From Bilabrum cf. latius (lineage: Eukaryota): a stretch of 64,000 bases of DNA. The stretch covers positions 310,001-374,000 of the forward strand of contig OZ237751.1 in assembly GCA_965178125.1 (NCBI GenBank). Direction: 5' to 3'. Of this stretch, positions 1 to 64,000 are shown piece by piece (positions within the stretch are counted from its first letter, which is position 1; every line of letters begins with the position of its first letter). Both the position numbers and the translations under genes were made by a program. The notes beneath the pieces are model-generated. The model was not told where the DNA came from. It worked only from the letters and a program-made list of their open reading frames with translations, and made no database searches.

Positions 1-22
1 CACCGCAACACCTTCAGCTCAC

Positions 23-219
23 GTTGTTACAGCAGCTGGGGTTCTCTCCGCCATCCAACTCAATACTTAGCTGATTGGCATCATTTTTCCGAATCAGATC
101 AAACAGTACGGAATGTCTGTGGGTGCATGCGAGGATCAGCAAAGGTCTCGTCTGGAGCTACAAGCGGGCAAGAACAGCAAGCGGCGACTCTAATTCGCCG
201 AAACATACCTGTCCATCAT
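23..219 (-). CDS. Possible first two exons of a gene running off the left edge (MMDR|HSVLFDLIRKNDANQLSIELDGGENPSCCNN), ankyrin-like start
   Basis: ATG at 219, putative GT-AG intron 208-117 (gtatgt...cccacag), exon 116-23, then a gtgag donor at 22. Divergent from trpCF. Short and speculative. Confidence 0.3.
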
Positions 220-343
220 GCAACAGGTAGCATTGCGTGCCGAGCGATAGCCTTCATGTTGAAAAAGGTGTTTGCAACGAAAGCCGAAGAGGGCGAGAAC
301 CAATTCTGCGAAGACACCGATTTTATTGTAATAAAGGCAGACG

Positions 344-2471
344 ATGTCAGCTACGGCTCCTGCTTCGGGAGGAAGTGATATTCTTGATACTATATGCCAG
401 CAGCGCGGGCTAGATGTAGCGAGTGCAAAGGAGAAAGTCCCAGTAGAGGAGTTGATCGCAAGGCGGGATAGCAAGTACAGTCCGGACAGCATCAGAACGA
501 TCCTGGATGTTTGCAAGCAAGGAGCTCCTGGGGGGATGGTTGCAGCTGAGTTTAAGAGAGCGTCTCCTAGCAAGAGTGATATCGCGTTGGGCCTCGATGT
601 TGCTGGTAAGAACAGTATCTCCAGGGCCGCATACGTCACGACCATTGGCGCGGTACCAATCTATGATCTGTCTTACAGTCTTTTTCGCAGAACAAACACT
701 CAAGTACGCCAGGGGGGGTGCCACCGTTCTTAGCGTGCTAACTGAGCCCAAATGGTTCAAGGGATCGCTTGTAGACTTGGAGCTAGCAAGACAGTCCAGC
801 GAGGCTGCGCTAGGCAAGTCTCGGCCGTGTATGCTTCGGAAAGACTTTATCATTGATACGTACCAAATCGCCGAGGCCGCTGCATTTGGTGCAGATTGCG
901 TGCTGCTGATCGTCTCGTGGCTTCGCACTGCCGACAAGGTGAAACCACTGATCGAGTACTCGAGGTCGCTAGGAATCGAGCCTCTTGTTGAAGTTCACAC
1001 AGAGGATGAAGCAGATGTAGCCCTGGCTAGCGGTGCCAAGGTGATTGGAGTGAACAACCGCAACCTGAAGACGTTCAAGGTTGACCTCGGCACCACGGGC
1101 AGGATCGCAGCCCACCTCGCGAGGTCCCCCGGTTGCAACCTCGCGAGGAACAAGGGCGAGGACGGCATCCACGTCATCAGCCTGTCTGGGATCCGCAGCG
1201 CCGACGATTTCGGCGACGTTCTGGGAAGCGCCGAGGGCCAGCCAGTGAGGGGCATACTCGTGGGCGAGCACCTCATGCGGGCAAGTGATCCGACCGAGGA
1301 GGTCGCGGGGCTGCTACGGGGGGTGAGTGAGAAGCTTCGCGCCGCGTCGGTGTCGAGAGACGGTGGCGGTACTGACGCTGCAGCCGCGGAAGTGGCCGCG
1401 GCCGCGGCCGCGGCTAGAGAATCGGCCAGCTTGTGCAAGGTGTGCGGGGTGCGGAGGGAGGAGGACGCCATGGCGGTTGCAACCTCTGGATCGGATCTGC
1501 TGGGTCTGGTATTTGCGACCAAGTCGCCCCGCTGCGTGACCGTGGAACAGGCCGCCGCGATCGCATCCAAGGTGCGCGCCTATCGAGAGCAGGACCCGGC
1601 ACCCCTCTTGCGCACGGCCCGAGGGTGGGCCAGCCACGCCCTGCGGGGAGACGCTGCTGCCGTGGGTGTCCTGGCTGCAGATAGCCCCGGCGCGTCGTCT
1701 GGGGCCGCGGCCGGTGGGGCCAGTGCAGGTGCAGGTGCAGGTGCAGGCTCTTCGTCGGGCGGAGCCGCTGCCGCTGCCTCCCTCTCGTCCACTGATATGG
1801 CTGCCGCAGCCACAGCGATGCTGGCCTGGCAGCACGGCATCCAGCGGGCCAGTGCTCGGGCCAGGCCGCTCGTCGTGGGCGTGTTCGCGGGCCGGACCCC
1901 AGAGCAGATCGCCGCTGCGTGGGCGGGCAGCAGCATCGACGTCGTGCAGCTGCACGGGGGCGAGGGGCCGGATCAGATATCAGAAACCGCACGCTACATA
2001 GAGGAGGCGGCCAAGTCGAGGGGTGTGGTCGACCCCGTCGTCCCTCTCATCTCGGTGCTGCACGTGCCGGCGAGGGCAAGCGGTGCTGGCGCTGGTGTTG
2101 GCGCGGATGAAGGCAAGGGTGGGACAGAAGCTCGGGCGGAGGATATCGCGAGGGAGTGCGTGGCCCGGGTGCGGGCAGGTGCGGCGATGGTGCTGCTGGA
2201 CACAAAGGTGAAAGGGGGTCCCGAAGGAGGGAGTGGGGTGACATTCGACTGGGCCGTGGCAGCTGCTGCCCAGAGAATTCTTGGGGCTAGGCTGGGCGTG
2301 GCGGGCGGTCTCGATGCCGATACAGTAGGAGGGTGCATCGCTGATGTGAAGCCTGCATTCGTGGATGTTGCGAGCGGGGTGGAAGCTGAGGAGAAGGAGG
2401 AAGGCACCGGGCTGCCCATGAAGGACCACGGCAAGGTCAAGGCATTTGTGAAGGCTGCAAAAAGGAGTTAA
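344..2471 (+). CDS. trpCF: Bifunctional indole-3-glycerol-phosphate synthase / phosphoribosylanthranilate isomerase (IGPS-PRAI), ~680 aa, join(344..605,691..2471)
   Basis: IGPS motifs AEFKRASPSK, LSVLTEPKWFKGS, LRKDFIID, LVEVH, IGVNNRNL. PRAI motifs KVCGV, VVQLHGGE, GGSGVTFDW, VAGGL, VDVASGVE. An 85-nt GT-AG intron (606-690, gtaag...tttttcgcag) joins the two ORF-track frames. Ends at TAA. Confidence 0.95.
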
Positions 2472-2521
2472 GCTTAGGTTGCGTCTGGATCATTGCAGGA
2501 GGATCAGCCGGGCCGAAAGTA

Positions 2522-3235
2522 ATGCAGAAAGTAATGATTGACGAGCAAAATTGCACGCTACTGTTGCACACAAAATTGGCCACGCCCAACCTTCAAGTGA
2601 TGGGCACCGCGGTAGAGCAGATGGAGCGGGCCGAGCATGACCATCATGCCGGAACGAGACCGTGGCAACCCGATGATGCGGATCAGAATAGAGGGAGGTC
2701 CCCTGCCTCTCTCCGGAAAGCATGGGCGAAGACAGCTCTCGCTCAGGACCCTTGGGACGAGAAGCTGGAGCGCACCAGCAGGGCCAAGCCAATCGTCGAA
2801 GACGCACTCACTCGGATAGAGCGTACGATTGCGCGGTCATCGGAACGGACAGCTATCAAGGAGCTGGCCAACCGAGTGGTGCAGGTGATCAGGAACCAGC
2901 TGCGCTAGCAGGAGTAGCTGACGTGCAGGCAGTGGATGCGAGGCGATGCGGCGGCTGCTCTTGCCGCCACGGCCACGCAAGAGCTGATAGCGGCAACCAA
3001 TGCGAACGCTCGGCTACAGCGACGGATGTTTAAGCCCCACGGCTTGCTAAGGGACATAGAGAGGCAATGGGCCAAAGGCATGAGCGCGTGCATGCTAGCC
3101 TCTCTGAAGGACCGTGAGACGCAGAGACGGTCATGGAGGAGGAAATGGTGGGTCCTGGCAGGGGACCCTGATGTGGGACTGGACCGCGCTTTGTGCCGGG
3201 CACATGCTCCGCACCTGTATGCTTTCTCCCTGTGA
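2522..3235 (+). CDS. Hypothetical ~237-aa ORF read through two TAG codons; may be the C-terminal remnant of a non-LTR retroelement ORF
   Basis: ORFs 2522-2908 and 2936-3235 share a frame, separated only by TAG at 2906 and 2915 (cgc TAG cag gag TAG ctg). Ends at TGA. Lies just upstream of the dispersed repeat at 3329-3466. Confidence 0.4.
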
Positions 3236-3328
3236 AGGCATCAGGCTGAGGGCTTGTGGGGGACCACATTGATGGCGAATAAAGGGGACTCGGCGGTGTA
3301 GGCTGAGATTGGGGGGCCTTTGGCCTGA

Positions 3329-3466
3329 AAGGGTCGGGGGTCTTGTAGTCCTTGTTTGAGGACTCCTCTGGATTCAGGTGATCACTCGAACTCCTTCGGG
3401 GGCAACGGTGCATCTGGGTGCTTGTGGAATCTTTACCCAACAATGTATTTCTGTATTTTCTGTATT
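3329..3466 (+). mobile_element. Dispersed ~140-bp element, copy A, ending in a (TGTATTTC)n-like tail; probable non-LTR retroelement/SINE 3' end
   Basis: Aligns by eye over its whole length to the reverse complement of 58615-58763 (shared aagggtcgggggtcttgtagtcctt...ggtgcatctgggtg...ggaatctttacccaac...aatgtatttctgtattt). Confidence 0.6.
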
Positions 3467-3613
3467 GGCCTGGAGTGCCCCACCAGGGGCAACGACGCTG
3501 TTTCTTCATTGAATTGCGCTTGTTGTAGTTAGTCTTTCAGTTCTTGGCGTCAGGATCGGCTTGAGTTGGCTGGTTAGCGGTTTGACATTCAGGCCAGATC
3601 TCAACGATCCCAG

Positions 3614-6600
3614 ATGAGCAGCTTCCTCGACTAGATTGAATCCACGCTGCATTCGGCTGCGGCTCGACGGGATGGTAGCAGACAAGCAGACAGAGGAAAT
3701 GACCTGATTGAGACGATACCACCTAGATCTGTCCTTGAAAGCTAGATAGAAGCTGGGTCTGCCGCGCCTGACACGGGTGCGCGGTCCTACGTTGCAGATG
3801 GCAAACAAGCATAGAAACATCCAGGCCAATCAATGTGCATTTCATAGCATTAGAATAGATCTGATTCTCTGCAAGCAGCGGTGACAACACCAGCTTCGCG
3901 TCAAGCGAGGGCATCACGGCAGGCAACACCTAGTCGACGCTCCCCATTTGCTGCTGCGGTAGCTTCTTTGGATAACCTTGGCCTGTCCCCTTCCCGAGGT
4001 GCCCATCAGGATGAAGGTGTGCTAGGTCGGGAATATGGTGCACCCCCTACGCGGTACCAAGGGTCCAGCCATGGAAGCCAGCCTGAGGCCTATTCCAAAG
4101 CTACCGCGATGGACCCGGCGGACATGAGGCGTAAAGGGAGCGCACTGGCTTCTCGCGCACGAGAAATCCGCAACGCTTTCTTGCTTGCCCGCGCAGAAGA
4201 GCTGGGCAAGGCCAGGCGACAGCTGGACGCGTGCGCCAGGGAGGCCTCATTGCAGCTGACCATCGCGATGGCGGGGGCGGCCGACAGCCGCGGCGACTCC
4301 CAGCTAGGAGGCCGCAGAGGAACACCAGCCCCACGAAAGGGTGAATTTTTCCTTCAGAGCATTTTGGACGCGCACGATGCGGCGGTGCGGCGTGCAGTGA
4401 GCGGCCAGGCCGCTGGGGATGCAGACTGTGAGGATGGTCAGTCAGGGTCGCTGTAGATCGTGCCACGGCGCGTGCGGTGGGAAAGCGATGATGAGGGCAG
4501 ACAGGGGCTAGGGACTACTGGAGACGAGCAGCGTGGCGGTGCAGATGGGGGCCTGTTGTCTCTTCGGTAGCTTCTGGAGGAGGCAACGGCTGCGGCGTCC
4601 GCAGCCGGGTAGCCGAATGCGAGTGCTGGTTCAGCCGCATCAGCAGGAACCGAACGAACCGAACGTGAATCCACCGCTGCTGACTTGTCCAGCCTATTTG
4701 ATCGTTTGCGCGGCAGTGCACAGCTGGAAACGGCTAATGATGTAGCCGACAAGATATTGTCCAGCGCACGAGGCACCATGCAGGCTGTGGTGACGCAAGG
4801 GCTGCTGGGTGTAGCGAAGCGTGCCGTGCTATCTTTGGCCGAGGTCGATTCACAGCTCCAGGCAGCACTGGCAAGCGGCACCATCGATGTGGAAGCAATC
4901 TCGGCGGATGATCATGCTATCTTTGGCTCGGGTGGAGGCGCAAGCGGGCGTCAGCTGCTGGACATGTCCATTGAGGCAGGGAGACACGCTGCGCTGGTGC
5001 GGCAGGCTGCGGGAGCCATCAGAGGTAGAGCTCTAGCAGTGGATGCTTTCGCGAGGCAGGTGGGCGTAGCGCTGCAGCAAGAACAGGACAAAGTCCGGTA
5101 GGATTGCGAGAAGAACGCGAAGCTGCGATAGGAGGTCGACGAGCGACAAGCCGAGCTGTCCCGACGAGAGGCAGTGCTGGCCGAGGTGCTGGCCGCAGTG
5201 GAGCACCTTGAGGCTCGGAGGGCCAAACTGGCCAAGGGAATGTCTCTCTTACAAGCAGTAGGAGGCAGCAGGCGGCTGGCAATCACCATGAATGAGTAGC
5301 AGCAGCAGCAGCAGGCTGGCACTGGGGTACAAGGTCAGGCCACTCCGGGGCTGTCGAGACCAGCGTCTGCCCGCAGCTTTAGGGGCGTGACAGTGGCCGG
5401 TGCAGGCACGGGAGGGGGCCCTGGCACTCCACGGGGATGGAATGCAAGCGATTCAATGACTTAGGAGAAACCCGAGCCCATGTCCAAGCCCTTCAGCGAC
5501 GAAGGCACGTCAAGTCGGCTTGCGGGAACAGCACCCATGCCACGGTCCGTGGCTGCAAAGCTCCTTGCCTCGCATTACGACCTAGAAGAATCAGGAAGGC
5601 GGGGTGTCGTGCCTCTTGCTACCAGCGGAAAGGGGAGCGGGTTTGCGTCGCTGGCTAGAGATGATGCTGCATCTCCCAACGGGAGCATCATCGGGCACGC
5701 CGCGAAGGAGGCTGCCTGGAGGGGCAGCTTGCGGGGGTCTCCGAGGGTGCAGTCCCCAGCCACAAGCGGGCCAGGATCTCCTACATTCGGTGGATTTAAG
5801 GCGGGAGACCACGGCTCGTTGCAGATGGAGGGCTTTGATAGAGTCTCCGAAGGCCTCATGCGGCTGATGCTGGCCGTGCTGGCACCCGTGGCGGCAAGGG
5901 GCCAGGATGGGGACGCAATGGGGCAGATGTAGGGCCTTTTCGACGATGATAGGGAGGAATATTTCTCCAGCGAGCGTGCTCCAGGCACCACCGCCAGCCT
6001 TGGCGTGCAGCTGCAGAGCCCGCCAATCCGTGGAAATTCTGCTTCGCTGGGTGGTACAGGAAGCGAAACAGCCGGCACAAGCGGCATGCTACCTCGAACT
6101 CCAGCCAGTGCACGTGCCGGGCGGCGATCTGTGCTCGTCACACCGAGCGCTTACATGTCTGAGTCCAAGTACAGCGACACCCACAAGGAAACGAGACCGC
6201 AGCATAACCGCAGGCAAGCCCGCAGCGCAGGATGGTCCCTGCAGGTGGACGTACCACCAACGCACCCGCCTAGCACCGAGTCCGCGCGAGGTCTGCTTCC
6301 CGGAGGCCCAGCCGGAGAGCTCAGCTCAACGGATCTTTTGGCTGCTCGGGTCAGGCTCGCCAAGCGGGCGGCCGAGCTCGACTCCCAGGCAGCTGAGTTG
6401 GGCCGACAGCAGCTCCAGGCCGAGAGGGCGCACCTGGCCGGGCATGCTCGCCTGGCGCAGGCTGAGGAGGCCTCCCGGCGCCGGCTGAAGCAGGAGGAGC
6501 AGCTGGCGCGCGAGGCTGCCAGGCGGATCCGGGATAGCGCGGAGACCAGCATGCAGGAGCTCAAGGACCGAGAGGAGGAGCTGCGTGAGCACGAGGAGGA

Positions 6601-9600
6601 GCTAGAGCAGCAGGCAGCTCGGATAGCCTCTGACAGAGAGGCGTTGGCCAGCAAGCAGGCAGAGGCCGCCGAGGCGCTCAGGCATGCAACTGCCAAGCAG
6701 GAGGAGGCGCTCGTTGAGCAGGAGCAAGAGGCGGCCCGCACGCAAGCACGGCTGGATGCGGGCATGGCGGAACTAGAGTCTGACCGACAGATGATGCAGA
6801 GAACGAAGGAGCAGCACGCCGCCAGGATGGAAGAAGAAAGAGTGTCCGCTGCACGCGCTCGCGCAGACGCCGATGCTGCAGACGAACGTGCCAGAGTTGC
6901 TCTGGCTGAAGCAGCAGCCGCAAGGTCCGCTGCACAGGAAGCCAGGGCGGAAGCGGAAGCCTAGCTGGCGTCCGCCAAGCAGACTAACGATCGAGCAAAG
7001 CGTGCGCAGGACGAAGCAACAGAGGCTCATCGGTAGGCAGTGCTAGCAAGGGAGCGAGCCGCGCGCCAGCAAGACAGCGCAAGCACGCGCGAAGAGGCGC
7101 TCGCTCAGACCGAAGCGCAGAGGAATCGGGCGTGGCTCGAGAGGGAAGAGGCTCTCGTCGCTGCCGAGCAGGCGGTGCGGTCTGCTTTGCAAGGCGCAAG
7201 AGAGGAGAAGCACCGGGCTGCCCTCGCATCCGCTGATGCAGAGGCCACGAGGCAGACCGCCTAGGCTGAGATGGACGAGGCGAGGAGGTGGCACTCGGAC
7301 CATAGGGCACGCTTGCGCGAGGAGGAAGAGGAGCTTGAAAGGCAGCGGTAGTAGATGGAGGACGAAGCAAGGCAGTTGCAGGAAGTGCAAAACGGCCTGC
7401 ATGAGAGAGAGTCAGAGCTTAAGGCCGGGCTTGCTAGGCTAGCTCGCAGGGAGACAGATGTGCAGGAAGCAGAGAAGAGCAGGCAGCAACAGGCAGAGCA
7501 GGACAATCTTTCGGCTAGGACAGCGGCGGAGGCAGAGTTGAGCGAGAAGAGACTGGCTGTGGAAGCGGCACTTCAGGCAGTTCAAGACAAAGAGAAGGCG
7601 GTAAGCGAGCGTGAGGCACAGCTTGCTCACGGAGGGGCCTCTGCCGTTGCGGATCTTGAGGACGATGCAAGCATTGCCCGAGACGAAGCCGAGTGCAGCG
7701 ACTCCCCCCAGCTCAAGCCTGCAGACAGTCGAGCAACTAGCGTCTCAGGTGGACGAACGCGGGCCACGTCGCCCTGCGGCGGAGACTGGGACGAACGAAG
7801 CGGCAGACCGTCGGTGCCGGACGCTGTCGATGCACCATCCCTGCATGAGCGCCGCAAGCGAGAGAATGAGCTTAGAGAAGAGTTGAACGCGTCCAAGCGG
7901 GATGCTTCGCGAGAGGCGACTCGCGCTGATGAGCTAGAGGAGGAACTGCACAGAGCTCGGGCAGCCGCGCAGGCAGCACGCAGCGACGCTGATACGGCCC
8001 GAAAAGCTCTTAATCGTGTGCGGGATGAGGCTTCCGTGGCCAGAAGCAAGCTCGCCGAGGCTGAGCAAAGGGCAGGCGACGTCACTGCCGAGGTGCTTCG
8101 CGTGTGCAGCCGCGCCGATGCTGAGCGCGCGGGCATGGAGGCAGCGGAGGCGCAAAACCAGGAAGAGAACGCGAGGCTGAGGGTAGAGCTGGACGCGGCT
8201 CGACAGGCCTGTGAGGAAGCCATGCGGCTGGCCGAGCAGAGAGCTGAGCATCATGTGCTGGACCGAACGGCCTCTCTGAAGGCCGACTTGCGTGCCGCTA
8301 GAGCAGAGGAGACTCGAGTGAGAGAGCAAATGGCTGCCTGTAAAGAGGCCCTTGAAGATGCAACTGACGAGCTTGCGGCATAGAAAGCTCGAGTGTCGTA
8401 GCTGCTGCAGAGTGCCAATCGATTGAGGGCGCGATAGGAGAAGGAATCAAAAGCAGCTGCTAGCTCTGGCAAGTCGCTCGCGATCGGTTTGGCTGGCAAG
8501 AAGTCTGGTGCAGCACCCGATGGACAGACCATGATGCGCCTTCGGCAGTCTCCCATGGTATTCGCTGCAACTGTGCCTCCTGCGCGACAGCTTCCTGGTG
8601 CATCCCAGGAAACGTTACACGGGTTCGATGATAAGATTTAGCTGTCTCACGAGGTGGCAGCAGACTTAGCCTTAGATAGTGGCCCGGGCGAGGCTGCGGT
8701 AGTGAGTATGAGAGCCATTGCAGATTTGGTACAGTCTGCTAGGCGGGAGCTTGCCCAGGAAGTTACGCTGCACCAAGACGAGAATAGGCGGGCTGAGGAT
8801 CTACAAGCAAGGCTCGAATCATCTGAAAAAAGAGTTGCTGGTCTGCAACTTCAGTTAGCAAAGGAAAAGTCAGCTACTGTCCAGCTCAGCGACCAATTTT
8901 CGAGTTCTGCACGCCAGATTGCAGCATTACAGGCAGATCTCAAGAGCGCACAAGCTAGTGCTGTGACAGTAGGCTCTGGTGCTGATGCCGTGCGAAAGTA
9001 GCTTCGGGCAGCAGAAGAGAAACGCAGCGTGTTGCAGGACCGCGTGGCCGAGTACGAAGGTAGGGTGTAGGAGGTGGAGAAAGAGCTAGCCGAAGCTGAG
9101 CAAGCCAAGGGAGACGCAGTGCAAAGCTTGGAAACAGCTCGAGATAAGCAGCGGAGCTTGCAGGCAAGTTTGTCCACAGCGTATTCCGAGCGTGATTCGA
9201 CCAAGGTTGCCTGTGACGCAGCCGTGTCAGATCTCGCTCGCACCAAGTCGGAACTAGACTCAGCACTTGCCCAAGTTAAGCAACTGAGACGTAGACTGCG
9301 CGATCATGATGCTGGCAGCAGTGCCGAGTTGTAGTCGGTGCAGGCTGAGCTTGAAGCCACAGCTAAGCAGCTCGGCCAAGTTCATCGCGAGCTCGCAGGC
9401 GCTCGCGCGGCTGCAGAGCAGGCAACTTCATCTGCGCAAGAGTGGCAGGGCAAGGTAGCTACGTTGCAAGAGGAACTTACCGATGCACGCGACACTGTTC
9501 TGATGCTGCAAGCAGAGCACACGTCGAACGAGGCAGCTGTGAAAAAAACCTTGGAAAAGGCTGCAGCAGACCGGATCGAACTGCAGACGCAGCTTGCTGC

Positions 9601-12600
9601 TGCGAAGGAGGCCCATGAGAAGGCTGTGGCAGAGGGAAGCAGCAGCACTGACGAGCTCCGTCGTGAGCTGGATGCATCGCGGTCGCGGGTGTCTGAGCTG
9701 GAGGCGGAGGTGGCATCGCGTGAGAAGGCCGTGTCGGCGAGCCAGGATGCGGAGCGTGAGCTGCAGGCGGAGCTTGCTGCTGCGAAGGAGGCCCATGAGA
9801 AGGCTGTGGCAGAGGTAAGCAGCAGCACTGACGAGCTCCGTCGTGAGCTGGATGCATCGCGGTCGCGGGTGTCTGAGCTGGAGGCGGAGGTGGCATCGCG
9901 TGAGAAGGCCGTGTCGGCGAGCCAGGATGCGGAGCGTGAGCTGCAGGCGGAGCTTGCTGCTGCGAAGGAGGCCCATGAGAAGGCCGTGTCGGCGAGCCAG
10001 GATGCGGAGCGTGAGCTGCAGGCGGAGCTTGCTGCTGCGAAGGAGGCCCATGAGAAGGCCGTGTCGGCGAGCCAGGAGACGGAGCGTGAGCTACAGGCGG
10101 AGCTTGCTGCTGCGAAGGAGGCCCATGAGAAGGCTGTGGCAGAGGGAAGCAGCAGCACTGACGAGCTCCGTCGTGAGCTGGATGCATCGCGGTCGCGGGT
10201 GTCTGAGCTAAAGGCGGAGCTGGCATCGCGTGAGAAGGCTGTGTCGGCGAGCCAGGATGCGGAGCGTGAGCTGCAGACGGAGCTTGCTGCTGCGAAGGAG
10301 GCCCATGAGAAGGCTGTGGCAGAGGGAAGCAGCAGCACTGACGAGCTCCGTCGTGAGCTGGATGCATCGCGGTCGCGGGTGTCTGAGCTGGAGGCGGAGG
10401 TGGCATCGCGTGAGAAGGCCGTGTCGGCGAGCCAGGATGCGGAGCGTGAGCTGCAGACGGAGCTTGCTGCTGCAAAGGAGGCCCATGAGAAGGCCGTGTC
10501 GGCGAGCCAGGATGCGGAGCGTGAGCTGCAGGCGGAGCTTGCTGCTGCGAAGGAGGCCCATGAGAAGGCCGTGTCGGCGAGCCAGGAGACGGAGCGTGAG
10601 CTGCAGGCGGAGCTTGCTGCTGCGAAGGAGGCCCATGAGAAGGCTGTGGCAGAGGGAAGCAGCAGCACTGACGAGCTCCGTCGTGAGCTGGATGCATCGC
10701 GGTCGCGGGTGTCTGAGCTGGAGGCGGAGCTGGCATCGCGTGAGAAGGCCGTGTCGGCGAGCCAGGAGACGGAGCGTGAGCTGCAGGCGGAGCTTGCTGC
10801 TGCGAAGGAGGCCCATGAGAAGGCTGTGGCAGAGGGAAGCAGCAGCACTGACGAGCTCCGTCGTGAGCTGGATGCATCGCGGTCGCGGGTGTCTGAGCTG
10901 GAGGCGGAGGTGGCATCGCGTGAGAAGGCCGTGTCGGCGAGCCAGGAGACGGAGCGTGAGCTGCAGGCGGAGCTTGCTGCTGCGAAGGAGGCCCATGAGA
11001 AGGCTGCGGCAGAGGGAAGCAGCAGCACTGACGAGCTCCGTCGTGAGCTGGATGCATCGCGGTCGCGGGTGTCTGAGCTGGAGGCGGAGGTGGCATCGCG
11101 TGAGAAGGCCGTGTCGGCGAGCCAGGATGCGGAGCGTGAGCTGCAGGCGGAGCTTGCTGCTGCAAAGGAGGCCCATGAGAAGGCTGTGGCAGAGGGAAGC
11201 AGCAGCACTGACGAGCTCCGTCGTGAGCTGGATGCATCGCGGTCGCGGGTGTCTGAGCTGGAGGCGGAGGTGGCATCGCGTGAGAAGGCCGTGTCGGCGA
11301 GCCAGGATGCGGAGCGTGAGCTGCAGGCGGAGCTTGCTGCTGCGAAGGAGGCCCATGAGAAGGCTGTGGCAGAGGGAAGCAGCAGCACTGACGAGCTCCG
11401 TCGTGAGCTGGATGCATCGCGGTCGCGGGTGTCTGAGCTGGAGGCGGAGGTGGCATCGCGTGAGAAGGCCGTGTCGGCGAGCCAGGAGACGGAGCGTGAG
11501 CTGCAGGCGGAGCTTGCTGCTGCGAAGGAGGCCCATGAGAAGGCCGTGTCGGCGAGCCAGGAGACGGAGCGTGAGCTGCAGGCGGAGCTTGCTGCTGCGA
11601 AGGAGGTCCATGAGAAGGCCGTGTCGGCGAGCCAGGATGCGGAGCGTGAGCTGCAGGCGGAGCTTGCTGCTGCGAAGGAGGCCCATGAGAAGGCCGTGTC
11701 GGCGAGCCAGGATGCGGAGCGTGAGCTGCAGGCGGAGCTTGCTGCTGCGAAGGAGGCCCATGAGAAGGCCGTGTCGGCGAGCCAGGAGACGGAGCGTGAG
11801 CTGCAGGCGGAGCTTGCTGCTGCGAAGGAGGCCCATGAGAAGGCCGTGTCGGCGAGCCAGGATGCGGAGCGTGAGCTGCAGGCGGAGCTTGCTGCTGCGA
11901 AGGAGGCCCATGAGAAGGCTGTGTCGGCGAGCCAGGATGCGGAGCGTGAGCTGCAGGCGGAGCTTGCTGCTGCGAAGGAGGCCCATGAGAAGGCCGTGTC
12001 GGCGAGCCAGGATGCGGAGCGTGAGCTGCAGGCGGAGCTTGCTGCTGCGAAGGAGGCCCATGAGAAGGCTGTGTCGGCGAGCCAGGAGACGGAGCGTGAG
12101 CTGCAGACGGAGCTTGCTGCTGCGAAGGAGGCCCATGAGAAGGCTGTGGCAGAGGGAAGCAGCAGCACTGACGAGCTCCGTCGTGAGCTGGATGCATCGC
12201 GGTCGCGGGTGTCTGAGCTGGAGGCGGAGGTGGCATCGCGTGAGAAGGCCGTGTCGGCGAGCCAGGATGCGGAGCGTGAGCTGCAGGCGGAGCTTGCTGC
12301 TGCGAAGGAGGCCCATGAGAAGGCCGTGTCGGCGAGCCAGGATGCGGAGCGTGAGCTGCAGACGGAGCTTGCTGCTGCGAAGGAGGCCCATGAGAAGGCC
12401 GTGTCGGCGAGCCAGGATGCGGAGCGTGAGCTGCAGGCGGAGCTTGCTGCTGCGAAGGAGGCCCATGAGAAGGCCGTGTCGGCGAGCCAGGATGCGGAGC
12501 GTGAGCTGCAGGCGGAGCTTGCTGCTGCGAAGGAGGCCCATGAGAAGGCTGTGGCAGAGGGAAGCAGCAGCACTGACGAGCTCCGTCGTGAGCTGGATGC

Positions 12601-14896
12601 ATCGCGGTCGCGGGTGTCTGAGCTGGAGGCAGAGCTGGTATCGCGTGAGAAGGCCGTGTCGGCGAGCCAGGATGCGGAGCGTGAGCTGCAGACGGAGCTT
12701 GCTGCTGCGAAGGAGGCCCATGAGAAGGCCGTGTCGGCGAGCCAGGATGCGGAGCGTGAGCTGCAGGCGGAGCTTGCTGCTGCGAAGGAGGCCCATGAGA
12801 AGGCCGTGTCGGCGAGCCAGGATGCGGAGCGTGAGCTGCAGACGGAGCTTGCTGCTGCGAAGGAGGCCCATGAGAAGGCCGTGTCGGCGAGCCAGGATGC
12901 GGAGCGTGAGCTGCAGGCGGAGCTTGCTGCTGCGAAGGAGGCCCATGAGAAGGCCGTGTCGGCGAGCCAGGATGCGGAGCGTGAGCTGCAGGCGGAGCTT
13001 GCTGCTGCGAAGGAGGCCCATGAGAAGGCAATTTCTGCAGAGGAGGTGGCTGTGCTGAAGCAGCGGGTTGCCGAGCTGGACTAGCATATAGAAGACAAGG
13101 AGGATATGAAGCTTCAACTGGAGCGACTGCAGGCTATTCACAGCAAGGCAAGCTAGCAAGCAGCAGAAGAATCAGGCTCCTTGAAGGCTCAGGTGGAATC
13201 GGCAGAAGAGCGGGCTGTCCTTGCAGAGAGAAACGCTGCTGTCCTCCATCAGCGGGTCGAGTCTGCCGAGGAAGGAGCTGCAATCCAGAGAGACGAGGCT
13301 AGTAAGACTGCCGCAGAGCTGCAGAAATGCAAGCAATAGTTGGCGCTCGCTGCAAGGAAGCACAGAGAGCTTGAGGAGGCGCTCTCGGCAGCAGAGGCAG
13401 ACAGGGATGCAGCAAGCCAGGAAGTTGAGGTAGCGCACAGTAAGGCGAAGATACTGTCAGACGAGCTGAACGAGCAGAAACGGTTGGCGCTGCAGTCTAG
13501 TGGGAAGGAAGATGCAGGGAGAAAGCAGGCTGGGATGCGCACCATGGCTCGCGCTATCCGCAGGGCTGCGATGGGACGCATGAGGGAAGCGTTCGGAGCT
13601 CTTCTACAGAACGCTGCGTCTGAGGCTAGCCTTGGAGAGAAGACGTACAAAAAGATGTATGAGGCAACCCTTGAGCAGATGGAGATGGCATCCCCGAAAC
13701 CAGCGAGGAAAACGGCGAGGCCGCGGGGCTCGAGCGGTACCCCGGGCGTGGCACTTCCTGCCGACTCTCGTGGTGAAGGCGTGCAGAAACGGCCGGCATT
13801 TTCTCCGCTTGCAATTGGCACGCGCAATGGTGGTACTGCCGGTGACGGCGACTCTCCGCAGCCAGGGGGTGGCCAGGGCGATAGCGAGCAGACAGAGGGG
13901 ACCAAGCCCGTCGCGCCATCTTCCCCAAAACCGTCCGCTGGACGAGGCTGGGGTATTTTTTCGATGTTCTCGCCCAAGTCACAGGCTAAGGACGGGCAGG
14001 ACCTCCCTGACCCGCCCGGTGGAAGCAGCCCGAGCCGGGTGGGGGCAGGCATTGCCGTTCCAGAGGAGGCGCTCAAGGCTCAGAGGCTGGCAGAGGAGGC
14101 CTTGGCCGAAGAGGCAAGGGTCCTTGCGTTGGCCAAGGAAGAAGCACAGCGGGACGGTGTTTCTTTCAGTGACGGAGAGGACAGCGATGGGAGCGATGGC
14201 GAGGGCGAGGGTTCACCAGCTGGAACTGAACAGTCTGCTTGGGTGGGCAGAGGCACTGGCGCTGGCGAAGCCGCCCCGTGGATCGGCGCCGGTCCCGCTG
14301 GTTCTGATTCCAGAGCCGTGGAGGCCGGTTTCTCTTCTTCGGACGAAGATGGAGATGAAGATGAAGACGACGAGAAGGAGGAGGAGAAGGGAGAGGGACA
14401 CGGAAGGGGGCGCGGTCCTGGCGCCGGTGCCACTCGTGGTGGCACCGGCGCTGCTTCCGCTCCAAACGGGAGCACCGCAGGTACACTAGCCGGCAGCTCA
14501 CAATCTATAGGGGCTGGAGCCATCGATGCCACTGAGGCGGCACCTGCACAGCCCGCAAGCAGAAGCAGCAGCCCTCAGGCTGGGCCATCGCCCTCCAATT
14601 CCCCTTCAAGTACTCCTCGGACTGCTGGAAGGCGCAGGCGGCGGCTTCGGGGCATGGCAAGGGCTCGCGGCAGCACTGCGGGTGGGTCAACTGACCCGCC
14701 TTTGACTGCTTTGGCTGAAAGCAATACATCTGGAAGCTCTGAGCGCAGGACGAGCGGTACCGCTGGTCACCCGCCGGGGATCGACATGGCGGCTCTGAGC
14801 AGTGATGCAGAGTTGGAGAGCATGAGACAGCAGCTGGCCCAGGGTCAGGCGAGCCTCGCAGAGTCAAGACGAAGACAAGAAGAGCACATGAGATGA
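3614..14896 (+). CDS. Giant single-exon coiled-coil protein (~3,760 aa) with internal 25/35-aa tandem repeats and a disordered acidic C-terminus
   Basis: Ten ORF-track fragments (3881, 4685, 5480, 6005, 7040, 7355, 8654, 9074, 9338, 13340) share one frame. I read the gaps and found only TAG (about 28), never TAA or TGA. ATG at 3614 (MSSFLD*IEST), TGA at 14894-14896. E/A/R/Q-rich heptad composition. Confidence 0.85.
9629..13033 (+). repeat. Coding composite tandem repeat: 30 x 75-bp unit (SASQDAERELQAELAAAKEAHEKAV) interspersed with 11 x 105-bp unit (AEGSSSTDELRRELDASRSRVSELEAEVASREKAV)
   Basis: 30x75 + 11x105 = 3405 bp, which equals the span. Units are near-identical at DNA level. Confidence 0.95.
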
Positions 14897-15461
14897 TTTC
14901 ATTGGGCACTGACTTGAAGGCTGTCTTAACATAGCTACATGCTGCCAGCCAGAGACGGCTGTCGGCTGCACTTCAGTGTATTACTACTAGTTTAGAGGAT
15001 TTTTTGTTGTGCCGATGCCACCCGAGGCTCTTGTGATCAAGGCAATCAATTGGAACGTTGTCTTCCTACTAGAACTATCCACACCACGTATCACCGGCGC
15101 ATCACCAATTCACCGCATGCCAACAAAGTAGCGTGTGCTTCTGAGCGAAAAACTCAATAGGCTAACACGAATCTCACCCGACTGACTCGTACAGGCATTC
15201 ATACAGAATCGCACCAGACAGCAGACCAATTGATCCAGTTTATAGACTAGAATCAAACACGTTTACGGATCGGCTTGCTAGGCTATTGGAGAAGCCAGTT
15301 TCATACAGCAGCGTGCTTCTCCGCGTACAAGCCCTACAGTAAGTGCTGTTGCACCATACCAGGCCGCTTGATTGCTTGAAGGCCCGCCTTCAACGGTGAA
15401 ACAGTGTATCAATTCACATCCGCACCGGAGCTTCGAGCGTATCTGAGTCAAAAGGGAGCCG

Positions 15462-16280
15462 ATGCGTCGAATCGGAGTGAAACGTGGACACGACGAAACG
15501 GCGTCACTGCTACGGATTCACAGCCTCGTGTCAGCCGCAACCGCATTGATGCCTCTTGAGGCGCACGATTGCAGCGTTGAATCGAGTCGAGCAAGTCCTG
15601 AGCAGCAGTAGCAAGCCCAGAGACAGCTTGCACCTGTCAGCAATGGCGAACCAAGCCGAAAGCACCGGAGAGTGGAGGAAGGAACGTACCATCCCATCCG
15701 ACAAGCAGACGCATCCACAGCTACCAGCAGATCGTGGACTGAGTCTACTCACAGCACCCCGGTGCATGCCGGAGTGGGCACATCGAGCAGCGCGCACTCC
15801 CCAGCGACGGTTGCTCTTGGCGCTGGGGCCCATCCCGTCAGGCTGCATCAAGCAGTTGGCATGGGGATCAGTGGGTCGTGGCAGTCTCCCCCTGGCGGGA
15901 CCAGCTTGGCCGCTGGTGTGTCTTCTTCGCACACCGCCTCGGAGTCGCAGGCAACCGAGTCGGCCGCTCGTGTGGCCAGCACCAGCAGCCGGGCTGGAGA
16001 TTCGCGAGGTGTCCAAGACGCGAAGAGGTCTCCAGCCAGACCGAGCGCGACGAACAAGATCGGAGCATACGAGCCCGGCAGTCGGTCCTCCGGGAGAAGG
16101 CGAGCATCATCGGCTCGGGCTCGAGCACCATACTCAGACGCTGGTGGCGCATCGCGCAGGCCGACGAAGAGCCCATCACGAGGACCTGCCATGAGCTCAT
16201 CGGCTTCGTCCCCACTGATGGCTGCATATGCTGTGGCCTCTGGGGCAGTAGATTCGGCCAGGCCAAGAACAGCTGCGGGA

Positions 16281-16364
<84 letters not shown>

Positions 16365-17264
16365 TCATCCAAGGCGATGCGACAAGGCAGGCGCAAGCAC
16401 ATCACGGGGGCCGCTGCAGGCACCATTCCCGTGAATCCCACAGCCAAAGTGCACACATGCACGGTGTGCGGCGCCGGCTTTGCCAGAGTCGGTCTGCTCC
16501 GCCGACACGCCCACGAGCGGCACACCAGCGACGGCAAGCTGGATCAGGCCCTGGCGCAGTGTGACGAGCTGGCAGCCAGGGTTGCACTGACGCAGATGGC
16601 CGAGAAGCCCTTCCGCTGCTTCCAGTGCAACAAGCGATTCAGCAACGCGGTGTCGCTGGCGAAGCACACGAAGTCCCAGCATGAGGTGAAACGGAAGCAC
16701 CAGTGCCCTCATTGCCCACAAGCCTTCGCCGACTCCGGCACCCTGCGCACCCACGTGGCTGCAGTGCACGAGAACCAGCGCCCGTTCCAGTGCAAGACGT
16801 GCGGCAAGTGCTTTACGCAGTAGAGCAACCTGAACAAGCACGTGTCGGTGATTCACCTGAAGGAGAGGAAGTTTGTCTGCACCATCTGTGGTCACGCTTC
16901 CCAGACGGCCGAGCACCTGAGGAAGCACGTGTCGACGGTGCATTTGGATGAGCGGCCCTTTGCATGCGAGGAGTGCCCGAAGCGCTTCAACTCGGCCTAC
17001 CAGCTGCGGCGACACGTGTCCTCGGTGCACCGAGGAGAGAGGCCGCACGAGTGCCCTGGATGCCATCGGCGTTTCTGCTAGCGCTAGAGCCTGCGGAACC
17101 ACAAGTGCGCAGCTGCTACGAAGCAGGCCAAGCCAAGCGCGCAGGCAGCTGCAGCCATGAGCAAAGCCGTGTATGAGTGCGAGTTGTGCGGCAAGGTGCT
17201 CCTGAGTCAGGGTTGGATGTCGCGTCACATGCGGGCTGTGCATCCGGGGCAAGGCGTTGGCTGA
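15462..17264 (+). CDS. C2H2 zinc-finger protein, paralog 1 (~600 aa, about 8 fingers, poly-Ser tract)
   Basis: Fingers CTVC, CFQC, CPHC, CKTC, CTIC, CEEC, CPGC, CELC with EKPF/QRPF/ERPF linkers. In-frame TAG at 15609, 16821 (inside F-x5-L of a finger), 17079 and 17085. Starts MRRIGVKR, ends at TGA 17262-17264. Confidence 0.9.
16284..16364 (+). repeat. (AGC)27 coding microsatellite (poly-Ser)
   Basis: Direct count. The paralog has (AGC)12 at 18616-18651. Confidence 0.95.
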
Positions 17265-17757
17265 ACACATTAATCGGCCATGAACCCAGCAGTTGAATAA
17301 TTACTTGTGAACCTGTTCATCTCTGAAAGAACCGTAATGACCCACAATCTGGTCGGCCTCGACATTTCTTCTAGTTGCTTGCGACCGCCGGCGCGCGGTT
17401 GTCTCTGCCAGTGGTGTGCACCATTGGCTTGTTTCAAGTTGTGGTGTGTACTTATGCGCCACACCCGACCGAATCTCACCCTACGATTCCTATATCAACA
17501 CCCGACTGTGCAAGACAAGAGCTGCTTTGTTTAATTCTTTTTCTTCAATTGTAAGTGCATCACATTTCGATTGCGTGGCTGCAGTTGCAGCAGTCTGAAA
17601 TTGATTGAGGGACCACGTAACGGAATTCGATTCTGAATACCGCGATTAACTTTAGTTCAAGCCGATACTTTGATTAAGTCTAGTAATCGGGTTATTAACT
17701 ACAACACTGTATTTGGCTGGATACCAGGATCTGCGCGCGAGTAATCTTCAAGAGGTT

Positions 17758-18612
17758 ATGCATCGAGCTGGAGTGAAACGCCGACGTGCTCAGGAATTCT
17801 AGTCAGAATAGCCAGAGGATGCAGTTGGTGGCTCTAAAGCAAAACCTGTATCTGATATCTATAGTCTGGCATCTGCTGCGGCCGCGTTATCCCCTGCTGC
17901 GGAGCAATAGAGCAGCACGTCGTCTGGAAAAGGATTGATCGACCGGCATTGGCCACAACAACGATCGAGCAGCAATGGCGAACCAAGCCGAAAGCACCGG
18001 AGAGTGGAGGAAGGAACGTACCATCCCATCCGACAAGCAGACGCATCCACAGCTACCAGCGCATCGCGGACTGAGTCTACTCACAGCACCCCGGTGCATG
18101 CCGGAGTGGGCACATCGAGCAGCGCGCACTCCCCAGCGATGCTTGCTCTTGGCGCTGGGGCCCATCCCGTCAGGCTGCATCAAGCAGTTGGCATGGGGAT
18201 CAGTGGGTCGTGGCAGTCTCCCCCTGGCGGGACCAGCTTGGCCGCTGGTGCGTCTTCTTCGCACACCGCCTCGGAGTCGCAGGCAACCGAGTCGGCCACT
18301 CGTGTGGCCAGCACCAGCAGCCGGGCTGGAGATTCGCGAGGTGTCCAAGACGCGAAGAGGTCTCCAGCCAGACCGAGCGCGACGAACAAGATCGGAGCAT
18401 ACGAGCCCGGCAGTCGGTCCTCCGGGAGAAGGCGAGCATCATCGGCTCGGGCTCGAGCACCGTACTCAGACGCTGGTGGCACATACCGCAGACCGACGAA
18501 GAGCCCATCACGAGGACCTGCCATGAGCTCATCGGCTTCGTCCCCACTGATGGCTGCATATGCTGTGGCCTCTGGGGCAGTAGATTCGGCCAGGCCAAGA
18601 ACAGCTGCGGGA

Positions 18613-18651
<39 letters not shown>

Positions 18652-19551
18652 TCATCCAAGGCGATGCGACAAGGCAGGCGCAAGCACATCACGGGGGCCG
18701 CTGCAGGCACCATTCCCGTGAATCCCACAGCCAAAGTGCACACATGCACGGTGTGCGGCGCCGGCTTTGCCAGAGTCGGTCTGCTCCGCCGACACGCCCA
18801 CGAGCGGCACACCAGCGACGGCAAGCTGGATCAGGCCCTGGCGCAGTGTGACGAGCTGGCAGCCAGGGTTGCACTGACGCAGATGGCCGAGAAGCCCTTC
18901 CGCTGCTTCCAGTGCAACAAGCGATTCAGCAACGCGGTGTCGCTGGCGAAGCACACGAAGTCCCAGCATGAGGTGAAACGGAAGCACCAGTGCCCTCATT
19001 GCCCACAAGCCTTCGCCGACTCCGGCACCCTGCGCACCCACGTGGCTGCAGTGCACGAGAACCAGCGCCCGTTCCAGTGCAAGACGTGCGGCAAGTGCTT
19101 TACGCAGTAGAGCAACCTGAACAAGCACGTGTCGGTGATTCACCTGAAGGAGAGGAAGTTTGTCTGCACCATCTGTGGTCACGCTTCCCAGACGGCCGAG
19201 CACCTGAGGAAGCACGTGTCGACGGTGCATTTGGATGAGCGGCCCTTTGCATGCGAGGAGTGCCCGAAGCGCTTCAACTCGGCCTACCAGCTGCGGCGAC
19301 ACGTGTCCTCGGTGCACCGAGGAGAGAGGCCGCACGAGTGCCCTGGATGCCATCGGCGTTTCAGCCAGCGCTAGAGCCTGCGGAACCACAAGTGCGCAGC
19401 TGCTACGAAGCAGGCCAAGCCAAGCGCGCAGGCAGCTGCAGCCATGAGCAAAGCCGTGTATGAGTGCGAGTTGTGTGGCAAGGTGCTCCTGAGTCAGGGT
19501 TGGATGTCGCGTCACATGCGGGCTGTGCATCCGGGGCAAGGCGTTGGCTGA
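17758..19551 (+). CDS. C2H2 zinc-finger protein, paralog 2 (~597 aa), tandem duplicate
   Basis: Near-identical to paralog 1 from ~17971 onward. The start MHRAGVKR matches MRRIGVKR and is in frame only through TAG at 17800, 17809 and 17908. Further TAG at 19108 and 19372. Ends at TGA 19549-19551. Confidence 0.9.
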
Positions 19552-19645
19552 TTGTAGTTTTATTTCTATGCATGATGCAAGTTGTGTTCTAGAACAGGAC
19601 AGATCAATTAGCCGTTACTATGTTCTCTAAAACCTTTTAATCCAT

Positions 19646-22600
19646 TCACTCTTGTCCCTGCAGGAGAAGCGCGAGACCTCGTCTGACCCACTTGGACGGC
19701 CTGCCCTCACAAGGCAGGGCAACGGCTACCACAAAGTTCACAGAGCGACCCGTTGACGTCAGCGCACCTCGTCGCGCGCTGGTCACGTAGACGGGACATA
19801 GGTAGGTGCCCTGTATCAACGGAACGCCCCTGTGATGGCCTGCGCTGCTCCTCCCGTCGGCAGAGGAAGATGCGAGATCTCCGCTTGCTTCTGCGTCTAG
19901 ACCGACCGCATCGTCGTGAATGTCGCTTGTCGCGTCATCTTGGCCACCTTCCTCATCATCAGAATCCGCTGGCATGTACTTGTAGTCGCCACCCATTGCA
20001 TCCTGCACATCTTCCTCATGCTCCTTGTCTTTGTCAGCAGCCAGCTGTTGGCTTGCCTGGGACTCGAGGGCGCTCGACATCACCGATCGCAGGGAGCTGA
20101 ACATCCCACCGCGCTGCCGGGAAGATGACCCACCCACCGAGCCGAACGCGGCAGCCCTCGCCTGTTCGGGTCCTGATGTACCTGCCCCAGTTGTCGCCTT
20201 GCCTCCCGCGGCTGCCATCACAACGTCTGCTAGCCCGCCCTTACTCTTGCCTGTGGCATTGCTGTCGAGGCTTTGCCGCCTAGCCATGGCCAAAGAAGCA
20301 CGCTTAGCTCGATCTAGCAGACTCTTTCGTCTCGCCCTGATTGCCGCCGTCGCGCGCTTGCTGGCTTCCGAAGTGAGAGATGGCTTGAGCCACAGCACCG
20401 GACACTCACCTCGCAGCTGTCCCGGGGCGCAGTCCGAAACGCAGCCAGACTGCTTGCTAAATCGGGCACCATCCAGAACCAGCCCGCCGACCAGGATCCC
20501 AGTAGCTGGCGCATCGTAGTACGCACCATAACCCCCGTCCATACTCCCGGCGCCAGAAACGCCCGTGCCTCCCCGAGCCACGAAGGTACGCCCGCCGCGT
20601 GGAGGCCGTCCGAGAGGAGGCCTCCCGCCCCCGAAACCCCCCGAGCTGCTGGCACCACCAGTAGTGGAAGCAACGGACGCGGACGCTCCAGGCTTGCCCT
20701 TGGGACTTGGTGGCACGGGCGACTGGCCCGGCCTGTCGCCATGCGCCGCTGCGGCGTCAGCTTCTTCCAGCAACTTTGAGAGGGTCCGCGACGAGCCACC
20801 GAAGCTGCCCTATCGCGGCGGTCCCGGCGGCCTGGGCATGGGACCTGCATGTGAGGCAGCGACAGAGGCTGTTCCAAGTGCAGTGGACTGCCCCTGGCTG
20901 CTGGTTCGCGAGCCGCGCCTGTCCCGTGGACCTCCCCTGGCCTCCACTGGCATCCTCAGGGCACCGTCAGACAGCGCGCTGTCAGATACGTGGGGCATAA
21001 CCTGGGCAGTAATGACGAGTGCATCCACGGGCACCCGGAACCTCCTGGCATGTCTCTGCAGCACTGCGGCCAGGAACCCCTGAGGGGAGAAGAGGCCACC
21101 GAGCCACCAGATAGCAGGCGGGCCGTGCTGCACCCACAGGTGCAAGAATGCAACTCGCCTAGCCAAGTCCTCCACAAAGCTGCGCAGAGGCAGCTCTGTC
21201 GGATAGCTCACTCGCTTCCAGCTGGTTGGCACTACGGCACCAGCCATGGCGGCTGCATCGCTTTCTGCAGCCTAGGTTAGGGCATGCTCGCCCGAGAGAC
21301 CGCCACGCAGGCCTCTGAGCTTAGATCCAACGACTGTCAGCAATCGGTTGATGCGCTCAATCTCCATGTGCAGCGCCACGTTGAGGCTGTGGTCGCTGCC
21401 GTTGCGAGAATCCAGCGCCTCCTTGAACGAAGCAACTGAATTCTAGCCCTCGTCGTTGGTGCGAGACCTCGTCGCCGTGTTCGCATGAGAGTGCAGAGTT
21501 CCGTGGGATGCTGCGTGGCTATTGCCTCGTTGGCGCTACTTGGGTCCTCCGGCCGTCCCGCCGGCTGCGGAGCTGCTAGCGGCAACTGGGGGGCGCATTG
21601 ACCGTGCCCAACGGACGTTAATCGGTCGCGGAACAGCATTTAGCGTGTCGTCCACGAGCTGAAGCATGTCACCAGTGTCCATGCCGGCGATGGCAGCAAC
21701 ATCCGCCGCTGACGGTGCTTCATTCTCCTTCCGTTCCTCGTCTTCCCTTCCGGGACCGCTCCCATCCGACCGGCCCTCATCAACAGCGCTGGCCATGCTC
21801 GATGCAATCTTCACGGCGCGCTGCTGCTCTCCAAGCCCCATGCCGTACACCGTATCCAGTGCCCGCAAGGCCTCGGCTCTATCCCTGGCAATACCAGCAG
21901 AATGGTCCAGCCCGGCTGCCTACGGAAGGGACGACGATGACATCCTGGCAATCTTGGCCAGCACCTCATCCTTCTCCGCGTGTCCTCGGGGCAGCACCTC
22001 GAACCAGTCCGAGGGCCTTTCCGTTTCTTCATCGGAAGCATGCCTCGTATCCGTTCTGGCATCAGCTCGCCGGGCGACACGACCGAGCCTGAACATTGGA
22101 GAATGCACAGCTGGGGTAACGTACGATCGCAGAAGCACTCGCAGTGCCCTCCGGTCGAAATCATCCGTCACCCGCCCACCGTGGTGACACTCCCCCAACA
22201 AATAAGAAAGCACTCGGTACTAAAAGTCCTCTTGCGGGTCAGCTGCAGGCACTTGAGCTGCCTCTTCGGCGAGCGATCGCACCTGCAGTAGCGCAGCGCT
22301 AAGGTCGGGGGTCCCAAACGCGTAAGGTGCTACAAACCCTCGGCTACCAAAAGTAGTCCGGAGCCGGAGGGCCGCATGGAACGCGCACACGGCATATACC
22401 ATCCGCCGGTAGCTTGCGAGCCATCCCATGCCGTAGGTCGATTCTTCGCCTGCCTGCGTCCCATCCGCAGTCGAGCCGTCTTGGCTTCCTGCAGCAGCTT
22501 CCTGCTCATCCCCGGGCAGGCGTGAGTGCGCCTAGTCTTCCGATGGAGGCCACAGACCGGCCCTTTCGTCGATATTGGCTAGGATGGTCGGCGTGTACAT

Positions 22601-25600
22601 CTCATCCGAGGAAGCCGCGCCGTTCGTGAATGCGTCTTCGAGCGTTCCGCGCAGCCCCACGGGCGGATCCAAAGAAATCTTGACGCATTCATGCAGCAGA
22701 GCAACGGGCATGCCACCCGCCGACGTGCCCGAATCCGGCCGGCTAGCTGAGGTTGAGGCGCTACTCGCCTGTACTGTTAGCAGCAGACGGAACTTCTGGT
22801 TGATCTTGGCAGGCAGAAGTGAGGCGCCGCCGCTGATCTCGTCTGCCGCAGTTGAGGGTCTCAGCTCTTGGTGCTCCCCAGTGGGCGAGCTGAAGCCGTC
22901 GGGGCTGTCGGCGTCTTCGTTGCCCGCATCTCCTCCGGCCGCCCTGCGTCCCTCTGCGCCGAACGGCTCGTCCGTACGAGCGGTCAGGCTCCGGCTGTTT
23001 AGGGTGCGCACGATGTCAGCGACAGTTTTCATGTACGAGCCGTACAGGTGGCAGTTCTCCAGGACGACCCAGCGACCCTCGGCAGCCGCTTGTGCGATGG
23101 CCATTGAGGCCACGGCCGCCCTGCCGTGCCCAAGGGATACGGTTGACACGTGCGCCCTGTTCTTGTGGGCAAGGGCGCGCAGCTGAGGGATTGGATCAGC
23201 TCCTTGCGCCAGTGTGATGAGCACTGGGTGCTTCGGGGACGATTCCGAGAGCGCGTCTGCGAGACTTGGTGCCTTTTGTCTGCCTAGCTGCTCGGAGACG
23301 TGCCTTGCCACAAAGGAGTTGAGGCCAGCTACGAGGGAGTGAGGGGCTAGCGACCGGGCCACGCACAGTCTGCCGATGTCACCGAGCTCTGTCAGGCCAG
23401 GTGGTAGCTGGGCTGACAGGGGGTCTCGGCTGCGCATGAACGACATCCAGGCCATGCGGTTCTGGCTCATGTGCTGCGGCAGCCACACGAGTGGGAGCAG
23501 ATCGGCAGCATGCGCAGGAAGCGAGCCCCCGGACATGCCAATCCCAGATGCGAGACCAGTGGCGCTCCCTGTCTCGTACCTCTTCAGTATCTCCAGAACG
23601 CTTCTGGCGGCTGCAGCGGAGCAGTCAATAGCGGCATTCCATTGCTAAGCCGTCAGCCACTCGGGTCTGTGCGCCGCTGGCGGGGGCAAAGAAGTCTACT
23701 AGCCGCTCGGGTCCGAGCTAGGAGGCGCATCTAGAGTTCTAACCTTGGGCTGAGCAGAAGATAAGGACCCCTAGTCGTCTTGCTTGCTCGAGGTAGCTTC
23801 TTGGCCCTACCGGCTGACTGCATCCTTTTGTCCCACTGAGGGAATCTCGGCCGATCGCACCTGCATAGCCGCCTGTAGGAACGCCACAGCAGAAACCGTA
23901 GCAGACGTGTGGCCCCCTAGATCCTTGGAAGCAATCTACTCCAGGGCAGCTGGGGCACCCGGGGGAGGTGCGCCGGACAGCAGGAAAGACAGGATAGAGT
24001 CTGGAACCATGAGGCTGTCCCGCAGGTGCACAAGCCGGAGGGACAGAAGGAAGGTGAACGACAAGCGGTCGGATTGCGGGAGAGCTCGCGTGACGATTTC
24101 GTTCACCGACTCGATCGCAATGTCGCTCGCCTCACTGAGCCGGCCCCGCAGGGTACCGTCCGGGTCGATCGCTTCCTGAGCGGTCTCCCTGTCAAAGTCG
24201 ATCTCGCGCTCGGCGTCATCGTGGGCGGGTCCCGCATGCTCCCTGGCGTACTCCTCCTCGCTATCATACTCTTCCCCGTCGCCGTCGCTGGCGCTCCCAG
24301 CAGACCGTCCTCGGGCCAGCCGGCGAGCCTGCTTCTCTGCCTCCTCTCGGATTTTCTTCTACTTGGACTCTTTCTCTCGCGTCACCTTTAGTGCCTCCAG
24401 CAGGCGACCCTCCAGCCACTGCAGCGGCCACTGGCAGAATGGCAGCCGACGTCCTACGTCAGACACCGAGAAAAACAACGAGGCACCCACTCGCGCCACG
24501 GGTGAGTACACCTCGCGGGCGGTGTCGATGCGCTCCTCGGTCACCACAGCCGCCTTCTGCTTCTCCATGACCTCATCAGCGAGCCCCTTGGACTCAGTAA
24601 GCGCGTCGACCGCCTTGGAGTTGTCCAGGAGCGCACCTTGGTCGTCTCCACTCAGCAAACCAAGGATCCGGTCCTCAATAGCGCGAAGCTTGGCACGGTT
24701 CGCCGCGGATTCCATCACAATCCGCTGTTTGGCACGATCCAGGTTCGGCCTGTCTGCGCGTACCACCGCTGAAAGCAGCTAGTCCCTGAGACCATCCCAG
24801 GTGACGCTGAACTCTACCACTGTGACCAGTGTCTGCGTCTCTGCCGACAACCGCAGAGCTGATGACGACGACTTGGTCAAGAGGTAGAGGCGGAATCCCT
24901 TGGCGTAGTCGATGGTGCTGCCACCGACCTGGACGGTGTGCCTGCCACCCTGGCTGCGCACGTTGTGTCGAAGCAAGGGCTCCAGCCATGCCGGCAAGTC
25001 GACCTCCTTACGGCCTGTGTCCTTAATTCTGACTGCACTGGAGGACCTGTTGTGGCTGCCTCCATCCATCGCTACAGCTTGCCCCACGCCCTCCAACAGT
25101 ATCGGCATGCCCAGCTGCACTGCCGTTTCCACCCGACGGACGGCATCCCTTGCGTTGATATCAACGATGATGGGTTCTCGGCTATCTCCCCTCTCCATTG
25201 ACATGATCCACTTGCGAGCCTGGTTCTAAGGATCTACAAGCAGGGGCCAGCGCCGAGCATTGGTGGTGATCAGTGCACTCTCAATCGAGGTGGGGTCCGG
25301 CGGCAAACCTGCGATGGTCCACTGCTGCAACTGCACCGGGTCGCCGAGCACCCGCTCTAGCACACCCGATGCCCGTGACCCTGAGCTCGAGCCATCACCG
25401 CCACCAGTCACGCCCGGCACCGAGATTCCCACTCCGGACTGCAGCACTTGGTCAAACCAACTCTAGATCGTGCGAGACCGCACCTCGCCCGGAAACGGGC
25501 CCATGTAGGCGATAGTCGCAGCAGATACCAGCACATCGCCGACGTAGTGCCTTAGCTTCTTGTCAAGAGATCGTGCCTCCTCAACCCACCTCTGAGCCTC

Positions 25601-28600
25601 GCTGCCGAGCTGCTGCACAAGCTGCCTGGCTCTCTACAGCTTGAGGTTGGTCAGGCGCACCTCGTCCTCCAGCTGCTGCTTCCTCTGCTTGGAGGCGCGC
25701 AGCTTGGCCGCGAGGGCTCCCAGTCTCTCCTCTACCTTGGCCAGCTCAGCTTCTTTCTCGCGCAAGGAAGCAGCCACACGCGCGTGCTCTGCCTCTGCCT
25801 CCTCGAGCCTGGCCTACTTCGGCCTGATGACCTGCAGGCTGTTGTGGTATGCCACGATCGCTCGCACCCAGGATGCTAATCCGTGTGCTGCCATGGACAC
25901 ACTCCTTAGCCGGCTGGGCTCGAACTCTGGCGACTCGATCAGGGGGCGCACTTGCCTCACCACGGAGTCCGAAATTTTGTCTCGGTTGTACTCGAGCAGT
26001 TTCTAGATGAATCGAGCGTCGGCGAGGAGGTTCTTCTGGGCGCTCTGCCAGTAGTCAAGCTTTACATGGGCCGGGTCGTGCGGCAGCGGGTCCGGGACCC
26101 TTTGTGGTGGCTTCTTGAACATGATGCAGACCGCCTGCATTACCAGCCGCACTCCGTCGGGGGGTGACGTCATCGTGCGTACCTCCGTGATATCTTGTCG
26201 CCGGAGCGAATTGACCGCATGCTCTGCAGCCCTGAGCTGAGGCATGGCCGCCGCCAGGTCCGCCTCGCACTCTTGCTGTATGGCTCTGGCCTCGTCCGCC
26301 TTGGCTGTTGCCGCCCTGTTTTCTCGAGCGACCTGCGCCCTGACCTTTTCAACCGAGCGAGTCTCACGCTCGATCTCGCGCATAACAGCTTCTGTCTCCT
26401 CGCGGTTCTACTGCAGATGAGGCTTCAGCGACTGCAGCTGCTTGCTCATGGTTGTCACGGCCATGGCCGTTTGTTCAAGCCGCTTGATTCCTGCGATGTA
26501 CCTGTCTCGTGCACCCCTTAGATCCTTTGCTTTCTATTTGAGAAGGCGTTTGAAGATGAAAGTCAGCTGCAAGAACCCCGATGGTGACACGTAAACGACC
26601 TCCCCTGTGGCCCTGCGATGCGCTCGAGCCACAACCAGAGCATTCTCGTGGATCCACGAACACAGGCGCATCACCTCGGCGGTGCGCTTGCCTGTCCCTC
26701 CAGTCGGAAGGCCACGGTCTCGTGCCACCTTCGCCTCCGATTCAGTTCTTTCAATGCCCCCTTCTTCTCCCCCATCTGCATCGTCAGACCCATCTTCACC
26801 AGCCTTGGATTCCTATGCTCCAGCAGAGCCGCCGGACGAGGCGGCTGCAGCGGCAGCCCCTTGGTCCACAATCTTCTGCGAGGTTGCGCCAAGCTTCACC
26901 ACATCTTGTTGCGCCGTCTCTGGTGGGCTTAGCTGCCGCACAGACGACTACAGCAGCGAGAAAGCCACGGCAGTTAGTCCGTCGCTGGGCCACGGCTCCA
27001 TCCAGTTGATGGCGCAGCAGGCCGACAGGGAGGGGTACTGCAGCAAAGCTCGCCGGAGCGAGTCACCGGTCGGACTCATGCACAGCACAATGTGCAGGTG
27101 GTCGCGCACGTGGTCCACAAAGAACTGGTAGCACTCAGAGACGCCCAGGTCACGAGAGGCAGAGAGGCGGGCAGCAGCCGCGCTGAGCAGGCCGATGCCG
27201 CTAGATGCCCCCGCACCACCGTCACCGCCCCCATCTCCGCCCACGTACGCGGACTCGTCTGTGATGTCGTGCACTCCAGCGATGCCTCCAGCCCGCCCGT
27301 CGGCGTACGCCGTCAGACTCGCAGACTGCTTCGCACGCATCTTGGCTCGCGCCATCGGTCGCATCTTCTCGGCGATCACTCCCTTCTCACCAGGAGAGAA
27401 CAAGTCCGGCACGTCACCGGTAGACAGAAGGGCATTGAGATCCTCGAGAACAAACGTGTGCCTCAGTTGCGCCTCAGACAGCAGCAGCACAGTGGAGCCG
27501 CTGTGCTGTGACCCACCGTCGCCACCAGCCCCGCCCGAGCCCCCTTCCATTGCGTCAGCAACTGCAGACTCTGGCCCACCCGCCACAGATGTACCAGCCT
27601 TCTCTAGGATAGACTTCAGATCGTCTCTCCACTCTGCTAGGCCGTACTGGCCACTTGATTCTACTTGCACGATCTCATGCCCGCCCATGTACGCCGCCAA
27701 GCGACACAAGCTGGCCCTGCCAGAGCCTGGCAGACCAACGAGCAACGCATGCCCGCCCGGCATCTTGAGCACTCGTGCGATCCTGGCGCAGTGCTGCACG
27801 GCATACCGAAACAAAGTCAGTGGCATGGGCTGCTGGCTGATGGCATTGTAGTCGTGCAAAAATGCGTTCATGATCTGCCGCACGCTGCCCATCCCGTCCC
27901 AGGCCAACAGCTCGGAGGGAGCCAGGTCACCTGCAGATCGATCACCACTTGCAGCTCGAGCATCGATGTCGTTCAGGAGCTTCTCTTGCGCCTGACGGGC
28001 CTGCAGTAGGCGACGGCGGCGGGCTGCTTTCTCTCGCTATGTGCCAGCGATATGAGAGAGATCTGCGGCTGCCCTGCCACTCTTCTGGCGCTGTCTGGCC
28101 GCATTCAGCCCGGCTCCTGAAGCCGACGGGCCGGACGGCCCTCCCTTGCCCTGTTCTGCTGACTGTTCCGCAATTTCCAGCTGCATCATGCCAATGGAGC
28201 TTCCAGTCGTCCTGACGGGCAGCTCCTTGTAGTCTCCGCTTTGCTGTTCTCCTCCGATGAGTGCGGCTGCGATGCCCTCCGATTCGCTGGCACCAGCACT
28301 ACCACCGCCCTCTACCATGAGTCCAACGGCGGCTGCATCGTGAGAGTCTTCGCCTCCCACTACACCAAAGTCACCGAACATGAGGTCACTCATTTCCTCG
28401 AACGTGTCAACACGGTTGTCACCATCTGAGTCGAGATGGGCCAGCAGCCTGTCGGGGTCCTCAGAGAAGGTCGACCGTAGGATGGCGCGAGCGAAAGACG
28501 CCACCATGTGACGGTCTCCATCGTCCACCAGCCGATCGCCGAACACTCGGAGTGACTCGTGCGTCCATGCCCTCGTGATCACGGCGGTATCGTTGCCCAC

Positions 28601-31600
28601 TGCGGAAGATGGCACCATCATAATACCGAATACTACGCGCGCCACGTCCCTGAGGTTGAAGGTGTAGTGCGCCTTGGCTGGTGTTGGAGGCAGGGCCTCC
28701 TTCACCTTCCGGAAGAGCTGCACGGACCCTGAAACGATGGGCCGCGTCATCTTCCGGATCCGATCCGAGTAACCATGCTGGGAGAAGTGCCACGATACGA
28801 TGGACGTAAAAATACGCGTTAGCGTCACGTCGTCAGAGGCCGGCACACCTACCGTGTGCACCTGTCGGAGCAGTCTCCGAGACACCTGTTGTCTGCCGCC
28901 GCCAGGTGGTCCCATAGCACCGATGACCAGCGTATCCTCGATTCGCTGGAATGTCGCTCCCCGTTTCACTGAGAACCATCCGCCGTGTGATAGCAGCTGT
29001 GTGATGAGCTCGAGCGGCGGACAGGCGCCAGAGATCGAGTCACGAGTGGGCAGGTTCATGTCATCTACAAAAACGAGCAAGCTGTGGTGCTGCGGCCCGC
29101 CGCCTGCACCCCCGTCTTGCGGGTCGCCCGACTCGCCGCCCGCGGCAAGACCGGGACCAAGCCGGCCAGGACCGCGAGGCACCAGCGCAGATTCCACTGC
29201 GTTCTGCACGGCACTCGCCTCGGTGCCAGAGCTGAAGGCAAGCGGCAAGCTGTAGAACGTTCGCTTCACCTTCGGCGCCGCTTGCCCGGTCTAACCCATG
29301 GACGAAGACACTCCAGCCAGCCATCCGCTCGCATCATCCCTTGCAGATGCAGCCCCAAGGCCACGAAGCCTCCGGAGCAGGACCAGCCCGCCTGTATGTC
29401 GCATCTGCCTGGACACAACACTGCCTCTGGACGACAAGGGGTCGGCTGCACTCAGCCCCATCGCGTGTGACATGCCCTCCGGGTCAACATCGGCCATGTC
29501 CCTGGCGTATGCCTCGTCCTCGGCATCTTCGCCCTGCTGCGGCAGGTGCGAATACGACTGCTGCTAGTGTTGCGTGCCGCTGGCCGATGTTCCGGCGATT
29601 GCTTGGCCTCCACGCACAAGGCTTGCGCCTGTGTGAACAGCCCCGCCACTCGCAGGATCCTCAGCCTCCTGCTCGCTGGCAGCCGCAGCCAGGGCAGCTG
29701 CCGACGCTACACCCATGCCTCTCGCGATTTGCGACAGACGTTGACGCAAGCAAACTGTCTTGCCCGTGCCAGTCGGACCCACGAAAACAATAGAATGCCC
29801 CCTGACTATGGCTGCATCCAGCAGCCAGGTCATGCAAGCGGTATCACCGGTTGGCACCACCAGCTGCGAGGGAGAGATGAGCTGGTTCTTGCCGTGACCC
29901 GCAACACTCAGTCCCAGGCTGGAGTCGACCAGGGAGTCCCACTATACCCACTATCCGAGGCCCTGCGTGCTCAGCTTGTACTCGAAGACAGACCCTCCCT
30001 GTGGGAATGGCTAGGCCACCTTGCGTCTCCGCTGGCCCTGCTGGGCAGAAGTGCCAGCCAGTGCGCTTCGAAGCCAAGCATCGAATCGAGCTCTACCGGA
30101 TGCATCCAGGTGTCCTCCAACCGACCACACAAGAGAAAACAAGAAGGACATCTCCAGGTAGCCGTGAAGCTCTTCTTGCGACATCCCGGGCCAAGTTTTC
30201 TGCATGCCGTCACCGTCTCCGTGCGTGCTCAGCTCCGGTTCGCCACCTGCCGCACTTGAGGCAGGATGTTCCTGCCCGTCATTGGCCCCACTAAAAAGCA
30301 TCTCAGCGTTGCGGTCCTCTTGTTTGATAATTTCTGCGGCATTGGCTGCCAGGTGAGCCCTGCTCATGCGCCTCCCCCCGCGTCCTGACTGGCCTACCCT
30401 GCCTGCTTGGAAGCTGCCGCCAGCACCTGCCGACATCGAAGACACGGCTTGCATGGCCTTGTCGGGCACTTGCTCGCGGAACAGAGAGGCCAGCATGGAC
30501 ACCATAGACGAGGCCAAGGCCACCTCGCTGAGCGAGCCCAGCGGCATGTAGCTGCTGTCGCCAAGGCCTCCTGTCCCGGTCTCGAACCTGCGCTTGCTGC
30601 TCCCACCGCTGCCCGTCAGCAGAGCGATGGCTGCGGCCGTTTCCTCTGCAGTAGGGGCGGGCTAATCTCCACCGTGCGCAAAATCTCGCTGCATCACAGT
30701 GGCAGCATCCGCTGCGGAGTGCTCGAATGTGTTCCGCCGTGCGCCATCTCCAGACAAAGGGTCCCGCAGTAGCGCCGACCCGTGCCCCGTGGCCTTCACT
30801 CCCATGGCCCGCCGCAGCACAGCTCCAGGCAACAGCTCGTTGATGTCCTCCTCACCGCCATCGCCCCCGGCGCCCTGCCCGTGTTGACCCGCCCCGCGGT
30901 GCACCGAGGCTACTGCGGCGGTGGCGGCGTTGGCGGCGCCCTACACCTCGTCATCGAAGTCGTCTTGAGAGCTTGACCCGGCGTCCCTGCGGCCTGCAGA
31001 GCCCGTCAGTACCAGTCGGACGGCGGGATCGAACAACCACTGGAAGAGCTCAAGTAGCACGGCGGCATTCTCGGGATGTGCCAGCACGGGCGGTAGCTAG
31101 TCCAGCCAGGACGCCACGACAGGCCTCCAGCCAACCCTCCACTTCTCGAAGTAGACCATGGCGCATCGACTCACCGTCGCCGGCGATGCTGCCGCCAAGG
31201 ATTCGGTCTCGAAGACCAGCTGCATGCGGTTGTGCAGTGGCAGCACCTCACCGCTGGACAGGCAGAGGATCTTGCTATCGTCCAGCACGGAGTTCAAGTT
31301 CTCCATCCAGGCCGAGTCTACGGTGCCGTCGAGCACCAGCCACTTCCGACGCGCCTCCTTGTCAGCAGCCGTTGCTGCTCTTCGGAAAATGGCCGCAAGC
31401 AACCCGTCGGTCCATTCTTGACTCGTGGGGTCGTGTTTGCCATACAGCTGCTCCAGCGAAACCGCCCGAGGACTGAGTGAGAATGCATCCACGGGGAGCT
31501 CAGGCGGGGGGCTCGGCACGATCTCGCGCGTGGGGTATGAGCCGTCTTCTAAAGGCTCCATGGTCTTGTCGGGGACGTGGAGGCCCTTGCCATTGGTTGC

Positions 31601-34600
31601 CGCGAGGACAGCCTGTCGCAGCACGCTGCGCCCAGGGAGGGGAGCACCGGGTCCGCTGCGAGCCACTGCGCTTGCCAACGCAAACGCAATAGCTGGATTC
31701 TCAATGTGGTTGCCGCTGGCCCAGTCGTTGTAGGTATGGTCCAAAGCCTGCTGCAGCACGCGAAGCGCGGTAGTCTTACCGCTCGAAGCAGCGCCCACCA
31801 GCATAATCCCATGCCTCACCTGCATGGTAGAATGCAGCTGAGCGGCCTTCTCTGCGATGGCTGGCTGCGGCTGCAGGCCCAGCCGCATCATGGACTGACC
31901 AACAGCAGGTAAGATGGGCAGGGGCACCCACTTGTGCTAATCCTGCACTTCGGTGATGGAGCCGCGCTGGCCCTTCTTCTTGCCGCGTGCGGAGGACTCG
32001 GCACCACCCTCATCGCCGTCATCCTGCTGTTTCAAATGGTCGGTGCCCGCTCCACTAGTGGACGTCAATGCGCCTGGGGCTGCCTTGGGGAACAAGTCCC
32101 TGAGAATGTCCCGGAACAGGGGAAGGTCTCTGGCAAGCAGCTTGGGCTCGTTGGTCTCGCGTAGCGCGTGCAGTACCAGGTCCGCCTCGAAATCGTCCGT
32201 CTCCTGAGACCTCCTCGAGCTGCGACCTACGGACGTGTCCGGCAGAGCAGAGGGACTCACTCGAGAGTGGTCGTGGATGCTAGCCTCCTGCAGCCCCTGG
32301 AATAGAGAGTCCTGTCCGAGTTCGTCGGATACGAGCGTCGCTCGTTTGAGGCTGCCTGCGGTCCGCAAAGTGGCGATGACAGCCCGCATGCCGTAGTCAT
32401 ACGCGGCTTGCTGGGAGAGCTGCTCACTGGCCATGCGATACGCCGTGACGATCCTCGATGACAGCGCCCTGGCGTGAAGGTAGCCTTCACTGAATAGCAG
32501 GATTTCAGCAATGAGGGCATAGTCTGGGACCACCATGGCCACGGGCCGGAAGAGGGCCTTGAGGTTGTCGGGCAGCTCCGTGCGGCCGGCATACCCAGGG
32601 TTCATCGTAATGAAGACGCCCGTTGTACGAACGAGTCTCACCTGCACACCTTCCACCGTTACGTGCTTGTCGAAGCCAGCGACTGCCTGCTGCACTGCCA
32701 TGATTTGCTGCGCCACCACGGACAGCGTGGAGACGCCGATCCGGTTAAACTCGTCGAAGCATGCCCACGCACCAGTGGCGGCAAGCCCACAGAAGAACTT
32801 GCCCATAGCACCGACGTCTAGACCCTCCGAGCAGTTGAACACAACGCACTGCCTGCCCAGGCTCTTTGAAAGATCCTTGACGCTCTCTGTCTTGCCAGTG
32901 CCGGCCGGGCCCTCCGGGGCGCCGCCCAAGTTCAGGTGCAGCGCGGCAGTGAGCGTTCTGTAGCACCTGTCTGTGAGCGGCGTGATGACCAATCGGCTCG
33001 ATGTGCCCAGGTACTCCCAGGTGTATGGAAGCTGTGCAGAGACCATCGTGAGGGCATACCTATCGTACTTCTCGCGACGGGAGGCACTTCTAGCTCCAAC
33101 GTGCCTGCCGCTTCTTGAGATCGAAGGCATGCCACCTGCCAGCTGGGCCGGATTAAAGCCACCCACAGATTCTCGACGCCGCCGTCGCACGGCGTCGGCT
33201 CTTGCTTTACCGCCACTGGCTTGTACGGTCGCCAACCGGCTAGCGTTTGAAGAATCGCCAATGTCTTGCTCAACTTCGTACTCGTGGTCGTCACCAGGGT
33301 ACCAATAGTGCCTCAGCTGCACCTGCCAGTCGAACGCATCGCGATCTTCGACTTTGCCCTTGTACAGCTTTCCTGCGATATCTTTGGAGTGCACGTCCAG
33401 CACAAGCAACGACGACAGCGTGGCCCGCTGCAGCGACGGCAGCTGCCCCCTCACGAGCCTGACTAGGTCCTCGATTCCCACGGAGCAGCGCCTGTAGAAC
33501 TTCGACAGGTGGGCCCTGGCTGATTCTTCGGCCTTCTGCGTGATAGCATCCGCCGTGGCCTGCTCCAGCACGCTCATTCGGGCCTTTGAGGACTTGGATG
33601 CTTTGCTGCGCGTGCTCTATCGGCTGCCCCCGGCTCTGCCAGTTGCCGCGGCTTCCGCCTCATCGAGTGCTTGCTAACCGGCGCTTGCTGCTGCTCGCAT
33701 AGCCTCTTCGGCTTCCTGGGTGAAGGCAATCTGGGAGGCAGCCAAGACTGCCTGCTGGGGCCAGCGGAGAACCCACTGCTTCCGTGGAGTCTTGGCATAG
33801 TCTTCAAGAGCTTCGCCGGTCAGGGCACGCACAGTTCCCCGCATGGAGGCCTCGAGCTGGGAGAGCCACGCCTCCACAGCGCCCCGGCTGGCAGTTGTAT
33901 CCACAGGTTTGCGCAGCAGCAACGCCTCCCGGCTCTTGGCAACCATGCTGGACACCACGCACGCCTTCCCGGATTTTGAGGAGCCGCCATCGAGCATGGA
34001 AGAGTCGCTGTCGAGTCGCCCACGACCCCACCCATCCACTGACTCTACTTTGCTCCTGTCTCGCGAGGCCGCCTCATCGGCTGCCTTAGTCTCCTCGTCC
34101 TGAATGCCACCCTTCGCTATGGCCGCAACAGCCATGCCGGCCCGCTTGGCTTCTGCTTGGGAGAGGGTTTCGTTGTCGAACAGCAGAGTGTCTATCCCAG
34201 CAAAGCACTTGCTGAGGTGTGGCAGCACCCGCATTGGGTCGTCTGTCTCGGACAGAATCTCCAAGATCTCGTCGTTCGACAAGAAGAAGAAGCGCGGAAA
34301 GGCCTGTCGCTTTCGCCGCAGGTACTCTGCGACACCATTCCGGATGTCTTCCAGGACCGCCTCTGCCTCCTCTAGGCGAGTTGTCACTCGATCATCCTTG
34401 AAAGCTTTGTGCGCCAGGTTCTCTCGCTGGCACAGGGCCGCCACGGTGCGCCAGTGGTCGTCCACGAGATCGAACTTGGCGGCCTCGGTCGGCATTTGCC
34501 TGTGGATGTCGGCGCTCGAGAAGACCTTCTAGAAGTGCACCCAGGCTTTCTGCACCTCGAGCCACTGCGACAGAACCCGCTTGCTCTTGGCAAGGAAGTC

Positions 34601-37600
34601 CGCATGACGAGTGAGACGGTCCTGCACTGGTGCCGCGTGCGGCGAGCCACGCATGGTCTACGTTCGCACCGTGTGGTCGGTGATTGTGGTCATGAGGGCG
34701 TCGGCATGCTCGCCCTGCATGACGGAAACACCAGTCTCGGTATGCGCCTTGAGGCCCAGAGTCATCTGCTGCCACTCGGACTCCATCTGATCAAGTGCCC
34801 TCTCGATGGAGTGCTCTCGCGTTGCGGCATCGCTCACGATCTGCAGGGCGGGTAAAAACTCATCGAGGCCCAGGTCCAGCAGGCGCTGCAGGTCCCAGCC
34901 ACCGGTGGGCCGAATGCGCACCCGCACCACGTCAGACACGGCCTCCCAGTGCCGATCCCGCATCCCTGGATTGCACATGACGTGCAGCAGGGCAAGGTTT
35001 GTCCGGAACTTGTCCATCTTACCGGCGAGCTAGTCTGCAACATCGGCGGCCAGAGGGGCAACCTTGCGCAGCGCACGGCCGAGCCGATCCCCGGTGCGAT
35101 ACAGCCGATCCACGTCCGCAGACACGGCGTCAGCGTCAAGGGTAAATATGTTACCTCGCTGCCACCTTTGAAGACTGGCATCCACCTCCTGCACCCCATT
35201 CCAAAGGGCAAGGTATGGCGCCAGGCGAGCGCGGTTCTGCGTCACCTCCTTGAAATCAGTGGTGGCAAAGCCGAGCAAGTCTTCCTCCTCGTGGACCCGC
35301 ATCACGTCCAGGTCTGCCTGCTGCAGCCGCTGCACGATGCCGTCGAGCGCTTGCGTGTACTCTCGGAATCGATCCCAGTCGTTGCAACCCTGAAACTCGT
35401 CAATTCTCAGCCTAAGCGACTCCATCGTCTTCCTTACGTTAGATCGCAGCTGCCTCAGCCGCTGCTCCGCCCTCGACCTGAACCCGGTCAGGGTTTCGCT
35501 AGACCTCTGGATGATCTCGTCGATACCGTCGCGCTGGGCAGCCACCTTGCGTGCCCCATCCAGACACTGCACAGAGATAGCATGGTCGTGCTTGAACAGG
35601 AAGTTGAGCAGCCCACGGGCAGCCTCCCCGTGCTTCTCGAGTTCAGGCAACTGCTGGGAGATGGCCGTCTCCAGCGAGGTCTCGCCACGAACCAGATCCA
35701 CAGAGCTGCCTGGCGGGTGCAACAGCCTGCTAGACAGGGTGCTGTATCTCCTAGAGATATCCTGATAGGCTGTCACGCACCACTCTTCCACGTACTCGAG
35801 CACCATTCCGATGAGAGCATCTGCAGCACCGAGGAGCGAGCGGTTCATGCTGCCGCACTCCACCAGGATCATATCCAAGGGGAGCTCATCAGGAGCGCCA
35901 AGGCCTGACTGGATGTCGTCTCTCGCAGCGCGGTACTGCTCGATGGTTTTGTTGCAGTCCTCCAGTGACGGCTTGCTGGCCAGGAAATCCCTAAGGTCGT
36001 GCTCTTCGCGCAGAAGGAACTCGTACGGGGCGTACAGCTCAAGGAGGGCTGCAGCGTCCTACAGGTTGCGACGAACGATGTGTCGTACGAGCTAACGAGC
36101 CCTCGATACCGTCTCATCGTGCATGGAAAGACCCCAGAGGTATCTACGGGTACTGGCCACGGAGCCCTCCCTGCCGTCCTGCAGCGTCGACACATGGTCG
36201 ATGCCGCTCCCTGCCGCAGACTGCGATGCCCCCAAGGCCGACCCAAGGGCACCAGACTCTACCATGCGCTACACCCTAGCGGCCTTGTAGCCAGGGTACG
36301 GTCGGAGATGATGAGGCCCGTCCCTAATGCCGCCCGCAGCTTCCTCGGCGGTAGTTGCGGGGGCACCCTGAGACGAGGGTGGCTGCACGGCAAGCGGGGG
36401 TGCCTCCCGGAAAGACTGCTCGAAGCCGGCAGGGTTGGTGACCCATGCCGGGTTGTTGCTGTTGCGCATGCTAGTGTTGCCCCTGCTGGCGCCATCCACG
36501 TCGTTGTCTTCCTTCCAAAGCCCAGACGCCCTCAGGTGAAGCGCGGGGAAACCGTTCGTGGCTCCAACGACAGAATCGAAGACGCGGAGCACCGCAGCCT
36601 CCACTTCCTCAGGCGACGGTCTCAGACAAAATCTCAGGCGAGATCCCTCGTCCTTCGAGTGCTTCGTAGATCCAGAGTGGATGGAAGACAGGTCATCGAG
36701 GGCGTGACCCTCCTCCTCGTCGCGCTGGTCGGGGCCACCAGACAGCCGCCTGCCGGAGGCACCGAGCTCGTCACTCACGCCATCTGTGGGCGGCTCGAAG
36801 TGGCTGTGGAAGGAGTCCGCATCTCCAAAGAAGGAGCCATTCTCAGAGTCGCCGTCACCTCGGCTGCCCTCGCTTTCAGTCCCATCCCGACCATGCCTGT
36901 GACTCGGGAGAGGCTCTTCGGCCCTGAGGTGCACAAGGAACGCAGGCCGCTGAGCAGCCGTACGGAGGGAGGCAAAGGCACGACTAGCCCCCGGCACACC
37001 CCGCACAGATGGACCACCAGTAGCGGATACTTCGTCTCTAACCTCCTGCGGATCCTGAGAGAAGATGCTCTCCATGATGTTCCGCACTCGAGCGGCATCC
37101 TGACCAAGAGACGCAGCCAGGTCCACTGAATCCTCGTAGCCGTCCTGGTCCGCGAGCACGATACCTTCCTCATCCTCAACTGGCCACGCAGTCGCAGCGT
37201 CACCCGGCACAGCAGCGCGGCTTGCGGCAGCCTGCGTTCCCATGCTCTTGGCTCGCTTCAGCGTGGGGCCAGCGGCCGCTCTACGCTCAGACTCGTACTC
37301 CCCTGGCAACGGGCGCTGCACCCTGCAAGCCCGAACCGCCGCTTCCAATCCAGCCATCTCTATGGCGAGCTGCCGCTGGCCGTCAATGATTGCCTGCAGC
37401 ACCTCCGCTCGCACGCCCACCTCCCTAGAGACCTCCACAGGCAGGCGGCCACGCAGCGCCGTGGCAGGCCGGTCCCTCGGGTCCTATGGAGGCACGAAGC
37501 CGTTGGTGCGCGGCACGGCTTGTTCGATGAGCCCCTCCGCAAACCGATCGCCCAGCACGGCTCGCAGCACGTTCTCTCGAGACAATGCGGGGGTAAGCAG

Positions 37601-40600
37601 GTCACCAGCAAGCACATTGTCCTCTTCCTGCCGCCCCCTAAGCAGAGTGGAGTACATGCCTCCACCTGCATCTAGCAGCTCCACGGGCAGCCTAGACAGG
37701 CGCCGGCCGCCGATTGATCGCCGGCGGCCTCCCTACTGCCCGGCATGAGGCCGACGCGCATTCGCCGGAGACGTCGGTGCTCCACCCACACCCGCAACTG
37801 CGGCATCGTCGGCGCCCTCGGCACCGTACCTCAGCATCAGGTCGCTGCCTCCCTCGCTGGACTGCACCGCGCTGACGGTCGATGCGTCGCCTCGGGGCAC
37901 GGCCCTGCCTCCCTGCCTATCGTCGTGGCTGCCGCCCTCCTACCCCCCTTCGATCCCGATGGCAGACAAGATCTCATCGCGGAGCGCGCCCACTGCATCC
38001 TCGCCCCCCGGCGAATGCAGGCCAAGGCCAGCCAAGGTGCCCAGCAGGTCGCCTTCGTCATCCTCTGCGGCCTGCAGATTAGCCACTTCGAGCATGAGCG
38101 CGTTTGCCTCCTGCTCAGCAGCGTCCTCGTCGGCAGTGTCCTCGAGACCCTCCGTGTCATTCATGCCTACGCTGTCGTTGATTCCAGAGGCCCCCTGCAC
38201 GACGGCCATGCTGCCCCTGCGGTCGCCCCCCGACACCTTGCGCCTCGGTTTGCCCGCCCCGAGGGTCTTGGAGGCGACCGCGTCGGATGCCGTACGCTCC
38301 CCCTTTGCCGCTACCTTGGCCTTTTCGTGCGCCCTGATGACCCGCAAAGCCTGGAACTGGGCCTCGTTCAGCACGCCCCTCGGCATGATCATGTCGGCGT
38401 TCTGCGCAAAGAACTCGCGCTTCCTCTTCTGCAGAGCCTCCCTGGCCTTGTCTTTCTCCGCCGTCTTGCGGGCCTCGGCAAGGCGCTTCACCTCCGCCTC
38501 GTACTCTGCCTTTCGCTCCCGAAGTGCCCTCCTGCGGGCCCGCTGCCTGGCCTCGGCCACCAGGAACCGAAGGACCAGGCGCTACCTCCTTGGTGCAAAA
38601 CGCAGGAAAAAGGCGACAATTGCCTGCAGGGAGCTGGATCCAACGTCGATCAGCTGCAGGCTGAGCTGCGTTGTGCAGGCCGCATTGAACTTGGGCATGT
38701 CAAATTCGTCGGGATGGATGAAGCCGCTGACGCCGTGCTTGAATCCGGGCACCATGTGCGCATCGTAGCTCGAGGCATGGCCCCGGCGATGCATGGTAGC
38801 GAGAAACTGCGCGGAGTGATCCATGGCCTGGGTGTGCCACAGGTCTAGCAGGCTCTGTCGCACGGCGGCTGCGTGCTTTGTCTGCTCGTTGACCCACTCT
38901 TCGGGAGACACGGGTCGCGCCCCGGTGGCGATAGCCTCGGCATCCGACCTGGGCACGTCCACCAGCAGAGCCACGCCGCCCTCGGACCGGTAGCCCCTCC
39001 ACGAGTCAAGCAGCTGTCGAGGTCCCGCGCAGAGAGAGTACAGCTTCTTCTTCAGCGCGTGTTTTGCCGCTCGCACGCTTGAGTGCCACACAACGGGTGC
39101 ATCGCACTCTGGTGGAGCACCCTACGCTCGGGGCGCGCGCTGCGACACCGTGCCCACACCGTACCCAACGGCCCCGCCGGTACCCAGCAGCCTAGACTCC
39201 CGGGGGAGCAGCCCGCTAGGCAGGTAGAACCGCTCGCCCCACTCCCTGACCCGCGAGTCTGCAGGGACCGCAGCGATCCGGAGGCGCTTCCGCTCGGCGG
39301 GCGACCGCAGCAGGTAGCTGAGCAGAGCCTGCCTCCCCGATTTCTCGTACTCTTCCCTGACCTCGTGCACCTCCTCCGCGATGATCTGCTCGTACGTGCC
39401 CTGCGACATGGTGGGCCTTCTGTCTGGTGGCATCTCCTGAGGGGAAGGCTGCAGCATCCGCGAGACGTTGTCGAGCCAGGAAGGCTGCACAGGTGCGAGC
39501 GCGCCCGTCCTCACGCTGATCGCCTCTGCCCCACCCGGACCAAGCCCTGAAACGTACCGGTGGAATCGAATCGAAGACACGACCAGGGGGTGGTCTTCCG
39601 GCAGGCTCAACGCATGCACGCTCCTGTTAGCATCGCGCAGCACACCAGCAGAAGCTGCAGACCACACCGGCAGAACGGCCGTGCCACAGACCACGGCCAC
39701 CGGTCGCACCACGCCTTCACCGGCGGTACCGTGATGGGAGCGCTCACCGCGCAGCCTGAGCGGACTTACACCTTGCCCCGGGTGCGGAGCCCCGGTGCCG
39801 GCTGAGGCAGCCCCTCCCGTGGCCTAGGCGCAGATCACAAAGGCTGGAGGAGAGTCACCAGCACCCATCCCATCGACCACAGCCCCCTGAGCGCGCAAGA
39901 AGGTCTCAAGGGGATCCATGGGAGCTAGAATCGACGATTCACGGCGCAGCTCCCTTATACGCCTCGGGGATGCGATGCCAGGCCTGGGCATGTTCGGTGC
40001 CTGCGGGCTGCCAATGCCGACGCTCCTGGTGGCCAGCGCACTCGTTCCACCCAAACCACCGGTCATAGACAGTGGGGCGCGGGTAGCTCTACCGTGCTTA
40101 CGAGCCGAGCCCAGCGACACCTCGATCCCCCCCGCGCCCCCGCGAGCGGTTCGATTCACGCTGCTCCATCGCTCCGCACCGGACGTGTCCCCGGATCCGT
40201 CCGTCACGCCGGTGCCCTCGGATGCGGCAACCGCGGCGCGATCCGGGCTGGAGGCTGTCGATGCTCCCTTGGCGCGGTGATGCTGCCTCCCCGCGGCCCT
40301 TGATGCAGCACCCCTCCCAGTCACAGCTCGCGCTCGCCCACGTGGTGACGCGGTGGTTGGCACCGTCGACGAGAGGTCGATCGTTTCCCCGTGCACGTCC
40401 CCCGCCACGGTGTACTTCTGGTCGAACGCACCTGGCAAAATGGCATTTGGGTACTCGTCCTCGCCCTGACCGTCTCTAGCAGCATCCAAGGCGCCGCTCG
40501 CCTTTGATTCCCCCGCTCCCGCTCCTCCACCCAGCGACCATTTCTTCTGCCTGACCTGCGAGCCGATCCCTAGGTACACCACACCACCTATGGATCGTTT

Positions 40601-42696
40601 TTGCAGCCCGCCATCCGCTGGCCGGGACCTGCTCGCGGCTTTTTCAGCGTGTGTTGCGCCTGTGCCGTTCCTAGACAAAGCCAGCAGCACGGCCGAAGGC
40701 GTGAACCGAGAGCCAACAGCGTCTACAAGAGTGCGGAGTGAGCTCGCCAGCTCCTGCATCTCGGCGTTCGCACTGGAGGCCTGGCCCTTCCTCCCCGACG
40801 CTGCACCAAGCCGAGCCGCCACAGCAGCAGCGGAAGCAGCATTCTCCTCAAAAGTTGGCATTTCCTCCCTGAGAGCCTCACCTTGACTGAGCAGACCGGC
40901 TGACGTGGCAAGAGGCAGCTGAGCGGCCTTGGCTAGGGCAGTGGCAGCCTTATCTGTGCCCGCGGCCTGGGTCGTGACGTCCGCATCGAAATCTACGGAG
41001 CGGACCGGTGCCGCTCTCGTGAGCGCGTACACGTCGGTGAGTGCGGGGTATGCCCTGGCTGTCCTCAGCTGCAATCGAGGCGAGGTTTCTTGTGTTGGGG
41101 CAGCGGCACGAGCCGAAAATGAGCCCGCCATGGAGTCGTCCGGGGCGGCATGGTCGTCTCGTAGCAAACCACCGAACCCACCTTTGTCCCGTCCCTGCGG
41201 CAGCCTCTCTGTCAGTGGTGTGTGGGTGGCGCTCAGGGATTCCCGTGCACCATCCCCCCCCGCAGGATCGCCGCGGATGGAGGACATCTGCAGCTCGGGG
41301 ACTGGGCTCGTGTGAGAGGAGGCCACCACGGCAATCGAGTGCTGGTGGGGTGGCTGCGATGCCCCCGCAACAACGCCGTGCTCCTGCTTGCCCTCACCTT
41401 CGCCGTCCTTGCCGTCAGCAGTCCAGGCCACCGACACGCCCCCCCTCATTGCACCTGAGCCGGCGGTGCTCTGCCTGGGCAGAGCACCGCCACCGGCCCC
41501 GTCTCCAGCCTGTTGTGACAGCAGGCTATCGGCCAGCAAAGACCCGGAGCCTTGCGGAACCGACTTGGCGCCGCGCAACCTCCGCTGCATCAGCGGTGAT
41601 GCGGTGGCAGCACCCGGTCGCCGGAGCGGAGAGGCAGGGCCCAGGCCGCCCTCTCTCCTCGAGGCACTCAGGAGACTCTAGGCTGCAGAGCGAGGGGATC
41701 CACCGAGCTAGGACCCGTTGCTCGTCGGGCCTTGCTTCCGTCCACTGACAGAACGAGCAGCTGCACCGACTGGAGTGGTGAGAGCCGCATGCCTGCTGCT
41801 TGCAGCTTTTGCCCGGTCGACCTCCTCCCAGTCTGCGCCCAAGGCTTCCACCGCGGCTTGCACCGCCATAATTTCGGCCTCTCTGCTGCTGCCCGCCGCT
41901 CGAGCACTTGCTCCGCGCTTCGTGCTCGGTCCGACCCCGCCGGCTCCGGGATCCACCTCGCTGGCGATCCGCGTCCCAAAGACGAATTCTACTCTGGCAC
42001 CCCTGCTCTGCAGCGTTCCTACGTGAGGAAAACGGAGGTTGGCTCGCCTGCCCCGCTGGATGGCTTCGCCCAGCCGGTCAACAAGCGTGGCGATGGCCGT
42101 GGCTGCGATTTCGGGAGCCAGACCGGCTGCCCTGCCCACATCGGCGGAGGCTACGCGATACGGAGATGATTCGGGAACTCTTCCTACAGATTGAGGACAC
42201 CTCAGTCCGTAGTTTGCTTCGAACCCCTCATCGAGCTGGAACTGCGGCAGCCTGACGCCGTGGCCGAACCTTCGAGTAAAAGCTTGGCAGAATCCACGGA
42301 CTCTTACGGCCCCTCCAGTTGCTAGCTGCGTTATAGTAGTGTAAATTGGGGATAGATACTTGATTGGGTCGATATTGTGGCGCTTTACGGGCGCTCAGGG
42401 GTGAGCGATACTGAATGACCGCTTACTTTGTCTGCGACCACGCGGCCGAGCGCCTCCCAAGCTCTGCCAAGCGTGGATACTTTCAAAAGAACGTTTGGAA
42501 TCGGGGCTGCGTTCAGCACCGCTGCATGGGAGCGAGTTGATCGCGGTGATGTCCTGGCAGTGCCGGTGGGCCCCTTGCGCAGCAAGGATCTGGCTCGCTC
42601 GATTGAGTCTCCGGAATCTGGTCCCGGCGGCAAAGCGTGCTAGCGAGCATCATTGAATAAATCTTCAAGCCCGAACGTATCTTCTATCTCCTCCAT
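19646..42696 (-). CDS. Axonemal dynein heavy chain (single-headed inner-arm, DNAH3/7/12-like) with N-terminal HU-CCDC81-like domains, ~7,650 aa, complement(join(19646..42325,42427..42696))
   Basis: FPRFFFLSNDEILEIL; AAA1 GAPEGPAGTGKTES and CFDEFNRI; AAA2 GAASSGKTT and WMENLNSVLDDSKILCL; AAA3 GPTGTGKT and HYTFNLRD; AAA4 GLPGSGRAS; stalk/MTBD; AAA5 RWPLLVDP; AAA6 WVVLENCHL; C-terminal YLCPVY...WVRRGLALL. All fragments 19646-42139 share one frame broken only by TAG (about 50). Phase-0 101-nt intron 42426-42326 (gtaagc...ctataacgcag). Ends at TGA. Confidence 0.95.
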
Positions 42697-42867
42697 GTCT
42701 AGGCCTGAGGCCCGATCGAAGAGAAATGGCCGTTGCTTGCGATCCGGCAGGCGGTTGCAACCAATTTTACAGTGGTCGCAACTTGAATGATGAAGACAAA
42801 ATGTAGTTGCCGTTTTGCACGCTTTCGAATCATGGCACTTGTAGAGAGGCTCTAGCACTAGATTAAC
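42697..42867. promoter_or_regulatory. Short divergent intergenic region, putative bidirectional promoter
   Basis: 171 bp, AT-richer than its flanks, between the dynein ATG (42696, minus) and the ATG at 42868 (plus). Confidence 0.4.
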
Positions 42868-43875
42868 ATGATCTCATTGGTTTTGGGAGTATTTGCAATA
42901 TGTCCCAGTGTGTATGCAGCGAAGTCCTCAAAATCTCTCAAATTGGCGCTGGATGCTGCGATTGTACGGGTGATTGAATCTGGTTCGTACTTGGCTTTGG
43001 AGTCACAGTGGGGTATCGACACCGTGGCCTCTTTTTCCTGTACGCCTGAACCGGATTGGTACACGTTTCCAAGTGCCGGTGAAGCCGATGGGGTCCTGAA
43101 GGACGTGCTGGCTAGCCGCACCTTAAAGCTTGCCACTCTGGGACCGTACGACTGGGGGCCGGATGGAGACTACACGCAGTCACCACCCGTTGGGTTCTGG
43201 CCTGGATATGAGCTCGCAATCCTAGAGCAGCTGAAGCTGGCATATGGCGACGATTTGTCCCTGGAGCGGGTGTATTTCTCCGACAGCCAGCCTCTTCTGG
43301 ACTCGCTGCAGGCGGGGCACACGCACGCGAGCGGACCCTACTACGTGCTTGGAGGAGCAACCAATTCCACCTACAGGCAAGCCGTACTGCGCACATCCTG
43401 CACCACGCTGGGATACGACAGCACCATGTTCACCCGCAACACGAGCGGGATCGATTCGCTGCAGGCGCTGCAGGCCGCACTGCGGGACACCCCCTTGCGT
43501 CCGCTGGGCGCTCTCAGCGTGGGCGACGCGCACGCCATGCGGCCCGTGCTTCCTTCTGGCACATCGTTTGAAACCTTCCAGGACGAGGATGACTTGGTGG
43601 CGGCTGTGGCTAGCGGGGAAGTTCTCGCCGGTGTGCTCTCTGGGGATCCGTCGTCCCCTGCCGGGCTCTTCACGTTTAGCTCCACCGTGGTGTCTCCGCG
43701 AGTGATGTTTCTAAAGGGGGAAGAGGATGAAGGGGAGCTGCCTGACTGCAAGGGGGGCGCCTCAGCCGCACCTCGGGCTGCGGAACTGCCCCCACGGTTG
43801 CTCGCTGCAGCGGTTGTGCCTTCCGTGGTGCTTGCAGTCGCAGCAGCGACGCGCTCCGTGGCTGGACTGCTGTGA
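42868..43875 (+). CDS. Secreted or surface protein resembling type-2 periplasmic amino-acid-binding proteins (SBP family 3-like), 335 aa
   Basis: N-terminal hydrophobic signal (MISLVLGVFAICPSVYA). GVLKDVLASRTLKLA...GFWPGYELAILEQL...LLDSLQAG resembles the SBP_bac_3 N-lobe. Hydrophobic C-terminal tail (GPI or TM signal). No TAG; ends at TGA. Confidence 0.6.
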   Translation: MISLVLGVFAICPSVYAAKSSKSLKLALDAAIVRVIESGSYLALESQWGIDTVASFSCTPEPDWYTFPSAGEADGVLKDVLASRTLKLATLGPYDWGPDGDYTQSPPVGFWPGYELAILEQLKLAYGDDLSLERVYFSDSQPLLDSLQAGHTHASGPYYVLGGATNSTYRQAVLRTSCTTLGYDSTMFTRNTSGIDSLQALQAALRDTPLRPLGALSVGDAHAMRPVLPSGTSFETFQDEDDLVAAVASGEVLAGVLSGDPSSPAGLFTFSSTVVSPRVMFLKGEEDEGELPDCKGGASAAPRAAELPPRLLAAAVVPSVVLAVAAATRSVAGLL

Positions 43876-44044
43876 GAGAACCGGCAGCGCTTACCTTTCT
43901 AAGGGAAAGCACACGCGTGCACAGAGTGCTCTGGGCCAGGCACTGGGACTACAATGGTTATTATTTTGCTCGTTTGCTTAGTTGCTTGCAAGCTGTACAG
44001 CGATTCTTGCGATTCTCGTTCACACAGAGCAGCACCCAGTTTGA

Positions 44045-46600
44045 TCACTGCCGCCCACTACCGCCTTCGCTGAGACCATCTCCACCGCCGGCCGCCTTTA
44101 ACTTTTCTGCCAGCCGTGCCTCCGCCTGCCTCTTGCGACGGGCCAGCTCCAGCGGGCTGGCAAGCCCAGGCACCCTGGGTGCACCAGACTCAGGCTCCGG
44201 CATCGAGCTAGTGGGCGCACGGCTCCCATTGTCAGCATCGAGGCCGGCAGCGGGAGCCTTGCCCGCAGCTTCTTGCGCAGCGCCCTCGCCCTCGTCCTCC
44301 TCCTCGCTGTCACTGACATCAACCTCCGCCACGTGGAACACCTTGCCCACATTGGTGCCGTAGTGCCTATCAGGGTGCACGAAGGGCGAGGTGGCCATGG
44401 ACCGAGCGGCCTGGGACTCGCTGAGCTCTTTGGCCACCTCTCCCGTCTGTCTCGCCGACTCGGACATGGCCTCCATGCCCTGTTCCCTGTCCACGTCCTG
44501 CTTGCTGCGGCGACGTGCCAGCCGCTGCATGAGCTTCTCCTGCTCCTCCGCGTCAGGGAACACCGGCACGCCCTCCTCCCGGGGAGCGGCACTCTGCGCA
44601 TCCCACTCCGCCTCCGTCTCGTCGCCGTCCCCACCGCCCTCTACGAAAATAGGCTTGCCTTCGAGATCGTAGCCGCTGCCGCGACCCGCCTCCATGGCAG
44701 CTGCAGCGGCCTGCTGCCTGTACTGCGCCGCCTCCACGTCGTCCAGATCGCATTTCCGCTCGCACGCGCACTCGAAGTTGAACGAGTCTCGCAGCAGGTT
44801 GTACCTCGCGTCTGCCGGCCTGTTCGCGTCGATGTACGTGATCATGAGCTCGTCTCCCTTCTTCACCGGCCGGCGCGCCACCAGCCGCGTGTAGACCGCG
44901 CTCCGAGTGAACACGTCGAACTCTTCCTCCCACACGCTCTCGCCGGCGCGGACGGGGCGCTAGTCTGGCGAGTTCAGCATCACCGCCCGCTTGGGTGCGG
45001 CGCTGTCTGCGGACTGCGAGGGCACGCGCACGACCGTGCGAAAGTCCACGTTTGGGTGGCAGCTGTGGTTCATCAGCGACACCACTGGGCCGAAGAGGGC
45101 AGAAGCACGGTCCGTTGGGGCTGAGTACTGCAGCCCGCCGTCCTTCAGCTGCTGCGCCTGCGACGACTGTGCCTGTGCGTGCTCCGCCAGCTGCTGCAGG
45201 ATGGACGCTCGTCCATCTCCGTCGTGAGGAGGCCCAGCCGACTGCGGCTGCCCCGCTGCCCGCACGGAGCTGCTACCCGGCCCCTCTGCGGAGTCTGCAG
45301 CCCCCCTGCCGCGGTCCGAACCATCCTTTTCATTCGTCACACCAGAAGCAGGAGCACCGCTCCCCGGAGCCTTGCCTCCCAGGTTCTCCACGACGCCCCC
45401 ATCGATGGTGCCCTCCCCGGCGGGCGAGTCCTGCCCCTGACCCAAGCCCTGTGCTTCTGCCTTTCCCACGTCTGGCGTCAGCAGGGACCCCGCCCATCCT
45501 GCCGGGTCAAGGGCTGGAGTGCTGAGCCCAGAGGGTGTCACGTGCCTGGGAACCCCGTCCGCACCCACTGCCGCGGTTGGCGCCGTTGCCCTGTCCCGTG
45601 GACCGCCGTCACTCGTCACACTTCCGTCCGCGGAGTCCTCCCCATCAACCACCTTCGATTCATCGTCCCCACCTTGTTCCCCGGGCGGCACGGCCAGCCC
45701 CGTGAGGTCCCCTGGCTGCTCGAAGTGCCCCTCCAGCTGCTCTGTGGGGGACCTCGCCTCGCACCACAGGTCCTCAAGAGGAAGCCCGAACCCGTTGACC
45801 CGGATAACACCGCGCACCGTGACGTAGTTCTTGAAGGGAAAGTACGAGCGAAGGATGGTATCAGCAGCGTCTGGGCTCCTGAGCAGGTTCTTCATCACGT
45901 TTCGAAGCGTCTCGTAGTCCCCCCTGAACATGCCCTCCCCGGCCTCCCCCCACGCCTCGTGCGCCACTGACGTCAGGAGCCCGAAACCCTCCATGGACTT
46001 CTTGAAGAAGTCATTGTTCAGGTTCAGACGAGCGGCGATCACCTCGTCCTCCTCGTCCTCGTCGATCAGGTCCGGCCGCACGACGGGTGGTTTGGTCCAC
46101 CGCACCTGGGGGTGGCCCAGGAACCCGAGCGACCGGAGGAAGAGAATCGCGGCCACGACCGGCTGGCGGGAGCCAGTGCCGCCGCACCCCATGAAATCAA
46201 GGAATGGCTCAAATGAGAGAGCGAATGCCTTCCTGACCTTGGCTGGGTCGAGGTGCCTGGTGATGGGACCGGGCGTCAAAGGGTCCACGTAGGCCTCGTA
46301 GCCGTCCCCACCCTCGCCAGGCAAGTGAAGCTTGACGCGCGCGCACCAAGAGTCCTCCCTCGCCTGTGCTAGTGGCGGAACAAATCCCCAGACTGGCGCG
46401 GTCGCAATCACTTCTCCCACATCGTAGTCTTTCTCAGCCATGAGGCACTTGCCTTTCAGGTCGTGCGTCGACGAACCGAGTCCCTCAGGCAGTTCGCGAG
46501 GCCCAGCCACGCGAAGGGGCTAGTTTCCCATCGTCTTGAACTTTTGCATGCGCTGCTTGCGCTTGCGCTCTTCTGTTCTCCGGCGAGACCGCGTGCTCAT
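44045..46600 (-). CDS. SET-domain lysine methyltransferase, SMYD-like split SET, ~851 aa
   Basis: KGKCLMAEKDYDVGEVI (SET-N), LFGPVVSLMNHSCHPN, LVARRPVKKGDELMITYID and post-SET FNFECACERKC. The two SET-C halves are joined only by reading through TAG 44960-44962. A second TAG lies at 46520. ATG 46600, TGA stop. Confidence 0.88.
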
Positions 46601-46894
46601 GTACCTCAGACAAGCTCCAGTTGCCTCGAAGCGGTCCCCACGCCACGCAGCTAGCGAGCTCTAAAAAGCAGCAAGGAGACCGTTGAATTTATGCCTTCGA
46701 GCAGTCCTTACCATCAAAGACATCCTCCGCGGGCGTATCAATGGCATAATCGCGCCCAGTTGCAATCCCATTTGTACCGTGCATTTTGTCACAAAAAAAA
46801 TCTTGGTTGACGGCCCCGCCTGAGAAGCAGTGGTCTAGCAGATAATTTCTGGAGAAACGGCGCACGCTTCCGTTCGAATTGTATACTTCTCGAT

Positions 46895-47452
46895 ATGAGC
46901 GCTGCGGCGTTGCCTTCCAGAGGAGTAAAACGCCCGCGAACAGATCAGAAAGGGGACGAAGACGCAGATCTTGCAGTTGCATCCGTGAGAGGCGACAATG
47001 GCCAGGTCTGGCAGCGACAGACGCATAGGATCGTTGATTATTGCTTGAATTCGTAGCGTTGGTCTGCAAACGCCTCGATTTGTTCGCCCGCGGCGAATTC
47101 ACCGTACTACTTCCAGCATGACGTTCTTGCGCAGCTCTCGGACGAGCAGAGATCCGCTGTGGCAGTGGTCCTGGTGCGAGCACTGGGGGACAAAGCTTTC
47201 GAGGGCGCCGATGCACTTCGAGATGAGCTCCTTGTTCATATATGCCGAGCCCATCCTAAGGCGTGGGCAGCAATGCAGTCCGACATGTTCGAGGAGAGCG
47301 CGAGTGATGCCGATAGCGAGCCGGGTGACTCATCCGACAAGGAGGCGGGTGAGGAGGCTGAACGGGGCGATAGCGGCGGTGGCGCGGTAGGTGTGGATGA
47401 CGAGGGCGACGATGAGGACGAGGAGGAAGACGACGACGACGACGGTTTATAA
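46895..47452 (+). CDS. Hypothetical ~185-aa protein with an N-terminal NLS-like GVKRPR and an acidic C-terminal tail
   Basis: ATG 46895 is in frame with ORF 47159-47452 through one TAG (47054-47056). Ends at TAA. Confidence 0.55.
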
Positions 47453-47745
47453 CATGCCGTGCCAGCGGAGGGACCCGTGGCGATTCGCTTGCCGCATAAT
47501 GGGTCTGCCATAAACCAGAACTGAGACACGTTCTGGCGGCCGTGTGGGTGATCTGATATAAATATTTTTGTAAGGTTATGATGACCATCTGATTTTTGCA
47601 AGCGCGGCCTTGTTCGGTGTAATGGACCGCGAAATCTGTTCATGACATGGCCATCTACGATATGTAAGCTTTCTTGCTTGAAGGCCGAGCCAGCTCCGCC
47701 GCAATCGGGCTGGGCCATGTGCACACTAGGCTTGACCGCTACTGA

Positions 47746-48327
47746 TCACCACAGGCCGAAGGAGCTTCTCGAAGAGCCGGCATCTCCAGACTTTGCCGCT
47801 GCCCAGCCTGTTCCAGTCATAGGAGAACCAAGGCCCCCACCGGCCCCAGTGATGTCGGCTGACGGCCAGCCAGAGAAAGGTGCGAGAGCTTCCTCGCACG
47901 TCGACACCAGCCTGGCCCGCTCGGAAGACACATCAGTTCTGGACAACACATCCTGCATGCCATTCCTCATGCACATGAGTAACTTAGACTGATCGTCCTG
48001 TGTGGGCTGCGACCCTGGGGCTATGGATTGCTACAGATCCCTGACGCATCTCTGCTGCACCTACTGCACCTCGACCTGGAGCCCCCCAGAGCTCGAAGAT
48101 TTCCCAACCGCCTCCACCACCGCTACCATGGGTTCCGCTGCCTTCTTTTGACAGGATTCAAGCTGCTGCATGTCGTCGGCATGCTTTGCGATGCAGTCTG
48201 CTTGGTAGAGCATCGACGAGCGCTGCAAAGGCATGATGATAGCCCGCTGGAGCGGCTTGGCAATATCCTCAGTCATCTTCTGAAACTTCTGGCTAAGCTC
48301 TTGGATCTGTCTCTGCGCGTCCTCCAT
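47746..48327 (-). CDS. FAM136A/DUF842-like small helical Cys-containing protein, ~193 aa
   Basis: MEDAQRQIQELSQKFQ...IMPLQRSSMLYQADC...MQQLESCQKKAAEPM...RCVRD...LLMCMRN resembles the FAM136A pattern from memory. ORFs 48061 and 47746 share a frame, joined through TAG at 48061 and 48031. Ends at TGA. Confidence 0.5.
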
Positions 48328-48472
48328 CTTGACGATTTTGCTGGTGAATCGATGACTGTTCGCCGTGGCTCGCGCTCTGGATACCCGGAACAACTCCAAA
48401 AACAACACGCAAAACCATCGCGCGGCCCGGCTCGGGGGGGTCCAACTCCAAAAATAAAGCACGAGATTGAAT

Positions 48473-51400
48473 TCAACAAGGGTCCAGCGACACCTCCGTG
48501 TCGGAGTAGCACCGAATCGTAAACCGCCCCTCCCACGGGTCGAACGTGGAAGCGACCAGCACGTACGAGCCCGGCCCCAGCCTCACCGGCTTGCTCACAA
48601 CCCCGTGAGGAGTCGCGATGTACACCCCATCGCTGGACGTGGACTCCGCCGACCGAATCACGAGCGTGCCTCTCGGCAGGTCCACGGACCCCGCCGCCCT
48701 ACCCCCGGGTCCAGCCTGGGACGGGGCGAGCATCTGCTCGGGGGCCTTGTACACGGACACGTTGATGGCTGGCCAGATCGACGAGGAGCCCGCCCCTGTG
48801 CTGCTCCTGCTCGAAGCCATCGAGGAGCTTCCCTTGTCTGGCCTCGTCAGCAGCTTGGCCCACACCAGGGCACCACCCTGGGGAACAGATGGGGGAACAG
48901 TGAGCAGGAACCGGGGGTTCCTCTCATACTTGCCGTGGTTGGCGCATCCCGCCGCGGTACCGTCAGACATTCTCCAGATGCCCGGCTTGATTATCTTCGT
49001 CTTCATTCCTGTGCCCTCCGGTGGCAGGGCCGCGAGTGCCAGCTCGCCCGCGCTCGCCGATGCAGCCGCCTGCAGGTCCATGGGGCACACTTGCCCCGGC
49101 TTGAACGTCGACGCAAGCACCGTGTAGGCCCCCGGCAAGAGTCCCCTCACGAGAGCGTACGTGAAGCACGGACGGTACGGACCGCTGTCGCAAACCCTTT
49201 CCGCATCCGTCAGCTGGTGGCCAGACATGACCCGCCTGCCCCCGTTGGCTAGCAGCCGCACCTGCGCCGAGACGTCCTTGGAGTAGGTCAGCCGCAGCAT
49301 CAGGTCGCACTTCCCTCGCACGCGCAGAGCGAATTGGGGATTGTCCAAAAACCCCGCGTAGGTTGAGTTACCGCCGGCCGTGGTCACGGTCCACTCACTT
49401 CGCAAAGAACGGAACAACGGGAAGCTGTCGAGCACGGGGTCCAGGGACACTGGGTTGGAGCAGAACGCCATGAGGCTATAGGCCACGTCCCTCATTCGCC
49501 TGTACTGGGAGACAACAAGGGTGAAGAGATGGTCACCGGGGGGCACCTGCATCTTGGTGAGCACGTATGGCGAGTCGTAGTACGTCCCCCGGATCAAAGA
49601 GTGCGTGCTTAGAAACACGCGCTCCCCGGCGCGAACCCCGCCCCCGTCACCTCCGAAATCAGCGTCACCGTCTGCCGACTCCTCCACCACGGAGGCTCCT
49701 TGCTTGCCGTGCGCCGCTCCGAATGCCTTGAGCGTGGAGTGCCCCCGGCCTCCAGAGGATCTCTCCACGCTCCGGCTCTCGATGGACGACGGCTTGCCGT
49801 ACACGTGCAGCGCCATGCAGTCCTTCTCCCCGGGGTCAGGCGCTGCAGCTCGACCCCCGGCCGTCGGGTCCGCCGCCCCCGAGCCTGTGGCAGGCCTACT
49901 GCCTCTATGCCCGGCACCGCCGCCGCCCAAACCATCATCCTCATCTTCCTCCTCATCGTCCACCTCCATCGTGGTCACGTGCCTGATCATGAGCAGCCAC
50001 AGGATTGCAGAGGAAGCCTTGCCGCTCGATCCACCCGCGATGGCCCCAGGCACGCGGACACCCAGCCGAAACTGCGGGTTCTGGCCCACCTGATACTGGT
50101 CGATCCGCGGTCCGGGAGCAGCGATGGGCCATGCCCCATGCCTCACCGCTCGATGGCCGAGTAGTGAGGGGTTCCAAGACAGGTAGATGGAGGGGAAATG
50201 CTGCAGCATGCTTTCCCAGTCGATCCAGAAGATTCCATTGTCGAACTGCATGGCCTGCAGCTGGTCGTAGTGCAGCGCCGCCTTGAGGGCAGGGGTCCAG
50301 TGCGACCTGTCACCGTCAGAGTATTTACCCTTCCACCGTTTCCTGCCCCATGGGTTCTTCATCTTGACCATGCGGTAGGTTCTCCCGTCTGCCTTTACCT
50401 CCCTCGTCTCTAGCACGGCATAGGCGTGTGTCTCCACCAGGCCCCAGCGCTCCTCCTCTTCCTTCGACAGCTTGGGCGTGGAGGCCGTGCACAGGCAATC
50501 GCCCACCTCCATGCCGCCAGAGATGCGCTGCCACTGTCTGTCCGGGTTGAAGTCAGATTCAGTGGCGCGAAGAAACTCCGGGATCCACCCGGTGAGCGCA
50601 TAGAGGTCCTTGCAGGAGTTGCTTCCCGGGAAGGCGTAGGACCCGCACAGCTTAAGGAAGGCCTTCTCGATGATGCTCACCCAAAGCTCGCTCAAGTTGT
50701 TGGAACGGGCGCACAGCAGCTTACCGCTCTTGCCCATGGGCAGGCGGTCATCCACAGTGATCCTGCGCGGCACCCCATTGACGTGCAGCCTGACCACGTA
50801 CTTGCCGCTGGGGTTGAACAGCGGGTTGCCGCCACGGTCCTGAGGGTATACTATGCTGGTGACCAGCTTTCGCTCGAACCTGCGCTCGTACTGGGCAGCG
50901 ACGCACAACGAAGAGACGAAGCTGCAGTCACCGACGAGGTCCTGTTGGATGGTGAACGGCGACACCTGCTCGATCATCTTGGGCGTGCCTCGCAGGAAGG
51001 CAGTCGGGCGCTCCCAGCCCCTCAGGCTCGACCTCTGCTTGGAGCTCAGGTCAAGCAGGCCGTCGGGGTCCTCAAAGGGCCCCTAGAAGGAAAATTGTTC
51101 CCTGCGGACGGAGTCCTCGTCCCAAAGCGGGTAGCTCTTCCCGTTGATGGTGGCGATTCGCACGAGCGCGAGCTCACCGGGGGATAACCCCGCGGTCGCC
51201 TGTCCCCCTAGCGGGGTCAGCCCCCCGTTCCCCGGACTCGCGCCACCCGCCGCCACACCGCCCGCAGGGGCATGACCGCTGCAGCCCCCCTTTGACTCTT
51301 CCGCATCGCCCGCATGCAGCCCGAAGGGGGTCGTCAGCACCAGCTGGCCCCCGTCCCAGCCCCCGCCCGCCCCCTTCCTGCCAGTCGCTGCACCCGCCCT

Positions 51401-52020
51401 AGGCCCCGCTTGTGCCCCCGCTCCCGCTCCAGGCATCGCACCTGCACCCGACCCGCCCGCCCCGATGGAGGCCGCTGAGGGCTTGTACGTCTATCCCGGG
51501 GCCAGGGGCATCCTCCGGAGCATGGCGTCGGTGAGCTCCTCGCCGGCCCCGTGGGTGGCCGACCAGGCCTCCAGCTCGCGGACCCTGGCGGAGCACTGCT
51601 CGTACCTCCGCTGGCACTTTTTCAGGGCAGGGCTGTCCCTCTGACCAATGGAGAAAAATGCGTCAATGGCGGCGCGGTAGTGCTCGAGCGCCTGCTTGTA
51701 CACTGGCAGGGCGGACGACTTGCGGCCGAGCTCGTCCTCGCACATGGCCATCTCCAAAGAGAAGTCGCCCGACATTGCCTCCCGGTCGTGTGTGCCTAAC
51801 TATATAGCGCGCTCCTTGCTGTCGCGAATGTGATCTACGATTACTTTCAGTCGGGATAGGTACTCGTCCGCTCGTTTCTGCATGGCTGCCGAGCGATGCG
51901 GGTCCCTATCCCTCCGAATGGCGCACAGCAAGCTATCGATCCCATCTACATATAGTGCCTTTGCGGTTATGTATGCTTGGGCGGTGTCTGCAGCGATGGC
52001 CTGCGAAGATCTGGCATGCG
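48473..52020 (-). CDS. CAPN7: Calpain-7/PalB-like cysteine protease (MIT domains, CysPc, two domain-III repeats); 5' end and first exon unresolved
   Basis: MIT-like AIAADTAQAY...LYVDGIDSLL...KRADEYLSR. Catalytic QDLVGDCSF (Cys), THAYAV (His) and KNPWG (Asn). NPQF and NPRF domain-III motifs. One frame with TAG at ~51800, 51491 and 51083. Ends at TGA. No in-frame ATG upstream of the MIT domain, so a 5' intron is implied. Confidence 0.88.
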
Positions 52021-52452
52021 CTGGTGGAACGAAGCAGCCGGTATGGTCATCTCCGATTCTTACCCCCAGACGGGACCAGAGGTGGATATCCAGGCCGTTA
52101 TACTCCGCCTTGTAAGCTTAAAACAACTCATGAAGAACAAGAAAAACCAAAAAGTGCTGTAGCAAGTGTTGTGGCTTGGTACGCATTGGGACACGAACCA
52201 TCCATGTCGCAAGCCTCAGTCGATCCTGCTACGCGAGTGCAATAACAGGTCCACAGCATCTCACACGCTAAATAAGTCGCTTGCAGTGGTCGTATATCCC
52301 AGCCATTTCGGCTGGACCGTGTGCTTGCCGGCTCCGAAACCGTCGCGTTTCTGCGATCCGGAGCAATCCAGTTCCGCATTCTCCGATGCGCGGCGCCAAG
52401 CACCAACGGACGGCAACCAGTTTGACTCCACACAAGGCCAGAACGCCTCACT

Positions 52453-55400
52453 ATGGCATCCGTGGGTGCAGTTTTGGACGAATGCTAGCGATCTAGTACA
52501 GGAAGACGGGGTAGAACAGCCAAGTCTCTCGCCAAGTTGCTGGAAGCCAAGCCAGAGCAGGTTCAAGAGGACCTCCTCGCAACAGTGCGGCGCTGTTTGG
52601 TGGTCTCCAAGCGGGAGCCTGCTGTGGAACGCGTTATCAGTGGTATTGTTGCCTTTGCCGTGTAGAAGGGCCAGCAGCCGTTCCTGGATGCCCTTTTCGA
52701 GGTGAGTGTGCAGGCCCGCGAAGCGCACCAAACAGCTCGAGTCACGCTGAGCAAAAATGAGGCGTAGCTGAAATAAAATAAAACTCGGATTTGAAATTAA
52801 TATACATTCGCAGCACCTAATACAGTACTCGACGGCCAAAGACAAGGGCGTCCGCTTGAAGTGCTGCTCGATGCTCAGGCAAGCTCTCGCTGGCATGGCG
52901 GACGACGCAGAGATGAGCGACGACACCTGGTAGCAGCTGCTTGACGCTCTTATGGCACGATCTAAGGACAAGAATCCCGCGGTGCGGGCAGAAGCAGCTG
53001 CTGCTCTTGACCGCCTTCAAACAGGGGAGGACGACTGCCCCGCCATGGCGCGGCTGCTCGAAATGATGCAAGCGGACACATCTGCGTGAGCGCTCTCGCA
53101 TCAATAGCAACGAATTCGAATCCCCAAGCCGGTCTACCTCTCTCTCTCCGCATCATATTTTATTCTCTCTCCGCAGGGACGCCCGCAAGGCCGCCACGGG
53201 TACCATCCAGGTCACCCACGGCACGCTCGAGCCATTGCTCCGCAGGGCAAGAGACGAGAGCGAAGCCGTCCGCGCAGTGGCCGTGGGCGTGCTCGGCTCC
53301 AAGGCCGCCCCCTCTGCGATCGACCAGACGGACCGCACCAGGATGCTACTCGACACCCTCGCGGACCCAGCCCCCTCGGTGCGGTCCGCTGGCAGGGCGC
53401 TGGCACTCCGGTGGCTGGCGGCGTGCGACCACAGCCTGGCCAAACTCGCGGCCCTGGCGGGGGACGTCACGGACCCGGAGTCGGAAAGGGCGGCCAGCTT
53501 CGCGGTGGCCGCATGCATGGAGGCGGCGGCCAGGGGGTCTCCACCAGCCGAGGCCAAGGCAGCCAGGGTGAGTTCCGCAGGCGCGGCGCCGATCCGGTCC
53601 ATCTGGAAGCAGGCTAAGGCGGCCATCAAGGCGTACCGCCCTCCCGCCGTGGGACCCTCGAGCGGCGCAGGCGGAGACGATGGCGGAGACGCATCCCCGC
53701 TGGTGGTGCAGCCGACCGACGCGATCGTGTGGAGGGTGCGCTGCGACTGGCTGGCGGGCCGGGGAGGGCGTGCGCGGGACGATCTGGAGTCGTGCCTGCC
53801 CACTTTGACCACCCTCGCGCTGGCCATCAAGCAGACCGTGGACGCGGGGGCGGAGATGGCGACCGCGACCGCGGTCGGCGCCACGGAGGAGGATGAGCAG
53901 GGGGATGATGGCCTCGGCGACTTTGCCCAGGAGATGCCGAGGGAGTGCTCGTTCGTGCTGCGGCAGCTACTAGCACTGTGCGCGCACGCCGACTGGGGCG
54001 ATGAGGCTGGCCGCAGCAGGGTGGAGCAGGTGCTCGTCGACTCTGTGCTCGCCCGCCCGGGGGTACCGGACGGTGCTCTCTTCGGCGTGACGGGGGCGCT
54101 GCTGCTGTCGATGGGCAGCGACCACGAGAAGCACGCGAGTCGGGTGCTGCAGGTGGCCGAAGAGCTGCACGACGCGGCCCGCGCCGAGCTGAGGATGGCT
54201 GGAGGGGCCGCGGGGGCGCCCGAGGACGTTTCCGAGAACTGCGCGCTGGCCGTCCTGCGCGCTCTCAGGATCGTCTCCGCCCTGCTAGGGGGCACCCAGG
54301 CCGGAATCGACTCCATCTCGAGCGCACTCGGCAAGGCCATGCAGGAGATCGTGTGCCCCGCCGTGGCGAGTCCGTACCCCGCTGTGCGCGGTGCGGCGGT
54401 GCGATGCCTCGCCGCGGATGCGGTGCTGCGTCTCGGCGCGTGCTCCTGGCCGGCGGGGGGTCTGCCAGCCGATTCGAGCGCGGGCGCCGCGTGGGCGGAC
54501 CAGGACCAGGCTGCGGCATCCTCTTGCTCGTCAGGACCCGACGGCTCCCTCACCCAGGCACAGCAGGCCGCGCTGGAGGCTGCCGCCACTGCCCTCGAGG
54601 TATCCTGCCGGGGCATCGCGAGGGAGGAGGACGAGTGCCGGCTGGAGGCCGCGAGGGGCGCCCTCGACATCGTGTGCGCGCTCCCGCTGTAGCTGCCGCT
54701 GGCCAGCGGACCTCGAGCTGGCGCGGGCGTTCGGGCGGCTCAAGGGCTCGGGAGCAGGTGCGCCACCGCGGGCCGGAGGGCAGTGACGGCGCTGATCCGC
54801 GTGGTGCTGGAGCACGTCAGCCGGCCGGCGCATCTAAGGGCGCAGCGTGCCGGGGAGGACGGGGCGTGGAGGGTGCGCCTGCGCGCCAGCATCGCAGAGG
54901 GTCTGTCTCGGGCTGTGCTGTCGGGCAGGCTGTCTGCATCGCTTGACGACTAGGCTGCTGGGGCTGGGGAGCAGCAGGAAAAGAAGCAGGACCAGACGAT
55001 GGGTCTGGACGCTAGGGCGGTGCGCGCACTCCTGCGGCTCTACTGCCAAGACGACTCGATCGGGGCAGAGGCAGCGGCCGACGCGTGCTCCGAGCAGGCC
55101 GCCACTGCCTTCGACACGATCGAGGACCCAGACGAGGCCGCTGAGGTGGCTACCGAAGGCGCCAGAGACGCTGAGCTGTGTCTCGCGGCCGATGCTAGGA
55201 TGAGGCAGGTGGTCGGGTCCTCTTTGCCCACCATCGCGGAGATGGGGCCGAGATGCAGGGCCGTGGTGGCCAAAGGCGCATCGGAGGCTCTCCGCTGGAT
55301 CATGGACGCGAGCCGCAGGGATGCCGCGTGCCTGCTGGCGGCTGAGGAGCTCGGCGGTGCTGACCCAGGGCAGCTGTCCAAGTCGAGGACCACAAAGGTG

Positions 55401-56741
55401 GAGGTGGCCGCGCGGTCGGCGGACCCCGGCGACAGGGAGGTGGCGCTCGCCGAGACCGCCATGAGCCTCGTGGCCTTCCTCGCCAGCGCGGGAGACAAGG
55501 GCGAGGAGAAGGGCAACGGCAAGGGCGCTGTCGAGCCGCCCCAGCTGCCTGCTGGAGCATCCGGCTCGGCGGACACGGCGCTCCCGCTCCCCAGCATCGG
55601 CACATACGGTACTACCGCGGGCACGCCGGCAGAGCAGGTAGCTGCCTCGCTGCTGGTAGAGGCCCTGGCAGACCCGAAGGGACCCTTCGCCGTGCCCATC
55701 GCGAGGAGCCTGGCGAAGCTGCATGCTAGCACGCCCTCCGATGCCGCCGTGGTGGTCGGTCCGCTCGCGCTGCTGGCCAATGAGGCCCTCGAGTCCTGCG
55801 AGAGAGCCGCCGCTGCCTCGCTGACCAAGTTCAGGAATGGCGCTCTGGCCGTCGCATCGGCTGCTGCCGGGGGAGCTGGCGGTGAAGACGCTGAGAAATC
55901 CAAGAAAGCCAAGGGTAAGGGCAGGGGGCGCGGTCGGAAAGCAGCTGCCTCTGCATCGGATGCCGCCTCTGCTTGCGAGGAGCTGGAGGCGGACGAGGAT
56001 GTGTGCGAGGCAACCGAGCTGCTGCGCGGGCGCGTGGCTGCTCGTACCGAGGAGATCCGTGGGGTGGGCAAAGTGGCAGCGGGGCTGGTGCTGGGAACCA
56101 TCGACGAGGCCGAGGTGATGGGCACAGACATGGGCGACGTGCATGAGGTAGAGGAGGAGGAGGAGGATGAGTCTGCAGGGCAGGCCTCGGTCTTCGGAGA
56201 CTCGGCTGGATCTGCGGCAGCTGCTACCGATGGGGCCGGCCTTGACGAGAGCCAGTGGGAGATCGAAGGCGTGGAGGAGGACGACGAAGAATAGGCTTCC
56301 GAAGGACATGGGGAGAGCGGCGGCCGCAGGTCGATGATGTCTTTGTCACCGGACGGTCTGGAGGGCCTCGCGGATGAAGCGGCGAGGAGCAGGCGCAGCC
56401 GGGGAAGCGGCAGTCGGGGGAGCAGCCGCCGGGGCACCATCCGAGGCTCTGCTGCGGGATCCGACCTCAGGAGTGCCATGGAGGCGGCAGTGGAGGACGT
56501 CCGGTCTGAGGTAGCCGGCGACGAGGACACCGAGGATGAAGTCGAGGAGGAGGAGGAGGAGGAGGAGGAGGAGGACGCCAAGGCTGGCCGGGGACGGGGT
56601 CGGCGGGGTGCATCGAGGACAAAGTCAAGTCGCGGCCGCGCTGCTCTCGAGAGCGTGGATGCAGAGGAAAACACGCGAGGCGGAAGGAGGACCAGGCGGA
56701 GGCGCGGCGTGGTCGCGGCTGCCGACGAGGATGAGGAGTGA
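52453..56741 (+). CDS. NCAPG: Condensin I subunit CAP-G (HEAT repeats), ~1,360 aa, join(52453..52701,52814..53085,53177..56741)
   Basis: KREPAVERVI, AKDKGVRLKCC, RSKDKNPAVR...ALDRLQ...CP, RRARDESEAVR and AEGLSRAVLSG motifs. Two frame-preserving GT-AG introns (52702-52813, 53086-53176). TAG at 52486, 52663, 52931, 54690, 54951 and 56292. Ends at TGA. Confidence 0.88.
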
Positions 56742-56842
56742 GGCACTGGCGATGCTACCTCAAGCACTCCCCTAATTTGTATCAGCCGCATGGCTGCAAT
56801 GCTTGCTGTAGTCCACATCCTATCTCGTTTTCACAAGAAGCA

Positions 56843-58567
56843 TTAGTTTCCCCTCAACCTCTGAATATGCTGCACAACACCCCCGTTCTGTTGCGATACT
56901 TCAGCTTGCGCCAGCCGGCCCACAGGTTGCGTGCTCTGGTCGAGCTGGAGATCCACCGTCACATCGCCCTGCGGGGATCGCTGCAAGGCAATCTTGACAA
57001 CCGCGCCCGCACTTCCCATGGGCGCGTCCAGAACTTCTTCCAGCGCGTGCTGGATGAAGAGGTCGCTCCGGTTGCTGAACTGCAGTGTGTAGTGCACGTG
57101 GGCCGCGCCGCGCAGCAGCAGGGTAGAATTCCGCAGTGTGTCGGTCAGGTCAAGGACAATCGTGTTGTTGGCAGCAGTAATGTCTCCAGCTTTCACTGTC
57201 CTTCTGATCTTGAGCCTCGTGGTGCTTGGAGTCACCAGCATGCCCTGGTACTCTGGCTGCACGATGTTGTCGGCAACTACCGTGTCGATGACCTTGCCTG
57301 CATCCACGAAAAACCTGCCACTCTCCGAGTCGCCGCTCTCCCACGGGTACACGAACGGAAAATCATCGTACACATGCCCGAACGCGACGTTGCCCGTCAC
57401 CTGCAGGCCGGTCAGCTCGGTGTTGGGCCCGTGCGGCACGAGCACCACCCCACCCATGCCCGGGCTAGCCACACCCCTTCCGAGCAGAAACAGAGAACCC
57501 GTCACCAGGTCATACGCCGGTTGATCGATCACGATGGGACACCCGTCCATGTAGCAGTTCTGGATGCGCACCCCCTTGACCTGGACACCCCCAGGGACGA
57601 TTGTGCCATTTCCCCAGTTGGGCCCGTCAGTGGGCACAGGCCCCGCGCAGCCCGAAGACACCCAAATGCCTCCGAGGGGGTACTCCGAGGGGGTCTCAGT
57701 GTACACGTGCAGGTTACGAATCACAGTGGCAGATCCATTCACCGTGACACCGTGCCGGGTGCAGAAGACGACCACGTCGTCGATCGAGTGGTCGTTGCCG
57801 TCAAACCAGATGGCCGCACCCGTCTTGGCCTCTTCATCGTGACACAGGGACCTGTCGCTGAACTCCTTAAACCAGGATTGCGTGATGAATACTTCGTTGT
57901 TCTGCCCCCTAGTCCATAGGCCCCTCTATCGGTACCCTGTGAAGAGCACCTGGAAGACACGGATTTCTTCAACCGCGATTAGGAGCAGGCAGCCCGCCGC
58001 CGCGTGGGCTCCGTCTATTTCCATGTCCTAGAAGGTCAGATAACGGTACCGGATGTCATGTGCCGAATCAATCGGAAGGCCGTCCACTTGTACGACGAAC
58101 GAGTCCGCTGGAAACGTTGATGGATCCGCGTGGATTGCCCCGTTGGTCAGCACTACGTTGCCGCCACCCCCCTTTGGAAAATGCAAGGGCTGGCCGACTA
58201 GGTAATGCGCGCCACAAAAGTCAAATACAAGCCCACCGAGGTCCGGCTCTGAGAAACCCTGCGGGATCGTGCTATTATCCAGTGTCCGGTTGGCAAGCTC
58301 GGCTCGAGCCCAAGAAAGCTCCAACACCCTCTGAATTTGAGAACCAACATCGGTACGCCCCGTAGTGTCCGAAACAAAATCACACACGTACACGGTTCCA
58401 TTATAATTAGCATCGGAAAAGTCTCTGGATAGAGCTGCAGCAGCCGAGTTGCTCTTTCGCCTCTCCTATTGCCTGGCTACCCAGCTCGGTACATTTGGAG
58501 GAAGCCACTGCGAATGAACGACCGAAAATGTCACTGCTAGAACAGCAATTGGTGTCAGCCCAAACAT
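56843..58567 (-). CDS. Secreted right-handed beta-helix protein, QUARTET3 (QRT3) polygalacturonase-like / pectate_lyase_3 family, ~574 aa
   Basis: Signal peptide MFGLTPIAVLAVTFSVVHS. DLGGLVFDFCGAHYLVGQPLHFPKGGGGN, GAAIWFDGNDHSIDDVVVF and RIQNCYMD match my recollection of QRT3 (DLGGARIDL..YLISRPLRFP..G.GN; GTAINLMGNDNAVTDTVIF; RIVNSYLD). TAG at 58466, 58028 and 57926. Ends at TAA. Confidence 0.8.
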
Positions 58568-58614
58568 GCTTTGAACTGACCTTGTACGACGAAACTTATT
58601 CGGTCGCGTCGCCG

Positions 58615-58763
58615 AAATACAGAAATACAGAAATACATTGTTCAACAAGTTGGGTAAAGATTCCATAAACACCCAGATGCACCGTCGCCCCCGAGGGGGT
58701 TTGGGTGATCACCTAGATCCAGAGGAGCCCTAAAAACAAAGGACTACAAGACCCCCGACCCTT
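58615..58763 (-). mobile_element. Dispersed ~145-bp element, copy B, with a (TGTATTTC)n tail
   Basis: Reverse-complement match to 3329-3466 with scattered substitutions and a 9-bp insertion (ttgttgaac) before the tail. Confidence 0.6.
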
Positions 58764-59476
58764 CCAAAAGGTCTGGTTTAGGAAAAGCGATCGGATCACG
58801 GCAAAATCGAACCTTATCGGCGATCCAGAAGATGATACACTGAGGATACTTGCAGCCTCCTTCAGCCTGTATCTCGATGTATTGCCGTGTATCACCGGTA
58901 TATTATGATACTTAACAGTGAAATTTGTACTCTAGGCAAATGTATTGTTGTGTATCGTGATGTTAATATGTGCAAAATGGATTCTCATCCTCAGCTTGTA
59001 GTGCAAGCTAAAAGCGTCTTGGTCCTTGCTGACCAGTGTACGTTCTACCTACTCTGGAATTACCCTGGCCGTTCGTAATAATTTAGGCGCGAATAGTTGC
59101 GCGTTAATTGCAGAAATAGTCGTTGGTAGAGACTTAGGGGTCCTATACCTAAACAGTACCAAGTCTTTGAAAGTGGCACATCTAAAGGCCCTAGATTGGC
59201 CATACCCTGAATCAACGGTTGGGGTAAACTTTAAGAGGCCCTGAGATAGTATGTTGGTGCGTTCCACCACTTTGGAGTGGTATTTAAGCTGTACGGAGCG
59301 CAAAACATGATGCAGCTCAATGGCATAGTGTTGCTGAACCGGCTGAATATCAGAGGCAAACACCAACTAGAGTGTGCTTAAGTCTCCCTATCCGTATAAA
59401 GGATCCAATCAATGGCCTGTGGCTCATTCTACCTTAATACCAAATATTCTGAATGCATATCAGCTTCTGGGGTGTG

Positions 59477-62400
59477 CTAGCGGGCCGGTGACTGTGCCGT
59501 TGTTGGTGAGGGGCGCGTTGGGGTGCAGGTGTGGCTGTGCTGGTCGTGTGTCTGCAGGGGGCCTTGGCTAGGCTGGTGACTGTGCCGTTGTCGGTGAGGG
59601 GCGCGTTGGGGTGCAGGTGTGGCTGTGCTGGTCGTGTGTCTGCAGGGGGCCTTGGCTAGGCCGGTGACTGTGCCGCTGTTGGTGAGGGGCGCGTTGGGGT
59701 GCAGGTGTGGCTGTGCTGGTCGTGTGTCTGCAGGGGGCCTTGGCTAGGCCGGTGACTGTGCCGTTGTCGGTGAGGGGCGCGTTGGGGTGCAGGTGTGGCT
59801 GTGCTGGTCGTGTGTCTGCAGGGGGCCTTGGCTAGGCCGGTGACTGTGCCGTTGTCGGTGAGGGGCGCGTTGGGGTGCAGGTGTGGCTGTGCTGGTCGTG
59901 TGTCTGCAGGGGGCCTTGGCTAGGCCGGTGACTGTGCCGTTGTTGGTGAGGGGCGCGTTGGGGTGCAGGTGTGGCTGTGCTGGTCGTGTGTCTGCAGGGG
60001 GCCTTGGCTAGGCCGGTGACTGTGCCATTGTTGGTGAGGGGCGCGTTGGGGTGCAGGTGTGGCTGTGCTGGTCGTGCGGCTGCAGGGGGCCTTGGCTAGG
60101 CCGGTGACTGTGCCGTTGTTGGTGAGGGGCGCGTTGGGGTGCAGGTGTGGCTGTGCTGGTCGTGTGTCTGCAGGGGGCCTTGGCTAGGCCGGTGACTGTG
60201 CCGTTGTCGGTGAGGGGCGCGTTGGGGTGCAGGTGTGGCTGTGCTGGTCGTGTGTCTGCAGGGGGCCTTGGCTAGGCCGGTGACTGTGCCGTTGTTGGTG
60301 AGGGGCGCGTTGGGGTGCAGGTGTGGCTGTGCTGGTCGTGTGTCTGCAGGGGGCCTTGGCTAGGTCGGTTACTGTGCCGTTGTTGGTGAGGGGCGCGTTG
60401 GGGTGCAGGTGTGGCTGTGCTGGTCGTGTGTCTGCAGGGGGCCTTGGCTAGGCCGGTGACTGTGCCGTTGTTGGTGAGGGGCGCGTTGGGGTGCAGGTGT
60501 GGCTGTGCTGGTCGTGTGTCTGCAGGGGGCCTTGGCTAGGCCGGTGACTGTGCCATTGTTGGTGAGGGGCGCGTTGGGGTGCAGGTGTGGCTGTGCTGGT
60601 CGTGCGGCTGCAGGGGGCCTTGGCTAGGCCGGTGACTGTGCCGTTGTTGGTGAGGGGCGCGTTGGGGTGCAGGTGTGGCTGTGCTGGTCGTGCGGCTGCA
60701 GGGGGCCTTGGCTAGGCCGGTGACTGTGCCGTTGTTGGTGAGGGGCGCGTTGGGGTGCAGGTGTGGCTGTGCTGGTCGTGTGTCTGCAGGGGGCCTTGGC
60801 TAGGCCGGTGACTGTGCTGGTCGTGTGTCTGCAGGGGGCCTTGGCTAGGCCGGTGACTGTGCCGTTGTTGGTGAGGGGCGCGTTGGGGTGCAGGTGTGGC
60901 TGTGCTGGTCGTGCGGCTGCAGGGGGCCTTGGCTAGGCCGGTGACTGTGCCATTGTTGGTGAGGGGCGCGTTGGGGTGCAGGTGTGGCTGTGCTGGTCGT
61001 GTGTCTGCAGGGGGCCTTGGCTAGGCCGGTGACTGTGCCGTTGTTGGTGAGGGGCGCGTTGGGGTGCAGGTGTGGCTGTGCTGGTCGTGTGTCTGCAGGG
61101 GGCCTTGGCTAGGCCGGTGACTGTGCCGTTGTCGGTGAGGGGCGCGTTGGGGTGCAGGTGTGGCTGTGCTGGTCGTGTGTCTGCAGGGGGCCTTGGCTAG
61201 GCCGGTGACTGTGCCGTTGTTGTTGAGGGGCGCGTTGGGGTGCAGGTGTGGCTGTGCTGGTCGTGCGTCTGCAGGGGGCCTTGGCTAGGCCGGTGACTGT
61301 GCCGTTGTTGGTGAGGGGCGCGTTGGGGTGCAGGTGTGGCTGTGCTGGTCGTGTGTCTGCAGGGGGCCTTGGCTAGGCCGGTGACTGTGCCGTTGTCGGT
61401 GAGGGGCGCGTTGGGGTGCAGGTGTGGCTGTGCTGGTCGTGTGTCTGCAGGGGGCCTTGGCTAGGCCGGTGACTGTGCCGATGTCGGTGAGGGGCGCGTT
61501 GGGGTGCAGGTGTGGCTGTGCTGGTCGTGTGTCTGCAGGGGGCCTTGGCTAGGCCGGTGACTGTGCCGTTGTTGGTGAGGGGCGCGTTGGGGTGCAGGTG
61601 TGGCTGTGCTGGGCGTGCGGCTGCAGGGGGCCTTGGCTAGGCCGGTGACTGTGCCGTTGTTGGTGAGGGGCGCGTTGGGGTGCAGGTGTGGCTGTGCTGG
61701 TCGTGTGTCTGCAGGGGGCCTTGGCTAGGCCGGTGACTGTGCCGTTGTCGGTGAGGGGCGCGTTTGGGTGCAGGTGTGGCTGTGCTGGTCGTGCGGCTGC
61801 AGGGGGCCTTGGCTAGGCCGGTGACTGTGCCATTGTTGGTGAGGGGCGCGTTGGGGTGCAGGTGTGGCTGTGCTGGTCGTGTGTCTGCAGGGGGCCTTGG
61901 CTACGCCGGTGACTGTGCCGTTGTCGGTGAGGGGCGCGTTGGGGTGCAGGTGTGGCTGTGCTGGTCGTGCGGCTGCAGGGGGCCTTGGCTAGGCCGGTGA
62001 CTGTGCCGTTGTTGGTGAGGGGCGCGTTGGGGTGCAGGTGTGGCTGTGCTGGTAGTTGCTGGTCGTGCGGCTGCAGGGGGCCTTGGCTAGGCCGGTGACT
62101 GTGCCATTGTTGGTGAGGGGCGCGTTGGGGTGCAGGTGTGGCTGTGCTGGTCGTGCGGCTGCAGGGGGCCTTGGCTAGGCCGGTGACTGTGCCGTTGTTG
62201 TTGAGGGGCGCGTTGGGGTGCAGGTGTGGCTGTGCTGGTCGTGCGGCTGCAGGGGGCCTTGGCTAGGCCGGTGACTGTGCCGTTGTTGGTGAGGGGCGCG
62301 TTGGGGTGCAGGTGTGGCTGTGCTGGTCGTGTGTCTGCAGGGGGCCTTGGCTAGGCCGGTGACTGTGCCGTTGTCGATGAGGGGCGCGTTGGGGTGCAGG

Positions 62401-63030
62401 TGTGGCTGTGCTGGTCGTGTGTCTGCAGGGGGCCTTGGCTAGGCCGGTGACTGTGCCGTTGTTGGTGAGGGGCGCGTTGGGGTGCAGGTGTGGCTGTGCT
62501 GGTCGTGCGGCTGCAGGGGGCCTTGGCTAGGCCGGTGACTGTGCCATTGTTGGTGAGGGGCGCGTTGGGGTGCAGGTGTGGCTGTGCTGGTCGTGCGGCT
62601 GCAGGGGGCCTTGGCTACGCCGGTGACTGTGCCGTTGTCGGTGAGGGGCGCGTTGGGGTGCAGGTGTGGCTGTGCTGGTCGTGCGGCTGCAGGGGGCCTT
62701 GGCTAGGCCGGTGACTGTGCCGTTGTTGGTGAGGGGCGCGTTGGGGTGCAGGTGTGGCTGTGCTGGTCGTGTGTCTGCAGGGGGCCTTGGCTAGGCCGGT
62801 GACTGTGCCGTTGTCGATGAGGGGCGCGTTGGGGTGCAGGTGTGGCTGTGCTGGTCGTGTGTCTGCAGGGGGCCTTGGCTAGGCCGGTGACTGTGCCGTT
62901 GTTGGTGAGGGGCGCGTTGGGGTGCAGGTGTGGCTGTGCTGGTCGTGCGGCTGCAGGGGGCCTTGGCTAGGCCGGTGACTGTGCCGTTGTTGGTGAGGGG
63001 CGCGTTGGGGTGCAGGTGTGGCTGTACTAG
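59477..63030. repeat. 88-bp tandem satellite, about 40 copies, G/T-rich on the plus strand
   Basis: Unit ctaggccggtgactgtgccgttgttggtgaggggcgcgttggggtgcaggtgtggctgtgctggtcgtgtgtctgcagggggccttgg. Few recurrent variants, one internally deleted unit (~60810) and one small insertion (~62050). Confidence 0.97.
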
Positions 63031-63367
63031 GCTTGTGGGTGATGGGTTAGTATTTTTCGTATTTTGGTTGTTTTGGCGTTTGTAAGTATTCATAATCTCG
63101 ACGATAGTTGGTTCGACTTCATCGACTTCGACACTACCGGGAAGCTACTGCTGATACTCAGTTGGGGATCATGTTTGTTTGACCAACTGATTTATTGTGT
63201 CGCTCTATACTTAGCCTACTAGAATGCCACCTTTCTTATAACCTTATCCGATTAGCTTCAAAACATCCCGGATCTTATTCAGTATTCAAGCATGGTATCA
63301 CGGACAGTTGCCTTTGAAAGGTTAAATCTCTAGACCTCAAGGCATAAGTCCAACTCAGGACCCTACT

Positions 63368-64000
63368 TGCCCCATCCAGTCCATCCACCACGCCCCCCTC
63401 ACCCTGCCCTGCCGGCCTCACTGGCCCCATCCAGTCCATCCACCACGCCCCCCTCACCCTGCCCTGCCGGCCTCTCACTGGCCCCATCCAGTCCATCCAC
63501 CACGCCCCCCTCACCCTGCCCTGCCGGCCTCACTGGCCCCATCCAGTCCATCCACCACGCCCCCCTCACCCTGCCCTGCCGGCCTCACTGGTCCCATCCA
63601 GTACATCCGCCACGCCCCCCTCACCCTGCCCTGCCGGCCTCTCACTGGCCCCATCCAGTCCATCCACCACGCCCCCCCCACCCTGCCCTGCCGGCCTCTC
63701 ACTGGCCCCATCCAGTCCATCCACCACGCCCCCCTCACCCTGCCCTGCCGGCCTCTCACTGGCCCCATCCAGTCCATCCACCACGCCCCCCTCACCCTGC
63801 CCTGCCGGCCTCACTGGTCCCATCCAGTCCATCCACCACGCCCCCCTCACCCTGCCCTGCCGGCCTCACTGGTCCCATCCAGTCCATCCGCCACGCCCCC
63901 CTCACCCTGCCCTGCCGGCCTCTCACTGGCCCCATCCAGTCCATCCACCACGCCCCCCCCACCCTGCCCTGCCGGCCTCACTGGCCCCATCCAGTCCATC
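63368..64000. repeat. 55/57-bp tandem minisatellite, C-rich on the plus strand, about 11 copies, runs off the window
   Basis: Unit cactggccccatccagtccatccaccacgcccccctcaccctgccctgccggcct(ct). Confidence 0.97.

Follow-up and report, generated by a model that had tools for sequence, protein, structure and literature searches.

Introduction

Changes of the nuclear genetic code have been described in a handful of eukaryotic lineages, and the uncoupling of UAG from UAA is the rarest of them (PMC11687900). In the fornicate Iotanema spirale, UAG encodes glutamine while UAA is still a stop, which breaks the coupling of the two codons (PMC11687900). Three ciliates, Hartmannula sinica, Trochilia petrani and Protocruzia tuzeti, were assigned the same meaning of UAG on the evidence of in-frame UAG where glutamine is conserved, and in these species 93.5-100% of C-terminal alignments end at UAA (PMC11687900). 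In the code of NCBI table 6, used by many ciliates, Hexamita, Ulvophyceae, Streblomastix and Amoeboaphelidium, UAA and UAG both encode glutamine, and UAG by itself encodes leucine in an uncultured rhizarian and serine in the green alga Scotinosphaera, with UAA still a stop (PMC11687900). In Blastocrithidia, UAR encodes glutamate, UGA encodes tryptophan, UAA also serves as a stop, and in-frame UAG is read by a cognate tRNA (PMC12153298).

Here we analyze a 64-kb stretch of DNA, referred to as the window. A preliminary description had proposed that TAG is read as glutamine in this genome while TAA and TGA remain stops. Our results lead us to the same reading: with a probability of roughly 0.9, UAG is translated in the cytosol as glutamine, with the efficiency of any ordinary sense codon, and UAA and UGA are the sole terminators. 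This is a code of the NCBI table 15 type (UAG for glutamine, UAA and UGA for stop). It resembles that of I. spirale in that UAG has passed to glutamine and UAA has been kept as a stop, but the window organism makes tryptophan, as judged by an IGPS-PRAI fusion gene, is GC-rich and is placed by one gene tree in the stramenopiles. Stramenopile placement and tryptophan synthesis argue that it is not a metamonad, and the code would have an origin independent of Iotanema. With the three ciliates it has both the codon and the amino acid in common, unlike them in that TGA is the commoner stop in the window (10 of 14 frames). Genes of 22 kb on a long contig of about 62% GC are also unlike ciliate macronuclear DNA. 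As in the table 6 lineages, a stop codon has been captured by glutamine, presumably via a tRNA-Gln with a changed anticodon; the table 6 code itself was rejected, because no in-frame TAA was found in 16,966 codons and four frames terminate at TAA. Code 15 with TAG as glutamine is also used by crAss-like and other phages, in which late genes are recoded; in contrast, the window is eukaryotic nuclear DNA with spliceosomal introns and an axonemal dynein.

Results

Gene content of the window

The longest frame (19646..42394, minus strand, 7582 codons stop to stop) encodes, by its homologs, an axonemal inner-arm dynein heavy chain of the DNAH3/DNAH7 kind. It has 50 in-frame TAG codons and a TGA terminator at 19646-19648, with a long extension at its N-terminus and numerous inserts of low complexity, and its codon-usage score is positive in all 100-codon windows. 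A giant coiled-coil protein whose interior contains a long stretch of tandem repeats is encoded at 3329..14896 (plus strand, 3855 codons stop to stop, 30 TAG, terminator TGA), and 28 of its 30 TAG codons lie downstream of an ATG at codon 96. These are the two giant TAG-bearing frames of the preliminary description, which had given 22.7 kb for the first and 11.3 kb for the second; the latter measures 11.6 kb, and neither has an internal TAA or TGA. Two paralogous C2H2 zinc-finger proteins, A (15447..17264, 4 TAG) and B (17674..19551, 5 TAG), lie on the plus strand and both end at TGA.

A SET-domain protein (44045..47098, minus strand, 4 TAG, terminator TGA) shows coding signal from about codon 200, and one of its four TAG codons falls within that part. 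The next large minus-strand gene encodes an MIT-calpain with Peptidase_C2 and Calpain_III domains (48473..52117, 3 TAG, terminator TGA); because the MIT domain begins ahead of the first ATG of the frame, an additional upstream exon is likely. A condensin CAP-G/Cnd3-like HEAT protein is assigned to 52453..56741 (plus strand) from weak Cnd3 and HEAT matches and from codon usage. Its three exons are separated by GT-AG introns at 52702-52813 and 53086-53176, with 3 TAG in exons 1 and 2, 3 TAG in exon 3 and TGA as terminator. A protein of unknown family (56843..58708, minus strand) has a positive coding signal, 3 TAG and a TAA at 56843-56845, and the IGPS-PRAI fusion for tryptophan synthesis (456..2471, plus strand) has no TAG and ends with TAA at 2469-2471.

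Five smaller frames carry TAG as well. A 362-codon frame matching no Pfam family (42787..43875, plus strand, 2 TAG, terminator TGA) has a strong coding signal, and a 213-codon frame for an acidic protein (46811..47452, plus strand, 1 TAG, TAA at 47450-47452) also shows coding signal. A DUF842-family protein lies at 47746..48582 (minus strand, 2 TAG, TGA; PF05811, E 4e-06, 27 bits against a cut-off of 25.1). Two further frames are candidate genes, one of 281 codons with a moderate coding signal (2390..3235, plus strand, 2 TAG, TGA) and one of 270 codons with coding signal (58596..59408, minus strand, 5 TAG, terminator TAA). The minus-strand frames 42513..44189, 46689..47639 and 54740..56830 were rejected as genes for their non-coding codon usage; the open frames in 59378..63168 belong to an 88-bp tandem repeat and are no gene. 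ARAGORN found no tRNA gene and Rfam gave no match in the 64-kb window, and no eRF1 gene was found in the window or in the metagenome contig L001 described below.

TAG codons in coding frames

We cut the eight frames supported by Pfam or codon usage to their likely coding parts and added the TAG-free IGPS-PRAI gene. These nine trimmed frames, comprising 16,966 codons, contain 97 TAG but neither TAA nor TGA in frame, in good agreement with the roughly 100 in-frame TAG and the lack of internal TAA and TGA reported in the preliminary description. The off-frames of the same nine genes (33,914 codons) contain 84 TAA and 684 TGA, 768 in all, and at that rate about 384 would be expected in the coding codons, against none observed. 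The rate of TAG was 0.57% in frame and 0.63% off-frame, suggesting that TAG is not avoided at all in coding frames. Counted from stop to stop, the eight supported frames hold 30+4+5+50+4+3+3+3 = 102 TAG, to which the two upstream exons of the CAP-G gene add 3 and the five smaller frames, all with positive codon-usage scores, another 12. About 12% of glutamine codons are TAG.

The coding signal, measured as codon usage, runs uninterrupted across the TAGs; under the standard code the longest open piece of the dynein frame would be 617 aa. UAG is found inside conserved protein-coding genes at the frequency of a sense codon, as a table 15 code would require. TAG is a sense codon in this genome. 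A single essential mRNA with 50 UAG codons demands nearly complete decoding at every one of them, more than leaky read-through would provide.

Gene ends

All 14 delimited frames terminate at TGA (10) or TAA (4) and none at TAG, as had been claimed, and the three terminal TAA codons named earlier, at 2469-2471, 47450-47452 and 56843-56845, were all found at gene ends. Where homology marks the C-terminus, the stops lie at the expected place: the dynein TGA coincides with the C-termini of 11 aligned homologs, the calpain TGA comes 10 residues past the end of the last domain, and the IGPS-PRAI TAA comes 5 residues past position 192 of 193 of the PRAI profile. Together with the lack of TAA and TGA in frame, these termini uphold the proposal that both codons are still stops.

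The most serious alternative, and an improbable one, is an ambiguous, context-dependent code like that of Condylostoma and karyorelict ciliates, in which UAG would be glutamine inside genes and a terminator near the 3' end of some mRNAs. Rare termination at TAG could escape a sample of fourteen gene ends. The distance from the last TAG to the stop in the eight main genes (58 to 869 codons) also exceeds on average the spacing of about 175 codons expected from TAG frequency, in what is a small sample. Such a code is opposed by the absence of a TAG terminator in any of the 14 frames and by TGA or TAA at the homology-supported C-termini of dynein, calpain and IGPS-PRAI. Moreover, two dedicated stops are still available, so that ambiguity is unneeded.

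Orthologs, homologs and paralogs at TAG sites

We then compared the dynein with L001, an 8799-bp metagenome contig that consists of a single open frame with 30 TAG, no TAA and no TGA. The L001 protein corresponds to residues 2918-5842 of the dynein and agrees with it at 2405 of 2902 positions (83% protein identity), and fourfold sites differ at 659 of 926, indicating that synonymous sites are saturated between the two. Of 49 TAG sites in either sequence, 36 lie opposite CAG or CAA in the other: the 20 window TAGs face 13 CAG, 1 CAA and 6 other codons in L001, and the 29 L001 TAGs face 16 CAG, 6 CAA and 7 other codons in the window. At none of the 49 sites was TAG opposite a codon for Glu, Lys, Tyr, Trp, Leu or Ser. 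As controls, CAG or CAA in the window lay opposite CAG, CAA or TAG in L001 at 107 of 136 sites, and Glu codons lay opposite CAG or CAA at 3 of 159 sites and opposite TAG at none; the counts for Tyr, Trp and Leu were 0/46, 0/36 and 0/276, and window Ser codons likewise were never opposite an L001 TAG (0/266; Leu 0/276). These data show that TAG interchanges freely with CAG and CAA in evolution. No TAG site is common to the two sequences. A fully neutral synonym would have been expected to give about 3 shared sites of 14, and their absence is a weak hint (p ~0.04, estimated) that TAG codons are replaced rapidly or are slightly disfavoured. Because at least one other, well-diverged organism has the trait in common with the window, the use of TAG as sense is a property of the lineage and not of one strain.

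The same TAG/CAG pattern between orthologs would be predicted by a standard code with site-specific U-to-C editing that turns genomic TAG into CAG in the mRNA, and among the sequencing runs that contain the stretch none is on record as RNA. However, accurate editing would be required at about 0.6% of all codons and, given the lack of common TAG sites, at entirely different positions in two relatives. We know of no nuclear system with U-to-C editing of this kind, and we regard this explanation as very improbable.

The reading of UAG as glutamine was then examined against more distant homologs. In an alignment of 147 dyneins, the TAG at residue 5723 falls in a column that is Gln in 137 of 145 homologs and the TAG at residue 5872 in one that is Gln in 128 of 141, confirming that TAG occupies conserved glutamine positions in dynein. 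A calibrated profile test on 26 TAG columns scored Gln highest, 2.43 log units ahead of Glu and 3.83 ahead of Lys; in its calibration, 296 of 300 draws of 26 true Gln columns were called Gln, against 1 of 300 draws of true Glu columns. At the most conserved columns of a 12-homolog alignment, TAG coincided with Gln twice, with Glu twice and with Pro once, a spread that makes deep homology alone only moderately decisive; CAG and CAA were spread in the same way (12 Gln, 2 Glu, 1 Pro, 1 Gly and 1 Lys). Protein libraries hold two dynein fragments, 96-97% identical to the window, in which two window TAG sites are Q and one, within a low-complexity insert, is E. One of the two stops exactly at a window TAG and the other at a window CAG, and a 58%-identical fragment also stops at a window TAG.

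Some of these observations could be taken to mean that UAG is a sense codon with a meaning other than glutamine (Glu, Lys, Leu, Ser or Tyr), like the UAG of other lineages in which it has been reassigned. Two TAGs align with positions where 10 of 12 dyneins have Glu, another aligns with an Arg/Lys position, one close relative has Glu at a TAG site, and a naive profile test with a uniform prior called TAG Glu. That test is uninformative, because it called the true glutamine codons CAG and CAA Glu as well. The calibrated tests place Gln first and, against 36 sites opposite Gln codons, none of the 49 TAGs faces Glu, Lys, Tyr, Trp, Leu or Ser, so we consider another residue still less probable than editing. 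The rhizarian and Scotinosphaera codes are alike in that UAG alone is reassigned and UAA kept as a stop, but they differ in the residue, since TAG faces none of the window's 276 Leu and 266 Ser codons. Blastocrithidia is likewise a flagellate with in-frame UAG; a code of its type was rejected, with 0 of 49 TAGs opposite GAG or GAA and no UGA or UAA in frame.

Glutamine as the meaning of UAG, already backed by the 36 of 49 ortholog sites and the two near-invariant dynein columns, also agrees with the paralogs. The TAG/CAG swap noted in the preliminary description lies inside a zinc finger (alignment columns 1745-1750), with TAG in paralog A and CAG in paralog B, and TAG is indeed present inside glutamine runs, for example CAG CAG TAG CAA.

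Reliability of the sequence

Contigs of a run from another study (X5) cover 45 of 45 TAG codons in 22000-41900 without a different letter, and runs X8 and X6 cover 26 and 8 of the 45. The introns seen in the window are 91 and 112 nt long with GT-AG ends. An artefact, whether from errors of sequencing or assembly or from micro-introns bearing TAG, both named in the preliminary description as possible refutations, or from the decay of pseudogenes, can be dismissed as the least probable explanation of all: the letters are identical in contigs of runs from other studies and a second organism (L001) has the same trait, decay would also have left TAA, TGA and frameshifts, of which there are none in 16,966 codons, and TAGs stand in gap-free conserved columns, the real introns being 91 and 112 nt long.

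The organism

The window comes from the nuclear genome of a flagellated eukaryote with few introns and a high GC content (about 62%). The best named match of IGPS-PRAI is Cafeteria, with 45% identity, and its nearest Atlas clusters are Oomycota and Bacillariophyta. In a FastTree tree of this protein, the query and Cafeteria share a clade of 9 rows (local support 99) adjoining oomycetes; the query branch is long, and a composition skew was flagged in Cafeteria and other rows of the clade. The dynein gave no taxonomic signal, and IGPS-PRAI was the only usable marker, so that the placement rests on one gene tree. By this tree the organism is probably a stramenopile and, tentatively, close to Cafeteria. 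Composition and gene content agree with the earlier remark that it resembles neither Iotanema-type fornicates nor ciliates.

Discussion

If UAG is read as glutamine, as we propose, a tRNA-Gln with anticodon CUA would be expected, which could arise from tRNA-Gln(CUG) by one anticodon change, and the N-domain of eRF1 would be expected to be blind to UAG and still recognize UAA and UGA. Both expectations are drawn by analogy with other stop-to-glutamine reassignments.

Gene calling with the standard code shatters the genes of this organism, and public protein libraries already contain dynein fragments of close relatives cut at window TAG or CAG positions. Genomes, metagenome bins and transcriptomes of the lineage therefore need annotation with table 15. 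Runs under several different organism names contain this DNA, and mis-annotation may in this way spread as contamination.

In the literature searched, we found no report of nuclear UAG reassignment in stramenopiles, and a TAG-only reassignment seems unreported for this kind of organism. The suggestion that it is an undescribed, independent reassignment is not contradicted by the evidence so far, with the organism placed by a single gene tree. A wider claim is possible, although we put it at slightly less than an even chance: that this is the first nuclear stop-codon reassignment in stramenopiles, a lineage-wide change of UAG to glutamine that arose at about 62% GC and spans organisms saturated at synonymous sites, perhaps including the one whose dynein segment is 58% identical. 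If this is true, it would speak against simple codon capture under AT pressure, since at about 62% GC the rare stop should be TAA and not TAG, and it would favour a route through an ambiguous intermediate, in which tRNA-Gln(CUA) competed with eRF1 and UAG was split from UAA. A further independent case would be a data point on how eRF1 loses UAG while keeping UAA and UGA, and would bear on whether reassignment needs prior codon rarity, especially if it came from a GC-rich genome belonging to neither ciliates nor metamonads.

Open reading frames and in-frame stop codons

When TAG was read as a sense codon, very long open frames appeared in the window (GC content about 62%), and the standard code splits these same frames into pieces. 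The frame at 19646..42394 on the minus strand has 7582 codons with 50 TAGs and was identified from its homologs as a DNAH3/DNAH7-type axonemal dynein heavy chain; the largest piece of it that is open under the standard code is 617 aa. A giant coiled-coil protein is encoded on the plus strand at 3329..14896 (3855 codons, 30 TAGs). Pfam matches identified an IGPS-PRAI fusion, two C2H2 zinc-finger paralogs (15447-17264 and 17674-19551), a SET-domain protein, an MIT-calpain and, by a weak match, a Cnd3/HEAT (CAP-G-like) protein. A codon-usage score trained on part of the dynein was positive over the whole dynein, including the N-terminal 2300 codons outside the training set, and over the coiled-coil, SET, calpain, CAP-G and IGPS-PRAI genes and one gene of unknown family. 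Five smaller frames also had a coding score, one of which encodes a DUF842 protein.

Stop codons were counted in nine trimmed coding frames (16,966 codons), with the two off-frames of each (33,914 codons) as the control. The coding frames contained 97 TAGs, no TAA and no TGA, whereas the off-frames contained 215 TAGs, 84 TAAs and 684 TGAs. From the off-frame rate, about 384 TAA and TGA codons were expected in frame and none was observed; TAG was equally common in and out of frame (0.57% vs. 0.63%). The asymmetry between TAG and the other two codons is absolute, and it excludes chance or gene decay. The preliminary description had reported in-frame TAGs interrupting long genes that lack internal TAA and TGA, and these counts confirm it.

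Several other frames were considered and rejected as genes. Those at 42513..44189, 46689..47639 and 54740..56830, all on the minus strand, had no positive codon-usage score (overlapping or intergenic), and those at 59378..63168 consist of an 88-bp tandem repeat with non-coding codon usage. This array (59483-63025, about 40 copies, 95-97% matching) mimics genes: all three of its minus-strand frames are open, and its period is not a multiple of 3. A second tandem array, C-rich on the plus strand and with periods of 112, 167 and 281 bp, extends from 63365 to the window end at 64000.

Unusual features were also seen within the genes. The dynein, at 7582 codons, is longer than its homologs (about 4000-4700); its motor carries many Ala/Gly/Ser-rich inserts, and about 2300 extra N-terminal codons still score as coding. 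Within the coiled-coil frame, 9335-13084 is a long run of near-identical repeat units of two alternating lengths that contains no TAG, whereas its flanks contain 30, a pattern that fits recent repeat homogenisation. An eight-residue string occurs both in the translated beginning of the coiled-coil frame (3329-3360) and in the translated minus-strand frame at 58596-59408 (about 58650-58700), which suggests a short repeated DNA element close to two gene starts.

The CAP-G gene has two GT-AG introns, at 52702-52813 (112 nt, 46% GC) and 53086-53176 (91 nt, 51% GC), and its frame is continuous from the ATG at 52453 once both are spliced out. The MIT domain of the calpain begins upstream of the first ATG of its frame, and the IGPS-PRAI frame lacks the first 62 or so positions of the IGPS profile; because N-terminal parts are missing from both frames, these genes probably have further exons upstream. 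Taken together, the CAP-G introns and the two N-terminally incomplete frames indicate that the genome is nuclear and spliced, with very long exons.

Correctness of the DNA

The preliminary description had named two ways in which the TAGs might be only apparent, assembly error and splicing of TAG-bearing micro-introns. Logan contigs from four runs in four studies, recorded under different organism names, agree with 22000-41900 without a single differing letter. The listed contig pieces covered 45 of the 45 TAG codons in this stretch in run X5, 26 of 45 in X8 and 8 of 45 in X6; run X1 likewise covered 45 of 45, but it is possibly the source sample. None of the matching runs is on record as RNA, the "RNA?" marks being guesses, so that the agreement bears on the DNA letters and not on transcripts. 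Identical letters in runs from other studies exclude assembly error, and micro-introns are excluded because the TAGs sit in gap-free conserved columns. Joints in the matching contigs were rejected as signs of splicing; their sides are just 23-29 letters long and lie in repetitive, low-complexity parts. An algae metagenome run and a protist metagenome run also contain the same DNA in small shares. Runs that contain it carry at least four organism names, as might be expected of a small flagellate co-cultured with, or contaminating, other organisms; we offer this as conjecture.

The residue encoded by TAG

We examined the amino acid at TAG along three lines. The first was a comparison of the dynein with deep homologs, 12 of 14 being aligned after the two weakest (P0015 and P0016) were left out. 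Twenty-six of the 50 dynein TAGs fall in columns occupied by at least 8 of the 12 homologs. Glutamine is found in 12 of 12 homologs at residue 5872, in 11 at 5723 and in 9 at 2579; glutamate is found in 10 of 12 at residues 2622 and 6825, and TAG residues 5527 and 6725 lie in an Arg/Lys and a Pro column, respectively. Among the most conserved columns, TAG coincides with 2 Gln, 2 Glu and 1 Pro, and CAG/CAA with 12 Gln, 2 Glu, 1 Pro, 1 Gly and 1 Lys. A naive, Codetta-like profile test that assumed a uniform prior gave Glu for TAG, but the same test also labels CAG and CAA as Glu, His codons as Lys or Ala, and Met as Leu. This test is biased toward common residues, and it was discarded.

We therefore asked which residue class of the query itself the TAG columns resemble. 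In this self-calibrated test, glutamine came top for the 26 TAG columns; Glu scored 2.43 and Lys 3.83 log units lower. When random sets of 26 columns were used as a control, true Gln columns gave a Gln call in 296 of 300 sets, and true Glu columns did so in 1 of 300. In a wider set covering residues 5100-6290 (147 homologs, i.e., 150 representatives minus three close relatives), glutamine occurs in 137 of 145 and 128 of 141 homologs at the two Gln-type TAG columns (5723 and 5872). Glutamine again came top over the 9 usable TAG columns of this set, by a margin of just 1.0 to 1.7 log units.

The second line came from a paralog. One in-frame TAG of the first zinc-finger copy is CAG in the second, the shared parts being nearly identical, and the swap between paralogs reported earlier was thus found. 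These tandem duplicates otherwise differ in their 5' regions and, by 45 bases, in the length of an AGC (Ser) run. Apart from these lines, three protein-library fragments related to the dynein are consistent with glutamine. In P0239 (96% identical), Q stands at window TAG 6012, and the frame ends at a window CAG; in P0280 (97% identical), Q stands at TAG 5287 and E at TAG 5194, within a low-complexity insert, and the end coincides exactly with window TAG 5329; P0220 (58% identical) ends at window TAG 6250. All three have the appearance of genes called under the standard code and truncated at in-frame stops, the identity of the truncating stop being presumed.

The third line, an ortholog comparison, was decisive. 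A scan of metagenome contigs yielded L001, 8799 bp long and open from end to end with 30 TAGs, no TAA and no TGA, which matches dynein residues 2918-5842 with identity at 2405 of 2902 residues. Of 926 fourfold-degenerate sites, 659 differ; synonymous positions are therefore saturated, and the two organisms are clearly distant from each other. Opposite 20 window TAGs, L001 has 13 CAG, 1 CAA and 6 others (CAC, AAT, CGG, GCA, TCC and CGT); opposite 29 L001 TAGs, the window has 16 CAG, 6 CAA and 7 others (CAC and GCC twice each, AGA, ACA and GCA). TAG sites were thus paired with Gln codons in 36 of 49 cases (73%), close to the 79% (107 of 136) of ordinary window Gln codons that stand opposite CAG, CAA or TAG in L001. 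Other residues were almost never paired in this way: window Glu codons stand opposite CAG/CAA in 3 of 159 cases and Lys codons in 4 of 95, neither ever opposite TAG, and Tyr (0/46), Trp (0/36) and Leu (0/276) stand opposite none of these codons. This pairing shows that TAG behaves, as judged by codon substitution, as a mutational synonym of CAG and CAA. Together with the self-calibrated test and the paralog swap, it bears out the claim that TAG specifies glutamine.

TAG accounts for 97 of 828 Gln codons in the window genes and for 30 of 154 in L001. At the 14 window TAG sites with a Gln codon in L001, that codon was never TAG, whereas about 3 were expected, a weak hint of a short lifetime for TAG codons. 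The comparison shows the code to be a trait common to organisms separated by saturated synonymous divergence. Two further metagenome contigs, L004 and L005 (138 and 129 kb, from different collections), share one dynein match (36% identity) down to its locus coordinates; both may stem from one organism assembled twice, and they have no bearing on the code.

Termination at TAA and TGA

All 14 frames that could be delimited end in TGA (10) or TAA (4). None of these 14 window frames ends in TAG, a number of ends too small to speak against rare use. In the dynein alignment, the TGA occupies the column in which 11 homologs end. In IGPS-PRAI, the match to the PRAI profile reaches position 192 of 193 and TAA follows five residues on; in the calpain, domain III is matched to the last profile position and TGA follows ten residues on. 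With neither codon in frame and three genes ending at homologous C-termini, the proposal that TAA and TGA remain stops holds.

A highly probable UAG-only reassignment and its lineage

We conclude, with a probability of roughly 90%, that TAG is read as glutamine with TAA and TGA as stops. UAG must be decoded as Gln at near-complete efficiency, because one essential gene carries 50 UAG sites, and UAA and UGA terminate. By analogy with the usual course of stop-to-Gln reassignments, a tRNA-Gln(CUA) would have arisen from tRNA-Gln(CUG) by one anticodon change, and eRF1 would have lost recognition of UAG while keeping that of UAA and UGA. Such a GC-rich setting is unusual, in that codon-capture reasoning predicts TAA, not TAG, as the rare stop there.

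Examples named in PMC11687900 include UAG-only reassignment to Gln in Iotanema spirale, Protocruzia tuzeti, Hartmannula sinica and Trochilia petrani, to Leu in an uncultured rhizarian and to Ser in Scotinosphaera, as well as UAA and UAG both read as Gln in many ciliates, Hexamita, Ulvophyceae, Streblomastix and Amoeboaphelidium. Blastocrithidia is described as reading UAR as Glu via cognate tRNAs and UGA as Trp via an altered tRNA-Trp and eRF1 (PMC12153298). The code of the window is table 15, the same as the known UAG = Gln codes, but the lineage differs and appears to be new.

ARAGORN and Rfam found no rRNA genes, tRNA genes or other RNA families in the 64-kb window, and a scan of genome contigs found no mis-binned contigs of the same organism. 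Among named proteins, IGPS-PRAI is matched best by that of Cafeteria roenbergensis (45% identity over 47% of the query); oomycetes, diatoms and brown algae come next. In a FastTree analysis of 121 rows, the query groups with Cafeteria and seven unnamed proteins (9-row clade, local support 99), and this clade adjoins oomycetes with support of 20; the query branch is long, and composition is skewed in Cafeteria and other rows of the clade. The nearest ESM Atlas clusters, compared for the TAG-free IGPS-PRAI frame only, are mainly Oomycota and Bacillariophyta. The best named dynein matches are chytrid fungi and animals (44-49% identity), with no stramenopile among the 120 matches listed; these matches are uninformative on taxonomy and probably reflect the make-up of the database and the word-based choice of candidates. 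With low confidence, this one gene points to a probable heterotrophic stramenopile near the bicosoecids.

The literature searched, mostly non-subscription journals without supplements, yielded no report of nuclear UAG reassignment in stramenopiles, which is not proof of absence; in a 2024 stramenopile review, the term "genetic code" occurs solely in a reference about mitochondria. If the placement holds, this is probably the first such code in the stramenopiles.

Follow-up and report, generated by a model that had tools for sequence, protein, structure and literature searches.

Evidence that UAG encodes glutamine in GC-rich nuclear DNA of a probably stramenopile-like protist

The window, that is, the whole 64-kb stretch of DNA analyzed here, has a GC content of approximately 62% and carries nine open reading frames (ORFs) that total 16,943 codons. 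Among them are two C2H2 zinc-finger genes, referred to below as copy 1 and copy 2, which lie on the plus strand, and an axonemal dynein heavy chain encoded on the minus strand by one ORF of more than 22 kb. Two further ORFs, at positions 59378 to 63093, are located inside a satellite with a period of 88 nt, which is not divisible by three, and they were excluded from all counts made on the nine ORFs. No introns were seen within the window. Neither ARAGORN nor Rfam found a tRNA gene in the window, and no RNA gene of any Rfam family was found there. Likewise, eRF1 is not among the proteins that the window encodes. The ORFs, together with the codons of the zinc-finger genes that are compared below, are as follows.

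507..2471, plus strand: IGPS-PRAI fusion (tryptophan synthesis), assigned by Pfam profile; no TAG; stop TAA
3443..14896, plus strand: coiled-coil repeat protein of 3,817 codons, no Pfam family, in-frame repeats of 75 and 180 nt; 30 in-frame TAGs; stop TGA
15462..17264, plus strand: C2H2 zinc-finger gene, copy 1, an ATG-to-TGA ORF of 600 codons with TAG read as Q; Pfam zf-C2H2, E value of 5.7e-31
16821..16823, plus strand: TAG common to both copies (19108-19110 in copy 2), within the finger CKTCGKCFTQ-TAG-SNLNKH
17079..17081, plus strand: TAG codon, residue 540 of copy 1, opposite the CAG at 19366-19368 of copy 2
17085..17087, plus strand: TAG common to both copies (19372-19374 in copy 2)
17758..19551, plus strand: C2H2 zinc-finger gene, copy 2, an ATG-to-TGA ORF of 597 codons with TAG read as Q; Pfam zf-C2H2, E value of 1e-32
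19366..19368, plus strand: CAG codon of copy 2, opposite the TAG at 17079-17081 of copy 1
19646..41869, minus strand: axonemal (inner-arm type) dynein heavy chain, one ORF of 7,407 codons, assigned from homologs; 50 in-frame TAGs; stop TGA
44045..47026, minus strand: SET-domain protein, assigned by Pfam; 4 in-frame TAGs; stop TGA
48473..51883, minus strand: calpain-7-like protease, assigned by Pfam and homologs; 3 in-frame TAGs; stop TGA
53343..56741, plus strand: ORF of 1,132 codons with a weak Cnd3-like Pfam match; 3 in-frame TAGs; stop TGA
56843..58666, minus strand: ORF of 607 codons, no family in Pfam; 3 in-frame TAGs; stop TAA

The nine ORFs contain 102 in-frame TAG codons and not a single in-frame TAA or TGA. 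They end in TGA in seven cases and in TAA in two, and none ends in TAG, these nine being the only gene ends in the window. TAG accounts for approximately 12% of all glutamine codons in the window, ranging from 8 to 16% of the glutamine-type codons in eight of the nine genes and being absent from the 14 such codons of the ninth. In the dynein ORF, the numbers of TAG, TAA, and TGA are 50, 0, and 0 in the reading frame, compared with 52, 17, and 117 and 46, 18, and 137 in the other two frames; that is, TAG is equally common in and out of frame, and TAA (35) and TGA (254) are confined to the frames that are not read. The TGA that closes the dynein lies three residues past the last aligned residue, as in homologs (69 of 115 C-terminal alignments), and in the fusion gene, of 654 residues, the PRAI profile reaches residue 649, five residues before the TAA. 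Because these C termini coincide with the ends of homologs or of the profile, TGA and TAA are real stops. A code in which UAA is also read as glutamine (UAR = Gln, of the table 6 type) was considered and rejected on two grounds, the absence of in-frame TAA from all 16,943 codons and the use of TAA at the ends of two ORFs.

Both zinc-finger genes contain C-x2-C ... F-x5-L-x2-H-x3-5-H repeats (PF00096) that score above the curated cutoff, and both end in TGA. Copy 1 has four in-frame TAGs, at positions 15609, 16821, 17079, and 17085, and copy 2 has five, at positions 17800, 17809, 17908, 19108, and 19372. The initial annotation of this DNA, made from the sequence alone, read copy 1 as ttc tgc TAG cgc TAG agc ctg at positions 17073 to 17093 and copy 2 as ttc agc CAG cgc TAG agc ctg at positions 19360 to 19380; these codon strings match the sequence exactly, and all of the TAGs are in frame. 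The TAG at 17079, which is residue 540 of copy 1, occupies what we take to be helix position -1 of the last finger under the usual finger numbering. The annotation also placed the TAG at 16821 and 19108 inside CKTCGKCFTQ-TAG-SNLNKH in both copies, where it is indeed found, in frame. Over residues 442 to 465 of copy 1, the match to the Pfam zf-C2H2 profile is complete (positions 1 to 23 of 23), and because this full-length match runs across the TAG at residue 454, a residue is needed at that position. The annotated argument that the F-x5-L spacing excludes an intron at 16821/19108 holds for this reason, and it excludes a stop as well.

The two copies are near-identical from approximately 15635/17967 through the TGA stop and are unrelated past it. 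Upstream of 15635/17967 they have diverged, and the gaps within the ORFs there, of 45 and 9 bases, are both multiples of three. The two genes are tandem paralogs, with the 3′ two-thirds held near-identical by recent duplication or gene conversion. In the codon alignment of the pair (approximately 532 codons), 14 codons differ, including 10 nonsynonymous differences, 3 synonymous differences, and the single TAG/CAG difference. Only three differing codons fall in the zinc-finger half (311 codons), namely, TGC/AGC (Cys/Ser), the adjacent TAG/CAG, and TGC/TGT. The paralog comparison, taken alone as proof of synonymy, is weak because it offers a single TAG/CAG site, located beside a Cys/Ser change, and because most differences between the copies alter the protein. 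The initial annotation had concluded from this pair that TAG and CAG behave as synonyms, and the codon alignment that it proposed as a check fits synonymy, but only weakly. The conclusion itself is supported by the ORFs across the window, by inference from dynein profiles, and by comparison with a dynein orthologue, but the paralog pair by itself is insufficient for it. The support for UAG = Gln comes mainly from outside the zinc-finger coordinates, and the TAG/CAG difference at 17079/19366 would be a synonymous Gln/Gln change.

The reality of the bases at this site was assessed with contigs of four public runs, which were compared over positions 16380 to 17960. The TGC-TAG variant is carried by one contig of run X3 (word depth of 168) and by one contig of run X6, placing the T at 17079 in two runs from two studies. 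The AGC-CAG variant is carried by contigs of runs X5 and X6, and the contig of run X8 ends ahead of the variant site. In addition, every public-run contig that covers 16821 or 17085 has the shared TAG unaltered there. Since both variants are present in contigs of independent public runs, the T at 17079 is not an error of the assembly. Past the variant site, the TAG-bearing contig of X3 extends into the 3′ flank of copy 2, and one X6 contig has A and C at 17076 and 17079 and is otherwise identical to copy 1 up to 17253, including the C of copy 1 at 17189. Such contigs collapse repeats and therefore do not assign the two variants to copies. Reads showing CAG in copy 1 would, according to the initial annotation, count against its reading; the TAG variant proves real in the independent data, but which of the copies has it is not settled by these contigs. 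Parts of 17281 to 17490 are without contig cover in the public runs compared, and nothing is concluded about them.

The amino acid specified by TAG was inferred from dynein profiles. A homolog search returned 221 proteins at an E value of ≤1e-50 among 752 candidates scored, and the best 120 of the 221 were used. In these homologs, the columns that hold TAG in the window read Q in 120 of 120 sequences at residue 5697, in 114 of 120 at residue 5548, in 108 of 120 at residue 2404, and in 51 of 120 at residue 5289, and they read E in 107 of 120 at residue 2447 and in 49 of 57 at residue 6650. A profile log-odds test was run on 2,994 well-aligned dynein positions, with 19 of the 50 TAG sites being alignable. 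Q is the sole residue with a positive score at these sites (+11.0), followed by K (−6.5) and E (−10.0), and all others score below E, including Ser (−20.6) and Leu (−33.7). As a control, the same method called 61 of 61 sense codons correctly, and when 19 CAG sites were subsampled per draw, Q was called in 477 of 500 draws. At eight of the TAG positions, Q is also the residue of the nearest dynein homolog, P0017. Homologs of the calpain-7-like protease were also tried as a test of the meaning of TAG but proved uninformative, as all three TAG sites of that gene fall in variable columns. The share of glutamine among the neighbors of TAG is 0.064, versus a background of 0.043 and a value of 0.057 for the neighbors of CAG/CAA-coded glutamine, and these differences are too weak to use.

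Scanning metagenome contigs with dynein residues 5100 to 5750 returned 11 loci. Two of the contigs, L001 and L002, match the query at 87% identity in their best segment and are mutually identical in 604 of 604 overlapping codons; L001 has 9 in-frame TAGs in 765 codons and L002 has 19 in 1,572 codons, with no TAA or TGA in either. The dynein orthologue that they carry shows 84 to 88% protein identity and 72 to 74% DNA identity with the window. A merged orthologue, consisting of all of L002 and the part of L001 beyond the end of L002, provided 1,706 codons aligned to the window. The same residue is encoded at 1,440 of these positions, and 854 of the 1,440 use a different codon, which indicates that synonymous sites have been heavily turned over. 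The 12 TAGs of the window in this alignment face CAG (nine sites), TAG (one), TCC (one), and CGT (one) in the orthologue, and the 21 TAGs of the orthologue face CAG (13 sites), CAA (3), TAG (1), CAC (2), GCC (1), and GCA (1) in the window. There are thus 32 sites with TAG on either side, with 25 paired with CAG or CAA, 1 having TAG in both, and 6 paired with other codons, some of the last being in low-complexity stretches. The exchanges between TAG and CAG or CAA often occur within otherwise identical flanks, such as PSGFLQLTFIF. Retention within the glutamine family is 83% for TAG of the window and 81% for TAG of the orthologue, versus 84% for CAG and 72% for CAA. A test of exchange among TAG, CAG, and CAA had been suggested in the initial annotation, and its outcome is positive at a small scale, covering one dynein orthologue.

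At the level of sequence, these comparisons show that TAG is read through, that it stands where homologs have glutamine, and that, between orthologues, it and CAG or CAA freely replace one another. We therefore consider it very probable that UAG encodes glutamine in this nuclear DNA and that UAA and UGA remain stops. The points against this assignment include the two well-conserved dynein TAG columns that read Glu (residues 2447 and 6650) and the 6 of 32 orthologue sites that pair TAG with a non-glutamine codon. We take the assignment to be that of NCBI table 15, which is also the table used by crAss-like and other gut phages. By analogy with other organisms that have this code, UAG would be decoded by a tRNA-Gln with the anticodon CUA, which would read UAG but not UAA, and eRF1 would have lost efficient recognition of UAG. 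Such a combination of tRNA-Gln(CUA) with a weakened eRF1 has been argued for Iotanema and for ciliates (PMC5304391).

Several other explanations of the in-frame TAGs were weighed. TAG could be a sense codon for a different residue, for example, Glu, Lys, or the Leu reported for the uncultured rhizarian exLh, and the Glu found in two conserved dynein TAG columns is in keeping with this. However, of 27 conserved columns that hold CAG/CAA-coded residues of the same dynein, 3 likewise read Glu, the log-odds scores favor Q over K, E, and L, and the columns at residues 5697, 5548, and 2404 read Q. Moreover, no TAG site in the orthologue comparison faces GAG, GAA, AAG, or a Leu codon, with 25 of the 32 facing CAG or CAA, and a residue other than glutamine is accordingly very improbable. 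A better, but still low, probability is given to an ambiguous TAG, read as glutamine within genes and also as a context-dependent stop at some gene ends, as in Condylostoma-type codes. Codes of this kind exist (PMC4967479; 10.1101/2022.04.12.488043), and the nine gene ends in the window are a small sample; none of them is a TAG, however, and a dual role for TAG is unneeded with TGA and TAA still serving as dedicated stops.

U-to-C editing of mRNA, which would convert UAG to CAG ahead of translation so that TAG is never decoded as such, would yield an identical TAG/CAG pattern in paralogs and orthologues. We know of no nuclear system that edits approximately 0.6% of all codons, which counts against this explanation. 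Runs X5 and X6, which may be RNA, have contigs that retain T at 16821 and 17085 and, in X6, at 17079 as well, but this is a weak argument against editing, as the RNA labels of X5 to X7 are guesses. In addition, tRNA-Gln(CUA) is the documented route (PMC5304391). Editing is thus an unlikely source of the DNA pattern, and the chance that we allow it is very slight. That the TAGs are true stops, lying in pseudogenes or produced by sequencing or assembly errors, has nothing in its favor except the standard meaning of TAG. It is refuted by the 102 TAGs that occur without any TAA or TGA, by the intact dynein, whose 22-kb ORF retains conserved domains up to its last residues, by the same TAG usage in the orthologue on two independent metagenome contigs, and by the recurrence of T at 17079 in contigs of two runs that belong to different studies, and its probability is close to nil.

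The proteins encoded in the window point to the affinity of the organism. The best named match of the IGPS-PRAI fusion is that of Cafeteria roenbergensis, with 45% identity, and all other named matches among the 120 listed are from stramenopiles (diatoms, oomycetes, and Triparma). A FastTree phylogeny was built from 36 dyneins, picked from 121 proteins for carrying names, and in it the window dynein groups with P0017 (support of 100) and, one node deeper, with the labyrinthulomycete Hondaea (support of 100). The placement near Hondaea is a hint only because FastTree readily joins long branches. Judging from these sequence affinities, the organism is probably a heterotrophic stramenopile or a relative of one, a placement in which we have moderate confidence. 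No close relatives of the proteins tested were found in the protein collection searched, the best identities being 32 to 55%. The P0017 dynein locus was not found among the metagenome contigs, and no relative of the window was found in the scan of genome contigs. With UAG as a glutamine codon, almost all long genes of this organism would be truncated by gene callers that apply the standard code, and such truncated gene calls may explain the absence of close relatives from the protein collection.

The code itself is known, and it is the lineage and the GC-rich setting that appear to be new. Searches of full-text literature, in which most subscription journals are missing, turned up no altered nuclear code among stramenopiles, labyrinthulomycetes, or bicosoecids. 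We tentatively suggest, at slightly less than even chances, that UAG was captured by glutamine in an independent and unpublished origin in a GC-rich, stramenopile-like protist lineage, with no introns seen, that is represented in several public data sets as well as environmental metagenomes; this would be the first nuclear code variant of a stramenopile, and it would have arisen under GC rather than AT pressure. Such an origin would add a stramenopile-like lineage to the list of nuclear code variants. Most code changes of this kind are known from AT-rich ciliates, compared with which a 62% GC genome with TGA as the main stop (seven of nine ORFs) is an unusual setting. The standard nuclear code has few variants, and those in which UAG and UAA differ in meaning are fewer still (PMC5304391; PMC11687900), and each independent case tests ideas on stop-codon capture.

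The closest parallels are other nuclear codes in which UAG is read as glutamine and UAA is kept as a stop. This is the code reported for the fornicate Iotanema spirale, where it was likewise inferred from alignments of conserved proteins and where the predicted mechanism combines tRNA-Gln(CUA) with an altered eRF1, in which a T32G change is reported (PMC5304391). Iotanema is known from a transcriptome and is an anaerobic metamonad; the window, in contrast, is GC-rich DNA with a tryptophan synthesis fusion and a dynein that suggest a stramenopile-like organism. The identical assignment, UAG but not UAA as glutamine, is described for Protocruzia tuzeti and two phyllopharyngean ciliate lineages, with several independent origins (PMC11687900), whereas nothing in the window points to a ciliate. 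Capture of a stop codon by glutamine is also shared with the UAR = Gln codes (NCBI table 6) of many ciliates, hexamitid diplomonads, ulvophycean green algae, Streblomastix, and Amoeboaphelidium (PMC11687900). In those codes UAA is glutamine too, whereas in the window TAA is never in frame and ends two of the nine ORFs, one of them at the conserved C terminus of IGPS-PRAI. UAG alone is reassigned and UAA kept as a stop, as in the window, in exLh, where UAG is Leu, and in Scotinosphaera, where it is Ser (PMC5304391; PMC11687900), but both of these residues score strongly negative in the log-odds test on the window. Finally, crAss-like and other gut phages recode TAG to glutamine and so have the same codon table (PMC9523058). 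Unlike these phages, in which recoding concerns late genes and relies on a phage-borne suppressor tRNA in a host with the standard code, the window carries a constitutive code of a eukaryotic nucleus.

The two tandem C2H2 zinc-finger genes (15462-17264 and 17758-19551, both on the plus strand) differ in the length of an uninterrupted run of AGC (Ser) codons, with 27 in copy 1 (16286-16367) versus 12 in copy 2 (18614-18650), which amounts to a 45-nt indel. A contig from the public sequencing run X3 carries the copy-1 variants T, T, and C at 17076, 17079, and 17189, but past 17264/17265 this same contig follows copy 2's 3' flank. The explanation is either a mix-up of the two copies, in the contig or in the assembly, or shuffling of them by gene conversion.

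No introns were seen in any of the genes of the window, and its convergent gene pairs are closely spaced:

19552-19645, stop-to-stop gap of a convergent pair, 94 bases
56742-56842, stop-to-stop gap of a convergent pair, 101 bases

With stops just 94 and 101 bases apart, these genes can only have 3' untranslated regions that overlap or are very short.

At 9581-13029, the coiled-coil ORF (3,817 codons) contains tandem repeats that keep the reading frame, with units of 75 and 180 nt (25 and 60 residues, 'ELQAELAAAKEAHEKAV...'); these repeats make up approximately one-third of the ORF and contain no TAG codons. An 88-nt satellite (59483-63025) is present in approximately 40 copies with 95 to 97% matches, and both its GC skew and its AT skew are extreme. 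Because TAA and TGA are absent from several of its frames, the satellite yields spurious ORFs of 900 to 1,200 codons, which should not be counted as genes. Another tandem array, which is C-rich and has reported periods of 112, 167, and 281, occupies 63365-64000 and extends past the window end.

The axonemal dynein heavy chain (19646-41869, minus strand) is approximately 3,000 residues longer than most of the homologs listed (most approximately 4,100 to 4,700 aa), owing to many insertions rich in Ala, Gly, and Ser. Its nearest homolog, P0017 (7,044 aa), has the same long, insertion-rich build. Among the metagenome contigs matched by dynein residues 5100-5750, the matching regions of L003, L004, and L005 are dynein fragments with 62% GC and 33 to 34% identity to the query; they contain no TAG in 565 to 603 codons and probably come from standard-code organisms or represent other paralogs. 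L001 (1-2296) and L002 (1-4717) represent one and the same dynein orthologue, with all 604 overlapping codons identical, and TAG is a sense codon there too, indicating that a relative of the window's organism is present in environmental samples.
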